Source: an uncultured Bacilli bacterium (GTDB lineage: Bacteria > Bacillota_I > Bacilli_A > RF39 > UBA660). Taken from it: 64,000 bases of DNA. Positions 1-64,000 of the stretch are shown here, piece by piece; the stretch's first letter is position 1; every line of letters begins with the position of its first letter. The stretch spans positions 17,303 to 81,302 of the forward strand of contig CALVYA010000002.1 in the NCBI GenBank assembly GCA_944371905.1, given 5' to 3'. The notes beneath the pieces were generated by a model that was not told the origin of the DNA, did no database searches, and saw nothing but the letters and a program-made list of their open reading frames with translations. Made by a program: the position numbers and the translations under genes.

Positions 1-1
1 T

Positions 2-280
2 TTAAAAGATACTGCACTAGCTAATTTATACGAGAAAGAACATTTTCATGTCTTGACTCGGGAAGAATACGTTGATATCGTTTGCTCACAATTAGAAGTA
101 TTAAGAGAAGATATTGTCATTCATAGAATTACAGGAGACCCTAATCCTGAAGATCTAATTGAACCTCAATGGTTAATAAAAAAATTTGGAGTATTAAATG
201 AAATCGATAAAGAAATGGCAAAAAGAGATACTCATCAGGGAAGAAAGTTTCATATTTTAAATAAAATAATTGAAATGTAA
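2..280 (+). CDS. radical SAM protein, TIGR01212/YtqA-like, C-terminal part (5' end outside window)
   Basis: The frame is open from the window edge. The peptide ...EDIVIHRITGDPNPEDLIEPQWL... resembles the C-terminus of this family (recollection). Confidence 0.55.
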   Translation, partial: LKDTALANLYEKEHFHVLTREEYVDIVCSQLEVLREDIVIHRITGDPNPEDLIEPQWLIKKFGVLNEIDKEMAKRDTHQGRKFHILNKIIEM

Positions 281-712
281 AGTAAATAGAGATTCTATAT
301 AAAGAAGATGAATTTTATTTCAGTCTATGATATATTTATAGTATAATTTGAAATTTATTAAGTTTACAAAAAATCAATATGATAGATTCCAATAAAATAG
401 CACAAATAGGTTATAAGCAAGAACTTTACGATAAAATCAATCCTTTTAAAGGAGAGCAAAGAATTAAAGCCTAAGAGTTGCAATTGAAAGAAAATATGAA
501 AATAGAATAATTACTAATTAGCAAGAAGTAATGTCTAAAATTCATTATATGTTAATAAAAAATTTTTGAATTTGCAAATTAAACAGGTCAAATAGTAATT
601 ATTTAATTATGATGAGAAAGGAAATAAAAAGTTACCTATAAATGTAATGGAAGAAATGCAATTATCGTGGACATGTGAGGAATAAGGTGAAACTTTATAA
701 TTAGGGATTAAA

Positions 713-1465
713 ATGAATAATAATGAATATTTTGATAACATTAAAAATAATATTTTAAATAGCTATCAATCGAAAACAGAAAAGTTGAAAGAATTAAAAA
801 AACGATTATTAGAGTCACAAAAAAGCAATGATACTAGAAAAATAGAGTTTTATAGTAAACAAACTGAGTCTATTTTAAGTAGTATCAATAATATTAAAAG
901 CCAATTATCATGTATGAGACCAAATAATAATGACGATCTCAATGAAAGACATGATATTATGGTTAATTTTCCTAAATTGGTTAATGAAACAATACCAGAT
1001 GATGTTCCAATGGTTTTCCACGGAAATAATAATATAGAAATAGTAAAACAAATTATTTCTTCTGGCGGATTATATACCCCCGAAGAACGTGGAGTAGATT
1101 TTAAATCCTTTGCAACTCAAATTGATGTTACATATAAAAGTAATATACGTGTTAGTTGCGAGTTTGCCGATAGTAGCACAATTTCTTTTATGCCATATGG
1201 CGCTATTTTTGCCTTTTATCCAAAAGAACACGAATATGAAAAGGTTTTAAAAACTGGTGAAAATTCTGAAGTATTTGGGGGTGTTGAAAGCATTGATTTT
1301 AAAGATGATCGATTTGTTGGAATTATTACTACAAATGAAAATCTAGAAACTTTAAAGCTATGTTTTGATGCTAATCAACTTGATTCAAATAAAGTCTTTA
1401 CTCATAAACAATTTATTAATTTTTGTAAAGAAAAATGGATTTGTGACACAAAGATAACTAAATAG
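713..1465 (+). CDS. hypothetical protein (250 aa)
   Basis: Long ORF with normal codon usage. No motif recognised. Confidence 0.5.
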   Translation: MNNNEYFDNIKNNILNSYQSKTEKLKELKKRLLESQKSNDTRKIEFYSKQTESILSSINNIKSQLSCMRPNNNDDLNERHDIMVNFPKLVNETIPDDVPMVFHGNNNIEIVKQIISSGGLYTPEERGVDFKSFATQIDVTYKSNIRVSCEFADSSTISFMPYGAIFAFYPKEHEYEKVLKTGENSEVFGGVESIDFKDDRFVGIITTNENLETLKLCFDANQLDSNKVFTHKQFINFCKEKWICDTKITK

Positions 1466-1527
1466 TACGAAAGATGATAACTTATAATAAGTTTTGTCTT
1501 TTTTTAATTTCTCTGTAATTAAAAAGA

Positions 1528-1546
1528 ATCCACAATTATTGTGGAT
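1528..1546. terminator. bidirectional hairpin terminator between convergent genes
   Basis: atccacaat/attgtggat stem flanked by an A-run (1521-1525) and T-rich sequence. It sits between the 713..1465 (+) and 1550..2302 (-) stops. Confidence 0.6.
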
Positions 1547-1549
1547 ATT

Positions 1550-2302
1550 TTATTTCCTTTTCTTTTTTTGAATATGATAAGTTATTTTTGCTAACATCTT
1601 TGTGGAAAAAAATCTTTGAAAAAAATTAGCAAGTTTCATTTTAACCCCGGGAATAATAATTAATTTCTTTTTTAATAAATTATCTATCGCATATCTTGCT
1701 ACATCTTTACTATTTAATGGTTTTACACTAAAACTAACTCCAGCTACTTTATTAAAATTAGTAGCTACAGGGCCAGGGCACAAGCAAGAGATTACAACAT
1801 GAGAATGGGATCTTCTTAATTCTTCATAAATAGAAGTAGTAAGTCTTAATACATACGCTTTAGTACTATAATAAGTTGCCATTAATGGTCCTGGGACAAA
1901 AGCCGCTAATGATGCAACATTTAGAATATAACCAAAGTCTCTTTTTTTCATATCACGTAAAAACATTTTCGTCAATATATGTACTGCTTTAATATTCAAA
2001 TCTAACATTTCTATTTCTTTAGTTAAATCAGTCTCATCAAATTGACCAAAATCACCAAATCCAGCATTATTAATTAAAATATCAATATTTTCATTCTTAC
2101 ATAAAACATAGACTTCTTTTACTTTACTTTCACTAGATAAATCAGCCACAATTATTTTAGGCTCTTTTTTTAACTTGCTTTGCATCTGTTGTAATTTAAT
2201 TTTATCACGTGATACTAATATCAATTCGTAACCTAAGCTATCTAGGTATAAAGCTATTTGATAACCTATGCCACTAGAAGCTCCCGTAATTAAAGCTTTC
2301 AT
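1550..2302 (-). CDS. SDR-family oxidoreductase
   Basis: N-terminal TGASSGIG Rossmann motif, NNAG, and a YxxxK catalytic motif (YSTKAY). Confidence 0.85.
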   Translation of the reverse strand: MKALITGASSGIGYQIALYLDSLGYELILVSRDKIKLQQMQSKLKKEPKIIVADLSSESKVKEVYVLCKNENIDILINNAGFGDFGQFDETDLTKEIEMLDLNIKAVHILTKMFLRDMKKRDFGYILNVASLAAFVPGPLMATYYSTKAYVLRLTTSIYEELRRSHSHVVISCLCPGPVATNFNKVAGVSFSVKPLNSKDVARYAIDNLLKKKLIIIPGVKMKLANFFQRFFSTKMLAKITYHIQKKKRK

Positions 2303-2337
2303 AATACCATCTCCAAGCTCATTATAACATAGAAAAA

Positions 2338-2354
2338 AGGTCTTTACTAGACCT
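2338..2354 (-). terminator. rho-independent terminator after the 483-aa gene
   Basis: aggtc/gacct stem followed by a T-run on the minus strand (plus-strand A-run at 2333-2338). Confidence 0.5.
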
Positions 2355-2361
2355 CTAATAA

Positions 2362-3813
2362 CTATAATGTCCCTTCACTAGGTAGCAGATCATTATCTAA
2401 TAAATTACCATCATTAGGAGTAGGAGTTTCTGGAGTTAGCGTTTCTAACTTACCAAATAACTCAACTATATAATTAGAAAAAATATTGATTTTTTCTGCT
2501 ACAAAACTATTAACAATGTCCATTTCTTCTTCACTTACTTCTTTTGCATCCGTAGCACTTTCTGTATCGATTGTTGGTAAATCTTCATTTAAATAAATAG
2601 TGTTCATAGACACAATTCCGTTTTCTTGTGATGTATCGTAAAAACTAAATTCCATCTTATATTCCTTATCTTTAGTTACTCTAGTTAGTTTATAATTTAT
2701 AACTGCTATCTCTTCTTCATCTAACGATGCAGTTAAATCTAAAGATAACTCGCTATCAGATAAAATTAAAGTTCCAGCAACAGTAGTAATTTGTTCTTCA
2801 TTATTTAGTATTAATGTAATATCTATATTACTATCAGTAGTATATATACCCTCATAAGATAATCTATCAATATCATTTTCCAATATTTTAAATGCTATTA
2901 CTTTATTACTACTACTATTAGTATAAGAATCATATGAAATAGTATAAGTATTAGAAGCTTCACTATCAATTTCATAATTTTCTATAAGAGATAGTTCTAT
3001 TCTTCTAACATTATTGAAACCTTCAAGATAAAAGGCTATATTTAAAATCTCAGTTGTATCACTAGCATCTAATTTTTCTTCCAATGAAGCTTTGATCTCT
3101 TCAATATATTCTTTTGTTATTTCACTATCTAATTTTTGCAAAGCCTTAATAGCACTAGTATCATTACCAATTAAATCTAAATATTTAATAATAATTTGAA
3201 AGAATTTTTTTTCAGATATGCTCAATGATATTTTAGTAGTTTTCACTTCCTTAGATCCTAAATTTAAAGTTTCACTACTTTTATTAAGTTCATTATCTTT
3301 TAAATCATCTAATATACTATCTCTAAATAGATTAACTAGTAATTTAAATTCTTTCTTTTCAAGATTTTCAGTCTTAAAACTAGGTATGCTACTAGTTCCA
3401 TCTGTATCTGAAATAGCTAAATCAGTATAATAAAATGTTTCCATAGCTTCCTTTATTTTATAATACATTCTATCATCATCTAGAAAAGCTTCTAACCCAA
3501 TAAAATCTTCTTCTGCTACTTTACTATCTAAATTAAAATAAATATCGTTATTACTAATATGATAATCTCCACTAACAGATATAAAAGATTCACCTAGTAG
3601 GTTCATTTTAGTATTGGTTGTTATTTTATACTTATCACTATTCAACATTTCATTTAATAAAGTTTCATTAGATACTTCTGTAATAGTCGAAAACACTTTT
3701 TTCATTGCCGTTTCAAAAATGTATTTTTTAGAATTCATTAAATAAACACCACTACCAATCATAGCTAGTGCTACTACAAATAATAAAATACTGATTACTT
3801 TTTTACCATTCAT
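2362..3813 (-). CDS. hypothetical membrane-anchored or secreted protein (483 aa)
   Basis: N-terminal hydrophobic helix (VISILLFVVALAMIGSGVYL), a long acidic Asn/Ser-rich ectodomain and a Pro/Thr tail. No recognised domain. Confidence 0.6.
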   Translation of the reverse strand: MNGKKVISILLFVVALAMIGSGVYLMNSKKYIFETAMKKVFSTITEVSNETLLNEMLNSDKYKITTNTKMNLLGESFISVSGDYHISNNDIYFNLDSKVAEEDFIGLEAFLDDDRMYYKIKEAMETFYYTDLAISDTDGTSSIPSFKTENLEKKEFKLLVNLFRDSILDDLKDNELNKSSETLNLGSKEVKTTKISLSISEKKFFQIIIKYLDLIGNDTSAIKALQKLDSEITKEYIEEIKASLEEKLDASDTTEILNIAFYLEGFNNVRRIELSLIENYEIDSEASNTYTISYDSYTNSSSNKVIAFKILENDIDRLSYEGIYTTDSNIDITLILNNEEQITTVAGTLILSDSELSLDLTASLDEEEIAVINYKLTRVTKDKEYKMEFSFYDTSQENGIVSMNTIYLNEDLPTIDTESATDAKEVSEEEMDIVNSFVAEKINIFSNYIVELFGKLETLTPETPTPNDGNLLDNDLLPSEGTL

Positions 3814-3886
3814 TCTCTACACCTCTTTATTCTAAATCGATTATACTAGAATTTTGTCGAATAGTCTATATTTTTTCAAAAAAAAG

Positions 3887-3902
3887 AGACTATTACTAGT
3901 CT
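3887..3902 (-). terminator. terminator of the alpha operon (overlaps the rplQ stop)
   Basis: agacta/tagtct stem followed by T8 on the minus strand (plus-strand A-run at 3878-3885). Confidence 0.6.
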
Positions 3903-4240
3903 ACTAATTCTAATCTAACGATTAACGCATCGTCGCCTCTACGCTCATCTAATTTTAAAATTCTTGTATATCCACCATTTCTATTTGCATACTTTGGTGC
4001 AAGTTCATCAAATACTTTCTTAACAGCAGCAGTATCATTGTGAAGGAAAGCTAATGCTTTTCTTCTTGCAACTAAGCCACCATCTTTACCGTAAGTAATC
4101 ATTTTATCAACAAACTTACGAGTCTCTTTTGCTCTTGTCTCAGTTGTTTCTATACTACCATTCATGATAACATCTTTAGTAAGATTAGCAAGCATGCTTC
4201 TTCTATGTTTGTTATCAACTCCTAATTTTCTATATGCCAC
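3896..4240 (-). CDS. rplQ: 50S ribosomal protein L17
   Basis: 114 aa starting MAYRKLG..HRRSMLANL. It is the last gene after rpoA, as in the conserved alpha operon. Confidence 0.95.
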   Translation of the reverse strand: MAYRKLGVDNKHRRSMLANLTKDVIMNGSIETTETRAKETRKFVDKMITYGKDGGLVARRKALAFLHNDTAAVKKVFDELAPKYANRNGGYTRILKLDERRGDDALIVRLELVD

Positions 4241-4255
4241 TTTGACTCCTCCTTA

Positions 4256-5206
4256 CTAATCGTCTTCACGTAAAACTAATCCTAGTTCTTTTACTTTATC
4301 TAACACTTCTTTTAATGATTTCTTACCTAAATTACGTATTTTCATCATATCATTTTCTGATCTATTAACTAAATCTTGTAATGTATGAATTCCTGCTCTT
4401 TTTAAGCAATTATATGCACGTACTGAGAAATCAAGATCTTCTATTGTAGTTTCTAATGCTTTTACTTTTGGATCTTCTGTTTTTTCGATCATCATACCAG
4501 TCATATCAGCAATATTACTTAAGTTAGTAAGAATATTAAAATGTTCAATTAAAATTCTTGCAGCTAATGCTATTGCTTCTTCTGGTTTTGTTGAACCATT
4601 TGTCCATACATTTAAAATTAATTTATCATAGCTTTCGTCTTGCCCCACACGAGCACTTTCTACTTCATATGAAACACGATCAATAGGTGAAAATAATGAA
4701 TCTATTGGGATAACTCCTACTTTCTTAATATCCAATAACTTCTTATTTTCTTCGCTTCTTACGTATCCTCTACCATTAGATACTGTCATTTCTGCTACTA
4801 ATTTACCACCTTTAGCAACATTAGCAATAACTAAATCTGGATTAATTATTTCAATATCAGCATCACGTTCAATGTCACCTGCAGTAACTGGTCCTTCTTT
4901 TGTAACATTAAGTCTAATTATTTTACTATCATTAGAATGATTTTTTATTACAACTTTTTTCAAATTTAAAATAATAGTTGTAACATCTTCAATAACTCCT
5001 TCTAATGTTTGAAATTCATGTAGTGCTCCATCAATTTTAACACTACTAATTGCTGAACCTGGTAAAGATGATAGCATTACACGTCTTAAAGCATTACCTA
5101 AAGTAGTACCAAATCCTCTTTCTAATGGTTCAATTTCAAATTTTCCATAAAAATTACTTTCTACATAATCAGTTATTTTATAATTTGGTTTTTCAAATTC
5201 TATCAT
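4256..5206 (-). CDS. rpoA: DNA-directed RNA polymerase alpha subunit
   Basis: GTTLGNALRRVMLSSLPG N-terminal motif and C-terminal domain LDFSVRAYNCLKRAGI. Confidence 0.97.
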   Translation of the reverse strand: MIEFEKPNYKITDYVESNFYGKFEIEPLERGFGTTLGNALRRVMLSSLPGSAISSVKIDGALHEFQTLEGVIEDVTTIILNLKKVVIKNHSNDSKIIRLNVTKEGPVTAGDIERDADIEIINPDLVIANVAKGGKLVAEMTVSNGRGYVRSEENKKLLDIKKVGVIPIDSLFSPIDRVSYEVESARVGQDESYDKLILNVWTNGSTKPEEAIALAARILIEHFNILTNLSNIADMTGMMIEKTEDPKVKALETTIEDLDFSVRAYNCLKRAGIHTLQDLVNRSENDMMKIRNLGKKSLKEVLDKVKELGLVLREDD

Positions 5207-5228
5207 GAAACTACCTCCTTTATTTTAA

Positions 5229-5612
5229 TTAACCACGTGGACGTTTTGGTGGACGACATCCATTATGTGGTATTGGTGTCACATCATTAATTGCAGTAAC
5301 TTCTAATCCTGCTGTTTGAAGTGATCTAATAGCTGTTTCACGTCCTGGTCCTAAACCTTTAACATAAACCTCAACTTTTCTCATTCCAGCATCATATGCA
5401 GCTTTTCCTGCTGCTTCAGCTGCCATACCTGCTGCAAATGGTGTTGATTTTTTACTACCTTTAAAACCGATCGCTCCACTGGAAGCCCAAGAAATAGCAT
5501 TCCCTTCTTGGTCAGTTATTGTAGTTATTGTATTATTAAATGTTGAATGAATGTGTGCTACACCTTCTGGAACATTCTTTTTAACTTTTCTTTTTCTAGT
5601 TTTATAAGCCAT
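5229..5612 (-). CDS. rpsK: 30S ribosomal protein S11
   Basis: [16 protein letters not shown]...[10 protein letters not shown], and conserved gene order. Confidence 0.97.
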
Positions 5613-5642
5613 AAGATTGACCTCCTTTTTAACTATTTTCTA

Positions 5643-6008
5643 TTATTTCTTTTTATTAGCGATTGTCTTACCTTTTCCTTTACGAGTACGAGCGTTGCTT
5701 CTTGTAGATTGTCCTCTTACAGGTAATCCTTTTTTGTGACGAGTTCCTTGATATGAATTAATTTCCATTTTTGTTTTAATGTTCATATTAACTTCACGTC
5801 TTAAATCTCCTTCGACAACATATTTATTAACTTCATCACGAACTTTATTTAATTCATCATTATCCAAATCTTTTACCTTAGTCATAGGATCTACTCCTGC
5901 ATCAGATAAAATCTTTTTAGATAAATTTCTTCCTATACCATAAATATATGTTAATGAAACTTCTACTTGTTTATCATTTGGTATATCTACACCTTTAATA
6001 CGTGCCAT
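5643..6008 (-). CDS. rpsM: 30S ribosomal protein S13
   Basis: [13 protein letters not shown]... The tracked ORF starts 3 codons upstream, but the MARI start is the canonical one. Confidence 0.95.
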
Positions 6009-6026
6009 AGAATACACTTCCTTTCA

Positions 6027-6140
6027 TTATCCTTGTCTTTGTTTGTGTTTTGGATTTTCACAAATAATTCTTATTTTACCTTTACGTTTAATAACTTTAC
6101 ATTTTTCGCAAATTGGTTTTGCTGATGCTTTTACTTTCAT
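6027..6140 (-). CDS. rpmJ: 50S ribosomal protein L36 (37 aa, absent from the ORF track)
   Basis: Hand translation of the minus strand gives [37 protein letters not shown]. It lies between infA and rpsM as expected. Confidence 0.93.
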
Positions 6141-6153
6141 AATATCCCTCCTA

Positions 6154-6369
6154 TTATTTCCTATAGGTTATACGCCCACGTGTTAAATCATAAGGCGATA
6201 GTTCTAGCATTACGGTATCCCCTGGTAAGATGCGAATGTAATTCATTCGGATTTTACCAGAAACGTGAGCTTCCACAATGTGTCCATTTTCCAGTTGAAC
6301 TTTAAATTTTCCTCCTGGTAATACTTCTAGGACATGCCCTTCGATCTCTATTGTATCATCTTTAGCCAT
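6154..6369 (-). CDS. infA: translation initiation factor IF-1
   Basis: [24 protein letters not shown]...GRITYR. Confidence 0.96.
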
Positions 6370-6373
6370 ATCA

Positions 6374-7129
6374 TCACTCTCCCGTTAATATTTTGTATCC
6401 ATCCTTAGTTACTACTACAGTATGTTCAAAATGAGCTGAAGGACTATAGTCATCCGTTTCAATTGTCCACCCATCTTCTAACATATATATATCTGCACTT
6501 CCTAAGTTTAACATTGGTTCAATAGCAATTACCATTCCTTCCTTTAATAAAGGTCCAACTCCCTTTGATCCATAATTAGGAACATCAGGTTCTTCATGCA
6601 ATTTACTACCTACACCATGTCCGACTAATTCTTTAACAACACCTAAATGGTACTGATTAGCATATTTCTCTACTGCATGAGAAATATCGCCGATTCTATT
6701 TCCAGGTTTTACTTGTTTTAAACCTTCATATAGTGCCTTTTCCGTATGTTCTAAAAGATATTTTTTATCATTATCTACTTCTCCTACTGGATAACTCCAA
6801 GCAGAATCCCCATGATATCCTTTATAACAGGCCCCAATATCGATCGATATTATATCACCATTTTTTAATTTTGTCTTCCCAGGAATTCCATGTACTACTT
6901 GATTATTAATACTAGTACAAATGGAACCTGGAAATCCGTTATATCCTTTAAAAGATGGAGTAGCACCTTGACTTAAAATAAATTTTTCTGCTAAAGTATC
7001 TAGTTCTTTTGTAGTGATACCTTCTTTAATATAAGGTTTTAAATATTGATGGGTCAAATAAACAATATGACCAGCAATAGCAAGTAATTCGATCTCACGA
7101 TCACTTTTAATTTTTATCAATACTATCAC
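6374..7129 (-). CDS. map: type I methionine aminopeptidase
   Basis: IKSDREIE start and metal-ligand context (DIGA, HGVG, EPM, FEHT). It overlaps the adk 3' end by 23 nt. Confidence 0.93.
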
Positions 7130-7784
7130 CTAGTTTATTTAATAGTTCCACAACTTGTTTTAAAGTTTCTTTAGATCCAGAACTACTATTTATTCTATAT
7201 AGACACCCTTTATTATTGTAATAATCAATTAATGGTTGTGTCTTTTCAAGATAAGTATTATATCTAGTCTCAAATGACTCTAAATTGTCGTCACTTCTTT
7301 GATATAATTCTCCACCACACTTATCACAAGTATTAGGAGCTTTAGGCGTTAATTCAGGATTATATATATTATATATAGCATCACATCCGTGACATAGTCT
7401 TCTACCAGTTATTCTTTTAATTAACAGTTCTTTTTCTATATCTAGGACAATGACAATACCTAAATCTTTATTTAATTCTTTTAAAAGATTATCATACATT
7501 TGCGCTTGTTTCACTGTTCTAGGATATCCATCTAAAATATATCCATTATCACAACTAGGATCCATTAATCTATTTTTTAAAGCACTTACTACTATCTCAT
7601 CCGATACTAACATTCCTTTAGTTTGCATTTCATGAATTTGCTTTCCTAGTTCATCGCCTTTAGTAGCAGCTTCTCTTAATAAATCACCTGTTGAAATATG
7701 TACATAATGATATTTTTCTTTTAAATCATTTGCTAAAGTTCCCTTACCTGCACCTGGTGCAGCGATTAGTATTAAATTTTTCAT
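7107..7784 (-). CDS. adk: adenylate kinase (zinc-lid type)
   Basis: P-loop GAPGAGKGT and a Cys4 lid (CHGC...CDKCGG). Confidence 0.95.
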   Translation of the reverse strand: MKNLILIAAPGAGKGTLANDLKEKYHYVHISTGDLLREAATKGDELGKQIHEMQTKGMLVSDEIVVSALKNRLMDPSCDNGYILDGYPRTVKQAQMYDNLLKELNKDLGIVIVLDIEKELLIKRITGRRLCHGCDAIYNIYNPELTPKAPNTCDKCGGELYQRSDDNLESFETRYNTYLEKTQPLIDYYNNKGCLYRINSSSGSKETLKQVVELLNKLGDSIDKN

Positions 7785-9049
7785 TATCTTCTACTATATC
7801 CCTTCTTATAAGTTCTAGTAACCAAACTACCCTCTAATTGTTTATATGTTTCAAGAGCAACACCAACTACGATTAATAAACTAGTTCCACCAATAGTTAT
7901 AGTAGATGGCAACTTAGTAACATTACTGAATATAATTGGTAACCCTGAAATAATAACAAGAAATAAACCACCAACAATAGTTAACTTCGATAATATATTA
8001 CCTATATATTTCTCAGTATCTTTTCCAGGCCTAATACCAGGAATAAATCCACCGTTGTTTTGCAAATTCTTTGCTAATTCATCTGGTTTTAATTGTAAGA
8101 ACGTATAAAAATAGGCAAAGAAATAAATTAATACTACAAATATTAAGAATCCAACTGGTGTTGTATAATTTAAATATGTATTTACAAAATTAGTAAATCC
8201 ATCGTTCTTTACAAATTGAGCTATCGTTGCAGGTATTGCAAGTAAGCTTGATGCAAAGATTACTGGGATTACTCCAGCTGAATTGATTTTAATTGGCATA
8301 AATGATTGGTTAGCTCCCATTGCACTTGTTGTTTTATTTGCATATTGGATAGCTACCTTACGCTCTGAATTTTCAACAAATATTACTCCAATTACTATTA
8401 AGAAATATACAATGACAAAACCAACAAACGATGCAATACCTAAAGGTAAAGCCAATTCGCTTTCCAAAATCAATTGTTGAAAAGCTGTAACAAACATTGT
8501 TGGTAATGTTGAAATAATACCTGCCATAATAATTAATGATATACCATTACCAATACCCTTTTGAGTTATCTGATCTCCTAACCATAATAGGAATGCTGTA
8601 CCTGCTGTCATAACAGTGGCTACATACATATAGTCTAAAGTAGATTGCCCTTTACCTAAGAAAGCAAAGGCAAATGCAAATCCTTCAATAAAGGCAAAAA
8701 CAATACCCATATATCTAGTAATTTGATTAATTTTTTGACGTCCTACTGGTCCTTGTTTCTTTAACTCACTAAAGTATGGAACGATATCCATTTGTAATAA
8801 TTGAACAATAATTGATGCTGTGATGTAAGGCATTACACCTAAAGCAAAAATTGAAAATTGCTTTAAAGCGCCCCCACCCATAACATTAATTAATTCCAAA
8901 AAACCTAAACTCCCAGTGACATCTGCTGTACCTGGAATTTGAATTCCAGTTCCTACAACAAATATCAATAATGCACCTAATGTAAATAAAATCCTTCTAC
9001 GTAAGTCTTTATTAATAGGTGACATTAATTGTTTCAATGGTTGAAACAT
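7784..9049 (-). CDS. secY: preprotein translocase SecY
   Basis: 421-aa polytopic protein in the conserved position between rplO and adk, with typical SecY helices. Confidence 0.95.
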   Translation of the reverse strand: MFQPLKQLMSPINKDLRRRILFTLGALLIFVVGTGIQIPGTADVTGSLGFLELINVMGGGALKQFSIFALGVMPYITASIIVQLLQMDIVPYFSELKKQGPVGRQKINQITRYMGIVFAFIEGFAFAFAFLGKGQSTLDYMYVATVMTAGTAFLLWLGDQITQKGIGNGISLIIMAGIISTLPTMFVTAFQQLILESELALPLGIASFVGFVIVYFLIVIGVIFVENSERKVAIQYANKTTSAMGANQSFMPIKINSAGVIPVIFASSLLAIPATIAQFVKNDGFTNFVNTYLNYTTPVGFLIFVVLIYFFAYFYTFLQLKPDELAKNLQNNGGFIPGIRPGKDTEKYIGNILSKLTIVGGLFLVIISGLPIIFSNVTKLPSTITIGGTSLLIVVGVALETYKQLEGSLVTRTYKKGYSRR

Positions 9050-9050
9050 A

Positions 9051-9494
9051 TTAGATCACCTCAATTTTACTTCCAGATGCTTCAATTTTTTCTACTGCAC
9101 TATTTGAAAATTTATGAGCTTGAATTGTTAATTTCTTCTCTAAATTTCCATTTCCTAATATTTTTATTCCATCTAACTCTTTATTTGCTAATCCAACTTC
9201 TTTAAGTAATGCTGGAGTAACTAAAGTACCATCTTCAAATCTATTTAAATCTCCTACATTTACTACTGCATATGTAGTTTTAAATTTATAATTTGAAAAT
9301 CCTCTTTTTGGTAAACGTCTATATAAAGGTAATTGTCCACCTTCAAATGTAGCTTTTACTCCGCCACCACTTCTAGAATTTTGACCTTTTTGTCCTTTAC
9401 CACTTGTTTTACCTAAACCTGAACCTGGTCCACGACCTACAATTTTTCTTTTTTTAGTTGCACCAATATTTTTTTCTAATTCATGTAATTTCAT
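9051..9494 (-). CDS. rplO: 50S ribosomal protein L15
   Basis: [24 protein letters not shown]. Confidence 0.95.
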
Positions 9495-10003
9495 TATCCT
9501 AAAATCTCCTCTACTGTTTTTCCTCTTAATTCTGCAGTATGTTCAGGTGTTTTTAATTGTTTTAGTGCATCAATTGTAGCGTTAGCCATATTATTTTTAG
9601 TTCTTGATCCAAGTGATTTAGACGAAATATCGTGAATTCCAGCAAGTTCTAGTACAGCACGAACTGCTCCACCTGCGATAACTCCAGTACCAGCTACTGC
9701 AGGTTTAAGCATTACCTTAGCAGCTCCTCTAGTACCATATACTTCGTGGGCAATTGTTCTATTATCAGTTAGAGGTACTCTTATTAAGTTCTTATTTGCA
9801 GCTTGAATTGCTTTTTTTATTGCATCAGGTACTTCGTTAGCTTTTCCCATACCTAATCCAACTTTACCTTTTCTATCCCCAACAACAACGGTTGCAGAAA
9901 AACGTCTTTGTCTACCACCCTTGTTAACTTTAACAACACTTTTAACTTCGATTACTTGTTCTTCTAAAGTTTTTGCTTTTGGGTCATTATTTTTATTTTG
10001 CAT
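9494..10003 (-). CDS. rpsE: 30S ribosomal protein S5
   Basis: [21 protein letters not shown]... Its stop overlaps the rplO start by 1 nt. Confidence 0.95.
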
Positions 10004-10017
10004 AAATTACCCTCCTT

Positions 10018-10380
10018 TTAGAATTCTAATCCTTTATTACGTGCAGCTTCTGCTAAAGCTTTTACACGTCCATGATAAAGATATCCACCTCTATCAAATA
10101 CTACTTTTTTTATTTTTTGTTTAATCGCACGTTCAGCAATTAACTCTCCAACTTTAGTAGCAGCTTCTATGTTACTTCCGTTTTCTAATTTCAAATCTTT
10201 ATCAAGTGATGATGCAGAAACTAAAGTTACACCAGCTTCATCATCAATAATTTGTGCAAAAATATTTGAATTTGATCTAAACACGTTTAGTCTTGGAACT
10301 GCACTGGTTCCATGAACAGCAGTTCTTACTCTATCATGTCTAGCTTGACGCATAACATTTCTTGATACTTTTCTTATCAT
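10018..10380 (-). CDS. rplR: 50S ribosomal protein L18
   Basis: RHDRVR...PRLNVFRSN...[13 protein letters not shown]. Confidence 0.95.
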
Positions 10381-10405
10381 AAGTAACTTCTCCTTATCTT
10401 ATATT

Positions 10406-10936
10406 TTAAGCAGCTTTCTTTCCTTCTTTACGACGAACATGTTCATCTTTGTAACGGATTCCTTTACCTTTGTAAGGTTCAGGTTGTCTAACTTTTCGGA
10501 TATTAGCTGCATACTCACCTACTTGTACTTTATCAATTCCTTTTACAGTAAGTTCAGTATTACTAGGAACCTCAACTGTGATTCCCTGTGGAATATCCAT
10601 CTCTACTGGATGAGAGTATCCTGCATTAATTACAATTTTATTTCCTTTTAACGCAAAACGATAACCAACACCTAGGATTTCTAGTTGTTTCTCATAACCT
10701 TTGCTAACACCTATAACCATATTATTAATATTAGCATTAATCGTTCCATGCATTGCTTTCAAATCATCACTTGCTCTTAGTACCTCTAAAGTGTTATCTT
10801 CTACTTTTACAGTAATACCATTTACTAATGAAGTAGTAAGTTCTCCCTTAGGTCCTTTAACAGTAACGATTCCATTTTCTTCAGTAACTGTAACTCCATC
10901 AGGAATTACAATTTTTCTATTTCCTATACGACTCAT
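10406..10936 (-). CDS. rplF: 50S ribosomal protein L6
   Basis: [17 protein letters not shown]...GYSHPV... Confidence 0.95.
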
Positions 10937-10960
10937 TTTAGGTCCTCCTTACACTTTAGA

Positions 10961-11362
10961 TTACCAAATATACGCAAGAACTTCGCCACCAAGATTTTCT
11001 TTGCGAGCTTGTTTGTCAGTCATGATACCACGTGATGTAGAAATAACTGCTATTCCTAATCCATTTAATACTTTAGGCACTTCATCACTTTTTACATATA
11101 CTCTTAACCCTGGTTTAGAAATGCGTTTTAATCCAGTAATTACTCTTTCTTTATTTTTTCCATATTTAAGTGTTAAAACAATTGTTCCTTGAACATCTTT
11201 TTTAACAATTTTATAATCTTCTATAAATCCTTCTTCTTTTAAAATTCTTGCAAGTTCTTCTTTTAATTTAGAAGCAGGTACTGAAACTTCAGTATAGCGC
11301 ATTGCGTTTGCATTACGAATGCGTGTTAACATATCTGCAATTGTATCAGTTACTACAGCCAT
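10961..11362 (-). CDS. rpsH: 30S ribosomal protein S8
   Basis: [13 protein letters not shown]...GGEVLAYIW. Confidence 0.95.
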
Positions 11363-11382
11363 AATTATTCCTCCTTCCCAAA

Positions 11383-11568
11383 TTACCAGCTTGACTTTCT
11401 AACACCTGGTATTTGTCCTTTATAAGCTAATTCTCTAAAGCAAATACGGCAGATCCCAAATTTACTCAATACAGCATGAGGTCTTCCACATCTTTTACAA
11501 CGTGTATATTCACGAACTTTGAATTTTTGCTTTTTATTAGCTTTAACAATCATACTTTTCTTTGCCAT
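11383..11568 (-). CDS. rpsN: 30S ribosomal protein S14, type Z (zinc-binding, 61 aa)
   Basis: [10 protein letters not shown]...[22 protein letters not shown]. Confidence 0.95.
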
Positions 11569-11582
11569 TATTTACCCTCCGA

Positions 11583-12122
11583 TTACTTTCTAAATGGAAC
11601 ACCAAGTTCATTTAATAAATCATAAGCTTCTTCGTTTGATTTAGCAGTTGTTACAAATACGATATCCATACCTCTAACTTTTACTACATCATCATATTCA
11701 ATTTCTGAGAAAATCAATTGTTCCTTAATTCCTAATGTATAATTTCCTCTACCGTCAAATGCTTTTGGAGATACTCCTCTAAAATCACGAACACGAGGTA
11801 GTCCAATAGATAATAATTTATCCATAAAATTATACATGTTTTCTCCTCTTAAAGTAACTTTACATCCAATAGATTGACCTTCTCTTAATTTAAATCCTGC
11901 AATTGATTTTTTAGCTTTTGTAATTACAGGTTTTTGTCCTGAAATTAACTCTAATTCCTTCACTGCTGCTTCTAATAATTTAGAATTACTAGTAGCATCT
12001 CCAACACCGATATTAATTACGATTTTTTCTAGTTTAGGAACTTCCATAATAGTCTTATAATTATATTTATTTGTTAAACTTGGAACTATTTCATTTAAAT
12101 ACTTTTCTTTTAGGCGGTTCAT
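11583..12122 (-). CDS. rplE: 50S ribosomal protein L5
   Basis: MNRLKEKY... The canonical start is 6 codons inside the tracked ORF. Confidence 0.93.
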
Positions 12123-12139
12123 ATAATACCCTCCTTCCA

Positions 12140-12448
12140 CTAATCAATCTTCTCGCTAGATTTCTTAGCTATTCTTATTTTTTTATTATTTTTATCAGTT
12201 GTATGCCCGATTCTAGTACCTTTTTTTGTTTTAGGATCTAGTATCATAACATTTGAAGCATGGATTGGTCCTTCAACTTCTAGAATACCACCAGTTTCTT
12301 GTCCATTACCTTTTTTATGTTTCTTAATGATATTACATCCTTCTACAATTACTTTATTTTCATTTCTAAGGGTTTTAATAATTTTTCCTTCTTTACCCTT
12401 ACTAGATCCAGCAATTACTACGACTTTATCTCCTACTTTAAATTTCAT
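12140..12448 (-). CDS. rplX: 50S ribosomal protein L24
   Basis: [23 protein letters not shown] (KOW motif). Confidence 0.95.
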
Positions 12449-12459
12449 AATATCCTCCT

Positions 12460-12828
12460 TTATAGCACTTCTTTAGCTAAAGATACTATTTTCATAAAAT
12501 CTTTGTCACGAAGTTCTCGTGCCACTGGTCCAAAGATACGAGTTCCTACTGGACTCTTGTCATCCTTAATGATAACACATGCATTGTCATCGAATTTAAT
12601 ATATGATCCATCTTCTCTTCTTACACCTTGTTTGCTTCTTACGATAACAGCTTTTACTACTTTTCCTTTTGGTACAGTTCCATTAGGTGTGGCTTTTTTA
12701 ATTGTACCAACAACTATGTCACCGATATTACCAGTTTTTACTTTGCTTCCACCTAGGACTCTGATTACTAATAGTTCTCTTGCTCCTGAGTTGTCAGCAA
12801 CTTTTAAACGACTTTCTTGTTGAAGCAT
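12460..12828 (-). CDS. rplN: 50S ribosomal protein L14
   Basis: [18 protein letters not shown]... Confidence 0.96.
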
Positions 12829-12850
12829 AATTAATCCTCCTTCACCTAAG

Positions 12851-13108
12851 TTATAAAATAACTGCTTCTTTTACTATTTCTGCTAAATAGAATCTTTTAG
12901 TAGCTGAAATTGGTTTTGTTTCAACTATTCTAACAACGTCTCCTTCTTTAGCTTTATTTGATTCATCATGTACAGCATATTTTTTAGAATATTTAACTCT
13001 TTTACCATACAATGGATGTTTTTTATAAGTTTCTACTAAAACAGTAATTGTTTTATTATTTTTAGCACTTACTACTTTTCCAACTAACTCTTTTCTTACT
13101 TTTTCCAT
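12851..13108 (-). CDS. rpsQ: 30S ribosomal protein S17
   Basis: [17 protein letters not shown]...HPLYGKR. Confidence 0.95.
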
Positions 13109-13118
13109 CTTAACCCTC

Positions 13119-13313
13119 CTATTTACTCATTTCACGTTCACGTAGAACAGTTTTAAGTCTTGCTACTTGATGTCTTAAATCTTTGATTCTTGAAGGTTTT
13201 TCTAAATTACCTGTTGCTTGTTGGAAACGTAAGTTAAATAATTCTTCTTTTGATTCTTTAATTTTAGTGATTATCTCTTCTGTGGTTAAATTTCTAATCT
13301 CATTAACCTTCAT
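13119..13313 (-). CDS. rpmC: 50S ribosomal protein L29
   Basis: 64 aa with EELFNLRFQ, between rplP and rpsQ. Confidence 0.93.
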
Positions 13314-13737
13314 TTATATCACCACCATTTTCTTTCATTACAAACTTTGTTTTAATTGGTAATTTATGTGCAGCTAGTCTTAATGCTTCTCTTGCTGTCG
13401 CTTCGTCAACTCCGGCAATTTCGAACATTATTTTTCCTTCTTTAACTACAGCTACCCATGCTTCTACATTACCTTTTCCTTTTCCTTGACGTGTTCCTAA
13501 TGGTTTCTTAGTTAATGGCATATGTGGAAAAATATTAATCCATACTTTTCCTCCACGTTTCATATAACGAGTCATAGCTACACGAGATGCTTCAATTTGA
13601 TTTGTTGTAATCCATGCTCCTTCCATAGCCATTAGTCCATATTCACCATTGTGTAATTCAGTATTACCTTTAGCTTTGCCTTCGTAAGGTAATCTATGAA
13701 CACGACGATATTTAGTTCTTGCTGGTATTAATGCCAT
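13303..13737 (-). CDS. rplP: 50S ribosomal protein L16
   Basis: [11 protein letters not shown]...[10 protein letters not shown]. Confidence 0.95.
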
Positions 13738-13739
13738 AA

Positions 13740-14393
13740 TTAATTACCTCCCTTAGCCTTTTTATCTTCAAGAATTTCTCCTTTATAGATCCATACTTTA
13801 ACACCGATCTTACCAAAAGTAGTATCAGCTTCACTATGTGCATAATCGATATCTGCTCTTAATGTATGTAGTGGAATAGTCCCTTCAGAATATCCTTCAC
13901 TACGTGCAATATCTGCACCACCTAAACGTCCAGATACTAATGTTTTAATCCCTTTAGCTCCAGCTTTCATAGCGTTTCTAATTGCTCTTTTTTGAGCCAT
14001 TCTAAATGATGCTCTATTTTCGATTTGATTAGCTATAGAAGAAGCAACAAGTGCTGCATCGATATCTGGTTTTTTAACATCTACGATTGATATTTGAATA
14101 TCTTCTCCTACCAATTTAGATATTGCTTTTTTTACTTTTTCTATTTCTTCTCCACCACGACCGATGATAACACCAGGTTTAGCAGTGTGAACAATAACTT
14201 CTGTTCTTTTACCATTTCTTTCAATTTCAACTTTACTAATTGCAGCATCTTTTAAATTCTTAGTCATGTATTTACGAATCTTCAAATCATTTTCTAAATA
14301 CTTAGAAAAATCTTTTCCAGATGCGTACCAATTAGCTTCCCAATCTTTGTTGATACCTATTCTAAGTCCAATTGGACTAACCTTTTGTCCCAT
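13740..14393 (-). CDS. rpsC: 30S ribosomal protein S3
   Basis: [18 protein letters not shown]... Confidence 0.96.
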
Positions 14394-14410
14394 ACTAACC
14401 TCCTATCAGA

Positions 14411-14743
14411 TTATTTGCTAGCCACAGTAATAATAATGTGACTAGTTCTCTTATCGTTATGTCCTATATGACTACGTGAATCAAACATATGTCTTTTCAT
14501 TACAGGACCTGCATCTACTCTTGCTTCTTTTACATATAGAGTATTTACATCTAGTTTTAAATTATTAACTGCGTTTGCAATTGCTGAATCTAAAACTTTC
14601 TTTGTAAGCCTAGCTGGCTTTTTATTCATATTATTTAATATGTTTAATGCAACATTAACATCTTTACCACGAATTAAATCTACAACTAATCTTGTTTTAA
14701 TAGGTGATACTCTAAGAGTTTTTGCGATTGCCTTTGCTTCCAT
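14411..14743 (-). CDS. rplV: 50S ribosomal protein L22
   Basis: MEAKAIAKTLRVSP... The second ATG has the better spacing (8 nt) to the aggagga RBS. Confidence 0.93.
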   Translation of the reverse strand: MEAKAIAKTLRVSPIKTRLVVDLIRGKDVNVALNILNNMNKKPARLTKKVLDSAIANAVNNLKLDVNTLYVKEARVDAGPVMKRHMFDSRSHIGHNDKRTSHIIITVASK

Positions 14744-14762
14744 TTTCATTTCCTCCTAGTCA

Positions 14763-15032
14763 TTATTTCTTTTTATTTTCGCCATGACCACCAAATTTAC
14801 GAGTTAAAGCAAATTCTCCAAGCTTATGTCCAACCATATCTTCAGTTATATATACTGGAATAAATTCTTTCCCGTTATGTACTGCGAATGTGTGTCCAAT
14901 AAAGTCAGGATATATTGTTGAACGGCGTGACCATGTTTTAATTACTTCTTTTTTTCCACTTTTATTTAATTCATCAACCTTTTTTAGTAATCTATCGAAT
15001 ACGTAAGGTCCTTTTTTTAAACTTCTAGCCAT
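14763..15032 (-). CDS. rpsS: 30S ribosomal protein S19
   Basis: [11 protein letters not shown]...[20 protein letters not shown]. Confidence 0.96.
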
Positions 15033-15049
15033 AATTAATTCTATCCTCC

Positions 15050-15880
15050 TTAATTACCATTGCGACGACGCACAATAAGTTTATCAGACGCTTTCTTTTT
15101 ACGAGTTTTGTAACCTAAAGCAGGTTTACCCCAAGGAGTAACTGGTCCTTTACGTCCGATCGGTGCACGACCTTCTCCACCACCATGTGGGTGATCATTA
15201 GGGTTCATAACAGAACCACGTACTGTAGGACGAATTCCCATATGACGGCTACGTCCAGCTTTTCCAAGTTTTACTAATTCATAATCTTCGTTTCCTACTT
15301 CTCCAATAGTTGCATAACAAGTTCCAAGAATTAATCTTTGTTCTCCACTTGATAAACGAACCATTACGTAAGATCCTTCTCTACCAAGAATTTGAGCACT
15401 TGCTCCAGCACTTCTTGCTAATTCTCCACCTTTTCCAGGCTTTAGTTCAATATTATGAATAACAGTACCTACTGGGATGTTAATAATTGGTAAGCTGTGT
15501 CCTAATTTAATATCTACATTCTCACCTGCAATTACTTCCATACCTACTGTTAATCCCTTTGGAGCGATAATATATCTTTTTTCTCCATCTTTATAATTAA
15601 TTAATGCAATATTTGCACTTCTATTTGGATCATATTCAATGGATGCTACTACACCAGGAATATCTCTTTTATCTCTTTTAAAATCAATAATTCTGTATTT
15701 TCTTTTTGCTCCTCCACCTTGATGTCTTACAGTTATTCTTCCTTGATTATTACGACCACCATTTTTCTTTAAAGTAACTACCAAACTTTTTTCAGGAGTG
15801 TTTGTAGTGATCTCGGTATTTATTAAAGTAGACATTCTACGTCTAGCATTCGTAGTTGGTTTAAAATTTCTAATTGCCAT
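15050..15880 (-). CDS. rplB: 50S ribosomal protein L2
   Basis: [10 protein letters not shown]...[14 protein letters not shown]. Confidence 0.97.
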
Positions 15881-15896
15881 ATAAAATTACCCTCCT

Positions 15897-16181
15897 CTAA
15901 TTAAGATCGATAGTTTGACCATCAGCTAATTTAACAATTGCTTTTTTATAACGATTTGTTAAACCAGTATAACGTCCTACTCTTCTTTTCTTTGTTTTAG
16001 CGTTAATTGTAGAAATACTTTCTACTTTAACTTTAAATATTTTTTCAATAGCTTCTTTAATCTCAGTTTTATTTGCTTTAGGATCTACTTTAAATATATA
16101 TTTTCCTTCTGTTTGAGCTAAAGTACTACTCTTTTCAGTAATTACTGGTGCTTTAATAATTTCTAAATATTTTGTATTCAT
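15897..16181 (-). CDS. rplW: 50S ribosomal protein L23
   Basis: 94 aa, [11 protein letters not shown], between rplD and rplB. Confidence 0.93.
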
Positions 16182-16798
16182 TATGCTAGCACCTCCTCAA
16201 TTTCTTTTAATGCTTCTTCTGTAATAATTACTTTTTCGTTTGCAACTAAATCTAATACATTAATTTCGTTAGCTTCTAATAAAGTAACATTAGCTAAATT
16301 TCTAGAAGCTAAAATAATGTTTTCATCTAATTCTTTTACGATTAATAAAGTTTTTACATCACTTACTTTTAATGTTTTAAGAATATTTAACATATCTTTA
16401 GTTTTTGGTGTTGCAAGTTTTAATTCATCAAGAATAATCATATCACTTGCTTTAACAGCCAATGCACTCTTTAATGCTAATCTTCTTTCTTTGCGATTCA
16501 TCTTTTTACTGTAATCTCTTGGAACAGGTCCGAAGGCAACTCCTCCACCTCTCCATTGTACAGCTCTAATTGATCCTTGACGTGCACGTCCTGTACCTTT
16601 TTGACGCCATGGTTTTCTTCCACCACCGCTAACTTCAGAACGAACTTTAGTCTTATGGGTTCCTTGTCTTAATGATGCTCTAGTTAAAATGATGGCATCA
16701 TATAAAACTTTATTGTTTGGTTCAATACCAAATATATTTTCATTTAATTTAATGTCCTTAACTTCTTCACCTTTAATATTTAAAAGTTTTTGTTTCAT
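16181..16798 (-). CDS. rplD: 50S ribosomal protein L4
   Basis: [20 protein letters not shown]. Confidence 0.96.
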
Positions 16799-16854
16799 CT
16801 CTAATTCCTCCTTTCATCACATTTAATTTGTCTGTTTTAATTCCTATGTGATGA

Positions 16855-17601
16855 TTATTCTTCAGTATTTACTTCTTCAGCTTCTGCAACTTCACTAGTA
16901 ACTTCTTCTTCACTAGGAGCTTTTTCTTCTTCGATTACTTCGTAAGAGATTAATTCTTCCATCTCATTTACCTTTTCACCTTTTTTTACTGAAGTCTTAA
17001 TCATAACTAAAGATTTTTTTGGACCTGGAACATTACCTTTAATTAAGATAACGTTATTTTCTAAATCAACTGATACAACTTCCAAATTTTGAATAGTTGT
17101 AGCAACATTTCCCATATGACCTGGTAATTTCTTACCTTTTAATACGTGCATAGGAAGTAATGTTCCCATAGAACCTACTCCTCTATGATATTGTGAACCA
17201 TGTCCCATAGGACCACGGCTTTGATTATGACGTTTAATTACACCTTGGAATCCTTTACCTTTACTGATTCCACTAACGTCAACCATTTCACCCTTTGTAA
17301 AAATATCTGCGCTAATTACTTGCCCTAAAGTGTAATCGTTAACGTTAACTCCTCTAATTTCTTTTAAGAAGCGCTTAGGAGCTGTATTAGCTTTGTTTGT
17401 ATGACCCATCTTTGGTTTGTTACTAGATTTTTCTTTAATAGTAACAGTTCCAAGCTGAATGGCATCATATCCGTCTTTTTCTACTGTTTTGATTTGAGTA
17501 ACAACATTTGGTTCTACTTCAACAACAGTAACTGGAATTAATTTACCGCTTTCAGTAAATACTTGAGTCATTCCAATTTTTCTTCCTAAGATTCCTTTCA
17601 T
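16855..17601 (-). CDS. rplC: 50S ribosomal protein L3 with an acidic C-terminal extension
   Basis: [15 protein letters not shown]...GKGFQG... It ends with about 40 extra Glu-rich residues ([25 protein letters not shown]). Confidence 0.94.
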
Positions 17602-17619
17602 CTTTGTTTCCTCCTACTT

Positions 17620-17925
17620 TTATAATTTAATTTTAATATCAACACCACTAGGTATGTCTAAATGAGTTAATGCATCAATTGTCTCCTTACTAGGATTCTT
17701 GATATCAATTAATCTCTTATGTGTACGCATTTCGAATTGTTCACGACTATCTTTATATTTGTGAACAGCTCTTAAAATAGTTATTTTTTCTATTTCAGTT
17801 GGAAGTGGTACTGGTCCACTGATTTCTCCACCTGTTCTTTTAATTGTTTCAACTATTTTAGTTGTTGCGTTATCAAGCACTCTGTGATCATATGCTCGAA
17901 GTTTAACACGAACTTTGTTTGACAT
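17620..17925 (-). CDS. rpsJ: 30S ribosomal protein S10
   Basis: [13 protein letters not shown]...HKRLIDI. First gene of the cluster. Confidence 0.96.
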
Positions 17926-18048
17926 TTCTATGTCCTCCCTTCGCCTATATCTAGTATAGACTTGCTCCGCATGAATAACCTGATTTTTTATACCAACTTA
18001 ACCTGGCGTATCAGCAACCTCACACATCTAAGCAGCCACACAGTTAAA

Positions 18049-18078
18049 AGTATATCATAGTTATCAAGGATTTGGCAA
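18049..18078 (-). promoter_or_regulatory. putative sigma-A promoter of the S10 operon
   Basis: The minus strand reads TTGCCA-18 nt-TGATATACT (extended -10). This leaves a 5' leader of about 120 nt that is relatively GC-rich (17926-18048). Confidence 0.5.
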
Positions 18079-18307
18079 GGAAAAATTGTATTTTTTTAAC
18101 CATTTTTTTAAAACTCTCATTAAACAAATCGCCATATTCTTATTTTATTATATTTCATACTTATCATTTCCATATTATATACTAGAAAAATCTATACTTT
18201 AATCAAGCCAAACTTCTTATTACAATAATAATATGAATTACTATTGTTTTAAATTTTAAAATAACATTTTACTTTCATTTGATGGATAACATTATATTTT
18301 CAAAAAA

Positions 18308-18335
18308 GTAGACATTAAATATTTTTAGTGTCTAC
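18308..18335 (-). terminator. terminator of 160-aa paralog 1
   Basis: gtagaca/tgtctac stem with a T-run on the minus strand. It isolates the island from the S10 promoter. Confidence 0.6.
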
Positions 18336-18351
18336 TTTTAAAATTAGTCAT

Positions 18352-18834
18352 TTATTCTAAATTATATTTCTTATTATAATATGCTATTCTGTCCTTATCG
18401 TTTAAAAACTCTTCTACAATCTTATCCAAGTCAATTTCTTTTAGTTCTTCTTTATCAAAATAATATTCTATATTATTTTTTTCACATAATTTTTTTGCTC
18501 TCACTATTAATTCATTATCTTCAAAATCGTCCCATTGTTTTTCTAAATTATAATCTATTACAAAATTATGAAGTGCAGAACCATATTCTTTAAAATCATC
18601 CAAATATCGTTGAAATATCTTATCATACTCTTTAGTTTTTATTGTGTCATAAAATTTCTTGCAAATTAATAGATACTGAGCATAATCAATTTTATCTACA
18701 AAAATATAATCTTCTTTATTTGTTATTTCTTTCTCATATTCATACTCATCAATTAATTCAGAGGTATATTTATTAATATATAAATCTGGATCAAGATACA
18801 AATTATAAGCTATTTTATATATATTTATTTTCAT
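18352..18834 (-). CDS. hypothetical protein, 160-aa family (paralog 1), immunity-like
   Basis: Paralog of 19082..19564, with an identical C-terminus (FLNDKDRIAYYNKKYNLE). Small, acidic, no signal peptide. It lies in the toxin-downstream island. Confidence 0.65.
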   Translation of the reverse strand: MKINIYKIAYNLYLDPDLYINKYTSELIDEYEYEKEITNKEDYIFVDKIDYAQYLLICKKFYDTIKTKEYDKIFQRYLDDFKEYGSALHNFVIDYNLEKQWDDFEDNELIVRAKKLCEKNNIEYYFDKEELKEIDLDKIVEEFLNDKDRIAYYNKKYNLE

Positions 18835-19037
18835 TACAATACTCCTTTACTCTTTTTTATAAAATTGAACTTTATATATTAATTTATTAATATTTTTACT
18901 CCAAATCATAATTAGGCACATATTCATTTAATTTATTGAAATTTTCTTGTCATAAGTATACCATAGATTGGTATTATTTTAAATTCTAAGATTATATATT
19001 ACTTACATTTGATGAATAGTATTATATTTTCAAAAAA

Positions 19038-19065
19038 GTAGACATTAAATATTTTTAGTGTCTAC
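19038..19065 (-). terminator. terminator of 160-aa paralog 2
   Basis: Identical copy of the 18308-18335 hairpin. Confidence 0.6.
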
Positions 19066-19081
19066 TTTTAAAATTAGTTAT

Positions 19082-19564
19082 TTATTCTAAATTATATTTC
19101 TTATTATAATATGCTATTCTGTCCTTATCGTTTAAAAACTCCTCTGCAAACTTATCCAAGTCAAAATTATTTTGTTCTTCTTTATTAAAATAATATTCTA
19201 TATTATTTTTTTCACAAAAACTTTTAGCTATTGTCATTAATTCTTTCTCTTTAAACTCTTCCCAGTCATTTTCTAAATCATAATCTATTACAAAATTATG
19301 AAGTGCAGAACCATATTCTTTAAAATCATTCAAATAGTTATTAAATAATTTATCGCATTGTTTATTTCTAATTGTATTATAAAATTTCTTACATATTGAT
19401 ATATATTGTTCATAGTCTACAGTATCTACTAATATATAATCTTCTTTATTTTTTATATTTTTTTCATAATCATATTCATCACAAACTTCTGCAGTATATT
19501 TATTAATATACAATTTTCCACTAGCACATAAACTAGCTACTAATCTACATATGTTTATTTTCAT
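19082..19564 (-). CDS. hypothetical protein, 160-aa family (paralog 2), immunity-like
   Basis: Same length as 18352..18834 and collinear with it, with roughly 60% identity by eye. Confidence 0.65.
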   Translation of the reverse strand: MKINICRLVASLCASGKLYINKYTAEVCDEYDYEKNIKNKEDYILVDTVDYEQYISICKKFYNTIRNKQCDKLFNNYLNDFKEYGSALHNFVIDYDLENDWEEFKEKELMTIAKSFCEKNNIEYYFNKEEQNNFDLDKFAEEFLNDKDRIAYYNKKYNLE

Positions 19565-19650
19565 GGTACCATCCTATCTAAAAGCAAAAGCAGTATTAAA
19601 GCAAAGATAATATTATTTCATTATAATTAATATAACATATAAAATTAAAA

Positions 19651-19680
19651 AGTAGAATAAGCTGTTTTCTTATTACTACT
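19651..19680 (-). terminator. terminator after the DUF5071-like gene
   Basis: agtagaataag/cttattactact stem (1-nt bulge) followed by a T-run on the minus strand. Confidence 0.5.
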
Positions 19681-19700
19681 TTTTATTAGTAACTTAATTT

Positions 19701-20147
19701 TTACATATCTGTGGAAGATGATAATATTCTATATACTTCTTTATCATTAAAATCATCAATATTTAATTTATTTTTTTCCATAAACTCCCTTAACCAATAT
19801 AACCATCCAATATCATTTTCTGTTTTAGCTTTCTTTGTGACAATTTCTAGATTTTCAATCATTATCTCTCTTGGTAAATTCGATAAAAATTCCACTATTT
19901 CATCAGATCCTGGCCAATTCATATCTTGCAACCATATAAACATTTCTGGTAAAATATCTTTTACTTTAGGATATCCTCTTGTTATTAGTATTTTTGCCTC
20001 ATCTTCCCACGACCATTTTCCGCCTTTTAAAACAAATAATTTATTTTCATATCTTTCGTCTTTTGCTAACTCTTGAATATTTTCTTTTCGTCTTTCCATT
20101 GGTAAACCAGGATGTAATAACTCTTTGTATCTATCTTGATTTTCCAT
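19701..20147 (-). CDS. DUF5071-like protein (polymorphic-toxin immunity-type)
   Basis: FIWLQDMNWPGSDEIVEFL resembles the conserved (L)QDxNWPG core of DUF5071 (recollection, not searched). Confidence 0.55.
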   Translation of the reverse strand: MENQDRYKELLHPGLPMERRKENIQELAKDERYENKLFVLKGGKWSWEDEAKILITRGYPKVKDILPEMFIWLQDMNWPGSDEIVEFLSNLPREIMIENLEIVTKKAKTENDIGWLYWLREFMEKNKLNIDDFNDKEVYRILSSSTDM

Positions 20148-20322
20148 ATTTTTTATTTACCTACCTCTCTCATTAAAAAATTATATTATTATATCAATTC
20201 TACATAATTATTCTTTGATCATTGATTCTATTTTTTTCTTACACTTTATTATTCAATACCTAAAGTAATATTAATATCAATATAAATCAATTTATAATAT
20301 TTTCCTTTCTAATAAATAATGT

Positions 20323-21030
20323 TTAAGATTTATAGTCATATTCATATTCTATAATTTTTAATGTACATATGTTAGGATCGTATAACATAGCTGTGATATG
20401 ATATGTTCCACTTTCTTTTGGTACTATATTATGTTCTTGTAATTCATCAATGTATACTGAATAATAGCAATTATCCTGATTGTCATAACATCCCAAAAAA
20501 ACAGGTACAAAAACCTTTAATTTAGAACTTAATTTATTTTGAGAAAACCAACAATTATTTTCTTTTATGCTTGAATAAAATTTGGTTGCTTCTTTTTCGT
20601 TAGTAAACCAAAAAGTACTAAATACATATTCTTCATTTTCTTCCCCACTTCTATTAAATTTTCCATAACTAGGAAGCTCTACTTTTATTAGTTCGCTATA
20701 TACATTGATTTCATTGTAATTAAATTCATTACCACTTTTGTACATAATAGATATCTCCAATAGCAAAATGACAATTACTATATATCCTATTTTTATATTG
20801 TTTGCACGTTTTATTCCTTTTTTCTTATATACTGTTCCTAAAATAATTGATAAAACTGGAATGAATAGAAATACGAGTGGCATCCAAAAAACAGTATGAA
20901 AAAATTCTGCTGGAACATTTTTAACATACATATAAATCCAAACAAAAAATATACATACAATTGGACAAGAAATAGAAAGAAAAGACAATAATTCTAGAAC
21001 TATTTTTCTTTTATTTGTACTATTATTCAT
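20323..21030 (-). CDS. membrane protein, P-family paralog 1 (3-4 TM plus a conserved C-terminal domain)
   Basis: Shares ...FTNEKEA.KFY..IK.N..W......S.L....P......CYYS.YI.E......P...G.YH...M.YD.....L.I.E..Y.Y.. with 21849..22580 and with the C-terminal half of 22778..24070. Confidence 0.7.
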   Translation of the reverse strand: MNNSTNKRKIVLELLSFLSISCPIVCIFFVWIYMYVKNVPAEFFHTVFWMPLVFLFIPVLSIILGTVYKKKGIKRANNIKIGYIVIVILLLEISIMYKSGNEFNYNEINVYSELIKVELPSYGKFNRSGEENEEYVFSTFWFTNEKEATKFYSSIKENNCWFSQNKLSSKLKVFVPVFLGCYDNQDNCYYSVYIDELQEHNIVPKESGTYHITAMLYDPNICTLKIIEYEYDYKS

Positions 21031-21033
21031 AAA

Positions 21034-21825
21034 TCACTTCTCCAAATCTATATTTAATTTTTTTAGTTGATTAATATAGTATATACATTCTTTGTTTTGG
21101 AAGACATAGGAAGCATACTTTTTCATATTCTCATCATCATTGAGTTTATAATAAACATTAGTTAAATAAAAACTATAGATTACTTTATTTAATTTAGTAG
21201 TTGTTGTATTCAATAATTCTAAATAAAATTTTTCTGTTTCTTTTAAATTGTTTTTTGTAGGTTTTTTTAATTTTTCTAAAAAAATTAATTGTGTATATTT
21301 TAATGTAACAACTTCTCTTATTTTTTTATTAAATTTTGATGTTTCTAACATTTTTTTGGCGTTATTTAATAATTCATTATATTTATCAATATTATCCAAT
21401 TCCCAATAAGCTCTTGCTAAATCAAGTAAGAATTCTATTTGATAAAACCTAGGTAATATATTCAATGGTATTTGATTAAAAAGACTTAAAACTTTATTAA
21501 ATTCGCCTAAACATAAATAACCTGATGATAAATTAAGTCTTATAAAAGAATCTACTTTTAAGTTTTTATTTGTCAATAATTTTTGTTCATATATTGAAAT
21601 AAATTCTTTTATTTTAAGTTCATCACAAAATAAATTACTTATTTTAAGTGTTCTTTTAGTAGCTATATTATTTAATACTATAGTAATTAAAATTGCATAA
21701 ATAATTAATATAATCCAAAAAATTGCGTTAAAATTAAAAACTAATGAAAGTATAAATAAAATAACAATACCAATACTTAAGATTACATAATATAAATATT
21801 CTAAGTCCTTATATAAACCTATCAT
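21034..21825 (-). CDS. membrane-anchored helical-repeat (TPR-like) protein
   Basis: Two N-terminal TM helices followed by about 190 aa of helical-repeat-like sequence. It is 3 nt upstream of P-family paralog 1. Confidence 0.55.
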   Translation of the reverse strand: MIGLYKDLEYLYYVILSIGIVILFILSLVFNFNAIFWIILIIYAILITIVLNNIATKRTLKISNLFCDELKIKEFISIYEQKLLTNKNLKVDSFIRLNLSSGYLCLGEFNKVLSLFNQIPLNILPRFYQIEFLLDLARAYWELDNIDKYNELLNNAKKMLETSKFNKKIREVVTLKYTQLIFLEKLKKPTKNNLKETEKFYLELLNTTTTKLNKVIYSFYLTNVYYKLNDDENMKKYASYVFQNKECIYYINQLKKLNIDLEK

Positions 21826-21848
21826 TATTACACCTCTTCTTTATTTTA

Positions 21849-22580
21849 TTATTCTATATAAGCATACATAAATTTTTGAATAGTTAAAGTGGAAGTATCT
21901 AAATCATACATCATAACATTAATATGATAATTTCCTGCCTCTTCAGGGCTAATATTATAATTACCAGTTTCTTTAAAATATATTGAATAATAGCATTGGT
22001 CATTAAATACACTACATTTTAAATTAACGGGTATAATAGTAGATAAATATGAATTCAAATCTTTTTTTGTTAGCCAAATTTGATTATTTTTTATACTATT
22101 CAAAAATTTTTGAGAATCTTCTTTATTTGTAAAAACTATATAATTAGTTACAATTTTAGATGAATCATTTACTACTCTGTAAAATTTACTATTTTTTGGA
22201 ATTTTTTCTTGTATTATTGATTCATAATCTAATATTTCATTATAATTAATTTGGAATGAAGTGATAAATATTAAAGACCCTATTAACAAAAATATACAAC
22301 TTGCAACGATACCAGTTACTATACTATAACCACATTCTATTTCTTTTTGTATATATATCATTCCCAAAATTATAGATAACAATGGAATAGGCAATAAAAG
22401 AAGAAAAATCCAAGAGTATTCAATAATAAAAGGGAAAGCAAACTTTTTTATTTCTAATAAAAACACAATACTTATAATTCCAACGAAAGTCAAAACAAGT
22501 GATAAGATACTTAATATTTTTAAAAATCTCTTAATTATTAATTTATTCATATTATTACAGCTTTTTTTATTCATATACAC
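21849..22580 (-). CDS. membrane protein, P-family paralog 2
   Basis: See 20323..21030. Several in-frame ATGs make the start ambiguous. Confidence 0.7.
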   Translation of the reverse strand: MYMNKKSCNNMNKLIIKRFLKILSILSLVLTFVGIISIVFLLEIKKFAFPFIIEYSWIFLLLLPIPLLSIILGMIYIQKEIECGYSIVTGIVASCIFLLIGSLIFITSFQINYNEILDYESIIQEKIPKNSKFYRVVNDSSKIVTNYIVFTNKEDSQKFLNSIKNNQIWLTKKDLNSYLSTIIPVNLKCSVFNDQCYYSIYFKETGNYNISPEEAGNYHINVMMYDLDTSTLTIQKFMYAYIE

Positions 22581-22590
22581 AGCACCTACA

Positions 22591-22700
22591 GTTTATAAAA
22601 AACAGTATTAACCCAAAAGGTAATACTGCTTCCTTATAAATACTATAACATATAGTAACATAAAATTAAATGTATATCACACTAATTGATTAATAAACAT
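22591..22700. repeat. copy of an RDD-gene 3' end/terminator segment (partner at 25836-25912)
   Basis: gtttataaaaaacagtattaacccaaaaggtaatactgcttccttataaatactataaca... aligns at about 75% with gtttataaagagaatcttaaaccctaaaggtaataccgcttccttatacacattataaca... Confidence 0.6.
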
Positions 22701-22777
22701 TATAAATAAATTTTAGTAAATTTATATATTATAATACAAAAAGTTTGATATAATATATACGTTCGGGAGGTATAGTA

Positions 22778-24070
22778 ATGTTTGAAGTAGAAAAATACCA
22801 AAAAAATTATAATAAAAAAATTGAAATTAAAATAACGTTTGAAGAATACAAAAAAATTAGAGAATATTTTCCATATTATTTCCAAAAACTGTTGATTGTT
22901 ATATCAGCAATTATAATAGTACTTTCTCTCGCGACATTAGTTTCACCTGATCGATTATCTATTGGTGCACTTATTTTAATGGATGTATCTTTTATAATAT
23001 CAACATTTATGATTTTGAAAATAATTGATATTTTTCTTAGAAAACATAGTTATAAAAAACTTACAACTAAATCATTAGATAATATAAATTATACTCTTTA
23101 TTTTTATGATGACTATTTTATAAAAGCCACTGAAAGCATAATACAAAAAATAAAATATAGTTCTATTTGGAAAATTAAAGAAACTAATAGCAACATTTAC
23201 TTATTGATAGATAAAAACAATATTATTCCAATTCAAAAAACTAATTCTAATAACGAAACAATAGAATATATAAAAAATACAATAATAACTAAAAACACTA
23301 ATAAAAAAAGCAAAAAATTTAGATCTACCAAGAATAATTTGGTAAAAGATAACATCCATAATCCAAAAATTGAAAATTTTTTAACCTTATTATTTGTATT
23401 TTCCATTGCCTCAATTTGGATTGGTTTATACCTTTTGGCAATAATAATTGAATTTTTCCATATACCACTACCATTAGCATTTAAATATGGATGGATAGTT
23501 TTAATTGTTTTGCCTATTCCAATATTATCTATTGTTTTAGGAATAATATATAAAAGAAAAAATATAAAATGTACTAAAAATATAGTTGCCGGGTGTATAG
23601 TAAGTATAGTATTATTCTTCATTAGTGCTTTCTCTTTGCTTTTTAATTTTTATTTTAAAACTGATTATGACAATGTACATAGTTATCAAAAAATAATAAA
23701 TGTTAATATTCCTAACAAGGGTATTTTTTACAAAATCAAATGGGATTCAAGTTATTTATTAGAGCATACATCTAATTACATAAGATTCACCAATAAACAA
23801 GACGCTAAAGATTTTTATAATAACATTAAAAATAATGAGATATGGTCTCTAAAAAATAACATTAGTTCTAATCTAAACATTTTAATTCCTACTTCTTTGT
23901 TATGCCAAGCAGAAGATGATCAATGTTACTATTCTATATATATAGATGAAACAACTGATTATAATTCTCTACCAACTAATGATGGTAAATATCATATCAA
24001 AACCATGATGTATGATCCAATTACACGTACTTTAACCATAGAAGAATTTTTATATGAATATCAAAATTAA
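22778..24070 (+). CDS. fusion protein: YcxB-like N-terminal half plus P-family C-terminal half (paralog 3)
   Basis: Residues 1-190 have two TM helices and a YcxB-like pattern (recollection). Residues from about 200 to 430 are collinear with the two P-family proteins. It is the only plus-strand gene in the island. Confidence 0.7.
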   Translation: MFEVEKYQKNYNKKIEIKITFEEYKKIREYFPYYFQKLLIVISAIIIVLSLATLVSPDRLSIGALILMDVSFIISTFMILKIIDIFLRKHSYKKLTTKSLDNINYTLYFYDDYFIKATESIIQKIKYSSIWKIKETNSNIYLLIDKNNIIPIQKTNSNNETIEYIKNTIITKNTNKKSKKFRSTKNNLVKDNIHNPKIENFLTLLFVFSIASIWIGLYLLAIIIEFFHIPLPLAFKYGWIVLIVLPIPILSIVLGIIYKRKNIKCTKNIVAGCIVSIVLFFISAFSLLFNFYFKTDYDNVHSYQKIINVNIPNKGIFYKIKWDSSYLLEHTSNYIRFTNKQDAKDFYNNIKNNEIWSLKNNISSNLNILIPTSLLCQAEDDQCYYSIYIDETTDYNSLPTNDGKYHIKTMMYDPITRTLTIEEFLYEYQN

Positions 24071-24111
24071 ACTAAAAAACAAAAATTTTATCTGAAGTAA
24101 AATTTCAATTT

Positions 24112-24148
24112 ATAACCCCAAAACACTCACAATATGTTTTGGGGTTAT
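24112..24148 (+). terminator. terminator of 22778..24070
   Basis: 13-bp stem ataaccccaaaac/gttttggggttat followed by atatttt. Confidence 0.65.
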
Positions 24149-24226
24149 ATTTTCCAATGAGGTATTAATAAAGGTTAAAAAAGCCCAATTTTATGTTATA
24201 AAATTAAGTTTTTAATTTTAATAATT

Positions 24227-24481
24227 TTAAAGGTTTTGATGAAGTTCTTCTATTATTTTATCTTGATTATATTTTTCTGTATTAAAAGATAGCATAATAA
24301 TTTTTTCACTTAACCAAAAGTCTACTGTAAAATCAATAGTTCCGTCTTCTAAAAATTTACTATAGTCATTATTATTCAGTTTATATAACACTCGGTCTAA
24401 ATCGATATTACCCCTTGTCTCAATAAAATATAAATCAGGTTGAAACAATAATTTTTTTGACAAAGCGTTTTGGTAATTCAA
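24227..24481 (-). pseudogene. 84-codon remnant, probably the 3' part of a decayed immunity-like gene
   Basis: It starts only at a TTG directly after an in-frame stop. Coding-like sequence continues upstream (24482-24700) in other frames, interrupted by stops. Confidence 0.4.
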
Positions 24482-24930
24482 TTACAGTGTCTAAATATAA
24501 ATTGTTTTTTTAATCATTCTTGTAGTATATTTTATCTTATTTTTAATAAATTCTTGAAATATTTCGTTATCTTTTTTTATTCCATCTATTATTACTATGA
24601 CATTTTGAAAATTAAATTGATTTAATATTTTAATTATTTTTGTATAATCAATTTCTATTTTATCAATGCTTATAAAAGATGTTTTTCATTTATTTGATAA
24701 GAGTTTTTTATTTTCATTTTAAACCTTCATATATTCCTGAACTAGCCATTCCAAATGGTATACCCTTAAAAACAAAAGTACATGCATGCAATAATGAGCT
24801 TGAACCTATATTCACTCTAACATTTTATCCTTTTCTAAATAATATTTCAATTTTTTTGGTTCCATCATATTCTGCAAGAATTTGGAATCTTCCATCTCCA
24901 AAATGTTTTTATTTTAATCTCACTTTACAT

Positions 24931-24992
24931 TTAAGATTTATAGTCATATTCATATTCTATAATTTTTAATGTGCATATATCAGGATCGTATG
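24931..24992 (-). pseudogene. truncated copy of the last ~20 codons of P-family paralog 1
   Basis: 24931-24992 is about 90% identical to 20323-20384. It translates to ..YDPDICTLKIIEYEYDYKS*, compared with ..YDPNICTLKIIEYEYDYKS* in paralog 1. Confidence 0.85.
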
Positions 24993-25066
24993 GCGCTATG
25001 ATAATCTTTTATACATCTATTAATTATGTATTCATTAATATTAATATAACACATACCAAAACAAAA

Positions 25067-25093
25067 AGTAGAGTAAAATATTTTATCCCTACT
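25067..25093. terminator. hairpin terminator downstream of the DUF5412-like gene
   Basis: agtag/ctact-based stem flanked by an A-run and a T-run. Confidence 0.45.
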
Positions 25094-25117
25094 TTTTTGT
25101 ATTATTTTATTAAATTT

Positions 25118-25486
25118 TCAATCTTTGCAGGATTTGCAAAATTGATTCTTCTTAATGTTCAATTTTTTATCATTAATTTCAACGATATCGCTATTAATCC
25201 ATTTCATATTTGCTTCTGATTCTCTATATTGCCAATATATGTTTTTCACTTTTTGCGTTTCATTATTGACCAATTCTACTCTTAAAGTATAAGCACATGT
25301 TGCACCACAATCAATTAAATATGCCTTCAAGGTATATTCACCATTTGGAGAATCCACACTTGATAAATAATCCCCCTTTGGTAAATCAGACATATCAAAT
25401 TTAATTCTATACACCAAATAAAATAGTACTAATATAAATAAAATTCCCAAAACTAATTTTTGATATTTTTTAATGTTCACTACCAT
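25118..25486 (-). CDS. DUF5412-like small membrane-anchored protein (orphan immunity candidate)
   Basis: An N-terminal TM helix followed by ...SPNGEYTLKAYL.DCGAT..YTLRVELV......KNIYWQY....A.M.WINSD.V.IN... (family assignment from memory). Its start overlaps the toxin fragment by 17 nt. Confidence 0.55.
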   Translation of the reverse strand: MVVNIKKYQKLVLGILFILVLFYLVYRIKFDMSDLPKGDYLSSVDSPNGEYTLKAYLIDCGATCAYTLRVELVNNETQKVKNIYWQYRESEANMKWINSDIVEINDKKLNIKKNQFCKSCKD

Positions 25487-25800
25487 ATTTTATTGCCTCT
25501 AATCTTACAAAATAGCTATCTCGTGAATCGTCACATGCATATGGGGTCAAATATTTATCTACAGTTTCCAACCCATGAGTCCATAATTGATAAAGTCCTC
25601 CCGCTAAAACTAAAGCGCTTGTTGGATATCCAGCAGCTCTACCAATATATCCAAAATGGAAATTACCAAAAGCTTCTCCAGTCATTACTAATCAGTTATA
25701 AGAATATAGTCCTTGCTATTTCAGAGCTTTTGTTGTTATATTCTCCATCATTAGTCACTTGTTGAATAAAATTACACACATCCGGTAATTCTGTTACATC
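25470..25800 (-). pseudogene. orphan polymorphic-toxin C-terminal domain (Ntox44-like), N-terminally truncated and frame-disrupted
   Basis: The 71-aa ORF contains ...EAFGNFHFGYIGRAAGYP...LAGGLYQ...CDDSRDSYFV..A. A further ~38 coding-like codons (..VKDVTELPDVCNFIQQVTNDGEYNNKSSEIARTIFL*) lie upstream in another frame. There is no RHS core or start context. Confidence 0.55.
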
Positions 25801-25897
25801 TTTGACACTTTATTTATTCATATAAATAACCTTTTGTTTATAAAGAGAATCTTAAACCCTAAAGGTAATACCGCTTCCTTATACACATTATAACACA

Positions 25898-26235
25898 TTA
25901 TTTCACACTGGTATGCATTATTATATCGCCTAAACTTTTATTGTTTATTAAAATCATAAAAATATAAAATGGAATAAGTAATGACGTATAAATTACTCTT
26001 TTAAATGATTTCTTTTTATCTGTTAACCTATTACCAGTTTCATCATATATTTTCAATTTGACAATTTTTTCCCAATACTTTCATAGCCAAAGATAATATC
26101 TTTTACAGCAAATAAACCACACACTAAAATAAATCCAAAAAGTGATAATGCAAATTGAAGTAAGTACCAACAAGGATAAAATATTATATAATAATCAATT
26201 ACCATAGCAATTAATCTTTTTACTTTTATAATCAT
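25898..26235 (-). pseudogene. RDD-family membrane protein gene with a -1 frame break at a homopolymer
   Basis: The 60-aa ORF ends at ...ESIGKKLSN*. The next frame continues KLKIYDETGNRLTDKKKSFKRVIYTSLLIPFYIFMILINNKSLGDIIMHTSVK*. An A7 run instead of A6 (plus-strand T-run at 26065-26070) would fuse them. Confidence 0.6.
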
Positions 26236-26325
26236 AATATAGCTACCATTTTCTAAATGTAATCAAATTATATCGAATGTTATTCTTTAGTTAGTGTATT
26301 ATAAATATAAATTCATTACTGAAAA

Positions 26326-27204
26326 TTATTTCGTTTCGTCTTTTAAAATCCCTTTTTCTTCTGCAATTTTAAATTCTCTTACAAATTTTTCATCTATTTG
26401 ATCAATATCACTCCATCCAATCATTAATCCATTTGCAATTCTTTCAGGTGGATTTTTATATTTTGGATCTTTCATTATTACTTTAGTTTTAAATCTTTTC
26501 GCTTCTCGTTCCGTAATTGATAATATACTCATAACATTCTCTACACGAGTATACCATTTCCCTGCTTTTCCATAGGATCTTGTTGTTTTTAAAAATTTCA
26601 ATTCTTTTATTATACTTAAATCAGGTTCTGCGTTACCCACCCAGTTATAATATGCAATTACATTCTGTTCATTGGAATATTCCCTTGGCAAACTCCCAAT
26701 ATTTGTTTTCGTGACACACAAAACTCTAAACAATACATATTTATTATACCATTTACTATCCTTAACTTTCTCATTGGTTAATTGATATAATACTACGTCT
26801 CCTTTCTCCCATTGAGCTTTGATTAATTTTCTTTTCGATATTTTTTTCTCTGGAGGTTGTGGGGAATTGAGTTTTTCCATTAATTTATTTAATACTTCTT
26901 TTCTTTTTTCGTATTGTTTTTCGTCCTCTTTCCATCTTTCTAAATCTATTTCTTCTTTTATAAGTTTTATTGCTATATCTTTTACTTCGGGTAATAATCT
27001 TCCATATCTCCACTGTGTATCTGCTAACGCAAACCATGATACTGGTCCATCTTCCTCATCATAAAAATAATCTTCATTTCCCTCTATCAATTCTTCTGTC
27101 GCTTCTATATTAGTTTGACCCATTATTTTTAACCTGTTTATATATTCTTCTCTTATATCACACGCTACATCGTCTTGATATAATCCTACTCCCCATGCTC
27201 CCAT
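26326..27204 (-). CDS. cognate immunity candidate, DUF4259-like N-terminus
   Basis: It begins MGAWGVGLYQDDVACD, which matches the DUF4259 signature GxWGxGxxxxDxAxD (recollection). A strong RBS (aaaaggag) lies 14 nt after the RHS stop. Confidence 0.6.
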   Translation of the reverse strand: MGAWGVGLYQDDVACDIREEYINRLKIMGQTNIEATEELIEGNEDYFYDEEDGPVSWFALADTQWRYGRLLPEVKDIAIKLIKEEIDLERWKEDEKQYEKRKEVLNKLMEKLNSPQPPEKKISKRKLIKAQWEKGDVVLYQLTNEKVKDSKWYNKYVLFRVLCVTKTNIGSLPREYSNEQNVIAYYNWVGNAEPDLSIIKELKFLKTTRSYGKAGKWYTRVENVMSILSITEREAKRFKTKVIMKDPKYKNPPERIANGLMIGWSDIDQIDEKFVREFKIAEEKGILKDETK

Positions 27205-27218
27205 TATTCCATCTCCTT

Positions 27219-30200
27219 TTATCTACACGGCACTACATGTTCAGATGACCATATAACGGCACTATCCCAATACAAATCACGTTTTTTATTTCTAGGTGAA
27301 ACTCCGTTTATTTGATTATTTATAGGATTATTTGTATCCTTATTTAAAGTTCTACAACTTTCGATTATCATTTGTTCTAAACCTCTGGCTGTATCTTTTG
27401 AAACATTCATAGCTATTTCGTCTAATTCTAAATGTCTTCGATATGGATTCTGTCGATGTCTATATTTAGTTGCTGGTAAATCAGTAGTTCTTCCCACATA
27501 TTCGATTTTTTGTGTTAACGGATCATATAAAGTATAAACATTATGATTATTAACATCATTATTGCTTTTCTTTTTAGTATTTTTAACGGCCTTTTTTACA
27601 TTCTTGTATGCATTAATTGAACCTTCTACAGCTCCAACCCCTACCAATAATAATGCCGCGCCTACAGCTCCAACCGCTATTGCTCCTGCTATCATACCTA
27701 AAGATGCTGCAACCCCTGTTAATGCTAATGCAACGTCACCACTATAGTCACTAAAAACAATTGGATTATTACTAACATATATATATAAGTTGTAACCAAA
27801 TATATCTTGATTCGCTCCTAATAATCCATCTGCATTAATAAATCTTCTCCACTCTGGATTATAATATCTACTATTTAAGTAATATAACTCTGTTTCTGTA
27901 TCGTAATAATATCCTCTATATCTAAATGGATTTATAATTCCTATGTGGTTAGTATCACTTATTGCGTTTCCTATAGCATCTTTTGTACTTAATAATTTAC
28001 CCCAACTATCATATTCATAACTTACTATTTGTTCATAATTATCATTTAATATTCCTATGATATCTCCTTGTAAGTTTTTAATATAATAATAAATATTATT
28101 ATTGTATTTTAATCCTACTAATTCATCAGTATCATATAAATAATATATGTAATTATTACCCTTTTTTTCATAAATAATTCTATTGTTATTTAAGAAATAT
28201 TCTGTTTCTATTCCATTAATAATTTTGTTGGTTCTAATACCATTAACATCATATTTGTAAGTGATATTTAAATTTTTAGAAGTATCTGTATAAGAATTTA
28301 AACTTCTACCATTTATCCAACTCATTGAAATATTATTTCCAATAGTTAGTGGGTTACCTATATTATCATAAGTAATGCTTGTGCCATTATAACTTGTTAA
28401 TTGATCTTCCCAATTACTGTTCCCATATTGGTACGTATCCGTCTTTATTATAGCGTTTGTAGTTAAGTTTCTAGTAACTTTAGTCCCCAAATTACCAGAA
28501 TTATCATATGTATAAGTTATTTTCTCATCTTTTTCATAATCTTCTTCTTCAATTAGCTCATTATGAACATCATAGCTATATTTTTTAATTAATTCATCAT
28601 TGTAATATACTTCTGTTATATTGTTTAACTTATCATATTTATAACTATATTTATTAGAACCATTCTTAATTTCTTCTATCAAATCATATGTCCTATTACC
28701 ATTACTAATATATTTATAAGTTGTTTGATATTCTTCTCCTAAAGTTTTACTTATTAATCTTCCTAAACTATCATGTTGATAATTTATTTCTTTATTATCT
28801 AAAGTTACTTTTGTTAATAAATCCTCACTATTAAATGTATTTTCTACTGTATTACTGATATTATCTAATCTATATTGCTTCTTAATAATGTTGTCATTTA
28901 TATCGTATTCATAGTTAGTTCTAAAATTATCATACCTATATTCATGAAGCCTTTCTCCAATATCATATGTATATTTTATCTTATGATTATTTGATAGAAT
29001 TTTAGCTAAATTACCATTATTATCATATTTATAATGATAGGTATCGTCCATCTTTTGAATTGTTTTTATTCGTTCAAAATCATCATAATCAAATGATATT
29101 TCATGGTTATTACCATAAGTTGTTTTAGCTAAATTACCATTATTATCTTCATAATCATTAGTGGATAAAGTAATGTTATTACCAATCATTACTTTTTTAG
29201 TATTTAAAAAGTCATCATAAGCAAAATTATATTCTTTCGTGCCTTGAGTAATTTTACTTAATAAATTTTTATCATTATAACTATAAGAAACACTTTTATT
29301 TGAAGTAGTAACTGACGTAATTTGTTTTTGATCATTATATTGATAATTAGTAGTTACTCCATTGGCATTCGTCATTGAAGTAGTTAAACCAGTTACAGAA
29401 TTGGTTTGATATGTGGTTGTATTAAAATTACTATCTGTTACACTAGTAACAAATCTTCCGTCCTCAGTGTAAGTAGCTGTATTTTCTATGAATTCTTCAT
29501 CAGTGGTTTCAAAATAAAATTCATAAGCAGGATCGCTATATCCTGGAAATTCAGTTGCTTCTAGAGTATTACCATTTACTTTTAAGTATTTAATATCGTT
29601 ATCTACTTTAATAGAGTAACTGCCGTTTTCATTTTTTTCTAAATTGAACAAATTGTTTTGATCACTATATATTAGAAAAACTTGATTATCTAAACAAGAT
29701 AAGGAATAATTTGGTAGAGTTGAATAAATAATTTTGAATTTATCTTCTAACTTTTCTAATGTCCAAATGGTATTACTACAAGCATCTGATTCTACCACCA
29801 GAGCTCTACTTCTTGCTTTTATATATTTATTGGTTCCTTTGCTTCTAATTCTATAGGTACCATTTCCTAATTCATTAACTGATTTTTTAGACATTCTAGT
29901 TAAAACTGGATTACCAAAAGAATCATATTGTATTTGATTGGATATGCCATAGGATGATATAGTGCTTAATACTCGATCCGTCTTAATGTTATCATACTCA
30001 AATTTAAAATTCTTTCCTTTAGGGTTTGTAGCATTAATTAATTGATTATTATTATCATAACCAAACATATTGCTATTATCTTTAAAAGAATCTTTCACAT
30101 TCGTTATATTACCACTTTCATCATAAATATAATTGCTATTAGCTAAATCCTTATAAAAAGTTAAGTTAGTAATATAAAAGTTATTAGCTTCTCTTCCTTG

Positions 30201-33200
30201 ATTAAACATTAATTTAATAGATTCATAGTCTTGTTCTGCCGTATATCTAAAAGTAAAATATTGCCAAATATTTGGATTTGGATTAAATTCTTCACTTGGT
30301 AAAATACAATAATCCGCTTCACTTCCTACTGGTTTAAAATATATCATTACTGAATTCCCAACAATATTTCCATCACTTTTAAAACCTTCGTTTTTATACC
30401 AAAATGAAATGTTATAAATGTCTCCTTGTTTTCCTTTTATTGGGAATGTTTTACTAAATCTTGTTCCATATAAAGGATTCATTTTCACTTTTAAAGCTTG
30501 ATTTTGATTATTATTGATATTTACTACTTCAAAGAAATTGGAAGCATTAGGGCTACTTTCGCCATCATATCCCCACGATTCAAAATTCCAATCAGATAGG
30601 CCCTGTGAAAAATCAGAGTTTTCAATAACGTTATAGCAATTTGCTACTTCTCCTTCCTCTAGTTGAATATTATCCATATATAAAGTAGTAGCATCTGATA
30701 AATTAAGTTTGATCTTTAAATTACTTGTTGCGTTTTCGTCATAATAAATAGTTACATCTTCTCTAATAAAATCCTCCGAAGATTCTATTGTTTGATCACT
30801 AGTTACTGTATTGTTATTTGAATCTACATAACTTAAAGATAAAGTAATTGGTTGATCTGATTTAAAATATCCGCTAAAAGTATAATATTTCCCTTTAGCA
30901 AGAGTAATCTCTTGTTCTACTTCTTGATTAGTAGCAATGCTTTCTAGTTTTAAACTTCTGTTACCAGAATATACTTGTTCCGTTGAAAAACTTTTAGTAA
31001 TGCCTTCACTTATGGTAAAATTATCATTATCTTGTTCAAAACTAGTATTTGATAAATAATTTTTTACGTACCTTGTGGGAATACTATTAGACAACAATTT
31101 GTTTTTGTTATAATTGGCTTCTCCATATTCTTGAGTTATAGAGTAGGCACTACTAATATCTTCACTTGATTTTAAATTATTGCTAGATAATAAATTCCCT
31201 TGATTGTTAAAAATTAAAGTACTAACTTTTCCTTTATGATCCGTAATACTAGTAGTATTACATCCATATTCTAAAGAAAAATAATTTCCTAGTTTATTAT
31301 TCAATCCATACTGAGTGACTTTTTTCATTTTATATGGTGATTCGCTATAATATTCATAATTAATTTTTATCCCTGTTACATCAGTAATACTCGATATTAA
31401 ATGATTGTTATTATAAGTAAAATTAGTAGTACCATTTATACTTTTTATGGAGGTTAGTATTCCATTAGTATATGTTAATTCAACACTAATGTCAGGACTA
31501 GTTACCGTAATTTTATTAGTGTCATAAGTAAAGTTAATCTCTTTTTCATTAGCATCTATTACTTTAGTAATTCTATTATTTGAATCTAATTGAATGGTAT
31601 TAATGTTTCCACTAACATCTTTCATTTCAATTAAACGATATACCTCTCCTGTTTTTGTAAAAGTCTTTTTGTTGCCAACTTTGTCGGTCATGATATAATC
31701 ATTATCATTTTTTTCAAGAGTTAAATTTAACCCATCCTCATCATGATATTTAACTAAGTCATCTCCCTCTTCTTTATTGAAATAATGACTAGTTCCATCT
31801 TCATCTACATATTCTATATAATCTACGTTATCAATAGATACTTCTTCTAAAGTTTGATCCAAGTTAAGTTTATATCCTCTACCATAGATAGTAGTATTGT
31901 TTAATACAGCATCATTAGTATTATAAATTAACTTCACACTAGTTGGTAATTTTCCTCCTATTGTAGATCCTAAATGAAAGACTGCTGTCATATTACCATT
32001 GTAAGTATTTATATAAGTATTACCATCCGTAAAACTTTGAGTATTATAATTTAAATAGTTTTCTAATCCATTTTGATTACGATAGACTAGTTGAAATAAA
32101 GGCATTGGATTATAATCCCCTGGGGTATTATTATTTTTAGAATAAAAAGCCGGATAATCATCATCGATATATACTTCCTTAGCAGATTTTAAAAGTAATC
32201 CATAGTTTTTAGTATCTTTATACCATCGTTTTACTAAATTAGTAATATCACCATCATATAATCCATGTGTAGGATATACAACAAAATTTAAGTTATCATC
32301 TAAATCTATATCGCTTCTACTTCCATAATAAATGCTTTCCACTCTACTATCATATTTATTATTCATCTGAGCCCAAGTAGCACTAGTTTCATTCCAATCT
32401 TGTGTTACCCGATGCATAGTAACTAATTTATTACCTGTTTTATTCCCACTATAACTAGCATATCCAGTTAAAGTTAAATAGGCTCCAATAATTTCACTCC
32501 CAGTTCCTATTTCTGGTAAATCAAATTTTATTAAAGTTCTATTAACTCTATTTGTACCATTTACTTTTTCTACACCCGCTTTTAAAATAGGAGCGCTATT
32601 ACGATCAATACCTGTATCTCCTGGAAAAATATAAGTATCTTGTAGGCTACTACTTTGATTAGTATTAGTAATCGTTGGATCAATATAAACTGGATATTTT
32701 GTATCTTTAGCACTTAACCATTCTTTATCTAATAGTAGTTCTAGTTCATACGCCTTGTCCAAATGCCTAAGCACATAAGAAACCTTTTGATTCACAATTC
32801 CCTTACTATCTTCCATGTAAGGTTTATCTATAGTAAAAACAGTTTGATGATTATCTATAGCTAAAATAGTTCCATTTTCTTCTTTTAAAGTTAAATTAGT
32901 ATATATAACAAAAGTTAATTTTTCTATTGGATTATTTTTCAAAATAATTGTCTCTTTTATTTTTGTTGGTAAAGTTTTATAATCTATATCTATGTTATTC
33001 AATATATTATTATAATAAACATCTTCTACAAATTTATTTAATTTGATTTTTTTATTAAATTTAACATTGTTAGATTCTTTTAATTTCATATCAAGATAAT
33101 TATTATCTTTTACAATTTTAATTAAAGAATCTTTACTGCATTCTTTAAAAAACACTTTATAATCATTACTCTTATTCACATAACAATCTTTTTCTTTTAT

Positions 33201-33344
33201 TAAGGTATTATCTATTTCCTCATATCTACCATTTTTTTGGTAATGAATATCTGTATCATATATTTTTGCTATTATAGTGCCATCTTCACGTAGATAGTGC
33301 TTTTCCCTTGGTCTTCTTTTATGAATTAATTCTATTTCTTTCAT
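27219..33344 (-). CDS. RHS/YD-repeat polymorphic toxin (2041 aa) with a GIY-YIG-like C-terminal nuclease
   Basis: Numerous YD-type repeats (Y.YD..GNL...). Core end is ..PFRYRGYYYDTETELYYLNSRYYNPEWRRFINADG...NNPIVFSDYSGD. Other parts: a DNRLRE-like N-terminal domain (aa ~230-340), two CBM-like modules (aa ~760-1065), a beta-trefoil-like insert (aa ~1160-1265) and a 171-aa C-terminal tail containing VYTLYD..KIEYVGRT. Confidence 0.9.
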   Translation of the reverse strand: MKEIELIHKRRPREKHYLREDGTIIAKIYDTDIHYQKNGRYEEIDNTLIKEKDCYVNKSNDYKVFFKECSKDSLIKIVKDNNYLDMKLKESNNVKFNKKIKLNKFVEDVYYNNILNNIDIDYKTLPTKIKETIILKNNPIEKLTFVIYTNLTLKEENGTILAIDNHQTVFTIDKPYMEDSKGIVNQKVSYVLRHLDKAYELELLLDKEWLSAKDTKYPVYIDPTITNTNQSSSLQDTYIFPGDTGIDRNSAPILKAGVEKVNGTNRVNRTLIKFDLPEIGTGSEIIGAYLTLTGYASYSGNKTGNKLVTMHRVTQDWNETSATWAQMNNKYDSRVESIYYGSRSDIDLDDNLNFVVYPTHGLYDGDITNLVKRWYKDTKNYGLLLKSAKEVYIDDDYPAFYSKNNNTPGDYNPMPLFQLVYRNQNGLENYLNYNTQSFTDGNTYINTYNGNMTAVFHLGSTIGGKLPTSVKLIYNTNDAVLNNTTIYGRGYKLNLDQTLEEVSIDNVDYIEYVDEDGTSHYFNKEEGDDLVKYHDEDGLNLTLEKNDNDYIMTDKVGNKKTFTKTGEVYRLIEMKDVSGNINTIQLDSNNRITKVIDANEKEINFTYDTNKITVTSPDISVELTYTNGILTSIKSINGTTNFTYNNNHLISSITDVTGIKINYEYYSESPYKMKKVTQYGLNNKLGNYFSLEYGCNTTSITDHKGKVSTLIFNNQGNLLSSNNLKSSEDISSAYSITQEYGEANYNKNKLLSNSIPTRYVKNYLSNTSFEQDNDNFTISEGITKSFSTEQVYSGNRSLKLESIATNQEVEQEITLAKGKYYTFSGYFKSDQPITLSLSYVDSNNNTVTSDQTIESSEDFIREDVTIYYDENATSNLKIKLNLSDATTLYMDNIQLEEGEVANCYNVIENSDFSQGLSDWNFESWGYDGESSPNASNFFEVVNINNNQNQALKVKMNPLYGTRFSKTFPIKGKQGDIYNISFWYKNEGFKSDGNIVGNSVMIYFKPVGSEADYCILPSEEFNPNPNIWQYFTFRYTAEQDYESIKLMFNQGREANNFYITNLTFYKDLANSNYIYDESGNITNVKDSFKDNSNMFGYDNNNQLINATNPKGKNFKFEYDNIKTDRVLSTISSYGISNQIQYDSFGNPVLTRMSKKSVNELGNGTYRIRSKGTNKYIKARSRALVVESDACSNTIWTLEKLEDKFKIIYSTLPNYSLSCLDNQVFLIYSDQNNLFNLEKNENGSYSIKVDNDIKYLKVNGNTLEATEFPGYSDPAYEFYFETTDEEFIENTATYTEDGRFVTSVTDSNFNTTTYQTNSVTGLTTSMTNANGVTTNYQYNDQKQITSVTTSNKSVSYSYNDKNLLSKITQGTKEYNFAYDDFLNTKKVMIGNNITLSTNDYEDNNGNLAKTTYGNNHEISFDYDDFERIKTIQKMDDTYHYKYDNNGNLAKILSNNHKIKYTYDIGERLHEYRYDNFRTNYEYDINDNIIKKQYRLDNISNTVENTFNSEDLLTKVTLDNKEINYQHDSLGRLISKTLGEEYQTTYKYISNGNRTYDLIEEIKNGSNKYSYKYDKLNNITEVYYNDELIKKYSYDVHNELIEEEDYEKDEKITYTYDNSGNLGTKVTRNLTTNAIIKTDTYQYGNSNWEDQLTSYNGTSITYDNIGNPLTIGNNISMSWINGRSLNSYTDTSKNLNITYKYDVNGIRTNKIINGIETEYFLNNNRIIYEKKGNNYIYYLYDTDELVGLKYNNNIYYYIKNLQGDIIGILNDNYEQIVSYEYDSWGKLLSTKDAIGNAISDTNHIGIINPFRYRGYYYDTETELYYLNSRYYNPEWRRFINADGLLGANQDIFGYNLYIYVSNNPIVFSDYSGDVALALTGVAASLGMIAGAIAVGAVGAALLLVGVGAVEGSINAYKNVKKAVKNTKKKSNNDVNNHNVYTLYDPLTQKIEYVGRTTDLPATKYRHRQNPYRRHLELDEIAMNVSKDTARGLEQMIIESCRTLNKDTNNPINNQINGVSPRNKKRDLYWDSAVIWSSEHVVPCR

Positions 33345-33360
33345 TTTACCACTTCCTTAT

Positions 33361-33906
33361 TTACTGAATACGTTTCCAAATATAAACAGCTAAATATGGC
33401 GGCATATTATTATGAGGTTGATTACCTCCGGTATTGGTTGTGTAATGTACTCCTGTATTTTTATCTGCATTGTAAGTCCAATATACTCCAGTTGCTCTTC
33501 CTGCTTCCCACTGTGCTTGAAATCTATGATTATGACTAGGCATTTGTGCAACCGTTAAGGTTACTTCCTTTTCTCCACCAGTACTTCCTAATGGATAATC
33601 AGTACTTGCTGCATACAAAAATACATCTTCTATTCTTTCCCAAGCACCTCCAAAAATAGTAGTTGGATTAGTATCATTTACACTCATATAAATAGAGCCT
33701 ATAGGATATAGATAATTAAGCATTGCTTGCGTTGGTAAAATACCTTCTTCTGTTGTAAGGGTCTTTACTGTTAAATTACCATCACTATCTAATTCAAATT
33801 TATTATTAGTAGAAGTAATACAAGTAGCTTTTAAATTATTAATTTCTAAATTGGTTTGTTCTCCTTCTTTACTGAAAGAATCAATAATATAATTATGTTC
33901 GTTCAT
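33361..33906 (-). CDS. phage tail-fibre/baseplate C-terminal (tail-collar-like) domain protein
   Basis: LYPIGSIYMSVNDTNP..IFGG.WERI...TGGEKEVTLTVAQMPSHNH...GGNQPHNNMPPYLAVYIWKR is the classic tail-collar pattern. Its stop is 16 nt before the RHS start. Confidence 0.7.
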   Translation of the reverse strand: MNEHNYIIDSFSKEGEQTNLEINNLKATCITSTNNKFELDSDGNLTVKTLTTEEGILPTQAMLNYLYPIGSIYMSVNDTNPTTIFGGAWERIEDVFLYAASTDYPLGSTGGEKEVTLTVAQMPSHNHRFQAQWEAGRATGVYWTYNADKNTGVHYTTNTGGNQPHNNMPPYLAVYIWKRIQ

Positions 33907-34039
33907 TTTTTTCCCTCTTTCTTTTTTTGTTTGTTTTATATTTTATAATTATTCTTCTATTCATCCCCTTTCACTACAATATATTTAGTCAAGAAAAAAA
34001 GAATCATAATATTTGCCACTCATGAAAACGCACAAAAAA

Positions 34040-34068
34040 AGAACTAAAGCTTGTTATACCTTAGTTCT
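34040..34068 (-). terminator. terminator after the S41 peptidase gene
   Basis: agaactaa/ttagttct stem followed by T7 on the minus strand. Confidence 0.6.
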
Positions 34069-34090
34069 TAACTTATTTTTTATTTAATTT

Positions 34091-35347
34091 TTATTTACTT
34101 TTTTCTAATAAAACACTAATTGCTTTTTGTAATTGATCATCATTTTCTAGCGTTGGATCATTATAATATTTTTCACTTAATTCTACTTCTATCGTAGGAG
34201 ATATTCCTTCTCCTTCTATACTTTTACCGGATGGAGTTAACCATTCTTGAATCGTATATTTAATAGTAGAACCACTACTTAAAGTTTTTGTTTTTTGAAC
34301 AGTTCCTTTACCATATGTTTGTAATCCAACTAACTCACTTCCTATATTTTCATTTAACGATGCTGCTAATATTTCTGATGCTGATGCACTAGAGCCATTA
34401 ATTAAAACAGCAGTTGGCAATGTTATGGGTTTATTTTTACTAGCTAATTGTTTTTCTTCTGTATTTTTATCTTTGACAATAAAAACAATATCTTTTTTAT
34501 TTAAAAACATCTCTGCAATAGACTTTACTGTTGTTAAATATCCTCCATTATTATTACGAACATCTAATATTAAATAACTTACTCCCTGTTCCTGTAAATT
34601 ATTTACTACTTCTTCAAACTGTTCACTAGAATTCTTGGCAAAAATATCTATTTTAATATATCCTATTTTTTGATTATCCTTTTCAATGATTTCTCCAGTA
34701 ACTGAAGTAATATCTACAATTCCTCTTGTAAACTCAATGGTTAAATTTTCTTCACCACGCTTTACAGATAAATTCACTTTAGTCCCTACATTACCACCTT
34801 TAATAGTCTCTGTTACTTGATCTAAAGTCATTTCTTTTACTTCTTCTTTTTCTACTTGATAAATAATATCATCTTTTTTTAGTCCACTTTTATCCGCTGG
34901 AGTATTTTTATATACATTTCGAACTAAAATAGTCCCCTCTTCCATCTTGGAAATTTCTGCCCCTAATCCTATATATTCTCCTTCTAATTTTTCATTAAAT
35001 TCTTCTGAAGCATCGGAATCTAAATAACTAGAATATGGATCATTTAAATAATCGATCATTCCCTTTATACCAGACTCTAACAATTCATCATTATCTATTT
35101 CTCCATAATAATCATCCACTACATCATCATAAGTAGAAATTAATTCTTTTAAATCTTTATTGTTTATTCTTACTCCACCATTATCCCTAAAATAGGTAAC
35201 TGCACTTCCTATTAACGAACCAAACAAAGCAGTGATGACCATAATAACAATAACTTCTATAGTATTAAACGTATTTTTTACAGGTTTTATTTCTTTTGCA
35301 TTCTCTTTTATCTCTTCTGCTTTCAAATCTTTCTTTTTATTCTTCAT
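34091..35347 (-). CDS. S41-family C-terminal processing peptidase (PDZ-containing)
   Basis: An N-terminal TM helix, a PDZ-like GLKKDDIIYQV segment and the catalytic region LINGSSASASEILA. Confidence 0.88.
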   Translation of the reverse strand: MKNKKKDLKAEEIKENAKEIKPVKNTFNTIEVIVIMVITALFGSLIGSAVTYFRDNGGVRINNKDLKELISTYDDVVDDYYGEIDNDELLESGIKGMIDYLNDPYSSYLDSDASEEFNEKLEGEYIGLGAEISKMEEGTILVRNVYKNTPADKSGLKKDDIIYQVEKEEVKEMTLDQVTETIKGGNVGTKVNLSVKRGEENLTIEFTRGIVDITSVTGEIIEKDNQKIGYIKIDIFAKNSSEQFEEVVNNLQEQGVSYLILDVRNNNGGYLTTVKSIAEMFLNKKDIVFIVKDKNTEEKQLASKNKPITLPTAVLINGSSASASEILAASLNENIGSELVGLQTYGKGTVQKTKTLSSGSTIKYTIQEWLTPSGKSIEGEGISPTIEVELSEKYYNDPTLENDDQLQKAISVLLEKSK

Positions 35348-35445
35348 ACTATCACCTCAATGCCAACAATACTACATTATAATATTATCACATATGAATT
35401 AAAAATAGAATTAAATTTTAAAAAAAGATATCCTTTTAAGAATAT

Positions 35446-36009
35446 CTATTCTGAATCAGTTTTAGTTAATTCTTTAATATAATTTTTAATATTATCTTTT
35501 CCTTCAATATACTTAGTTACTTTTTTATTATTTATTCTTATTAACGTAGCGCCATTAATTTTTAAATTAGATAACGATGTAGGATTTTTATTTGAAGATT
35601 CTCCTTCTTTTACCATATATTTTTTGCTAAAGTTAGTAGATAAATCTACTTTATACATAGGAATTGCATTCTCTTTAGCTTTATAAGTTTCTACAAGCAT
35701 AGAATATAAATTACTATACAATTCGTCCGTAAAATCATAATACATAATCATATATTCGCTATCGTCTTTTTCAAAAGTTTCTCCCATTAATATTTCTTCC
35801 TTTTGAATTTCTACTTCTTGTTCATCATCATTATTTTTATTACTAAATTCTCCATTAATAAAAGCTGTTACAAAATATATAATAGCAAAACAAGCAATAA
35901 CAATTACCCCTATTTTAATCATTTTCATAACGTCTTCATTATAATGAGCTGGCGTTTTACCTATTACTTTTTTATTCTTTTTTGCTTTTTTTGTTTTTTT
36001 CTTCTCCAT
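35446..36009 (-). CDS. hypothetical membrane-anchored protein (187 aa)
   Basis: Lys-rich N-terminus, one TM helix and a soluble domain. No motif recognised. Confidence 0.55.
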   Translation of the reverse strand: MEKKKTKKAKKNKKVIGKTPAHYNEDVMKMIKIGVIVIACFAIIYFVTAFINGEFSNKNNDDEQEVEIQKEEILMGETFEKDDSEYMIMYYDFTDELYSNLYSMLVETYKAKENAIPMYKVDLSTNFSKKYMVKEGESSNKNPTSLSNLKINGATLIRINNKKVTKYIEGKDNIKNYIKELTKTDSE

Positions 36010-36068
36010 TTCCCATCACCCAGTTAAAATTATATCATTACATAACAAAAAAATAAACACTAAAGTGT

Positions 36069-37103
36069 TTATTTCATCGTAGGTATAGCACTAATAGAGT
36101 TAGCTATTTCAATTAATTCAATCTGACTCATAGCATCTGACACAATATAATACTCTATTCCATTGCTTACCCAGGTAATAGAATTAGAAGATAATGCTCC
36201 TACAGTATCTGCTAATAAGAATGGTTCTCCATAGGTTGGTATAACTGAGAATTCATCTTCTATGCTAACCGTTTCTTCTACTAATAAAAATGGTTTTTCT
36301 CCATCAAAAGTTAAAATTATTCTTTCACCATCCGTTTTCGCTACTTTTTCTTTATCTACTAAAGAGGTTCCGGTTGGAATATATAATGGATAAATAATAT
36401 CATCTATTACATTTGATTCTTCGGTAGTATCATTACTTTCTTCATTATTAGATCCATCATTCTGATCTTCTATATCAATTTGTTCAATAATACTATCTAA
36501 ATCAAAGAAATTATCGTCAAAGTTAGCTTTTAAATCAATATTACTAAATTGCATAATCATTTGTGGTATATCATTACTATCTAATACTTCTACTGTTTTA
36601 AAATCCAAATCTTTATCCAATGTTATTTTTTGCTTTATTAAATTAGTATTATTAGGATAAGTAACCTTAGTAGTAATTACATAACCATCTTTTGTCTCTT
36701 CAAATACTTTTTCTTTATCATTTTGAATATCTTTCAATAATGATTCTAATAAATATACCTGTGAATTATTATTTGGCCAATCGCTTTGAAATTTAAAACT
36801 TTTATTTAACGATGGTGTTACTACATAAACTCCTTCCTCATTTTTTAAAATAATTTGTTCATGATCATTAGATGTATTTGTTAAACTAACACGATATTTA
36901 CTTGGCTCTTCAAACGATACTACAACATCGTAATTATAAGTATCATCATTATTAGTTATTTGAAGTGCTCCTTCCAGTTGATAAGTTGTAGCCGAACCAA
37001 TTTTTTTATCGAGATCTTTAATGATATCATCCGCATCTTTCTTTCCACATCCTGTTACAAATAACATCATTATTATTGTACCCAATATAATTATTTTTTT
37101 CAT
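36069..37103 (-). CDS. putative lipoprotein (344 aa)
   Basis: Signal peptide with lipobox LFVTGC. It may be LolA-like or DUF4367-like, but that is not verifiable here. Confidence 0.6.
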   Translation of the reverse strand: MKKIIILGTIIMMLFVTGCGKKDADDIIKDLDKKIGSATTYQLEGALQITNNDDTYNYDVVVSFEEPSKYRVSLTNTSNDHEQIILKNEEGVYVVTPSLNKSFKFQSDWPNNNSQVYLLESLLKDIQNDKEKVFEETKDGYVITTKVTYPNNTNLIKQKITLDKDLDFKTVEVLDSNDIPQMIMQFSNIDLKANFDDNFFDLDSIIEQIDIEDQNDGSNNEESNDTTEESNVIDDIIYPLYIPTGTSLVDKEKVAKTDGERIILTFDGEKPFLLVEETVSIEDEFSVIPTYGEPFLLADTVGALSSNSITWVSNGIEYYIVSDAMSQIELIEIANSISAIPTMK

Positions 37104-37222
37104 TTATTCACCCCATATTTTTTATTTTCATTTAATTATATGGTACAGTTTATTGATTATTCGTGAATAATTTTAAAATAATTGTTTATCATAATAGTGA
37201 GTTCACAAAAAGGAGGAGAAAT

Positions 37223-37426
37223 ATGCAAACATTACAAAGAGTAGCACTAGTATTAACGATTATAGGTGCGTTAAACTGGGGATTAGTAGGTCTATTTGAA
37301 TTTGATTTAGTAGCATCATTATTTGGTGGAACAGATCAAGTTATATCTAGAGTTATCTATTCACTAATTGGTTTAGCTGGAATCATTAATATTGGTTTAT
37401 TATTTAGTGATATGGATGATAAATAA
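37223..37426 (+). CDS. DUF378 family membrane protein
   Basis: MQTLQRVALVLTIIGALNWGLVGLFEFDLVASLFGG. The start was chosen at the ATG 6 nt after aggagga, so the tracked ORF start at 37163 is rejected. Confidence 0.8.
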   Translation: MQTLQRVALVLTIIGALNWGLVGLFEFDLVASLFGGTDQVISRVIYSLIGLAGIINIGLLFSDMDDK

Positions 37427-37432
37427 AAATAG

Positions 37433-37455
37433 ACACTGATTTTGGTTATCAGTGT
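37433..37455. terminator. bidirectional terminator
   Basis: acactgat/atcagtgt stem followed by T7. It lies between convergent genes. Confidence 0.65.
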
Positions 37456-37459
37456 TTTT

Positions 37460-37840
37460 TTATGGTTCATAATTCCATAATCCTAATTTCCCTTTTATGG
37501 GAATCGGTTTATCATATTTTTTTATTTGTTCTAATTTCCAAGCATAAGTTTCATTGTGATTACTTTTCCCATACACTACTTCATTTCTATCTATTAATTT
37601 TTTATTAAAATCCTCATTCACTAAAATACAGTCAGTAAGTATAGCTTCCCCTATAATTGATCCTGGTGTATATTCTAAGTTATAACAAGAAAAACGATTC
37701 AACATATCTTTTTCAATTGTCATACCAGCATGAATTAAAATTTTTCCTCGATATTTAGTTTTCCAACTTCTAAATTCATATTCTTTATATCCTTCTATAA
37801 TAAGAGTTGCCCACGGTTCCTTAATAGTTAATACTTTCAT
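37460..37840 (-). CDS. ASCH domain protein
   Basis: MKVLTIKEPWATLIIEGYKEYEFRSW...ILIHAG pattern. Confidence 0.75.
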   Translation of the reverse strand: MKVLTIKEPWATLIIEGYKEYEFRSWKTKYRGKILIHAGMTIEKDMLNRFSCYNLEYTPGSIIGEAILTDCILVNEDFNKKLIDRNEVVYGKSNHNETYAWKLEQIKKYDKPIPIKGKLGLWNYEP

Positions 37841-37920
37841 ATAATCTCCTTACACTATTATTATAACCGATCTACAAGATGATTCAACTATTCTTTATGT
37901 GTAAATTTTGCCAATTAAAA

Positions 37921-37939
37921 AGCTACGAAGACGTAGCTT
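37921..37939. terminator. hairpin terminator after the cotD-like gene
   Basis: agctacg/cgtagct stem flanked by A5 and T7. Confidence 0.65.
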
Positions 37940-37942
37940 TTT

Positions 37943-38290
37943 TTATCTAAATTGACAGCAAGATCCACATTGGATATTAGATACTGTATTTTCTTCACAA
38001 CAACTGTGAGTTGGTCTATAAGTATGTCTAAATACATGATGATTAATTATTTTTGTTCTACGAGGACATACATGAGGCACTTCATGCATAATTGTTCTAT
38101 GAACAACACGTTCTTGTAATGGTTCTACAATTGGAGATTGTACTGATCCCATCATAGGGGCACTACCTTGTTGTGCCATCATCATATTTCCTCCGCTCAT
38201 ATTAACATCGATATCCATAGTGATATCATTTTCACCTACAAAATTTTGATTAAATTCATTTTGTCTATCACGACAACATCCACCAAACAT
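37943..38290 (-). CDS. CotD-like spore coat protein
   Basis: His/Cys-rich C-terminal half (..VVHRTIMHEVPHVCPRRTKIINHHVFRHTYRP..CC..) typical of the CotD family (recollection). Confidence 0.6.
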   Translation of the reverse strand: MFGGCCRDRQNEFNQNFVGENDITMDIDVNMSGGNMMMAQQGSAPMMGSVQSPIVEPLQERVVHRTIMHEVPHVCPRRTKIINHHVFRHTYRPTHSCCEENTVSNIQCGSCCQFR

Positions 38291-38485
38291 TTATTTTCCT
38301 CCTATCTAGTCTTATGATATTCACAGATAGATATTAGGTATATTAAAATGGCCTACTAAATTAGTTATTTTCTTTAGAATGAACTAAAAGATTCTTATAA
38401 TACTTTTTTCCTAAACAATAACCTTTTCTTATTATTTTTTGTTTTTTATTCATTGTAATCACCTAATATTAGGTTATCCATTAAT

Positions 38486-40525
<2,040 letters not shown>

Positions 40526-40538
40526 CTAAAATTAGTAC

Positions 40539-41453
40539 TTATTTCCACAATTCTTGTGGATATTCTCCACTGTCTATCATATTTTTAATAGCAGTTACTA
40601 CACTTTCTTTATCTTCTTTATAAGTAACTCCATACCATTTAGCAGTAGTAGGAACTACTTTTACTTTCATGCCCTCTTCTTTTATTTTAGCAAATACTGA
40701 TTCCGGTAATAAATATTCGCATTTATCTATATTATCTTTGTTATTCTCTAAAAACTTAGCAAAATTATTTTTTAAATAATCTAATATATCAGGAGTGAAT
40801 GCAAAGAAATTCATAGAAACGCAAGAATCTGGGTCTACTACAAAGGAATTACTTCCATCTAAAGGAGATGCTTTAATCTTTCCATCTTCTTTTTCTACTT
40901 TACTTTCAATAATTGCTTTCAAATAATCTCCTTCTAGTTCACAGACTCCTCTTTTTACAGAGCCATTTTCAGTTAAAGTATTAGCCACTTTATAACCAAT
41001 AATAGCATATTCTTTTAAATTCATTCTTTCTCTATATTCCAAAAATTGATACGCTTTAATAAAAGCATCTCTTCCATAAAAATCATCAGAATTAATCACT
41101 ATAAAATCTTCGTTAACTATTCCACAACAAGACATAATAGCATGAGACGTCCCCCAAGGCTTTACTCTTCCTTCTGGAATATGAAATCCAGCTGGTACAT
41201 CTTCTATTCTTTGAAACACATAATCCACTTTAATTTGATTAGCAATTCTATTTCCTACAGTCTCTTTAAAAATATCAAAATTTTCTTCTTTAATAATAAA
41301 TACAACTCTATTAAAACCAGCTTTGATGGCATCATATATGGAATAATCAATAATGAATTCCCCATTAGGTCCTACTGGTTCAATTTGTTTTAATCCTCCA
41401 AATCGGCTTCCCATTCCGGCAGCCATAATTACTAAAGTTCTGTTTTTATTCAT
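40539..41453 (-). CDS. sugar-phosphate nucleotidyltransferase family protein
   Basis: N-terminal MAAGMGSRFGG.KQ signature. Confidence 0.75.
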   Translation of the reverse strand: MNKNRTLVIMAAGMGSRFGGLKQIEPVGPNGEFIIDYSIYDAIKAGFNRVVFIIKEENFDIFKETVGNRIANQIKVDYVFQRIEDVPAGFHIPEGRVKPWGTSHAIMSCCGIVNEDFIVINSDDFYGRDAFIKAYQFLEYRERMNLKEYAIIGYKVANTLTENGSVKRGVCELEGDYLKAIIESKVEKEDGKIKASPLDGSNSFVVDPDSCVSMNFFAFTPDILDYLKNNFAKFLENNKDNIDKCEYLLPESVFAKIKEEGMKVKVVPTTAKWYGVTYKEDKESVVTAIKNMIDSGEYPQELWK

Positions 41454-41463
41454 AAAATCCTCC

Positions 41464-43557
41464 TTATATTTTCTTTATACTTTTATGATTTTTCATTAAC
41501 TTTTTAATTCCATAAGGGTGCTTAAAAGCAATACTGATTAATGTATTCGTAACTTCTACTACTTTTCCTTGACCAAAGACTTCGTGATATACAAAGTCCC
41601 CTACTTTATAATCAACATCTTCTTGATAGAAATATTCTTCTTTATTCACTTTAGGAAGATTTTCTGGATCATCTTTAAACTCTTTATTAAGTAAATCTTC
41701 ATTGATTTCTCCTATAAATCTACTTGGTGGATTACTAGATTCTTTTCCGTAGATCGTTCTAGTCCTAGCATTTACTAAGTATAATTTCTTCTTTGCTCTA
41801 GTAAGTGCAACATAACACAATCTTCTTTCTTCTTCTAATTCTAAATTATCCATAAGTGAATTTATATGTGGAAAAATTCCTTCTTCTAGTCCAATGATAA
41901 ATACATAATCAAACTCTAATCCCTTAACAGAGTGAACAGTCATTAAACTAATTCTATTTCTGTCATCTTTGTATTCATTAACATCACTAACTAAACTAAT
42001 TTCTAACAAGAAATCCTCTAAAGAAATAACTCCTTCTCGTTCTTCAAACGACTTAGTAATAGATTTAAATTCTTCTAAGTTCTCAATCCTAATATCGGCT
42101 TCTAAAGTTTTTTCATCTTCATATTCTTTTCTTATTCCTGTTACATCTAAAATTTTATCAACTAACTCCGTTAAAGTCAAATCAACACTAAGTTTTTTTA
42201 AATCATTGATTAAATTTTTAAACTCCAATTCTTTTCCACTATCAATAGCATCAAATAAGCTTACGTTCATACTATCTGCTTTTAAAGTTAAATTATCAAT
42301 AGTTTTTAATCCAATTCCTCTTTTTGGAGTGTTAATTACTCGAAGCAAACTTACGTTATCATCTGTATTATGAATCAATCTTAAATAAGCAATCAAGTCT
42401 TTAATTTCTTTTCTACTATAGAAATAAAAACTTCCAACTACTCGATATGGAATATTATCTTTTAATAATTCTTCTTCCATATTTCTAGATTGAGCATTCG
42501 TCCTATATAAAACAGCAATATCTTGATAATTAATTCCTTGGTTCAAAAGTTTTTTAATTTCTCTTACCACATAAAACGCTTCATCTCGTTCATTAAAGGC
42601 TCTAAAGTAGGATATTTTATCTCCTTCCCCTTTATTTGACCATAAATTCTTGTCTTTACGTTCACGATTATTTTTTATTACCTCATTAGCGGCATCTAAT
42701 ATATTTGTAGTTGATCGATAATTTTGTTCTAACTTAATAATTTTAGCGTTTTGATAATCCTTTTCAAAATTTAAAATATTACGATAATTAGCTCCTCTAA
42801 AGCTATATATAGATTGATCATTATCACCAACACAGCAAATGTTTTTATATTTTGCGCTAATCATTTTAGTTAATATATATTGGGCCTCGTTTGTATCCTG
42901 GTACTCATCAATTAATATATATTGAAATCTCTCTTGATATTTTTGCAAAATACTAGGCGATTCTCTAAATAATTTAATTGGTAAAATTAAAAGATCATCA
43001 AAATCAATAGAATTATTTTTAAATAAAGTCTCTTGATATTTGCGATATACTTTTAATACTACTTCTTCAAATTCACTAATAGCATATTTTTGATATTCAT
43101 CAGGAGATATTAATTCATTTTTGCATCCACTTATTTTATTTCTTATTGCATTCGGATTATATTGTTTAGGATCTAAATCTAAATTTCTAAGAATTTTTTT
43201 AATCACAGTTAACGTATCATCACTATCCATAATTACAAAATTAGATTTATACCCTAAAACATTACAATTTTCTCTTAATATTTTTAAACCAAAAGAATGA
43301 AAGGTGGATACTTGTACTTTTTTTGAGACCTCACCTATCATATGATATAATCGCTCACTCATCTCTTTTGCTGCTTTATTAGTAAAAGTTATTGCTAAAA
43401 CATTATATGGACTTATACCTATATCTTCGATTAAATACGCTATTTTAGTAGTTAATACTCTAGTCTTACCACTACCTGCTCCAGCTAATATTAAAATAGG
43501 TCCATCTGTTTGTAAAACCGCTTCTTGCTGTTCTTTATTTAAATCATCTATTTTCAT
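41464..43557 (-). CDS. pcrA: ATP-dependent DNA helicase PcrA (UvrD family)
   Basis: LNKEQQEAV, AGAGSGKT, DEYQDTN and the other UvrD motifs. It is adjacent to ligA, as in other Bacillota. Confidence 0.93.
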   Translation of the reverse strand: MKIDDLNKEQQEAVLQTDGPILILAGAGSGKTRVLTTKIAYLIEDIGISPYNVLAITFTNKAAKEMSERLYHMIGEVSKKVQVSTFHSFGLKILRENCNVLGYKSNFVIMDSDDTLTVIKKILRNLDLDPKQYNPNAIRNKISGCKNELISPDEYQKYAISEFEEVVLKVYRKYQETLFKNNSIDFDDLLILPIKLFRESPSILQKYQERFQYILIDEYQDTNEAQYILTKMISAKYKNICCVGDNDQSIYSFRGANYRNILNFEKDYQNAKIIKLEQNYRSTTNILDAANEVIKNNRERKDKNLWSNKGEGDKISYFRAFNERDEAFYVVREIKKLLNQGINYQDIAVLYRTNAQSRNMEEELLKDNIPYRVVGSFYFYSRKEIKDLIAYLRLIHNTDDNVSLLRVINTPKRGIGLKTIDNLTLKADSMNVSLFDAIDSGKELEFKNLINDLKKLSVDLTLTELVDKILDVTGIRKEYEDEKTLEADIRIENLEEFKSITKSFEEREGVISLEDFLLEISLVSDVNEYKDDRNRISLMTVHSVKGLEFDYVFIIGLEEGIFPHINSLMDNLELEEERRLCYVALTRAKKKLYLVNARTRTIYGKESSNPPSRFIGEINEDLLNKEFKDDPENLPKVNKEEYFYQEDVDYKVGDFVYHEVFGQGKVVEVTNTLISIAFKHPYGIKKLMKNHKSIKKI

Positions 43558-43620
43558 GTTTATTCCTACTTTCTATTATCCATTATACCTTATTTCAGTA
43601 ATAAAAAAAAGAAATTATTA

Positions 43621-43968
43621 CTATAGTGATAATAACTTCTTAACTTCTTTTTTTATTTCCTCATCTTTTAAATAAAAATAATTCCCATTAGTTAATATGT
43701 ATTGATCAAATTCTTTTTCTGGTATTAAATCTTTGATATCCTGCAAATTTATTTCTAATATTACCTCCTTCATTTTAAAATAATCTACTCCTCTACTAGT
43801 TCTTAAAGCTTCTTCGTAATTATTATCTTTGCTAGGAAAATCTAATAGTATCATTCTTTTATTAGATAATATAGTAGATATTTCTACTATTTCTTCATCT
43901 TTTTTTAATAAAGAATTATCTGAAATTAGGATTATTTCTTCACCATCTATTATTTTAAAATTATACAT
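43621..43968 (-). CDS. hypothetical protein (115 aa)
   Basis: ORF with RBS. No motif recognised. Confidence 0.5.
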   Translation of the reverse strand: MYNFKIIDGEEIILISDNSLLKKDEEIVEISTILSNKRMILLDFPSKDNNYEEALRTSRGVDYFKMKEVILEINLQDIKDLIPEKEFDQYILTNGNYFYLKDEEIKKEVKKLLSL

Positions 43969-44063
43969 AGTTATATCACCTTTCCAATTATATTCTCTAA
44001 TTCTTTACTCACATTATTATTGTAATCACGTATAATACATTGTAATTATTAAAGGAGGATTTT

Positions 44064-44284
44064 ATGAGAAGAAAAATAATTACTATTGCAGCAATTTTAA
44101 TTATTTTTGTTTTAGCTTCTGCCGTATTATTCAATGCTTTCAAAAAAGAAGAAGAAAATGGACTAACCAAAGTAAAAGTAGCAGAAGTTACTCACAGTAT
44201 TTTCTATGCCCCACAATATGCTGCTATTGCTTTAGGATACTTTGAAGATTATGGAATCGATATCGAGTTAACTTTAGTACCAGG
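44064..44284 (+). pseudogene. ABC substrate-binding protein gene, segment A (codons 1-74)
   Basis: Signal-anchor followed by KVKVAEVTHSIFYAPQYAAIALGYFEDYGIDIELTLVPG (NMT1/THI5-type, COG0715-like). The reading frame runs into element 1 and stops after 5 foreign codons. Confidence 0.85.
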
Positions 44285-44288
44285 TGCT

Positions 44289-44307
44289 ACTAATCTAAAA
44301 AGATAGC
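44289..44307. repeat. left terminal inverted repeat of element 1
   Basis: actaatctaaaaagatagc is the reverse complement (18/19) of 47381-47399. Confidence 0.9.
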
Positions 44308-44308
44308 A

Positions 44309-45709
44309 TCATAATTTAGAAAAATTATAAATAATTTTGATTTGCTTATTTCTACTAATTGTAATTTTATTAATTAAAGAGAATAATAATTCTCTCGTTA
44401 TATAAATATTATCATAAACATTGTTGGTTGACAATTGATTCAGCTTTTTTAACTCTTGTTGTAATTCTTCTCGTTTTAATAAATAAGTTTCTACGTCAAT
44501 AATTTCATTAAGCCTATCTTCATATAAATACTTTAATTTTTTTTCTATTTTTTGTATATCTTGATTATTATTAATATTTCTTTGCTTTAATAATTGGTTA
44601 TTGATTATGAAAGATAAAAAGTTATTGATTCTATTCAAAACAAATTCTTCTAATTTTTGATAATTTATATAATGAGAAGTACAATTACTAGAATTATTTC
44701 GATAGGTATTGCAAGTCATAATATATTGTTTTCTTTTATTGGAATAACTAACCCCTAATAGACTACCACATTCCAAACAATAAACTAAACCTTCTAATAA
44801 TAACTTATTTCGAATAATATGATGTCCTTTTTTTCTTTTTCTAGATTGAATAATTTCAAATAATTCCTCACTAATGATTTTTTCTTGGGTATTATTTATT
44901 ACTACCCATTCTTGCTGATTCCTTTTTATTCTTGTTTTATTTTTATAACTAACATTTGTCCATACATTACTAACTAGGCATCCCGTGTATTCCTTATTAT
45001 TTAAAATATTATATATACTAGAAGCAGTCCATTTTTGATTGGTGGGAGATAAAATATTTTGATTATTTAATTTAATCGCAATCTCTTTATTACTTTTGCC
45101 ATGAAAAGATAAGGAAAAAATTTGTTTAACAATATTAGCTTTATCTTGATCAATAATTAATTTATTTTTATTATTAGGATCTTTTACATAGCCATATGGT
45201 GCTCTACTTCCCAAAAATAATCCTTGTTCTTTCTTAGTTTTCAAAATTGATTTTATTTTTTTAGAAGTATCTTTAGAAACCATATCATTAAACAACGCTT
45301 TAAAGGGTGCTATATCATTATTACCAGTATCATAATAAGTATCAATTCCATCTAAAATTGAAACATATCTAATTTTATTGGTCGGGAAATAATTTTCCAC
45401 ATAATACCCTGTTTTAATATAATCTCTTCCTAACCTAGATAGATCTTTAGTTATAACCATATTTATTTTATTATTTTTTATATCATGTAATAATTGATTA
45501 AAAGCAGGTCTATTAAAATTAGTTCCTGAATAACCATCATCTACATACTCTTTTATCGAACTTAAATTGTGCTCTTTTAGATATCGATAAATCAATTTCC
45601 TTTGATTTTTTATACTCTCACTTTCTTTATTTTTTTCTTTAAATAAATCCTCCTTAGATAACCTAATATAAACTCCTACTTTAAAATTACAATTATTCAT
45701 CATAATCAC
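44309..45709 (-). CDS. large serine recombinase 1
   Basis: N-terminal resolvase domain (VGVYIRLSKED...DDGYSGTNFNRPAF...ITKDLSRLGRD), a recombinase domain and a Cys-rich zinc-ribbon region plus coiled coil. The tracked start is a GTG and two ATGs follow within 4 codons. Confidence 0.9.
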   Translation of the reverse strand: MIMMNNCNFKVGVYIRLSKEDLFKEKNKESESIKNQRKLIYRYLKEHNLSSIKEYVDDGYSGTNFNRPAFNQLLHDIKNNKINMVITKDLSRLGRDYIKTGYYVENYFPTNKIRYVSILDGIDTYYDTGNNDIAPFKALFNDMVSKDTSKKIKSILKTKKEQGLFLGSRAPYGYVKDPNNKNKLIIDQDKANIVKQIFSLSFHGKSNKEIAIKLNNQNILSPTNQKWTASSIYNILNNKEYTGCLVSNVWTNVSYKNKTRIKRNQQEWVVINNTQEKIISEELFEIIQSRKRKKGHHIIRNKLLLEGLVYCLECGSLLGVSYSNKRKQYIMTCNTYRNNSSNCTSHYINYQKLEEFVLNRINNFLSFIINNQLLKQRNINNNQDIQKIEKKLKYLYEDRLNEIIDVETYLLKREELQQELKKLNQLSTNNVYDNIYITRELLFSLINKITISRNKQIKIIYNFSKL

Positions 45710-45785
45710 ATTCTTGCCAATAAGTTTTTAAAATCTCTATAATATCCATATTTCCATATTCTTCAATGATTATATAATCTTTCAT
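45693..45785 (-). CDS. 30-aa acidic mini-ORF upstream of recombinase 1 (candidate accessory or directionality factor)
   Basis: Hand translation: MKDYIIIEEYGNMDIIEILKTYWQECDYDE*. It overlaps the recombinase start. The same arrangement occurs in elements 2 and 3. Confidence 0.4.
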   Translation of the reverse strand: MKDYIIIEEYGNMDIIEILKTYWQECDYDE

Positions 45786-45817
45786 ATTATCAACTCAATA
45801 AAAAATATGCAAAAAAA

Positions 45818-45842
45818 ATATTATTAGAATTTCTAATAATAT
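45818..45842 (-). terminator. terminator between the cargo operon and the recombinase operon of element 1
   Basis: atattattagaa/ttctaataatat palindrome followed by T8 on the minus strand. Confidence 0.55.
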
Positions 45843-46720
45843 TAAGCTTCGTTTTTATTAAATTTATTTCGGAGCATAAAATAATAGATAATCTGAATAG
45901 TACCTATTAATAAAACCACTAAACCATAATTAACAAAAGTACCAAAAATATTTTCTTTTACCAACTGAATCGTTGCTGTTGAATATTCTTCTTCTAAAAT
46001 TAATTTCATAGCAACATTCCCTAATCCGCCAAGAGAGGCAAATACTCCACCAGCTAAAACTGTTGTTACTCCTGTCCAAATAGCAAAACGATAAATTGAC
46101 CATCTAACAATAGCTATGATAGCAATAACTATGATAATCATTACGAATAATACTATTTTAGAACTATCTCCAAGTAAAACGCGAATCACATTCATATCTT
46201 CTTCGTTTATTTCATTCTTCATCTCATCATATGTCGGGAACATATTAGATATTTCGGAAGAATTTTCTTCCACTTCTACTAAGATATTATCATGTTGTTC
46301 TTCCGTTAAAGTGATGCCTAATTCTTGAGCAGTTCGATCTAAAACTTCATCAACTGTTTGTACTATTTTATCAGCTGTAATAATTATTCCTTCTTGTCCA
46401 CTTGATAAATAATGAGCAACATCTCCATAATACTCACTAATTAATGCTTTAAATTCATTAGAATTAATAATTCCATCCACTATTTGGCGATCTATATTAT
46501 TATTATCAGCAATAGTATATAATCTATCCAAACTATCACTATCATTAGTGGTTAAAATTTCTTTCATATCCATATCATTAACAATTGTTGATACATTATC
46601 TTTGCTAATTAATTTAGGACCAATTAATAATCCAATATACATACATATCATTATAAATAATACAAAGCATAAAAATAAACTAACGATTTTTGATATTACA
46701 TCTAACCCTTTATTTTTCAT
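45842..46720 (-). CDS. hypothetical membrane protein (292 aa)
   Basis: One N-terminal TM helix, a soluble acidic domain and 3-4 C-terminal TM helices. It overlaps the upstream acyltransferase gene by 11 nt. Confidence 0.6.
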   Translation of the reverse strand: MKNKGLDVISKIVSLFLCFVLFIMICMYIGLLIGPKLISKDNVSTIVNDMDMKEILTTNDSDSLDRLYTIADNNNIDRQIVDGIINSNEFKALISEYYGDVAHYLSSGQEGIIITADKIVQTVDEVLDRTAQELGITLTEEQHDNILVEVEENSSEISNMFPTYDEMKNEINEEDMNVIRVLLGDSSKIVLFVMIIIVIAIIAIVRWSIYRFAIWTGVTTVLAGGVFASLGGLGNVAMKLILEEEYSTATIQLVKENIFGTFVNYGLVVLLIGTIQIIYYFMLRNKFNKNEA

Positions 46721-47324
46721 TTTGATTCTCCTTTTCTTTTCTATTATTAATAATTAATGTTTTGACCTTATCCATTAATTCATTATTAGCTTCTTCCAAA
46801 GAATTTGTTTTTATTTTATACGGTTTCCCAAAACAAATAGTAATTTGATTTTTCCTAAAAATTTTATATTTACCAGTAATAGAAAATGGCACTATAGTAC
46901 TATTGGTTTTTGAAGCCATAGATACTGCACCAAACTTAAATGGCATAATAACATCCTTCGTTCTATTGAATGTGCCTTCAGGAAAAATACCAATTAATTT
47001 TTGATCTTTTAATACTTTAATAGCTTTTTTCAAGGCTTCATGATCCTTTTGTCTCCTATTAACAGGAATGCAAGCCATGGCTTTAAAAAAAGGGGTTCCC
47101 AGACCTTTAAACAGTTCATCTTTTGCTAAAAAATGAATTGTTCTTTTTGTAGTACAAAACAATAAAGGAATATCCAAAATATTAGTATGATTTCCACAGA
47201 TTACAACAGAACCTTTTTTAGGAATATTTTCATTACCTATGATAGTAGGACGATACACAACTCTAAATAATCCATTGACAATTGGTCTTAAAATTCTATA
47301 TAGTATAGCATCTTTTTTTTCCAC
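46710..47324 (-). CDS. 1-acyl-sn-glycerol-3-phosphate acyltransferase family (PlsC-like)
   Basis: HX4D motif (NHTNILD) and FPEGT motif. Confidence 0.8.
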   Translation of the reverse strand: MEKKDAILYRILRPIVNGLFRVVYRPTIIGNENIPKKGSVVICGNHTNILDIPLLFCTTKRTIHFLAKDELFKGLGTPFFKAMACIPVNRRQKDHEALKKAIKVLKDQKLIGIFPEGTFNRTKDVIMPFKFGAVSMASKTNSTIVPFSITGKYKIFRKNQITICFGKPYKIKTNSLEEANNELMDKVKTLIINNRKEKENQNEK

Positions 47325-47380
47325 ATCTACACCTCTATTAATGATTACATTTATATTATAACACGTTATATTAATTATTT

Positions 47381-47399
47381 GCTATCTTTTTAAATTAGT
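47381..47399. repeat. right terminal inverted repeat of element 1
   Basis: gctatctttttaaattagt. See 44289-44307. Confidence 0.9.
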
Positions 47400-47405
47400 A
47401 GCAGG

Positions 47406-47627
47406 TGCTGATAAAGTAGCAGCAGCAATATTATCAGGTGATATGGATATTGCTTTCTGTGGTAGTGAAGCAACAATATATGTTTACAATGGTGGAGAAA
47501 AAGACTATTTAAAAACTTTTGCCCAATTAACACAAAAAGATGGAAGTTTTCTAGTTTCTAGAGAAAAAATTGACAATTTTACTTTAGATGATCTACGTGG
47601 TAAATATGTAATTGGAGGTCGTGCTGC
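47406..47627 (+). pseudogene. ABC substrate-binding protein gene, segment B (74 codons)
   Basis: ..ADKVAAAILSGDMDIAFCGSEATIYVYNGGEKDYLKTFAQLTQKDGSFLVSREKIDNFTLDDLRGKYVIGGRA. It is in frame with segment A once element 1 is removed. Confidence 0.85.
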
Positions 47628-47661
47628 CCTTCGGTTTTTATATGATAATTTTTTTAAGCAC

Positions 47662-49254
47662 TTAATCGGTGCTTAGCTCATTTATTAATAAATTAGGGTC
47701 TTTAATTTTATAATTTATTGTTATTTCTTTATTTTGTGTAATCATTATACTATCTATAATACAAGCAATTAAGTTTTTACTTGGTTTTCTTAATCTTAAA
47801 AATTCTTTAACTATACTTGTATAATCATTATTAGGCTTCATTTTGTTTTCTATTATCTCAAGTTGTGTTTCTAATTCTTTTAATTTTAATTGATTACTTA
47901 ATATATCGTTTATTATTTGATTATTAAAGTCTTTGTATTCTTCAAGTGTAATTACCTCATCTATTTTATCAAAGTAGATTTTATTTTTTCTTTTATTAAG
48001 TTTTTCTATTTCTAGATTACAAGAATTAATTTCTCCTTTTATTTTTTCTTTAACTTTGTTTCTTTTAGAAGCGTTTTTTAGTAGATTTTCAAAGTTAGTA
48101 CTATCCACATACTTCTTACACATTTCTCTTATTTCCCTTAATACTTCTTTTTCCAATTTTTGATAATTCATGGTATGAGGAGTACATACCTTAAACTTAC
48201 TATGCTTTTGATAATATGTACACCCTGTATATGCTCTATCTTCTGTTCTTTTTGATATTGAAATAGAGTGTCCGCATTCACTACAATATAAAAAGCCTCT
48301 TAACAAATAATTTGTTGAGTTATTTTGCTGATGTTTGTTCTTTTTATAGACTTGTTGTACTATATCAAACATTTCTTTATCTATTATAGGCTCATGTGTA
48401 TTTTCTATAACAATCCAACTAGATTTAGGAGTTCTTATTTCTTTTTTTATCTTATAATTAATAGTTTTTCTTCTTCCTTGACATAGATTTCCTATATATG
48501 TAGGATTACATAACATTTCATCTATTGTTCTTGAACACCACAAACCATAAGAAGAAGATTTAACACCACGATTTAAATTAGCATATACACTAGGTATTGG
48601 AATACCCTCTTTAGATAAAGTATCTGCTATCACTTTACAACTCATACCATCATAAGCCATTTTAAATATTCTTCTAACTATTGGCGCTACTTCTTCATCT
48701 ATAACTAATTTATATCTATCATTTTCATCTAGTTTATAACCATATACTGCTTTCCAACCAAGAAACTTGCCTTCTTCTTTTTTACTTCTTAAACTTCTTC
48801 GTACTTTTTTTGAAGTGTCTTTTGCATATTGGTCATTAAAAACTGCTTTAAATGGTGCTATATCATTACTGACACTATCTAGGTATGTATCTATATCATC
48901 TAATATGGCAATATATCTTACATTATGTTGTGGAAAGTATTTTTCCATATATTCCCCAGCTTTGATGTAATCTCTACCAAGTCTAGAATAGTCTTTTGTG
49001 ATAACACAATTTATTTTTCCACTTTCTATATCTCTTATCATTCTATTAAAAGAAGGTCTATCGAATGTAGTTCCACTTACACCATCATCTACATATTCAT
49101 CATATATTTTAAAGTTTTCTTTTTGCTTGTTAATGTAATCTAGTATTATATTTCTTTGATTCGAGATACTTTCACTCTCTATTTTATTTTTATCTTCATC
49201 TTCTCTTGATAAACGAATATAAGAACCAACATTATATATTTTATCTTGTTCCAT
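47662..49254 (-). CDS. large serine recombinase 2 (paralog of recombinase 1)
   Basis: VGSYIRLSREDEDK...DDGVSGTTFDRPSF...ITKDYSRLGRDYIKAG. The start was chosen at MEQDK after a ggagg RBS. It is collinear with recombinase 1. Confidence 0.9.
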   Translation of the reverse strand: MEQDKIYNVGSYIRLSREDEDKNKIESESISNQRNIILDYINKQKENFKIYDEYVDDGVSGTTFDRPSFNRMIRDIESGKINCVITKDYSRLGRDYIKAGEYMEKYFPQHNVRYIAILDDIDTYLDSVSNDIAPFKAVFNDQYAKDTSKKVRRSLRSKKEEGKFLGWKAVYGYKLDENDRYKLVIDEEVAPIVRRIFKMAYDGMSCKVIADTLSKEGIPIPSVYANLNRGVKSSSYGLWCSRTIDEMLCNPTYIGNLCQGRRKTINYKIKKEIRTPKSSWIVIENTHEPIIDKEMFDIVQQVYKKNKHQQNNSTNYLLRGFLYCSECGHSISISKRTEDRAYTGCTYYQKHSKFKVCTPHTMNYQKLEKEVLREIREMCKKYVDSTNFENLLKNASKRNKVKEKIKGEINSCNLEIEKLNKRKNKIYFDKIDEVITLEEYKDFNNQIINDILSNQLKLKELETQLEIIENKMKPNNDYTSIVKEFLRLRKPSKNLIACIIDSIMITQNKEITINYKIKDPNLLINELSTD

Positions 49255-49324
49255 TTTACCTCCAATCCAAAGTAAAATATATATGTTTATTAACACATAT
49301 ATTATACCATTTTTATCCTTATTT

Positions 49325-49441
49325 TTAAAGGCTTTGTGATATTTCTAACTCATAAAATTCGTAGTAATATTCGAGTAAAAATTTTTCTATTATTTCTTGT
49401 AAATCTTTACCATCTTTATTAAAAGTACTTGTTATTTTCAT
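49325..49441 (-). CDS. 38-aa mini-ORF upstream of recombinase 2
   Basis: Hand translation: MKITSTFNKDGKDLQEIIEKFLLEYYYEFYELEISQSL*. It is co-directional and acidic. The EIIEKFLLEY stretch loosely resembles DIIEILKTYW of mini-ORF 1. Confidence 0.4.
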   Translation of the reverse strand: MKITSTFNKDGKDLQEIIEKFLLEYYYEFYELEISQSL

Positions 49442-49737
49442 AAATTCACCTATTTAAACTTATGCCGACATAAATTGTTTTATTAAATCCTTTCTTTGCT
49501 TAAGCAACTTTAGAATACCAATAATCAAAAAATCTTTCTTTTACAAAAAACAAAATAAAGTGTTATATTTTTACAAAATTAAAACCTTTATTTTATAAGG
49601 GCTAAAGGTACTTTTACAACCGATTTTTCGAGTAGAAAGTCAGTTTTTAGACATATTTTAATATTAAAAAAACTTTGTTAAGATGAAATCACAAGAGCAA
49701 GGAACCAACTCTTGAAAATATGAAAGGAGAATAAAAG

Positions 49738-49965
49738 ATGGTAGTAGATGATTATAAAATTAAGTTAGAAATCATAAAACTTTCTATTATGAAACACACA
49801 GGAAGAGAAATCAGCGAAGAACTATTGAATAAGTTTTGTAAATATTTAACTATGGAATATGAAAATAATTCATCTAAAAATAGTATTGATAATCGTATCA
49901 ATAGTATTTGTAGAACTATTACTATAAAATACGATAAATATATGAGAATTATCAATGCTAACTAA
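49738..49965 (+). CDS. hypothetical protein (75 aa)
   Basis: Good RBS (gaaaggag). No motif recognised. Confidence 0.5.
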   Translation: MVVDDYKIKLEIIKLSIMKHTGREISEELLNKFCKYLTMEYENNSSKNSIDNRINSICRTITIKYDKYMRIINAN

Positions 49966-50056
49966 TTTAAGTTTATTTAAACCCAAATAAACTTAATTAA
50001 ACTTATAAATAAGTCATTTAGGATAAATGCTTATTGCTTTGTATTATATTTCCTTA

Positions 50057-50082
50057 AAAGTGATAAAAAATATCACTTTTTT
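50057..50082 (+). terminator. rho-independent terminator
   Basis: aaaagtgata/tatcactttt stem followed by a T-run. Confidence 0.6.
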
Positions 50083-50145
50083 CGTTTTAGGGGCAGACAA
50101 GAGGTTCCAACAAACTATATAATACATAGCCAAGGAGATGAAATT

Positions 50146-51300
50146 ATGGGAAAAAAACATAGAACTTTAAATGATACTATCTTTAGAAATAGTAAATATA
50201 TAGAGGTGGTAAATAAACAAGTCGGTTGTGATGACTTTAAAAAAGAGTGCCAAAATCCTAATTCTCAATATAAGGGTCAATATGATTTTATGTTGGAAAC
50301 TTTTAAAACTCTTATTTCACTTTATAATTGTTTTTATAGTGATAGCAACTTATCATTTCTTGAAAAAGTAGAAAATGCTATAAATATTATGGAAGAATAC
50401 ATTTATAAAGATTACGAAGTTGATAAGAAAAAATATAGTGTTAGATTTATTCAAAGTGTGAGTGATAAATATAGCACATATCTATATAGAAAAATAAGTA
50501 ATGATGAAACAGGTTGGTATGTTATATTAGATGATATAGATTCTAAAGAAATAAATACCTCTCCCATAGCTAAAAATGTTATAAAAGAAATTGAAGAAGA
50601 AATGACAAAACTTGAAAATATAGGCTTTGATGATATGGTCAAAGGCTCTATTGCTTATAAAAAAAATAAAGATAGTGATTACAAAATCTATATAAGTAAG
50701 TTTGACAGTTTAAATACAAAGCAAGAACAATTTATAGAGGAATTTAGTACTAAATACAACGAAAGCCATATAACTCCCTTAAATGATAATGAACTGACTA
50801 ATATAGCCTTAATTTATAACCTTGTAGCAAAAGTTAATAATGGCATAGTAAAAGTTCTTTCAAACAAACCAAATAAAAACTATAACTTAAATGAAAGGTC
50901 AACCCCTAGCAACTATTACAAGGCTTATCTTGATAGTTTAAATATTAGTATTGATGATAGTTTCTTTACACTTAATGCTAATGCTTTTATGATGAATGTA
51001 ATTATCACTTATTCTAATTCTTGCGGAGCAAAAGGCTTATCTCTAAATGATATGATAAATAATTTTGATATGTATTACTTTCTTGATAAAATAGAAAATT
51101 CCGTAGTCAAAAAAAATCTTTCAGTTAGTGATGAAAGAATACAAAAAATAATTTTAGACTTGAAACAAATTTATAACATTATTACAACAAAAAATAATGG
51201 ACTTGATGAATTATTTAATAATTTTAAAAGAGCCAATGAAATAATACTAAATATTATGAGCCGAGATAATAACTTAAATTATTATATAAGAGTTAGTTAG
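50146..51300 (+). CDS. hypothetical protein (384 aa), unknown-function cargo
   Basis: RBS aaggag. No Walker, nuclease, HEPN or other motif is visible. It is translationally close (8 nt) to the next gene. Confidence 0.6.
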   Translation: MGKKHRTLNDTIFRNSKYIEVVNKQVGCDDFKKECQNPNSQYKGQYDFMLETFKTLISLYNCFYSDSNLSFLEKVENAINIMEEYIYKDYEVDKKKYSVRFIQSVSDKYSTYLYRKISNDETGWYVILDDIDSKEINTSPIAKNVIKEIEEEMTKLENIGFDDMVKGSIAYKKNKDSDYKIYISKFDSLNTKQEQFIEEFSTKYNESHITPLNDNELTNIALIYNLVAKVNNGIVKVLSNKPNKNYNLNERSTPSNYYKAYLDSLNISIDDSFFTLNANAFMMNVIITYSNSCGAKGLSLNDMINNFDMYYFLDKIENSVVKKNLSVSDERIQKIILDLKQIYNIITTKNNGLDELFNNFKRANEIILNIMSRDNNLNYYIRVS

Positions 51301-51308
51301 GAGAAAAA

Positions 51309-52073
51309 ATGAATAAATTTAATGTTATGAAAATATTAGAAAAACAACAAAAAGAAAAAGAATTATTACATAAAGATTTAGAAAAAGAAGAATATTTGAA
51401 AAAAGTTTATAGTTTCATAGATGATTATGTTAAGCCACTACTTGAGAAAACAACTAATAATATAACCTATGGCTTTACTGACGATTTTGATACATTTATC
51501 TTATCAAAGAAAGTTGAAGATTTGCTTATTTATACGATAAAAATATTAGACTTAATTGGGAATAATATGTTCAAAGATATAGAGGAACCCCAACTTTTGC
51601 AAAATGCTTTGCTTAATGAAGAAATAGGTTTTTTAAACAAAGATAAAAAAATAAAGAAACAAGTAGCAACAAAATTATGTGGTTATATAACAAAAAGATT
51701 ATCTTATGAAGATAACTTGAATAATTATGTTGATGAATATATAAAACCTATGTTTATTAAGTTAGGCAAAGAAAATAAAATTGTTTTCGATTTAAACTCT
51801 AAAGATGAGAATAAATTGCTTATCTCTAATAACACAATAGAGTTATCAAAATTAGGTGTTTGTGAGAATACTATTATAAGTTTAGTTTTTCCTTTTACAA
51901 AAAATAATTATGATGAGAACACATTAAGGCATTTAGACTTTCTTTTTAATAATGATACAGAAATAAAACAAGAGTTTGCCGATTATTTAGTTAATACTTT
52001 TGTAGAAAGATATAACGAGATAGATTTTATCAATGTAAAAAAATTTAACCTTATAAACATATTAAAAGAGTGA
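51309..52073 (+). CDS. hypothetical protein (254 aa), unknown-function cargo
   Basis: RBS aggag. No motif recognised. It forms an operon with 50146..51300. Confidence 0.6.
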   Translation: MNKFNVMKILEKQQKEKELLHKDLEKEEYLKKVYSFIDDYVKPLLEKTTNNITYGFTDDFDTFILSKKVEDLLIYTIKILDLIGNNMFKDIEEPQLLQNALLNEEIGFLNKDKKIKKQVATKLCGYITKRLSYEDNLNNYVDEYIKPMFIKLGKENKIVFDLNSKDENKLLISNNTIELSKLGVCENTIISLVFPFTKNNYDENTLRHLDFLFNNDTEIKQEFADYLVNTFVERYNEIDFINVKKFNLINILKE

Positions 52074-52100
52074 TAAAAGATTTTATTCTTTATCACTCTT
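52066..52100. terminator. bidirectional terminator shared by convergent genes
   Basis: 12-bp stem aagagtgataaa/tttatcactctt overlapping both stop codons. Confidence 0.65.
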
Positions 52101-52340
52101 ATTTTTTGTATTTTCTTTAAATAATTCGGCTATATCTATATCAAGTACAAGAGCTAACCTCCAAAGTGTTCCAAGTGAAAATGTTTGATGATTTTTACTT
52201 TCTATATTAGATATAAATTGTGTTGAATACCTCATTTTATTGGCTAATTGTTCTTGTGTAAGTCCTTTTAGTTGTCTTTGCTTTTTTATGTTCTTTGATA
52301 CTACTTCATATATATAGTTTTCATCATCTCTTTTAAACAA
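52083..52340 (-). CDS. XRE-family HTH transcriptional regulator
   Basis: LKGLTQEQLANKMRYSTQFISNIE... Confidence 0.85.
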   Translation of the reverse strand: MFKRDDENYIYEVVSKNIKKQRQLKGLTQEQLANKMRYSTQFISNIESKNHQTFSLGTLWRLALVLDIDIAELFKENTKNKSDKE

Positions 52341-52415
52341 TTATACCACCACCTAACACTATTAATATTTTCTCAAAAATAGCACTGAATATACTTACTC
52401 TATTCGCGTAAGTTG

Positions 52416-52424
52416 TGGTATAAT
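52416..52424 (+). promoter_or_regulatory. extended -10 promoter element, divergent from the XRE gene
   Basis: TGGTATAAT, with a weak -35 (ttactc) about 17 nt upstream. It points into a 470-nt ORF-free AT-rich tract. Confidence 0.45.
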
Positions 52425-52891
52425 AGTTTATAAGAAAGGAGTTTATAATTCTTAAAAGAAAAGAAGTTTGATGTGTTTATATGGAATAATATTATTAAAG
52501 GTTTATGACCGTGAAAATAATTATTAAAGTGAAATAGTATAAAATAATTATGAGTAAGAAGATATAAGTTATAATACTCGACATTCAACTATTGATTTCA
52601 CTTACAATATGGATATAGAAAATAATTAAGTTGATTTTTACTTAATAATGATACTTACAAATTAAAATATGATAAAAAAATAAATGTTTAATTGATGAAA
52701 AATAAAATATTATATGTAATTATTTATAGATAAACTATGATAGCTTTGATAAAATTAATTAATATTGTGTTATAATTAATATGTAATGCATTTTTTTATT
52801 TTATTTTTATATAGCAATAAGTTAATTTGATTAAAAGTATGCTTGTACAGGTATTTTTAATATAGATGTATAGAAGTGAAAGGAGGTTTTT

Positions 52892-53245
52892 ATGGAAACA
52901 AAATTTTGTGAAAATTGTGGTAATAAAGTTGCTATCGATGCAGTGATATGTCCAAAATGTGGCAGACAACTTGAAGAACTTAAAACAGAAGAAAATAAAT
53001 CAAATGCTTCGCAAGTAATTATTAACAATTCAAACATTGTTGATGGAGGATATAAAAAAAAACAATGTGATAAATGGATAACTTTATTATTATGTATATT
53101 TTTAGGAATATTTGGTGGTCATAAATTTTATGAAGGTAAAATTGGATTAGGTATTTTATATATTTTTACTTTTGGACTTTTTGGAATAGGTATATTAGTA
53201 GATTTTATAGTAATTTTATTTAGACCTAATCTTTATTATGTATAA
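52892..53245 (+). CDS. zinc-ribbon plus TM2-domain membrane protein
   Basis: FCENCGN..CPKCG followed by ...LLLCIFLGIFGGHKFYEGKIGLGILYIFT.. (TM2 domain pattern). Confidence 0.75.
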   Translation: METKFCENCGNKVAIDAVICPKCGRQLEELKTEENKSNASQVIINNSNIVDGGYKKKQCDKWITLLLCIFLGIFGGHKFYEGKIGLGILYIFTFGLFGIGILVDFIVILFRPNLYYV

Positions 53246-53259
53246 TAGGAGGAAATAAG

Positions 53260-54111
53260 ATGGAAGAAAAAAAGTTTTGTAAATTTTGTGGTGAGAAGAT
53301 TGATAAAGATAGTATTGTATGTCCAAAATGTGGCAGACAACTAAAACTTGTAAAAAATGAAATTAATGAAAAAAAGATAAATAATACACAAGAAAATGAA
53401 ATAAAATTTTATCAGCAACAGTGGTTTATGTGGATTATGTTAGTGTTTTTTGCACCAGTTGGAATATTTCTTATGTGGAAATTCAATGATAAAATGAAGA
53501 AAAATATTAAAATAATACTAACAGTAATATTTTCTATTTTCTTTATAATAGTAATATCAAGTAGTAGTTCTAATGATGTTAATGAGAACGGAACAAAATA
53601 TGAAACTAATAAAAAAATAACTGTTGAAATAGTAGATTTCAGTAATATGACAACTGCCGAAGTTGATAATTGGTGCAGTGAAAAAAAAGTTAATTGCAAA
53701 AGAGTTGAAGAATATAATGACACTATTGAAAAAGGTAAATTTGTAAGTCAAAGTATTGAAAGTTCAAAAACAATTTATGAAGGAGAACAAATAACAATAG
53801 TTTATTCGCTTGGAAAGGAACCAACAGTTAGCCAAAAAAATGCAGTAAAAAAAGCTGAATCATATTTAGATTATTCTGCTTTTTCAAGAAATGGTCTAAT
53901 TAAACAATTAGAATTTGAAGGTTTCTCAAATGCTGATGCAACATATGCTGTTGATAATATAATTGTTGATTGGAATGAACAAGCAGTGAAAAAAGCTAAA
54001 TCATATCTAGATTATTCTGCTTTTTCAAGAAATGGTTTAATTAAACAATTAGAGTTTGAAGGTTTTACTTACGAACAAGCAGTATATGGCGTTGAACAAA
54101 ACGGATTATAA
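53260..54111 (+). CDS. zinc-ribbon/TM/PASTA-like protein with two Ltp-type repeats (superinfection-exclusion-like)
   Basis: FCKFCGE..CPKCG, one TM helix, a PASTA-like segment (ITVEIVDFSNMTTAEVDNWC...GEQITIVYSLG), then two copies of AVKKA.SYLDYSAFSRNGLIKQLEFEGF. Confidence 0.7.
   Translation: MEEKKFCKFCGEKIDKDSIVCPKCGRQLKLVKNEINEKKINNTQENEIKFYQQQWFMWIMLVFFAPVGIFLMWKFNDKMKKNIKIILTVIFSIFFIIVISSSSSNDVNENGTKYETNKKITVEIVDFSNMTTAEVDNWCSEKKVNCKRVEEYNDTIEKGKFVSQSIESSKTIYEGEQITIVYSLGKEPTVSQKNAVKKAESYLDYSAFSRNGLIKQLEFEGFSNADATYAVDNIIVDWNEQAVKKAKSYLDYSAFSRNGLIKQLEFEGFTYEQAVYGVEQNGL
53842..54066 (+). repeat. intragenic direct repeat (two 84-bp copies, period 141 bp)
   Basis: 53842-53925 and 53983-54066 differ at only about 6 positions. 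They encode the two Ltp-type repeats. Confidence 0.85.
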
Positions 54112-54182
54112 AATAAAAGAGTATATAATCAATTATATGCTTTGTTTTAATCTATTTACACAAAACTACACAAAATTAGAGA

Positions 54183-54237
54183 AAAGTCTTTGATAACCTA
54201 CTATATATATGAGGAGGTGTTACTATCAAAGACTTTT
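54183..54237 (+). terminator. 14-bp-stem hairpin plus T-run; terminator and/or translational control of the next ORF
   Basis: aaaagtctttgata (54183-96) pairs with tatcaaagactttt (54224-37). The 27-nt loop holds the gaggagg RBS. TTTTTT follows. Confidence 0.5.
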
Positions 54238-54395
54238 TTACTTTAAAAGATGCTTGTAAGATTATAAATATATCTTATAAAACACTTTATAGTTGGGTTA
54301 AAAATAATGAAGTATCTTACACTAAAATTGGTAATAGATATTATATGACACAAGAGCAAATCAATGCTCTTGTTTTTGTTTATAACAAATCATAG
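54225..54395 (+). CDS. excisionase-type (HTH_17/MerR-like) DNA-binding protein, apparent non-canonical ATC start
   Basis: Hand translation: IKDFFTLKDACKIINISYKTLYSWVKNNEVSYTKIGNRYYMTQEQINALVFVYNKS*. A GGAGG lies 7 nt upstream. There is no ATG, GTG or TTG in frame after the preceding stop. Confidence 0.5.
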   Translation: MKDFFTLKDACKIINISYKTLYSWVKNNEVSYTKIGNRYYMTQEQINALVFVYNKS

Positions 54396-54476
54396 TTTTG
54401 TATTGCTTAAAAACTTAACACAAGCCACGATATAATATTAAAATCAAATTGTAAAAATTAAATAAGGAGGAAAAAA

Positions 54477-55274
54477 ATGTATAGCATATATCAAAATAGA
54501 TATGCCAATAAATTACACTTAAATATTATAAAAGTTAAATATTCAAAGGAACATACCTTACTTGAAAGAGATTTTAGCATTAAATTAAGTGATGATTACA
54601 ACGATTTAGCAAACGACTTAATAACATACAAATTATATCTTTATTTAGGTAGTTTACTAAGTCAAAATGCTTTAAGAAATGAAATACTAACACTTGATAC
54701 AAAAGCCTTTCTAAATGCCTTAAAAACAACTAAAAAGGCTTATATTATATCATCGCTTGAATATTTAAAAGCCATAAGGTTTAAATACTACTATTTTAAA
54801 GGTAAGAAGAACAACAAAGGCTATATCAAAGAAATAAGAAATTGTAGTATTATTGATGATTATTCTTCTTCAAAAGGTAGTATAACAATTAGATTTAATA
54901 AAGATTATTTAACCTTACTTGGTTATAGTAGATTAACCTTACAACTACCTAACGAGCTATTTACTATGAATATAACAAAATATCATCATAGTTTATTTAT
55001 GGGAGTTCGTATCTTATTACATAGACAAGTGAATTTTAATAAGAAACAAAGAAATGTTATATCAGTAAAAGAAATAACAAAATATTGTCCTTTACTCCCT
55101 TGTTATGATGATTTAAACGAAAGTAAGCAAGTATCAAGAAATATATTAGAGCCATTTAAAAAAAATATGGACTTTATGTGGGAAATACTTAATTTTACTT
55201 GGAAGTATGAAAATGAGCTAACTACATATAACTCATTTATAAATAATAAAATAATCTTTGAGTGTAGAAATTAG
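54477..55274 (+). CDS. putative replication initiator (Rep-like, winged-helix)
   Basis: The call rests on its position directly upstream of a DnaB-C-like ATPase and an AT-rich palindromic region, plus general resemblance to RepB/Rep_3-type proteins. It is weak. Confidence 0.35.
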   Translation: MYSIYQNRYANKLHLNIIKVKYSKEHTLLERDFSIKLSDDYNDLANDLITYKLYLYLGSLLSQNALRNEILTLDTKAFLNALKTTKKAYIISSLEYLKAIRFKYYYFKGKKNNKGYIKEIRNCSIIDDYSSSKGSITIRFNKDYLTLLGYSRLTLQLPNELFTMNITKYHHSLFMGVRILLHRQVNFNKKQRNVISVKEITKYCPLLPCYDDLNESKQVSRNILEPFKKNMDFMWEILNFTWKYENELTTYNSFINNKIIFECRN

Positions 55275-55390
55275 AGCAAAGTTTAGCAGATTTTGAGTTT
55301 TGATATGTAGATGACATTTGTTAGAAACACTTATAAATCAATACTTTTTGAGATGTTTATTTCCTTAAATATAATAAGTATATTATATAT

Positions 55391-55417
55391 AGCACTCACT
55401 CTTTAAAGAGTGGTGCT
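55391..55417. promoter_or_regulatory. 27-nt palindrome followed by a (TA)n tract: candidate origin or terminator
   Basis: agcactcactcttt/aaagagtggtgct, then tatatatatata. It lies in the 265-bp gap between the Rep-like and helicase-like genes. Confidence 0.35.
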
Positions 55418-55540
55418 TATATATATATAACTTAATTTTTACAATAAAAAAAAACTATAAAACTCATATAGAGTATATTATATTCTACTTATAATAGTAA
55501 GAACAATATATGTATATAAAAATTTTAGAAGGAGAAAAAA

Positions 55541-56368
55541 ATGCTGACTATAGATGAATATAAAAACTATATAACTAATGAAAACAATGTAAGAAAAATA
55601 CCAACTAACTTTAGCAAATTAGATAATATATATGGTGGAGGTTTATCAAAAGGACTAACCATTATTGGTGCTAACACTGGCTTAGGCAAAACAACTTTTG
55701 TCTTACAACTTGCTGATAATGTAGCACAACAACCTAACACAAAAGTTTTATTCTTTTCTATGGAATTAACTAAATATGAGTTGGTGTCAAAGTCTTTAAG
55801 CCGATTATCTTATTTAGATAACAACTTAACTAATCATACACCTAATGATTTTATAAGTAATGGTGTTGATGATTTGGATACTTATTATAGTCATTATGAG
55901 CCAATGGGAAATAATGTTTATATAGTTGATAATATTAGAAGTATTATGAAAATATCTAAAACTATTTACGACTTTTGTAATGAGTTTGAAAATGACAAAG
56001 TTGTTGTTATTATTGATTACATACAATTTATAAATTGTAATGGAAGCAACGATAAGCAAAATGTTGATATAATCACACGAGAACTTAAAGCACTTGCCAA
56101 TAATTACAATATACCTATTGTGGCAATTAGTAGTTTAAGTCGTGAGGGTGCTAAAAGAAATGATATATCATCATTTAAGGAAAGTGGTTCAATAGAATAT
56201 ACCGCTGATTATTTAATTATTATGTATCAAAAGCAAAATAATAGAGAGTTGGCTTTTACTGATGATACTGATACTATAACAGTTCAGTTTCTAAAAAATA
56301 GATTTGGAGTAAAAGGACAATTTGATTTAAAGTATATTGGAAATTATGCAACATTTAAGGAACTTTAA
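55541..56368 (+). CDS. DnaB-helicase C-terminal-domain-like (RecA-fold) ATPase
   Basis: Walker A GANTGLGKTT, Walker B VVVIIDYIQ, ...ISSLSREG... Confidence 0.75.
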   Translation: MLTIDEYKNYITNENNVRKIPTNFSKLDNIYGGGLSKGLTIIGANTGLGKTTFVLQLADNVAQQPNTKVLFFSMELTKYELVSKSLSRLSYLDNNLTNHTPNDFISNGVDDLDTYYSHYEPMGNNVYIVDNIRSIMKISKTIYDFCNEFENDKVVVIIDYIQFINCNGSNDKQNVDIITRELKALANNYNIPIVAISSLSREGAKRNDISSFKESGSIEYTADYLIIMYQKQNNRELAFTDDTDTITVQFLKNRFGVKGQFDLKYIGNYATFKEL

Positions 56369-56385
56369 CGAGTTCCTTTTATTTT
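56357..56385 (+). terminator. terminator overlapping the ATPase stop
   Basis: aaggaact/agttcctt stem followed by ttatttt. Confidence 0.5.
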
Positions 56386-56491
56386 GGGAAAATATTTTAG
56401 TCGTTTAATTTTAGGGCAACCCATTGATATAAAAAAAGTAGTAGAAAAAGTTATTTAACTTAGCCCCTACTACAAGGAGGAATAAAAAATT

Positions 56492-56677
56492 ATGAAACAA
56501 AGATTTTTAACACTTGTAGAGGTATGTGATAGCCTACATACTTCTATTGGGTATATAAAGAAACTAATTGATGAGGGAAAAATTAAGGCTATTAAATCAT
56601 CAAAAAATTACTTAATTAGTGAGTTTGAATATTTAAAACTAATTGAGTTTATGGAGGTACAGCATAATGAAAAATAA
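56492..56677 (+). CDS. excisionase-family HTH protein
   Basis: FLTLVEVCDSLHTSIGYIKKLIDEGKIKAIK. Confidence 0.6.
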   Translation: MKQRFLTLVEVCDSLHTSIGYIKKLIDEGKIKAIKSSKNYLISEFEYLKLIEFMEVQHNEK

Positions 56678-56975
56678 TAAAATAAGTATAGATTTAGATA
56701 TTGAGGACTTATTAGGTATTAAGGAAACAAGCAAAGATAGTTTAGAATATGATTTAGAGTTTATAATCAATAATGGTTATGATGAATATATCAAGCAACA
56801 AGAAGAACACAACAAAAAGAAACAAGAATTTATAGAACTATTTAAAGAGTGTTATGATGAGTTATGCATTTTTATGGAAAAAGACCCTAAACAAAGAGTT
56901 GCTATATCTTGCTTTACTTGTATCAAAGGTATGGACTTATCTAAACAATATGGTAAGCCAAAAAAAGATAAGTAG
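56667..56975 (+). CDS. hypothetical protein (102 aa)
   Basis: The start was chosen at MKNNKISIDL after a ggagg RBS. No motif recognised. Confidence 0.5.
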   Translation: MKNNKISIDLDIEDLLGIKETSKDSLEYDLEFIINNGYDEYIKQQEEHNKKKQEFIELFKECYDELCIFMEKDPKQRVAISCFTCIKGMDLSKQYGKPKKDK

Positions 56976-57005
56976 TTAAATGATAACTTGCTTATCTTTC
57001 TTTTT

Positions 57006-57254
57006 TTATTGTTTCATTATTTCATTATAGAGTATTATTTGTTTCTTATTGTTCTTTTGAAACTCCCTTCTAAAATCTTTTTGTAATTTTTCAAAATGAT
57101 TATATAAAAGTCCTCTTTCTTTATCAGTAAACTTACTATCTTCTTTTAGGCTTTCTTCTAACATTTGATGAACTACTAGCATTTCTATCATTGTATTATT
57201 CATTTTTTCAGTTAAGTTAAATCTTAACTCATTTATATTTGTACACTTTTTCAT
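57006..57254 (-). CDS. hypothetical coiled-coil protein (82 aa)
   Basis: The internal ATG (MKKCTNINELRF) has an agagg RBS. The longer tracked ORF runs into the element end and is unlikely. Confidence 0.45.
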   Translation of the reverse strand: MKKCTNINELRFNLTEKMNNTMIEMLVVHQMLEESLKEDSKFTDKERGLLYNHFEKLQKDFRREFQKNNKKQIILYNEIMKQ

Positions 57255-57411
57255 TTTATACCTCTTTCTTATAATTAGATTTGTTAATAAACACATAATT
57301 TTACCCTTATTGTACCTTGATTTTTTATATTTGTTATCACTATTAACCCAAAGGGGGGGTCGGTGTATCGGTAGTAACATTTTTTTAGTTATCACTTTTG
57401 ATGAGAAAAGC

Positions 57412-57558
57412 CGGAATGCCCGAAATGACCTTTGAATGGGCCTTAAGAGAAGCAGGCATTGATCCCAAAAATGATTTAACTATTGATACTAGTATTGAAT
57501 TTGCTTCTATGGGAGGAGCATTTATTAGTGGTATTGGAGATTTTGTTACTTTATTTGA
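57412..57558 (+). pseudogene. ABC substrate-binding protein gene, segment C (49 codons)
   Basis: ..GMPEMTFEWALREAGIDPKNDLTIDTSIEFASMGGAFISGIGDFVTLFE. It is in frame with segment B after removal of element 2. Confidence 0.85.
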
Positions 57559-57625
57559 ACAAAGTGTTACAAAAAATAATATTCATAAAAAAAGATTTAA
57601 CCATACGATTAAATCGAATTTTTGT

Positions 57626-58546
57626 TTATCCCATAATTTCTCCACCATTATTATGAATAATTTGACCCGTCATATAACTAGAATCATCAGAAGCTAAAAA
57701 CACAAAAGTTGGTGCTAATTCATATGGCATTGCTCCTCTTGCCATCGCTGCATTGGCCCCTAAAGATGGAATTTTTTCCTTTACCCAACAAGCAGGTTGT
57801 AACGGTGTCCAAAAAAATCCCGGTGCGATAGCATTAACTCTTATTCCTTTTAATGCTAAATTTCTAGCTAAAGCTCTAGTAAAGCCAACTATAGCCCCTT
57901 TAGTAGTAACATAATCTATTAATTGTGGATCACCATAAAAAGTGGTCACAGACGTTAAATTTATAATTGAAGATCCTTTTTTCAAATAAGGTAATGCCTC
58001 TCTAGTTAAGTAAAACATTCCATAAATATTGACTTTCATAGTCCAATCAAATTGTTCATCTGTAATATCTTCTAATTTATCTTGCTGATACTGTACTCCT
58101 GCATTATTCACTAAAATATCTATTTTTCCAAATTTATCTAATGTTTTCTTTACGATTTCTTTTGCAAATCTTTTATCAGCAATATTCCCAGATAATAATA
58201 AACATTCCCCTCCTAGAGCTTCTATATATTCTTGTGTTTCCTTAGCATCTATGTGTTCATTATAATATGGAATCACTACTTTAGCTCCTTCTTTGATAAA
58301 AGCTACTGCACAAGCTCTACCTAGTCCACTATCCCCTCCTGTGATAATTGCTACTTTATCTTTTAATTTTCCACTTCCCTTATAATTAGGATTATCAAAA
58401 ATAGGTCTAGGATGCATTAAATATTCCATTCCTGGTTGCTGAGTTTGAGATTGTTCTGGTGCCATAATTAAATATTTTGTGCTTTCTATTCCTAAAGGAT
58501 CATAATAATTATAGAACTTATTTCCGAAATGATAATCGTAATTCAT
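57626..58546 (-). CDS. SDR oxidoreductase of the YhdF/YdaD (general-stress-protein-39-like) type
   Basis: A long N-terminal leader (..QPGMEYLMHPRPIF..YKGSGKLKDKVAIITGGDSGLGRA), NNAG, and an active-site Y/K motif (Y..TKGA). Confidence 0.8.
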   Translation of the reverse strand: MNYDYHFGNKFYNYYDPLGIESTKYLIMAPEQSQTQQPGMEYLMHPRPIFDNPNYKGSGKLKDKVAIITGGDSGLGRACAVAFIKEGAKVVIPYYNEHIDAKETQEYIEALGGECLLLSGNIADKRFAKEIVKKTLDKFGKIDILVNNAGVQYQQDKLEDITDEQFDWTMKVNIYGMFYLTREALPYLKKGSSIINLTSVTTFYGDPQLIDYVTTKGAIVGFTRALARNLALKGIRVNAIAPGFFWTPLQPACWVKEKIPSLGANAAMARGAMPYELAPTFVFLASDDSSYMTGQIIHNNGGEIMG

Positions 58547-58595
58547 ATATATACCTCCTATGTACTATATGCAATTAAACAAACAATGATATTAT

Positions 58596-60185
58596 TTAGC
58601 TATAAAAATAATACTTAACAGAAAAATGAACATTACCATTTCTTTGATTAAAGAGATAATTCTTTTGTAAAAATAATGTTAACTGATTTCTGGAAGAATT
58701 TTTTGAGAATGATAAATAAATCGTTAACTGAATATTTTTTTTATCATGATTTTGCTTGGCAACTACAATTTTTTCTAATAAGTTTTGAATAATGTAATCT
58801 CTTACTTTTTCTTGATTTAATTTAGTAAAGATGATGTCTTTTAAATTACTTTCTATTTCATATTTATTAGAATAACTCAAAGAAGTTTGTGTTTGACTTA
58901 TCTTAGGATGATATTCTACATCTTTCTTTAATAACAACTTCCTTTTTTGGTCTTTCAAACTTTTCACTTTACATAGTGATTTTTTAAATTTATTATAATT
59001 AGCAAATAAGATATCAAATACTTCTTTAGTATTTATATGCATTTGTAATAGTAAATCATTAAAAATAAAATTTAAATTTTTTTCTTTAATTATAGGAGAA
59101 TCACAACTTTTTTTACCATTTTTCAAATATTCAGAACAAATCCATACAACTTCATTATGATTTAACTTTCTTCTATGAAAAACACAATTATGATAACAGC
59201 AATATATCTTAGCACTATAATTGTATCTTAAATGATATATTGTTTTTTCACTTTTTCTTTTTCTAAAAGCCTGCTTTCTAATTAGTAGTCTTTGATTAGC
59301 GAGTTCCCATATTTTTTCACTAATAATTGGTGGAATTTTTTTGGTATCTTTATAAATAATCCACTTATCTTTTTCAATATTCTTTACTTTTTTAGTCATA
59401 TAATCTACTATTTCTGTTCTATTAGCACAATAGTAACCTTTATACTTTGGATTAGAAATCATTCTAGATAAAGTAGTAACACTCCAATTATTTTGAGTAG
59501 AAGTCCTAATATTTTGATTATTTAAAATCTTAACAATCTGTGATAAGGATCTTTTGTCAACTATATACATTCGATAGATTTCTCTTATGATTTTAGCCTG
59601 TCTTTCTATGATTTTTAAATTACCGGTATCTTTATCTTTTTTATATCCATATAAAAGGTCATTACCTAAAATTTCTCCTCTTCTAATAGCTCTTTTCATT
59701 CCAAATTTCACTCTTTCCGATAAACGTCTTATCTCATCTTGCGCCATAGAAGCCATAATAGTTAATCGTAATTCAGAATCCGGCAATGCTGTATTAATAT
59801 TATCATTAACAAATAGAACTGCTACTCCATCGTTCAAAAGTTCTCTTGTGTATTTGATGCTATCTAAAGTATTTCTTGAAAATCTGGAAATCTCCTTAGT
59901 AACAATTAGATCGAATTTATGACGTTTAGCATCCTCGATCATTTGCATAAAGTTTTCTCTTTTTATATCACTTGTACCACTAATACCATCATCTATATAT
60001 CCATCAATATACGTCCAATTACTATTTTGTTTTATAAATTGCTCAAAATATTCCTGTTGATTTTTTAAAGATTTTTGTTGTTCTAAATGATCAGTAGAAA
60101 CTCTCGAGTAGTAAGTAACTCGCAAATTAATGTTAGTAATAGGAATTCCCATATTTAATTGATTCCTAACATAATATAAGTCCAA
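58596..60185 (-). CDS. large serine recombinase 3 (a different subfamily from 1 and 2)
   Basis: VTYYSRVSTD...DDGISGTS..R..F..M....KFDLIVTKEISRFSRNT, plus a recombinase domain and a Cys-rich region. The start is ambiguous (TTG at 60185 or ATG at 60152). Confidence 0.88.
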   Translation of the reverse strand: MDLYYVRNQLNMGIPITNINLRVTYYSRVSTDHLEQQKSLKNQQEYFEQFIKQNSNWTYIDGYIDDGISGTSDIKRENFMQMIEDAKRHKFDLIVTKEISRFSRNTLDSIKYTRELLNDGVAVLFVNDNINTALPDSELRLTIMASMAQDEIRRLSERVKFGMKRAIRRGEILGNDLLYGYKKDKDTGNLKIIERQAKIIREIYRMYIVDKRSLSQIVKILNNQNIRTSTQNNWSVTTLSRMISNPKYKGYYCANRTEIVDYMTKKVKNIEKDKWIIYKDTKKIPPIISEKIWELANQRLLIRKQAFRKRKSEKTIYHLRYNYSAKIYCCYHNCVFHRRKLNHNEVVWICSEYLKNGKKSCDSPIIKEKNLNFIFNDLLLQMHINTKEVFDILFANYNKFKKSLCKVKSLKDQKRKLLLKKDVEYHPKISQTQTSLSYSNKYEIESNLKDIIFTKLNQEKVRDYIIQNLLEKIVVAKQNHDKKNIQLTIYLSFSKNSSRNQLTLFLQKNYLFNQRNGNVHFSVKYYFYS

Positions 60186-60186
60186 A

Positions 60187-60339
60187 TTAATTACCTTCTT
60201 TGCTATATGTTAATTTATATAATTGTTTTAAAATATTTTCCTCTGTGCTTCTAAATATTTTATATGTAATTAAATCATCATCAAATAATTCTTTATTAAT
60301 AGAAAGAGCTAATTCCAAAATTAATTTATTATAATTCAT
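60187..60339 (-). CDS. 50-aa mini-ORF upstream of recombinase 3
   Basis: Hand translation: MNYNKLILELALSINKELFDDDLITYKIFRSTEENILKQLYKLTYSKEGN*. Its stop abuts the recombinase start. Confidence 0.4.
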   Translation of the reverse strand: MNYNKLILELALSINKELFDDDLITYKIFRSTEENILKQLYKLTYSKEGN

Positions 60340-60403
60340 GTATATCCCTCATTTAAATCTATGATTTAACATACTTTTTATTTCCTATTGTTACATTAAG
60401 TGA

Positions 60404-60806
60404 ACCTACTGCATTAGAAATGGAACAACAAGGATATGGGTATGTTGTGGCATCTATTGGAGAGTTAGGAGGAATTGTGCCTTATACTTCTTACAGTGCT
60501 AGAATTAGTTATATCGAAAATAATAAAGAAGTAATTGATAATTTCACTAAAGCCATTCAAAAAGGTTTAGATTTTGTTCACAAAAATGACAGTGAAACAA
60601 TAGCAGAAACTATTTTGAGTTTTTTCCCTGATACTTCGTTAAATGATATAACTAATGTAGTAGAACGATACAAAGCACAAGATACCTGGCCTAAAACTAC
60701 TAATTTTACTAAAGAATCATTTGATCACTTACAAACTATTATGATAGCTAATGGTGCTATTGAAGAACCGGTTGATTATAATTCATTAATTTATACAAAG
60801 GATTAA
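60404..60806 (+). pseudogene. ABC substrate-binding protein gene, segment D (133 codons plus stop)
   Basis: PTALEMEQQGYGYVVASIGELGGIVPYTSYSARISYIENNKEV... The four segments total 993 nt (330 aa), a normal size for this family. Confidence 0.85.
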
Positions 60807-60807
60807 A

Positions 60808-61563
60808 ATGGAAAAATCCATTTTAAAAATTGAACATCTAAAAAAATTCTATCATGATAAAAACGGAGAAATTGAAGCAATAAAAGATATTGATTTAGAT
60901 ATCTATGATAAAGAATTCCTATCGATTGTAGGTCCTAGTGGATGCGGTAAATCTTCGTTATTATCTATTCTATCAAGTTTAGAAAAAGCTACTAGTGGTA
61001 ATATCAAATTTAAACATAATAATATAAGAATAGGATACATGCTACAAAATGATTCTCTATTTCCTTGGAGGACAATATTAGATAACTGCCTTATTGGATT
61101 AGAAATCACTCATGAATTAAATGATGATAATAAAAACAAGGTCATTCAGTTATTAAATACTTATGGACTAGGAGACTTTATATATAAGTATCCTAATTCA
61201 CTATCCGGTGGAATGAGGCAAAGAGTTGCATTAATTAGAACATTAGCAACTGATCCTGATATTCTCTTATTAGATGAACCATTCTCAGCTTTAGATTACC
61301 AAACTAGATTAGCCTTGTCTGATGATGTATACCAAATAATAAAAAACGAAGGTAAAACCGTTATTATGGTTACTCACGACTTGGCGGAAGCAATAAGTCT
61401 ATCAGATCGAATCGTTGTGTTAACTAAAAGACCTGCTGAAATAAAAAATATCTATACTATTCATTTATCTAACAAATCTACTCCTATTAATAATCGAAAA
61501 GCAAAAGAGTTTAGCACATACTATGATATGATTTGGAGGGATTTAGATGTCCACATTCAGTGA
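60808..61563 (+). CDS. ABC transporter ATP-binding protein (NitT/TauT-type)
   Basis: Walker A GPSGCGKSS, signature LSGGMRQR, Walker B LLLDEPFSALD. It starts 1 nt after the segment D stop. Confidence 0.92.
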   Translation: MEKSILKIEHLKKFYHDKNGEIEAIKDIDLDIYDKEFLSIVGPSGCGKSSLLSILSSLEKATSGNIKFKHNNIRIGYMLQNDSLFPWRTILDNCLIGLEITHELNDDNKNKVIQLLNTYGLGDFIYKYPNSLSGGMRQRVALIRTLATDPDILLLDEPFSALDYQTRLALSDDVYQIIKNEGKTVIMVTHDLAEAISLSDRIVVLTKRPAEIKNIYTIHLSNKSTPINNRKAKEFSTYYDMIWRDLDVHIQ

Positions 61564-62338
61564 TGATCATAAGTTTTTTTTAAAGAAAAAAAGAAAAGAA
61601 AAAGTCTTAATCAAATTAACACAAATAAGTATTATTATAATATTTTTGCTTATTTGGGAATTATTAGCCAACTACGAAATAATTAATACTTTTCTGTATT
61701 CCTCACCTTCTAGAGTATTAGATACTTTAATTAATTTATATAATGATAATAATTTATTAGGTCATATCTGGATTACTATTTATGAGACTATTCTAAGTTT
61801 TTCTATAGCATCTATTTTAGGAATCATAATAGCAAGCTTATTGTGGTGGAATCCGTTTATATCTAAAGTTATGGATCCCTATCTAACCGTGATTAATTCT
61901 CTACCTAAAGTGGCCTTAGGTCCATTAATTATTATTTGGGTAGGAGCTAGTACTAATTCCATTATTGTCATGGCTTTAATGATCTCTTTAATCATTAGTA
62001 TTATTAATATATATAATGGATTTACTACTACTAACGAAAGTTTCATTAAATTATTAAAAACATTTAAAGCTAATAAATCTCAAATTTTTATGAAAGTTAT
62101 TTTACCTAGTAACAAACTAACTATTATTAATGCTTTAAAAATAAATATTAGTATGTCTTTGATTGGAGTTATTATGGGGGAACTATTAGTCTCTAAAATG
62201 GGATTAGGATATTTGATTATGTATGGATCACAAGTATTTAATATCAATTTAGTTATTACATCTGTTGTTATTTTAGGAGTAGTTTCATATTTGATGTATT
62301 ATATCATATCTATTATTGAAAAAAAATTAATAAAGTAA
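61547..62338 (+). CDS. ABC transporter permease (NitT/TauT-type)
   Basis: A 6-TM binding-protein-dependent permease pattern. It overlaps the ATPase gene by 17 nt. Confidence 0.88.
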   Translation: MSTFSDDHKFFLKKKRKEKVLIKLTQISIIIIFLLIWELLANYEIINTFLYSSPSRVLDTLINLYNDNNLLGHIWITIYETILSFSIASILGIIIASLLWWNPFISKVMDPYLTVINSLPKVALGPLIIIWVGASTNSIIVMALMISLIISIINIYNGFTTTNESFIKLLKTFKANKSQIFMKVILPSNKLTIINALKINISMSLIGVIMGELLVSKMGLGYLIMYGSQVFNINLVITSVVILGVVSYLMYYIISIIEKKLIK

Positions 62339-62340
62339 AT

Positions 62341-62366
62341 AAAAGTAGAACTTCAATTCTACTTTT
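62341..62366. terminator. bidirectional terminator
   Basis: aaaagtagaa/ttctactttt 10-bp stem between convergent genes. Confidence 0.65.
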
Positions 62367-62375
62367 ATTATATAT

Positions 62376-62882
62376 TCAATTCAAAAATTTTACTGTACCA
62401 TTTACTGTTATTTTTCCACCAAGAAGAGAATAATTCTTTAATCTAATTTTCATTCCCATACCTTGTAATAGACAATAATCTCCCGAACTGGTTGCTTTCG
62501 TCGAATCGCAATCAACAGTATAATCAGCATCCGGTCTACACACTTTAATATTTTTGGGTTTAAAGTCAATTACATATTTTCTACCTTTGGATAATCCGGA
62601 TTTTTGCACAACTAATTCTTCTATAGCAGTAGTCATCCCTATATCATAATTATCTCCACCAGAAGTACTATTAATGATAACTCTAACAGTTTCATAATTT
62701 CTACTTCCTGTATAAGCTTTAGTCAATGACATTGTAAGTGGATTAGCGCTTAAACTGAAATTAAAGTTAGTAACTATTTCATAATCTGAAGCAGCATAAC
62801 TAGTAGGGATAATAAATATTATTACAAGTATAGTAAATATTATCCTACTAAAAATTTTTTTATTCATCATTTCTCCTTTCAT
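62376..62882 (-). CDS. secreted hypothetical protein (168 aa)
   Basis: Signal peptide ending ..PTSYA/AS. No motif recognised. Confidence 0.55.
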   Translation of the reverse strand: MKGEMMNKKIFSRIIFTILVIIFIIPTSYAASDYEIVTNFNFSLSANPLTMSLTKAYTGSRNYETVRVIINSTSGGDNYDIGMTTAIEELVVQKSGLSKGRKYVIDFKPKNIKVCRPDADYTVDCDSTKATSSGDYCLLQGMGMKIRLKNYSLLGGKITVNGTVKFLN

Positions 62883-62949
62883 AAATTAAAATATTAATTT
62901 ACTGCTATATAATAAAATTTCTCAACTGGCCAGTATTAAAATATTATTA

Positions 62950-64000
62950 TTAATTTTTTATATCTTTTTTTATATATATTATATTTGTTAAAAAATAAGA
63001 AACAATGATAAATATAAGGGAAATTATTACTCCAAATTCTATAGTAACAATATTTGTTAAATTACTATTTAAATAATACTCCGTTTTATTTAATATATCT
63101 CCATAACTTAAGTATGGAATAGGAGTATAAATCAAAAACGATAATTTATATATAGAAATTAAATACCATGCGACAAATGACACTAAGGATAACACAACGG
63201 TAATACCAGACGTTAAAGCTATATTTAAAGTAATTGCCGATAAAAAGAACATAATTGATAAGATAGCTACCATCGGTATAATATGAACACATATGTTCAT
63301 TAATAACCATATAATATAATTTACTTCAATTACTTGACGACCATTATATATTAATTTAGGAATAAGAATATCATTAATACCAAATTCCATAATGGAAATA
63401 ATTGTAAGAATCAAATATCCTATCAAATACCAAATTATTGTATAGATAATTAAATATAAAAATTTACTTAATAATATTTTCCATCTTTTATTAGGAGTAG
63501 TTAATAACAAATTTATTGTCCCTTGATTGTGTTCGCTTGCTACTATACCACTATGCATAATCGCTACCATTACAATTACAATAATTCCTAAGTAAAATCC
63601 GTTATTTAATATTGTTTTTCCGGATATAACAGCTTCTTCATTACCAACAGATGTAATTCCACTTAAATCTGGTTTTATATTATTTTCAAGAGCATAGATG
63701 AGTATTTTTACTTCTTCTTCTGCCAGTTCTTTCTCTTTATTAAAAATTTTTAAATACTCTTCGTAATTTTTAGTTGGGACATTAAAATAAGAAATGAAAG
63801 GATTGAACGACTCTTTATCTACTGCTTCTTTCTTATAATTTGAATACGCCGTTCTTAACCTTTTTATAGCTATTACTCTCCAATCATTTTCATCTTTTAT
63901 TTTATTGTTAATAATATATTGATTAATTTTTTGTTCATCCTCTTGATATTCATCATTAATATATTCCATATATCGATAATATTCATTACTTTCATATACA
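62950..64000 (-). CDS. ABC-2-type transporter permease-like membrane protein (start uncertain)
   Basis: A soluble N-terminal region followed by about 6 TM helices with an ..LLTTPNKRWKILLSKFLY.. pattern. The tracked start is at 63969, but the frame stays open to the window edge. Confidence 0.55.
   Translation of the reverse strand, partial: VYESNEYYRYMEYINDEYQEDEQKINQYIINNKIKDENDWRVIAIKRLRTAYSNYKKEAVDKESFNPFISYFNVPTKNYEEYLKIFNKEKELAEEEVKILIYALENNIKPDLSGITSVGNEEAVISGKTILNNGFYLGIIVIVMVAIMHSGIVASEHNQGTINLLLTTPNKRWKILLSKFLYLIIYTIIWYLIGYLILTIISIMEFGINDILIPKLIYNGRQVIEVNYIIWLLMNICVHIIPMVAILSIMFFLSAITLNIALTSGITVVLSLVSFVAWYLISIYKLSFLIYTPIPYLSYGDILNKTEYYLNSNLTNIVTIEFGVIISLIFIIVSYFLTNIIYIKKDIKN

What the first reader, a model, noticed from the sequence alone, without database searches (positions are those of the whole stretch)
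45693..60339. Every recombinase is preceded by a tiny co-directional acidic ORF: candidate directionality or accessory factors
Three ORFs below the track cut-off lie immediately 5' of, and abut or overlap, each recombinase start on the same strand: 45693-45785 (30 aa), 49325-49441 (38 aa) and 60187-60339 (50 aa). The arrangement recurs in three otherwise different elements, which argues against chance. Mini-ORFs 1 and 2 share a loose (D/E)IIE.(L/F)L..Y(W/Y) stretch, matching the relatedness of recombinases 1 and 2. Large serine recombinases need a recombination directionality factor for excision. Known RDFs are small and highly diverse, so these are plausible but unproven candidates. Element 2 additionally has two Xis-like HTH genes.
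Basis: partly seen in the sequence, partly recalled or inferred. Interest (0 to 1): 0.6.

Follow-up and report, generated by a model that had tools for sequence, protein, structure and literature searches.

The report
Conserved mini-genes upstream of serine recombinases
Each of the three large serine recombinase genes here is preceded by a real, conserved 30-50-residue gene, most likely a small partner protein that controls whether its mobile element cuts itself out, much like the known skr-spoIVCA pair of Bacillus subtilis.

Summary
All three mini-ORFs exist at the stated coordinates, on the recombinase strand.

They are genuine genes and fall into two unrelated families.
- Family A (mini1, mini2) lies upstream of 72 of 95 related recombinase loci.
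- Family B (mini3) lies upstream of 77 of 83 loci of the third recombinase clade.
- There is no cross-occurrence between the two.
- Close pairs show purifying selection only in the annotated frame (pN/pS 0.30-0.34 for A, 0.11-0.21 for B; other frames 0.8-3.7).

The mini-genes lie inside the mobile elements, between recombinase and cargo. They either overlap the recombinase start or are separated from it by a spacer. That spacer carries a strongly enriched extended -10 promoter.

No Pfam, NCBIfam, PHROG or PDB sequence family matches either one.

The arrangement copies a proven case: skr, a 64-residue directionality factor that sits immediately upstream of, and overlaps, spoIVCA.

My best reading (about 0.45) is that these are cognate directionality factors. 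This is unproven. In the recombinase-1 clade the recombinase has no ribosome-binding site of its own and depends on translational coupling, which fits a constant accessory subunit better.

- Mini2 sits 70 nt upstream of the true start and does not abut it.
- Mini3 is not acidic.
- The mini1-mini2 relationship rests on position and motif, not on statistics.

The parts
45693..45785 (-). mini1, 30 aa, acidic. A divergent member of small-protein family A. Its last codons (GAT GAA TAA) overlap the rec1 start (ATGAATAA).
   Evidence: The same 8-nt overlap and a C-terminal ..E* occur in the minis of rec1 relatives L018 and L020. The leave-one-out HMM does not detect it.
44309..45700 (-). rec1, a large serine recombinase of about 463 aa. 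It has no Shine-Dalgarno sequence of its own, and its 3' end abuts the end of element 1.
49325..49441 (-). mini2, 38 aa, acidic. The founding member of family A here. It has its own AGGTGA Shine-Dalgarno sequence.
   Evidence: P0147 differs by one residue and is seen on 17 contigs.
49277..49329 (-). Spacer promoter for rec2: TTTAAA-17-TGG TATAAT (49329-49301), followed by the palindrome ATATATGTGTTAATAAACATATAT (49300-49277).
   Evidence: TGnTATAAT occurs in 17 of 23 unique family A spacers, against 0.35 expected.
47662..49254 (-). rec2, a large serine recombinase of 530 aa (ATG 49254, GGAGG SD at 49263-49259). Its 3' end abuts the NMT1 fragment.
60187..60339 (-). mini3, 50 aa, near neutral. 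A member of family B, predicted to be a helical hairpin. The rec3 SD (GAAGG) lies in its last codons.
58596..60185 (-). rec3, a large serine recombinase of 529 aa, with the conserved start TTG GAT TTA TAT.
44289..47404 (.). Element 1 (about 3.1 kb): rec1, mini1, a 292-aa ORF and an acyltransferase. It is inserted in the host NMT1-type binding-protein gene. Its ends carry the direct repeat TTAGTAsCAGGTGCT and inverted arms.
47626..57355 (.). Element 2 (about 9.7 kb; the right end is approximate): rec2, mini2 and divergent cargo. It is inserted about 73 codons further into the same NMT1 gene.
56492..56677 (+). 61-aa HTH_17-like (Xis/AlpA-type) gene in element 2. It is a rival candidate for excision control.
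   Evidence: E 9.5e-5, 23 bits, below the gathering score of 27.

Best explanation
The three mini-ORFs are real genes for small proteins of two unrelated families. Family A comprises mini1 and mini2 and is modelled as an extended N-terminal segment plus one amphipathic helix. Family B comprises mini3 and is modelled as a two-helix hairpin.

Each family is tied to its own clade of large serine recombinases (LSRs). Together, mini-gene and recombinase form a two-gene recombination module at the recombinase end of integrative elements.

The most likely function is that each mini-protein binds its cognate recombinase and acts as its recombination directionality factor. The layout matches skr-spoIVCA of the B. 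subtilis skin element and xis-int of phage lambda.
- Transcription from the regulated promoter upstream of the mini-gene yields mini-protein plus recombinase, giving excision.
- The conserved extended -10 promoter in the spacer yields recombinase alone, giving integration after transfer.

Shown here:
- The ORFs exist.
- They are under purifying selection.
- They are strictly syntenic and clade-specific.
- They lie inside the elements.
- The spacer promoter motif is strongly enriched.
- Identical elements sit in different host backgrounds at the same target gene.

Inferred, not shown:
- Protein-protein binding.
- Any effect on direction.
- Activity of the promoters.
For: Conservation and specificity
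- Family A is found upstream of 72 of 95 rec1/rec2-like loci and 0 of 83 rec3-like loci. Family B is found upstream of 77 of 83 rec3-like loci and 0 of 95 of the others.
- pN/pS for close pairs is 0.30-0.34 (A) and 0.11-0.21 (B) in frame, against 0.8-3.7 in the shifted frames. Variation is enriched at the third codon position.
- Gene callers independently called 31-39-aa genes upstream of rec2 homologues of 67-84% identity.
- All 13 places examined for two widespread family A proteins have an LSR 41-78 nt downstream.

Position and mobility
- The minis lie inside the elements. The host NMT1 gene is split at the 3' ends of rec1 and rec2.
- The same rec2-type recombinase (P0010) sits at NMT1 with different flanking genes.

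Expression layout
- TGnTATAAT occurs in 17 of 23 unique family A spacers (0.35 expected) and 8 of 27 family B spacers (0.10 expected).

Literature
- skr is a 64-aa RDF found as an unannotated ORF immediately upstream of and overlapping spoIVCA (PMC6957869).
- SprB is 58 aa and its C-terminal helix is essential, while its N-terminal helix is dispensable (PMC11722253).
- Most RDFs add a beta strand and a segment that contacts the base of the coiled coil (PMC12286644).
- CD1234 is a 72-aa acidic RDF (PMC5025042).

Structure models
- mini3: pLDDT 92.6, helical hairpin.
- mini2: extended N-terminus plus helix 14-37, pLDDT 76.
Against: - No binding or recombination data exist.
- In the rec1 clade (the window, L018, L020) the recombinase has no SD. 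It overlaps the mini-gene by 8 nt, so recombinase could hardly be made without the mini-protein. A classical RDF made in at least equal amounts would block integration; SprB inhibits integration at ratios of 2:1 and above.
- Overall, 40 of 72 family A loci and 31 of 77 family B loci have a gap of 15 nt or less, or an overlap.
- Some related recombinases lack any mini-gene (L032, L074, L091).
- There is no significant similarity to SprB or to any known family.
- Some LSRs of transposon or SCCmec type need no RDF (PMC12286644).
- Element 2 also carries an HTH_17-like gene that could be the excision factor.
- At 26-38 aa, family A members would be smaller than any RDF named in the papers read here (SprB 58 aa, Skr 64 aa, CD1234 72 aa).
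Confidence: 0.45

Rival explanations
1. The mini-proteins are constant accessory subunits of the recombinase: a chaperone, a stabiliser or a stoichiometric inhibitor. They are made together with it by translational coupling. They are needed for, or dampen, recombination in both directions and do not set direction.
For: - An 8-nt overlap with no recombinase SD is seen in the rec1 clade.
- There is a 1-nt gap with the SD inside the mini-gene for rec3.
- About half of all loci are overlap or short-gap type.
- Small acidic upstream overlapping genes resemble the antitoxin-toxin layout (my own knowledge).
- The mini2 model is not a self-contained fold, which suggests folding on a partner.
- There is a weak profile match of family A to YmoB/TomB, a modulator of a small partner protein (E 0.008).
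Against: - The enriched promoter between mini-gene and recombinase in spacer-type loci implies that recombinase is also made alone. That is unnecessary for an obligate subunit.
- Related recombinases without a mini-gene exist.
- The YmoB match is borderline.
Confidence: 0.25
2. The mini-ORFs are chiefly translational leaders (uORFs). Their translation sets how much recombinase is made, and the peptide itself has no role in trans.
For: - Overlap and coupling geometry.
- The conserved weak TTG start of the rec3 clade.
- Recombinase expression is usually kept very low (my own knowledge).
Against: - There is purifying selection on the amino-acid sequence, with conserved amphipathic patterns across 40-60% divergent members.
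- The mini3 fold is confident (pLDDT 92.6).
- Spacer-type loci give the recombinase its own promoter and SD, so no leader is needed.
Confidence: 0.08
3. The mini-proteins are small DNA-binding regulators of the module. For example, they might bind the palindrome at the recombinase promoter. In element 2 the real excision factor would then be the HTH_17-like protein.
For: - Subfamily-specific palindromes or hairpins lie just after the spacer -10.
- Many family B members have basic N-terminal tails.
- An HTH_17-like gene is present in element 2.
Against: - Family A is strongly acidic, with no DNA-binding motif.
- No HTH or other DNA-binding family matches either family.
- Elements 1 and 3 show no HTH_17 gene in the parts seen here.
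- The HTH_17 match is below Pfam's threshold.
Confidence: 0.1
4. The ORFs are chance open frames or remnants of the disrupted target gene.
For: They are short ORFs in AT-rich DNA. Each alone has a 4-7% chance expectation.
Against: - Conservation and frame-specific selection are seen in about 150 loci.
- The NMT1 target fragments lie at the other (3') side of the recombinases.
- The minis match nothing in NMT1.
Confidence: 0.02

Closest known systems
skr-spoIVCA of the Bacillus subtilis skin element (Suzuki et al. 2020, PMC6957869)
   Same: - A previously unannotated small ORF lies immediately upstream of a large serine recombinase gene, on the same strand.
- It overlaps the recombinase start in a different frame.
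- It is inside an element that interrupts a host gene.
- It is shown experimentally to be the RDF.
   Different: - Skr is 64 aa and overlaps spoIVCA by 101 nt. Here the proteins are 30-50 aa, with an overlap of 8 nt, a gap of 1 nt or a gap of 70 nt.
- Sequence relatedness could not be tested, because the Skr sequence is only in a figure.
- skr is sporulation-controlled. The hosts here are uncultured gut Bacilli/Mollicutes-like MAGs.
SprB-SprA of phage SPbeta (PMC5499854, PMC11722253)
   Same: - A small (58 aa) non-DNA-binding partner of an LSR.
- The LSR's 3' end abuts the element end, as here.
- The essential part is a C-terminal amphipathic helix preceded by a strand region. The family A model has the same overall layout.
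- The integrase is constitutive and the RDF is regulated.
   Different: - sprB lies at the opposite end of the prophage, not upstream of sprA.
- There is no significant profile similarity to family A or B.
CD1234-CD1231 of the Clostridioides difficile skin element (PMC5025042)
   Same: A small acidic (72 aa, pI 5.5) orphan protein, encoded in the element, that binds the LSR and triggers excision.
   Different: It is not adjacent to or co-directional with the recombinase, it has its own sporulation promoter, and it is larger.
xis-int of phage lambda and of Tn916-type elements (tyrosine recombinases; my own knowledge)
   Same: A small gene directly upstream of, and overlapping, the integrase gene. 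A second promoter gives integrase alone.
   Different: The recombinase family and mechanism differ. Xis proteins are basic DNA-bending proteins, whereas family A is acidic.
Pfam DUF6870 small proteins
   Same: They occupy the same position upstream of more distant LSRs fetched here (L002-L004, L007, L093). Function is unknown.
   Different: They are 75-90 aa. The profile comparison with family A is not significant (P 0.014, probability 3%). mini1-3 do not hit the Pfam model.

Membership tests
Recombination directionality factor of a large serine recombinase (a functional class) | Encoded by the same mobile element as its recombinase | tested here: met
   The NMT1 target fragments flank the 3' ends of rec1 and rec2, so the minis lie between recombinase and cargo. 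The mini3-rec3 pair is linked to conserved cargo in about 30 loci.
Recombination directionality factor of a large serine recombinase (a functional class) | Binds the cognate recombinase, at the junction of the second DNA-binding domain (DBD2) and the coiled coil | not testable with these tools
   No multimer prediction was available.
Recombination directionality factor of a large serine recombinase (a functional class) | Stimulates attL x attR and inhibits attP x attB recombination | not testable with these tools
   This needs an experiment.
Recombination directionality factor of a large serine recombinase (a functional class) | Expression separable from that of the recombinase | tested here: inconclusive
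   Spacer-type loci carry a strongly enriched TGnTATAAT between the two genes. About half the loci overlap or nearly abut, and the rec1 clade has no SD of its own.
Recombination directionality factor of a large serine recombinase (a functional class) | Sequence similarity to a known RDF (not required, since RDFs are diverse) | tested here: not met
   hhalign against SprB gives probability below 1%. PDB chain profile searches return no RDF.
skr-type tandem rdf-int unit | Small ORF immediately 5' of the LSR gene, on the same strand, abutting or overlapping it | tested here: met
   mini1 has an 8-nt overlap, mini3 a 1-nt gap and mini2 a 70-nt gap. The family-wide gaps range from -20 to +125 nt.
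skr-type tandem rdf-int unit | Homology to Skr | not tested
Pfam DUF6870 (PF21757) | Match to the family model above threshold | tested here: not met
   There is no hit for mini1-3. 4 of the 27 sequences in A1 matched. Three sequences (L002, L007, L093) had been included as DUF6870-like by eye. The matching members are not listed, and the fourth was not among ten family A members re-scanned. hhalign gives P 0.014.
Pfam TnpW (recalled from memory as a small protein of Tn4451-type LSR transposons) | Match to the family model | tested here: not met
   TnpW was not among the families listed for mini1-3 or the ten re-scanned family A members at E up to 10, nor among the families listed for A1 and A2.
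SHOCT domain (PF20612 SHOCT_2) | Match to the family model | tested here: not met
   Only 2 of 40 family B members match, with best E 0.041.
Excisionase / HTH_17 (Xis, AlpA type) | Winged-helix or HTH DNA-binding fold | tested here: not met
   mini1-3 have no HTH family hit. The models are a helical hairpin and a single helix.

The most novel reading that the evidence does not exclude
Peptides of 26-50 residues, always encoded immediately upstream of the recombinase, are sufficient to reverse the direction of large serine recombinases in two whole clades from gut Bacilli.

These would be the smallest directionality factors known. They would also be the first clades in which the factor can be read off by synteny alone, yielding hundreds of ready-made orthogonal integrase-RDF pairs.

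A variant of this reading: in the overlap-type clade the peptide is an obligate co-translated subunit, a kind of two-chain serine recombinase not described before.
Probability: 0.3. Interest if true: 0.65.

Novelty: new member of a known kind. Interest (0 to 1): 0.5.

Why it matters
Large serine integrases are widely used genome-engineering tools. Reversing them requires the cognate directionality factor.

According to the 2025 virtual-pulldown study, these factors are hard to find because they lack sequence conservation and synteny with the integrase gene (PMC12286644).

If these two mini-protein families are such factors, three things would follow.
- The factor would be predictable by position in large clades of uncultured gut Bacilli elements.
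- Two new, very small factor families would be added. Family A has 320 clusters at E up to 10 in the 5.8-billion-protein collection. Family B has 23 clusters at 50% identity.
- The minimum size needed to redirect the coiled coil would be defined.

If they are instead constant subunits or inhibitors, that would be a new layer of control for this enzyme family.

Either way, the genes are currently unnamed, labelled only as hypothetical, or not called at all.

Tried and rejected
- **Viral contig scans** with all three recombinases gave only distant relatives (26-37% identity), so they were not useful for the conservation test.
- **The search for homologous proteins with mini3 alone** found a single near-identical protein.
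- **Pooled all-pairs pN/pS** was uninformative because synonymous sites were saturated. I replaced it with divergence-binned pairs.
- **Family libraries** gave no credible match for either family:
  - Pfam and NCBIfam.
  - PHROGs, where the best result was phrog_38548 (unknown function), matched by 5 members with best E 0.0029.
  - PDB chain sequences.
- **Foldseek of the mini3 model against PDB** gave only generic helical hairpins with E above 0.7. The coiled-coil hairpin of the Listeria innocua (LI) phage integrase is among them (5uae_B, E 5.5), which is not significant.
- **Homology of family A to DUF6870, to SprB or to family B** was rejected by hhalign. A by-eye resemblance of family A to the strand-plus-helix C-terminal part of SprB remains only a lead.
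- **Natural fusions of mini3 to a recombinase** were not seen among 23 representatives. One 1826-aa hit matches only query residues 18-37 and is probably spurious.
- **tblastn of a family B member** against annotated phages and plasmids found no match.
- **An empirical control** counting small ORFs upstream of all big ORFs in the window was contaminated by truncated real genes and was discarded.

Full report
**What is in the window**

The region is about 25% G+C. It carries three large serine recombinases (LSRs) on the minus strand, each with Resolvase, Recombinase and Zn_ribbon_recom domains.
- None reaches the cut-off of any named NCBIfam recombinase model.
- rec1 and rec2 are 40% identical. 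rec3 is about 25% identical to either.

Reading the junctions corrects the geometry.
- **rec2.** It starts at ATG 49254 behind a GGAGG. This form is identical to database protein P0001 (530 aa). mini2 therefore ends 70 nt upstream.
- **rec1.** It has two adjacent ATGs and no Shine-Dalgarno sequence (SD). The second ATG (45700) gives the overlap ATGAATAA with the mini1 stop. The relatives L018 and L020 show the same overlap.
- **rec3.** It starts at TTG 60185, one base after the mini3 stop, with its SD inside the last mini3 codons.

**Are the ORFs real genes?**

I collected homologous loci from three sources:
- rec2 homologues of 67-84% identity, through the protein collection;
- 80 loci from a metagenome scan with rec1;
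- 80 loci from a genome scan with rec3, nearly all uncultured Bacilli, Mollicutes or Tenericutes gut MAGs.

The results are consistent.
- In the rec2 homologues the public gene calls already include a 31-39-aa gene 70-90 nt upstream. Its peptide is clearly related, for example MNIVKSEYDENGKTLQEVIEQFLIEYYYEFYELKLIETL.
- I listed all small upstream ORFs and built seed HMMs. Family A (mini1, mini2) is found upstream of 72 of 95 rec1/rec2-like loci and none of 83 rec3-like loci. Family B (mini3) is found upstream of 77 of 83 rec3-like loci and none of the other 95.
- Several of the apparent family A misses carry weaker A-like peptides or a DUF6870 protein in the same position.
- Codon analysis of pairs below 25% nucleotide divergence gives pN/pS of 0.30-0.34 (A) and 0.11-0.21 (B) in the annotated frame. 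The two shifted frames give 0.8-3.7, and most variation is at third positions.

These are protein-coding genes under purifying selection.

mini1 needs a caveat. A family A HMM built without it does not detect it. Its assignment rests on three things: position, the I-I-E-x-Y ... G ... I-I-E-x-L-x-x-Y pattern, and the conserved ATGAATAA overlap shared with the minis of the nearest rec1 relatives.

**Context**

A host gene for an NMT1-type binding protein is broken into pieces at 44106-44288, 47395-47625 and from about 57398.
- Each break lies at the 3' end of a recombinase gene.
- Element 1 therefore spans about 44289-47404 and element 2 about 47626-57355.
- The mini-genes lie inside the elements, between recombinase and cargo. 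They are not target-gene remnants.
- rec2 homologues sit at the same NMT1 position next to PcrA in other genomes. One identical recombinase (P0010) is found with different flanking genes, which indicates recent integration events.
- mini3-rec3 is linked to a divergent DUF3801-like gene and an ABC ATPase gene in about 30 loci.

**Expression architecture**

Both families come in two layouts.
- About half of the loci overlap or have a gap of 15 nt or less: 40 of 72 for A and 31 of 77 for B.
- The rest have a spacer, and the spacer is not neutral. TGnTATAAT occurs in 17 of 23 unique family A spacers (0.35 expected from shuffles) and in 8 of 27 family B spacers (0.10 expected).
- In the window this promoter is TTTAAA-17-TGGTATAAT at 49329-49301, followed by a palindrome.
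- Many of these recombinases could therefore be transcribed either alone or together with the mini-gene.
- The rec3 clade keeps a TTG start.

**What the proteins look like**

- Neither family matches Pfam, NCBIfam, PHROGs or any PDB chain sequence at a credible level.
- The two families are unrelated to each other.
- Family A members number 320 clusters at E up to 10 in the 5.8-billion-protein collection. Among the 120 listed, lengths are 30-72 aa, and the few that carry a name are called hypothetical protein.
- Family B has 23 clusters at 50% identity with E up to 0.001. All but one are 42-86 aa; the exception is an 1826-aa hit that is probably spurious. None is fused to a recombinase.
- AlphaFold2 models mini3 as a confident two-helix hairpin (pLDDT 92.6). 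It models mini2 as an extended N-terminal segment followed by one long amphipathic helix (pLDDT 76).
- Foldseek gives only generic hairpin matches.

**What is known**

- The closest precedent is skr in the B. subtilis skin element. It is an unannotated 64-aa ORF immediately upstream of the LSR gene spoIVCA and overlaps it by 101 nt. It was shown to be the RDF (PMC6957869).
- SprB of SPbeta is 58 aa, does not bind DNA and binds SprA (PMC5499854). Its C-terminal helix is essential and its N-terminal helix is dispensable (PMC11722253).
- CD1234 of C. difficile is a 72-aa acidic RDF (PMC5025042).
- The 2025 virtual-pulldown study states that RDFs lack sequence conservation and synteny with the integrase gene. 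It reports that most add a strand to DBD2 and contact the base of the coiled coil. It also notes that some LSRs may have no RDF (PMC12286644).
- SprB shows no significant profile similarity to family A or B.

**Mechanism**

The best-supported reading is that these are cognate LSR-binding cofactors laid out like skr-spoIVCA or lambda xis-int.
- Regulated transcription from upstream of the mini-gene gives both proteins, and therefore excision.
- The spacer promoter gives recombinase alone, and therefore integration.

I put this at about 0.45, because nothing here tests binding or direction.

The overlap layout argues against a simple switch. In the rec1 clade the recombinase has no SD, which would make the mini-protein unavoidable whenever recombinase is made.

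The rivals are:
- a constant accessory subunit or inhibitor (0.25);
- a DNA-binding regulator, with the HTH_17-like gene as the true excision factor in element 2 (0.10);
- a purely translational leader (0.08);
- chance (0.02, effectively excluded).

**Novelty and interest**

A small RDF gene directly upstream of an LSR gene is a known concept (skr). I therefore file this as new members of a known kind, with function unproven.

The new content is fourfold:
- two unannotated protein families;
- their clade-wide synteny with LSRs in uncultured gut Bacilli;
- the recurring two-layout architecture with an enriched internal promoter;
- sizes down to 26-38 aa, below any RDF named in the papers read here.

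Interest is moderate (0.5). The result is practically useful for finding integrase-RDF pairs, and the claim is directly testable.

Noticed in passing
window 44064-44288, 47405-47625, 57398-~57560: One host gene for an NMT1-type substrate-binding protein is interrupted twice, at different codons, by two different LSR elements. Its C-terminal part seems truncated again before the SDR gene at 57626-58546.
   Followed up: partly
window 44270-44310 and 47380-47410: The ends of element 1 carry a 15-nt direct repeat TTAGTA(C/G)CAGGTGCT and inverted arms (CTAAAAAGATAGCA / TGCTATCTTTTTA). These are probably the attL and attR half-sites of rec1.
   Followed up: partly
window 57355-57400: About 45 nt at the far end of element 2 look like a direct, not inverted, copy of the recombinase-proximal end of an L008-type element. 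This may be the scar of a third, deleted tandem element. It remains unexplained.
   Followed up: no
window 49277-49300; loci L008, L011, L015, L021, L038, L092 spacers: Directly after the conserved spacer -10 there is a palindrome or hairpin. Its sequence differs between subfamilies but stays self-complementary, and in many loci it is followed by a GTTATAC motif. It could be an operator or a 5'-UTR stem-loop.
   Followed up: partly
loci L138, L142, L151, L173 (upstream of the rec3-like genes): Several family B genes have no ATG, GTG or TTG start. They do have an ATA or ATT at Shine-Dalgarno distance, which suggests non-canonical starts in these Mollicutes-like Bacilli. L137 carries a frameshifted copy next to an intact recombinase.
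   Followed up: partly
window 60185; rec3-like loci L098-L174: The rec3 clade keeps the start TTG GAT TTA TAT almost invariantly. A weak start codon is conserved across recombinases that are 50-60% identical.
   Followed up: no
window 49738-57000: Element 2 cargo includes:
- an Ltp-like lipoprotein with a PASTA domain (53260-54111);
- a TM2/zinc-ribbon protein (52892-53245);
- a DnaB_C-like helicase (55541-56368);
- a Cro/CI-type HTH_3 gene (52083-52340, minus strand);
- a weak HTH_17 gene (56492-56677).

This looks like a satellite or defective phage-like integrative element.
   Followed up: partly
loci L178-L182: In a Clostridiaceae MAG (1.8-Mb contig) a family A mini-gene plus LSR sits in a tiny module with HTH_3 and AbrB/MazE-like genes, between spo0A and a Mn-catalase (CotJC-like) gene.
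   Followed up: no
locus L191 (MT837325.1) 6149-6388: A rec3-like LSR (45% identity) in an unannotated 7.1-kb 'Bacteriophage sp.' record is preceded by a 79-aa ORF. Its motif LLNKNAIDDKTYRKLMGKI resembles the family B core, which suggests the family reaches further than the HMM counts show.
   Followed up: no
window 1-17925: The left part of the window looks like the ribosomal-protein (S10-spc-alpha) operon region on the minus strand, judged from ORF sizes only. If so, the islands lie in a chromosome, not a plasmid.
   Followed up: no

What the first reader, a model, noticed from the sequence alone, without database searches (positions are those of the whole stretch)
49738..52340. Unknown three-gene cargo block next to the XRE regulator is a candidate novel defence or accessory module
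The genes at 49738-49965 (75 aa), 50146-51300 (384 aa) and 51309-52073 (254 aa; the last two are 8 nt apart) sit between the integrase module and the repressor. In prophages and satellites this position typically holds anti-phage or other moron cargo. I could find no Walker motif, nuclease, HEPN, TIR, Sir2, protease or TM signature by eye. The proteins may therefore represent an undescribed family pair. The block has its own terminators (50057-50082 and 52066-52100).
Basis: inference. Interest (0 to 1): 0.62.

Follow-up and report, generated by a model that had tools for sequence, protein, structure and literature searches.

The report
Orphan core operon of mini-elements
The flagged genes are real, but they are not swappable cargo: two of them form a tightly coupled, self-contained operon with no known relatives that marks a previously undescribed family of small integrating DNA elements in uncultured gut bacteria, and its function is still unknown.

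Summary
The first hairpin splits the block into g75 (49738-49965) and a coupled pair, g384 (50146-51300) and g254 (51309-52073).

No library gave a hit for g384 or g254: Pfam, NCBIfam, PHROGs, PADLOC, PDB sequences, and Foldseek against PDB (both models) and BFVD (g384 only). The g384 model is confident (pLDDT 89).

Both families are small: 96 representatives among 1.84 billion proteins for g384, 46 clusters for g254. g384 gave no match in the phage, plasmid or IMG/VR collections.

In 56 related loci, g384 lies next to a divergent integrase (37/37 testable; 27 serine and 15 tyrosine types). A g254-family gene follows within -29 to 13 nt (49/50). A hairpin and an extended -10 promoter (TGnTATAAT, 29/32) precede the pair.

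Sister elements with an identical g75 keep int-g75-g384-g254-XRE unchanged and vary only to the right of XRE, where the window carries TM2 and Ltp-like exclusion genes. The pair is therefore the signature core of a 6-10 kb integrative, satellite-like element, not hotspot cargo.

Best guess (about 0.4): a cytoplasmic two-protein module that interferes with phage by protein binding.

The parts
47662..49296 (-). Large serine recombinase, the integrase of the element. Context gene, divergent from the block.
   Evidence: Resolvase, Recombinase and Zn_ribbon_recom domains. An integrase lies divergently upstream of g384 in 37/37 loci with at least 3 kb of upstream sequence; 27 serine and 15 tyrosine types overall.
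49325..49441 (-). Conserved 38-aa micro-ORF just upstream of the recombinase gene (MKITSTFNKDGKDLQEIIEKFLLEYYYEFYELEISQSL).
   Evidence: Homologous 33-34 aa ORFs sit at the same place in L002 and L058. It is called as a gene in 7 of 8 sister contigs.
49618..49632 (+). Conserved non-coding 15-mer AACCGATTTTTCGAG in the int-g75 intergenic region.
   Evidence: Unique in the window. Present with at most 3 mismatches upstream of g384 in 35/39 non-redundant loci, with serine or tyrosine integrase. IMG/VR matches are chance.
49676..49729 (+). Putative g75 promoter and leader: extended -10 TGTTAAGAT (49676-49684), stem-loop CAAGAG-CAAGGAACCAA-CTCTTG (49692-49714), RBS AAAGGAG (49723-49729).
   Evidence: Read. 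The block is conserved across loci, and the stem shows compensatory changes AAGAG/CTCTT <-> AAAGG/CCTTT. Function is inferred.
49738..49965 (+). g75: small basic helical protein (pI 8.9). Semi-core first gene of the rightward arm and a separate transcription unit.
   Evidence: ORF. A jackhmmer family with C-terminal motif SKNSIDNRI..S..K.I...YD is found upstream of g384 in 27/47 loci. No significant family hit.
50056..50088 (+). Hairpin AAAAGTGATA-AAAAA-TATCACTTTT plus T-run: terminator of g75 and insulator in front of g384.
   Evidence: dG -10.9 kcal/mol, z -3.4. A hairpin plus T-run precedes g384 in 31/32 non-redundant loci, with different stem sequences and loop lengths.
50094..50123 (+). 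Promoter-like site for g384-g254: CAGACA, 18 nt spacer, TATAAT.
   Evidence: Scan hit, 10/12 matches. In 29/32 other loci the equivalent site is an extended -10 TGnTATAAT, mostly 8-12 nt after the hairpin.
50146..51300 (+). g384: acidic, soluble, mostly helical protein of an orphan family. Signature gene of the element family.
   Evidence: 163 homologues, none named and none with a Pfam domain. Only 96 representatives in 1.84 billion proteins. AF2 pLDDT 89.3, pTM 0.76. No Foldseek hit in PDB or BFVD. 13 invariant residues, including Y97, R100 and D162.
51309..52073 (+). g254: acidic helical partner protein, coupled to g384 (8-nt gap, RBS inside the end of g384).
   Evidence: A family member lies directly downstream of g384 in 49/50 testable loci, with gaps of -29 to 13 nt, mostly -1 to 13. 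Sizes run from 82 to 443 aa. Short forms keep the N-terminal ~55 aa and the C-terminal domain. AF2 pLDDT 70.5, good only for residues 110-250. No PDB fold hit. Only 46 clusters.
52066..52100 (.). Bidirectional hairpin terminator shared by g254 (+) and the XRE gene (-).
   Evidence: dG -15.4 kcal/mol (+) and -14.0 (-), z about -5 on both strands. The sequence shows a T-run after the stem on the + strand.
52083..52340 (-). XRE-family repressor candidate, convergent with g254.
   Evidence: HTH_3 E=1e-12. PHROG 'transcriptional repressor'. Present at this place in 34/46 loci.
52892..54111 (+). The variable cargo slot of the element. Here it holds a Zn-ribbon/TM2 membrane protein (52892-53245) and a Zn-ribbon/PASTA/Ltp-repeat protein (53260-54111).
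   Evidence: TM2 2e-16 and Lipoprotein_Ltp 2e-32. PHROG 'superinfection exclusion' 2e-37. Sister elements with identical left arms carry other genes here, such as thioredoxin/TraF-like proteins. The number of Zn-ribbon membrane genes varies between loci.
54477..57395 (.). Rest of the element: 265-aa basic protein, DnaB_C-type helicase (55541-56368), HTH_17 protein (56492-56677), 110-aa protein, and a leftward basic end gene (ORF 57006-57395; it probably starts internally).
   Evidence: DnaB_C 1e-43 and HTH_17 1e-4. The helicase is about 32% identical to prophage replicative helicases. An end-gene homologue is present in 27/30 loci. The right element boundary is near 57400, where the split host gene resumes.

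Best explanation
**What is shown**
- g384 and g254 are one coupled operon, insulated on both sides. An upstream hairpin terminator is followed by the operon's own promoter, and a bidirectional terminator closes it.
- The operon is a fixed, family-defining part of a roughly 9.7-kb integrative element (about 47650-57400) inserted in an NMT1-type substrate-binding-protein gene.
- The element belongs to a family of 6-10 kb elements in uncultured low-GC gut Bacilli, Clostridia and Tenericutes-like MAGs.
- The family layout is: integrase (serine or tyrosine type), g75-like gene, g384, g254, XRE repressor, variable membrane or exclusion genes, HTH_17 protein, a replication module (exchangeable), and a small leftward end gene.
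- No capsid, tail, lysis, terminase or relaxase match was found among the ten window proteins scanned, or among the precomputed Pfam hits for called genes in related loci.

**What is inferred**
- The two acidic, helical, non-membrane proteins form a complex. The conserved N-terminal helix of g254 probably docks on g384.
- Because the unit carries its own near-consensus extended -10 promoter and is walled off from neighbouring transcription, it is probably made while the element sits integrated.
- It most likely acts by binding proteins rather than by catalysis, interfering with an infecting phage. That phage could be a competitor or a helper the element exploits.

I put about 0.85 on the structural and 'core, not cargo' claims. 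I put about 0.35-0.4 on the phage-interference mechanism.
For: - **Coupling and pairing.** Gaps of -29 to 13 nt, mostly -1 to 13. g254 family present in 49/50 loci. Pairwise identities of the two proteins correlate at r=0.90, against 0.69 with the recombinase or XRE.
- **Insulated unit.** Hairpins with z -3.4 and -5. Hairpin plus T-run in 31/32 loci and TGnTATAAT in 29/32 loci upstream of g384.
- **Fixed position.** Integrase upstream in 37/37 loci, of two unrelated types. The replication module varies (g265+DnaB_C versus HTH_36/Rep_O-like). The smallest element (L036, about 6.2 kb) still has the pair.
- **Unbiased look-up.** Sister elements found through the exact g75 protein keep the left arm and vary only to the right of XRE.
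- **Element-restricted.** No g384 match in phages, plasmids or IMG/VR. Only 96 and 46 clusters.
- **Cassette-like allele exchange, as expected for a specificity determinant.** In L028 the recombinase is 76% and g75 87% identical to the window, but g384 is only 34% identical. The middle of g254 is variable or deleted.
- **Protein-binding character.** Acidic, soluble, helical, with no catalytic or nucleotide-binding family hit.
- **Phage-related element context.** XRE repressor, HTH_17, phage-type DnaB_C helicase and an Ltp-like exclusion gene.
Against: - There are no expression data, phenotype or helper phage, and the hosts are uncultured.
- The palindromic hairpin covers the -35 position of the promoter. 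It could be an operator, in which case the unit would be regulated rather than constitutive.
- Known defence systems usually move between many contexts. This pair is seen in only one.
- g384 has many invariant polar residues: N61, S67, Y97, R100, D162, N232, Y261, and nearly invariant H5, K96, E152 and a K-rich hairpin. This would also fit an enzyme or a nucleic-acid-processing protein.
- All but the loci were found through g384 itself. 'Every element of the family has it' is therefore not proven.
- The element was never seen in viral-particle collections.
Confidence: 0.4

Rival explanations
1. Life-cycle module. The pair is the element's own spreading machinery. It could be a helper-hijack function of a satellite, such as capsid-size redirection, packaging redirection or helper sensing, analogous in position to P4 sid-delta-psu between int and the immunity region. 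Alternatively it could be a non-canonical DNA-processing (relaxase-like) pair of an integrative mobilizable element.
For: - It is the only conserved non-regulatory, non-replication, non-integrase gene set of the family, and it is retained in the 6.2-kb minimal element.
- The family is strictly element-restricted.
- Helical, fast-evolving proteins resemble satellite scaffold or redirecting proteins (own knowledge).
- Invariant K96-Y97-S98-x-R100 and D162 could form a catalytic centre.
- No other candidate for transfer or hijack is found among the element's genes scanned.
Against: - The unit is separated from the XRE-controlled rightward operon and has its own promoter. This is unusual for induced late functions.
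- The proteins are acidic, which is unusual for DNA-processing enzymes.
- There was no match to any relaxase, Rep, terminase, scaffold or capsid model or structure.
- No conserved nick-site-like sequence was identified next to the pair. The upstream hairpin varies in sequence and loop length.
- There is no trace in IMG/VR.
Confidence: 0.27
2. Regulatory or sensor module. g384-g254 controls the switch of the element, for example as an anti-repressor or induction sensor acting on XRE or on integrase expression. This would parallel ImmA/RapI-type modules that occupy the int-repressor interval in other Firmicute elements.
For: - The pair lies between the integrase and the repressor and shares a terminator with XRE.
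- Pair identity correlates with XRE identity, r=0.69.
- The adjacent intergenic region is unusually conserved, with a 15-mer in 35/39 loci and a leader stem-loop.
Against: - The pair persists in loci where no XRE-type gene was detected, including L028, L032 and L036; L013, L028 and L032 carry a different leftward gene there.
- There is no metalloprotease motif, TPR fold or HTH.
- 640 aa of protein is large for such a task.
Confidence: 0.12
3. Addiction or stabilisation module. This would be a toxin-antidote-like pair that penalises loss of the element.
For: Two coupled genes, an autonomous promoter, universal presence in the element, and co-inheritance.
Against: - Both proteins are far larger than typical type II partners.
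- There is no toxin or antitoxin family hit.
- A solitary g384 without g254 survives in L029/L030, which argues against g384 being a toxin that needs g254.
Confidence: 0.08
4. One reading: exchangeable defence cargo (a moron) sitting in a hotspot between integrase and repressor.
For: - The unit is bounded by a promoter and terminators, like a moron.
- Satellites and prophages do carry defence genes near the integrase (PMC10085698).
Against: - The slot never holds anything else in 49/50 loci or in the g75-anchored sister elements. Variation lies to the right of XRE.
- The pair is never found in any other context, apart from one solitary g384 remnant next to a tRNA gene.
- There is no PADLOC hit.
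Confidence: 0.05

Closest known systems
Phage-inducible chromosomal islands and other small phage satellites (PICI/SaPI, PICMI; SatelliteFinder 'Type C' PICI-like elements)
   Same: - Size of 6-10 kb, integrated.
- Integrase, XRE-type repressor, HTH_17 (AlpA/Xis-like) protein and a phage-type replication module.
- No virion or lysis genes among the proteins scanned.
- Carries phage-exclusion genes.
(PMC10085698)
   Different: - No homologue of Pri-Rep, TerS, Cpm, Ppi or Rpp.
- A serine recombinase in most members.
- The signature genes g384/g254 are unrelated to any satellite core gene.
- No helper phage is known, and the element is not found in viral contigs.
P4 sid-delta-psu operon (own knowledge)
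   Same: A family-specific operon of helical proteins lying between the integrase and the immunity region of a small integrative satellite.
   Different: - No sequence or fold similarity.
- Opposite orientation relative to int.
- P4's operon is a late, activator-dependent operon. This one has a near-consensus extended -10 promoter of its own.
Prophage 'morons' and lysogenic-conversion units (own knowledge)
   Same: An autonomous transcription unit (promoter, genes, terminator) embedded on the lysogeny side of a temperate-type element.
   Different: Morons are sporadic between related genomes. This unit is invariant in the family, and the variable genes lie elsewhere.
Integrative mobilizable elements of Firmicutes (PMC5704250, listed)
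   Same: Small elements with a serine or tyrosine integrase and few other genes. Different integrases sit on the same backbone.
   Different: No relaxase, coupling-protein or recognisable oriT.
Intervening elements excised by large serine recombinases from interrupted genes, such as skin-type elements in sporulation genes (own knowledge)
   Same: Serine-recombinase elements that split protein-coding genes: an NMT1-type binding-protein gene here, and a CotZ spore-coat gene in L002.
   Different: This family carries repressor and replication modules and the g384-g254 pair. Developmentally timed excision has not been shown.

Membership tests
Known anti-phage defence systems (PADLOC-DB v2 models) | At least one component matches a model of a described defence protein. 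| tested here: not met
   g75, g384 and g254 gave no PADLOC family at E<=0.1. Only the XRE gene and neighbouring genes gave generic HTH or membrane hits.
Known anti-phage defence systems (general behaviour) | The same gene set recurs in varied genomic contexts, such as defence islands and different mobile elements. | tested here: not met
   All 37 loci with enough flank show the same element architecture. No g384 match in phage, plasmid or viral collections.
Known anti-phage defence systems (function) | Protection against phage on challenge. | not testable with these tools
   Needs cloning and phage assays. The hosts are uncultured MAG lineages.
Prophage moron | Own promoter and own terminator. 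| tested here: met
   Hairpins with z -3.4 and -5. Promoter-like site at 50094-50123. TGnTATAAT in 29/32 loci. This is sequence evidence only.
Prophage moron | Sporadic presence or absence between otherwise related elements. | tested here: not met
   Pair present in 49/50 loci. Unchanged in 8 distinct sister contexts found through g75.
PICI-type phage satellite | Integrase plus a master regulator (Stl/XRE or AlpA-like). | tested here: met
   Serine recombinase. XRE HTH_3 and an HTH_17 protein.
PICI-type phage satellite | Primase-replicase (Pri-Rep). | tested here: inconclusive
   A DnaB_C helicase and an unknown 265-aa basic protein are present, but no primase or Pri-Rep model matches. Other family members have HTH_36/DnaD_N or weak Rep_O-like proteins.
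PICI-type phage satellite | Packaging or capsid-hijack gene (TerS, Cpm, Ppi, Rpp or similar). | tested here: not met
   No PHROG head/packaging hit of any significance for the ten element proteins scanned.
PICI-type phage satellite | Induction and packaging by a helper phage. | not testable with these tools
   No helper is known, and the family is absent from IMG/VR.
Integrative mobilizable element | Relaxase and/or oriT. | tested here: not met
   No relaxase or Rep_trans/HUH family hit, even at relaxed thresholds over 58 family members. No conserved nick-region was identified.
Complete prophage | Virion and lysis genes. | tested here: not met
   The element is about 9.7 kb. The ten proteins from 49738 to 56975 were scanned and the recombinase and end gene separately. 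None is structural or lytic.
RRNPP/Rap/AimR-type helical receptors (considered because of size and helical content) | TPR-like fold, usually with a small secreted-peptide gene downstream. | tested here: not met
   No Foldseek match to any PDB entry (best E 1.1). The downstream gene encodes a 254-aa cytoplasmic protein.

The most novel reading that the evidence does not exclude
g384-g254 is a previously undescribed two-protein system with a new fold. It binds phage proteins, either to block a competitor or to hijack a helper. It is the defining module of a new family of mini-satellite-like integrative elements that are widespread in uncultured small-genome gut Bacilli and Tenericutes-like bacteria.
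Probability: 0.3. Interest if true: 0.7.

Novelty: new variant of a known kind. Interest (0 to 1): 0.43.

Why it matters
If the pair is a phage-interference or hijack module, it would add a new protein fold and a new mechanism to satellite and defence biology. It would also define a family of very small integrative elements in gut lineages that have no cultured members and almost no described mobile-element biology.

The practical result stands even without a function. The annotation 'cargo between integrase and repressor' is wrong here. The conserved operon can serve as a marker gene for finding these elements, and the true variable slot, with membrane and exclusion genes, lies to the right of the repressor.

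The element's habit of splitting coding genes also raises the question of whether excision is timed. It splits a binding-protein gene here and a spore-coat gene elsewhere.

Tried and rejected
**Homology and fold searches, all negative for g384 and g254**
- Pfam, PHROGs, PADLOC and NCBIfam.
- PDB sequence profiles.
- Foldseek of the g384 model against PDB and BFVD, and of the g254 model against PDB.
- Consensus of weak Pfam hits over 58 g384 family members, and of weak PHROG hits over 58 g384 and 22 g254 members. Nothing was consistent; Vsr appeared in 3 members at E=0.03 and I ignored it.
- An exhaustive profile search of 1.84 billion representatives gave only the family itself. One spurious hit fell on a HAMP-repeat protein.

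**Collection searches for g384**
- tblastn against phages and plasmids gave no match.
- IMG/VR gave none.

**Ideas considered and dropped**
- HEPN: there is no Rx4-6H motif, and only two histidines in the sequence.
- RRNPP/AimR-like receptor: no TPR fold.
- ImmA-like protease: no HEXXH motif.
This remains unresolved.
- The two hairpins flanking the pair both contain a GTGATA/TATCAC core, which suggested cassette boundaries or a shared operator. Other loci have unrelated hairpins on each side, and loop lengths vary from 3 to 7 nt.
- A structured minus-strand leader or attenuator in front of the integrase: the fold in the window is not better than shuffles (z -0.67).
- The 15-mer used as a probe for g384-less relatives in IMG/VR returned 39 hits. 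All are chance: unrelated GC content and no homologous proteins.
- Circular contigs: no terminal repeats in the 57 loci held at that point.
- Rfam and tRNA scans of the window gave nothing.
Full report
**Observation**

- g75 at 49738-49965 (+)
- g384 at 50146-51300 (+)
- g254 at 51309-52073 (+), 8 nt after g384
- an 85-aa XRE/HTH_3 gene at 52083-52340 (-)
- a large serine recombinase at 47662-49296 (-)

All three + strand genes have strong Shine-Dalgarno sequences. The first gives -10.9 kcal/mol (z -3.4). The second gives -15.4 and -14.0 kcal/mol on the two strands (z about -5).

The pattern scan missed both hairpins only because their stems are AT-rich. The first hairpin lies between g75 and g384, so the 'block' is g75 plus a two-gene operon.

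**The proteins are orphans**

g384 and g254 gave no hit below E=0.01, and none above a family's cut-off, in Pfam, PHROGs, PADLOC or NCBIfam. PDB sequence profiles also gave nothing.

- g384 has 163 unnamed homologues. An exhaustive profile search of 1.84 billion representatives returned only 96 sequences, about 25 of them full length, with no bridge to any larger family.
- g254 had 9 homologues as a single sequence and 46 clusters as a profile, none with a family annotation.
- AlphaFold2 gives a confident, mostly helical g384 model (pLDDT 89.3, pTM 0.76). It has no Foldseek neighbour in PDB (best E 1.1) or BFVD.
- The g254 model is good only for residues 110-250 and also has no PDB neighbour.
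- Weak-hit consensus over 58 and 22 family members gave nothing consistent.
- Both proteins are acidic, soluble and without membrane segments.
- g384 keeps 13 invariant residues and about 35 nearly invariant ones. They are concentrated in the N-terminal half, in a Lys-rich beta-hairpin (residues 161-185) and at the extreme C-terminus.

**Context: a family of small integrative elements**

I retrieved related loci from reference genomes (27), from metagenomes (20) and by exact-protein look-ups. Of these, 56 carry a g384 homologue.

Record titles place the hosts among uncultured Bacilli, Clostridia, 'Mycoplasma' and Tenericutes MAGs, and Clostridium sp. CAG:914. They come from human, rabbit, sheep and chicken gut.

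ORF clustering and HMM searches show one architecture:
- Integrase (-). It is a serine recombinase in 27 loci. In 15 loci it is a tyrosine integrase, usually with an adjacent HTH_17 gene.
- A g75-like gene (27/47 loci), sometimes followed by one or two small acidic proteins.
- g384, then g254.
- XRE (-) in 34/46 loci.
- One to four Zn-ribbon or membrane proteins. This part is variable.
- An HTH_17 protein, a protein of about 110 aa, and a replication protein.
- A small basic leftward end gene (27/30 loci).

An integrase lies upstream in 37 of 37 loci with at least 3 kb of flank.

Three further points about the family:
- Tyrosine-integrase versions abut tRNA genes. Serine-recombinase versions split coding genes: an NMT1-type binding-protein gene here and in L005, L006 and L028, and a CotZ spore-coat gene in L002.
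- The replication module is exchangeable. It is g265+DnaB_C in the window, L005, L028 and L032, and HTH_36/DnaD_N or weak Rep_O-like proteins elsewhere.
- The smallest complete-looking element (L036, about 6.2 kb) still has the pair.

No capsid, tail, lysis, terminase or relaxase match was found among the window proteins scanned or the precomputed Pfam hits in related loci. The helicase is of the prophage type. g384 gave no match in the phage, plasmid and IMG/VR collections.

**The pair is a unit**

- A g254-family gene follows g384 in 49 of 50 loci with enough downstream sequence. Gaps are -29 to 13 nt, mostly -1 to 13.
- g254 varies from 82 to 443 aa. Short forms retain the N-terminal ~55 residues and the C-terminal domain and lack the middle.
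- Pairwise identities of g384 and g254 across loci correlate at r=0.90. The correlation with the recombinase or XRE is 0.69.
- The one exception is a solitary g384 between a PBP5-like gene and a tRNA-Leu gene (L029/L030). It looks like a remnant.

**Core, not cargo**

Most loci were found through g384, so I checked with a g384-independent probe. The exact g75 protein occurs on 21 contigs read, in 8 distinct places.

All eight places keep recombinase, g75, g384, g254 and XRE unchanged, and seven of them also have the 38-aa micro-ORF called. The genes to the right of XRE fall into three variants: TM2 plus Ltp/PASTA as in the window, or thioredoxin/TraF-like sets with different replication genes.

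The cargo slot is therefore 52892-54111. It holds a TM2/Zn-ribbon protein and an Ltp-repeat protein that matches PHROG 'superinfection exclusion' families at 2e-37.

The pair itself behaves like an allelic cassette. In L028 the recombinase (76%) and g75 (87%) are close to the window, but g384 is only 34% identical.

**Regulatory anatomy**

- In 31 of 32 non-redundant loci, a hairpin plus T-run precedes g384.
- In 29 of 32, an extended -10 promoter (TGnTATAAT) follows, usually 8-12 nt after the hairpin.
- Stem sequences and loop lengths differ between subfamilies while the hairpin is kept. This fits an RNA terminator. An operator overlapping the -35 position cannot be excluded.
- In the window the promoter-like site is CAGACA-18-TATAAT at 50094-50123.
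- With the bidirectional terminator at 52066-52100, the pair forms an insulated transcription unit.

**Interpretation**

Shown: a coupled, insulated, co-inherited operon of two orphan cytoplasmic proteins. It is fixed in, and restricted to, one family of 6-10 kb integrative, satellite-like elements.

Inferred: the proteins form a complex and are probably made in the integrated state. They probably act by binding other proteins. The most likely targets are proteins of an infecting phage, either a competitor or a helper. This fits the cassette-like divergence and the phage-related nature of the element. I give this about 0.4.

Rivals:
- a hijack or transfer module (0.27)
- an induction or sensor module (0.12)
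- an addiction module (0.08)

The invariant polar residues of g384 keep an enzymatic role open.

**Comparison with known systems**

The element resembles PICI-like satellites. It meets the integrase and regulator criteria, the replication criterion is inconclusive, and the packaging or hijack gene criterion is not met. It also resembles integrative mobilizable elements but has no relaxase. SatelliteFinder's authors note that thousands of three-marker 'Type C' elements may hide new satellite families (PMC10085698).

The pair resembles a moron in its transcriptional autonomy but fails the sporadic-distribution criterion. In position it recalls P4 sid-delta-psu, without any similarity. It is not a member of any PADLOC family.

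**Verdict**

The 'novel family pair' reading is supported. The 'cargo or defence hotspot' reading is not. This is a new variant of a known kind (small integrative, satellite-like elements) with an orphan signature operon. Interest is moderate (0.43): the novelty is real, but the function is unknown and the hosts are uncultured.

Noticed in passing
window 44064-44306, 47443-47676, 57398-57697 (+); element A about 44290-47400: One NMT1-type substrate-binding-protein gene is split into three pieces by two separate serine-recombinase elements. Element A carries a 466-aa recombinase (44309-45709), a 292-aa membrane protein and a PlsC-type acyltransferase. It is flanked by a 38-nt imperfect inverted repeat (44271-44308 / 47380-47417). 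Its excision would restore ...TLVPGA|DKVAAAIL... Sister genomes (L005, L006, L028) lack element A but have the g384 element at the same site.
   Followed up: partly
window 49325-49441 (-); also about 45693-45785 (-) upstream of element A's recombinase: A conserved 33-38 aa micro-ORF lies immediately upstream of the serine recombinase gene. It is homologous in L002 and L058, and gene callers find it in sister contigs. A 30-aa ORF is called at the equivalent place for the second recombinase. It could be a small partner or directionality factor, or a leader peptide.
   Followed up: partly
window 49586-49716 (+): The int-g75 intergenic region is unusually conserved across elements with different integrase types. 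It holds the 15-mer AACCGATTTTTCGAG (49618-49632; 35/39 loci), an adjacent hairpin that reads as hairpin plus U-run on the minus strand, an extended -10 TGTTAAGAT, and a leader stem-loop with compensatory stem changes. A minus-strand fold in the window was not better than shuffles.
   Followed up: partly
L012, L015, L020, L022, L025, L027, L031, L046: int-proximal intergenic region, 750-1300 nt upstream of g384: In one subfamily the same region carries 3-5 tandem ~11-bp repeats (TTGTGATACTT / TTATGATAGTT). They look like iterons or multiple operator sites.
   Followed up: no
window 52892-54111 (+): The true variable slot holds two genes that share a diverged Zn-ribbon N-terminus (direct repeat 52895-53004 / 53266-53375, 70%). 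The second gene has two Ltp repeats (53837-53954 / 53978-54095, 83%) and a PASTA domain. This is a membrane-anchored Ltp-like superinfection-exclusion candidate.
   Followed up: partly
window 52341-52891: A 550-nt stretch without any ORF of at least 40 aa on the + strand lies between the XRE start and the next gene. It contains an inverted repeat (52324-52355 / 52409-52440) and an extended -10-like TGGTATAAT at about 52417-52425 facing right. In other loci this interval is only about 100-150 nt. It could be an operator region plus a non-coding RNA or a decayed gene.
   Followed up: no
L002 6962-7177 and 15143-15358 (same in L003, L004): A member of the same element family splits a CotZ spore-coat gene. 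This recalls skin-type intervening elements that are excised during sporulation.
   Followed up: no
L029 2891-4009, L030 2668-3786: A solitary g384 homologue, with no g254-family gene found next to it and no integrase in the ~2.7 kb available upstream, lies between a D-Ala-D-Ala carboxypeptidase gene and tRNA-Leu/glf. It is probably the remnant of a tRNA-integrated element, or a domesticated copy.
   Followed up: partly
phage records MT839351.1 (4.7 kb), MT837110.1 (7.7 kb), OR848374.1 (7.2 kb), OR846940.1 (8.6 kb): Very small records deposited as 'Bacteriophage sp.' and 'Listeria phage' match the element's DnaB_C helicase at about 30-33% identity. Their size suggests satellites or fragments rather than phages. 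None matched g384 in the tblastn search of this collection.
   Followed up: no
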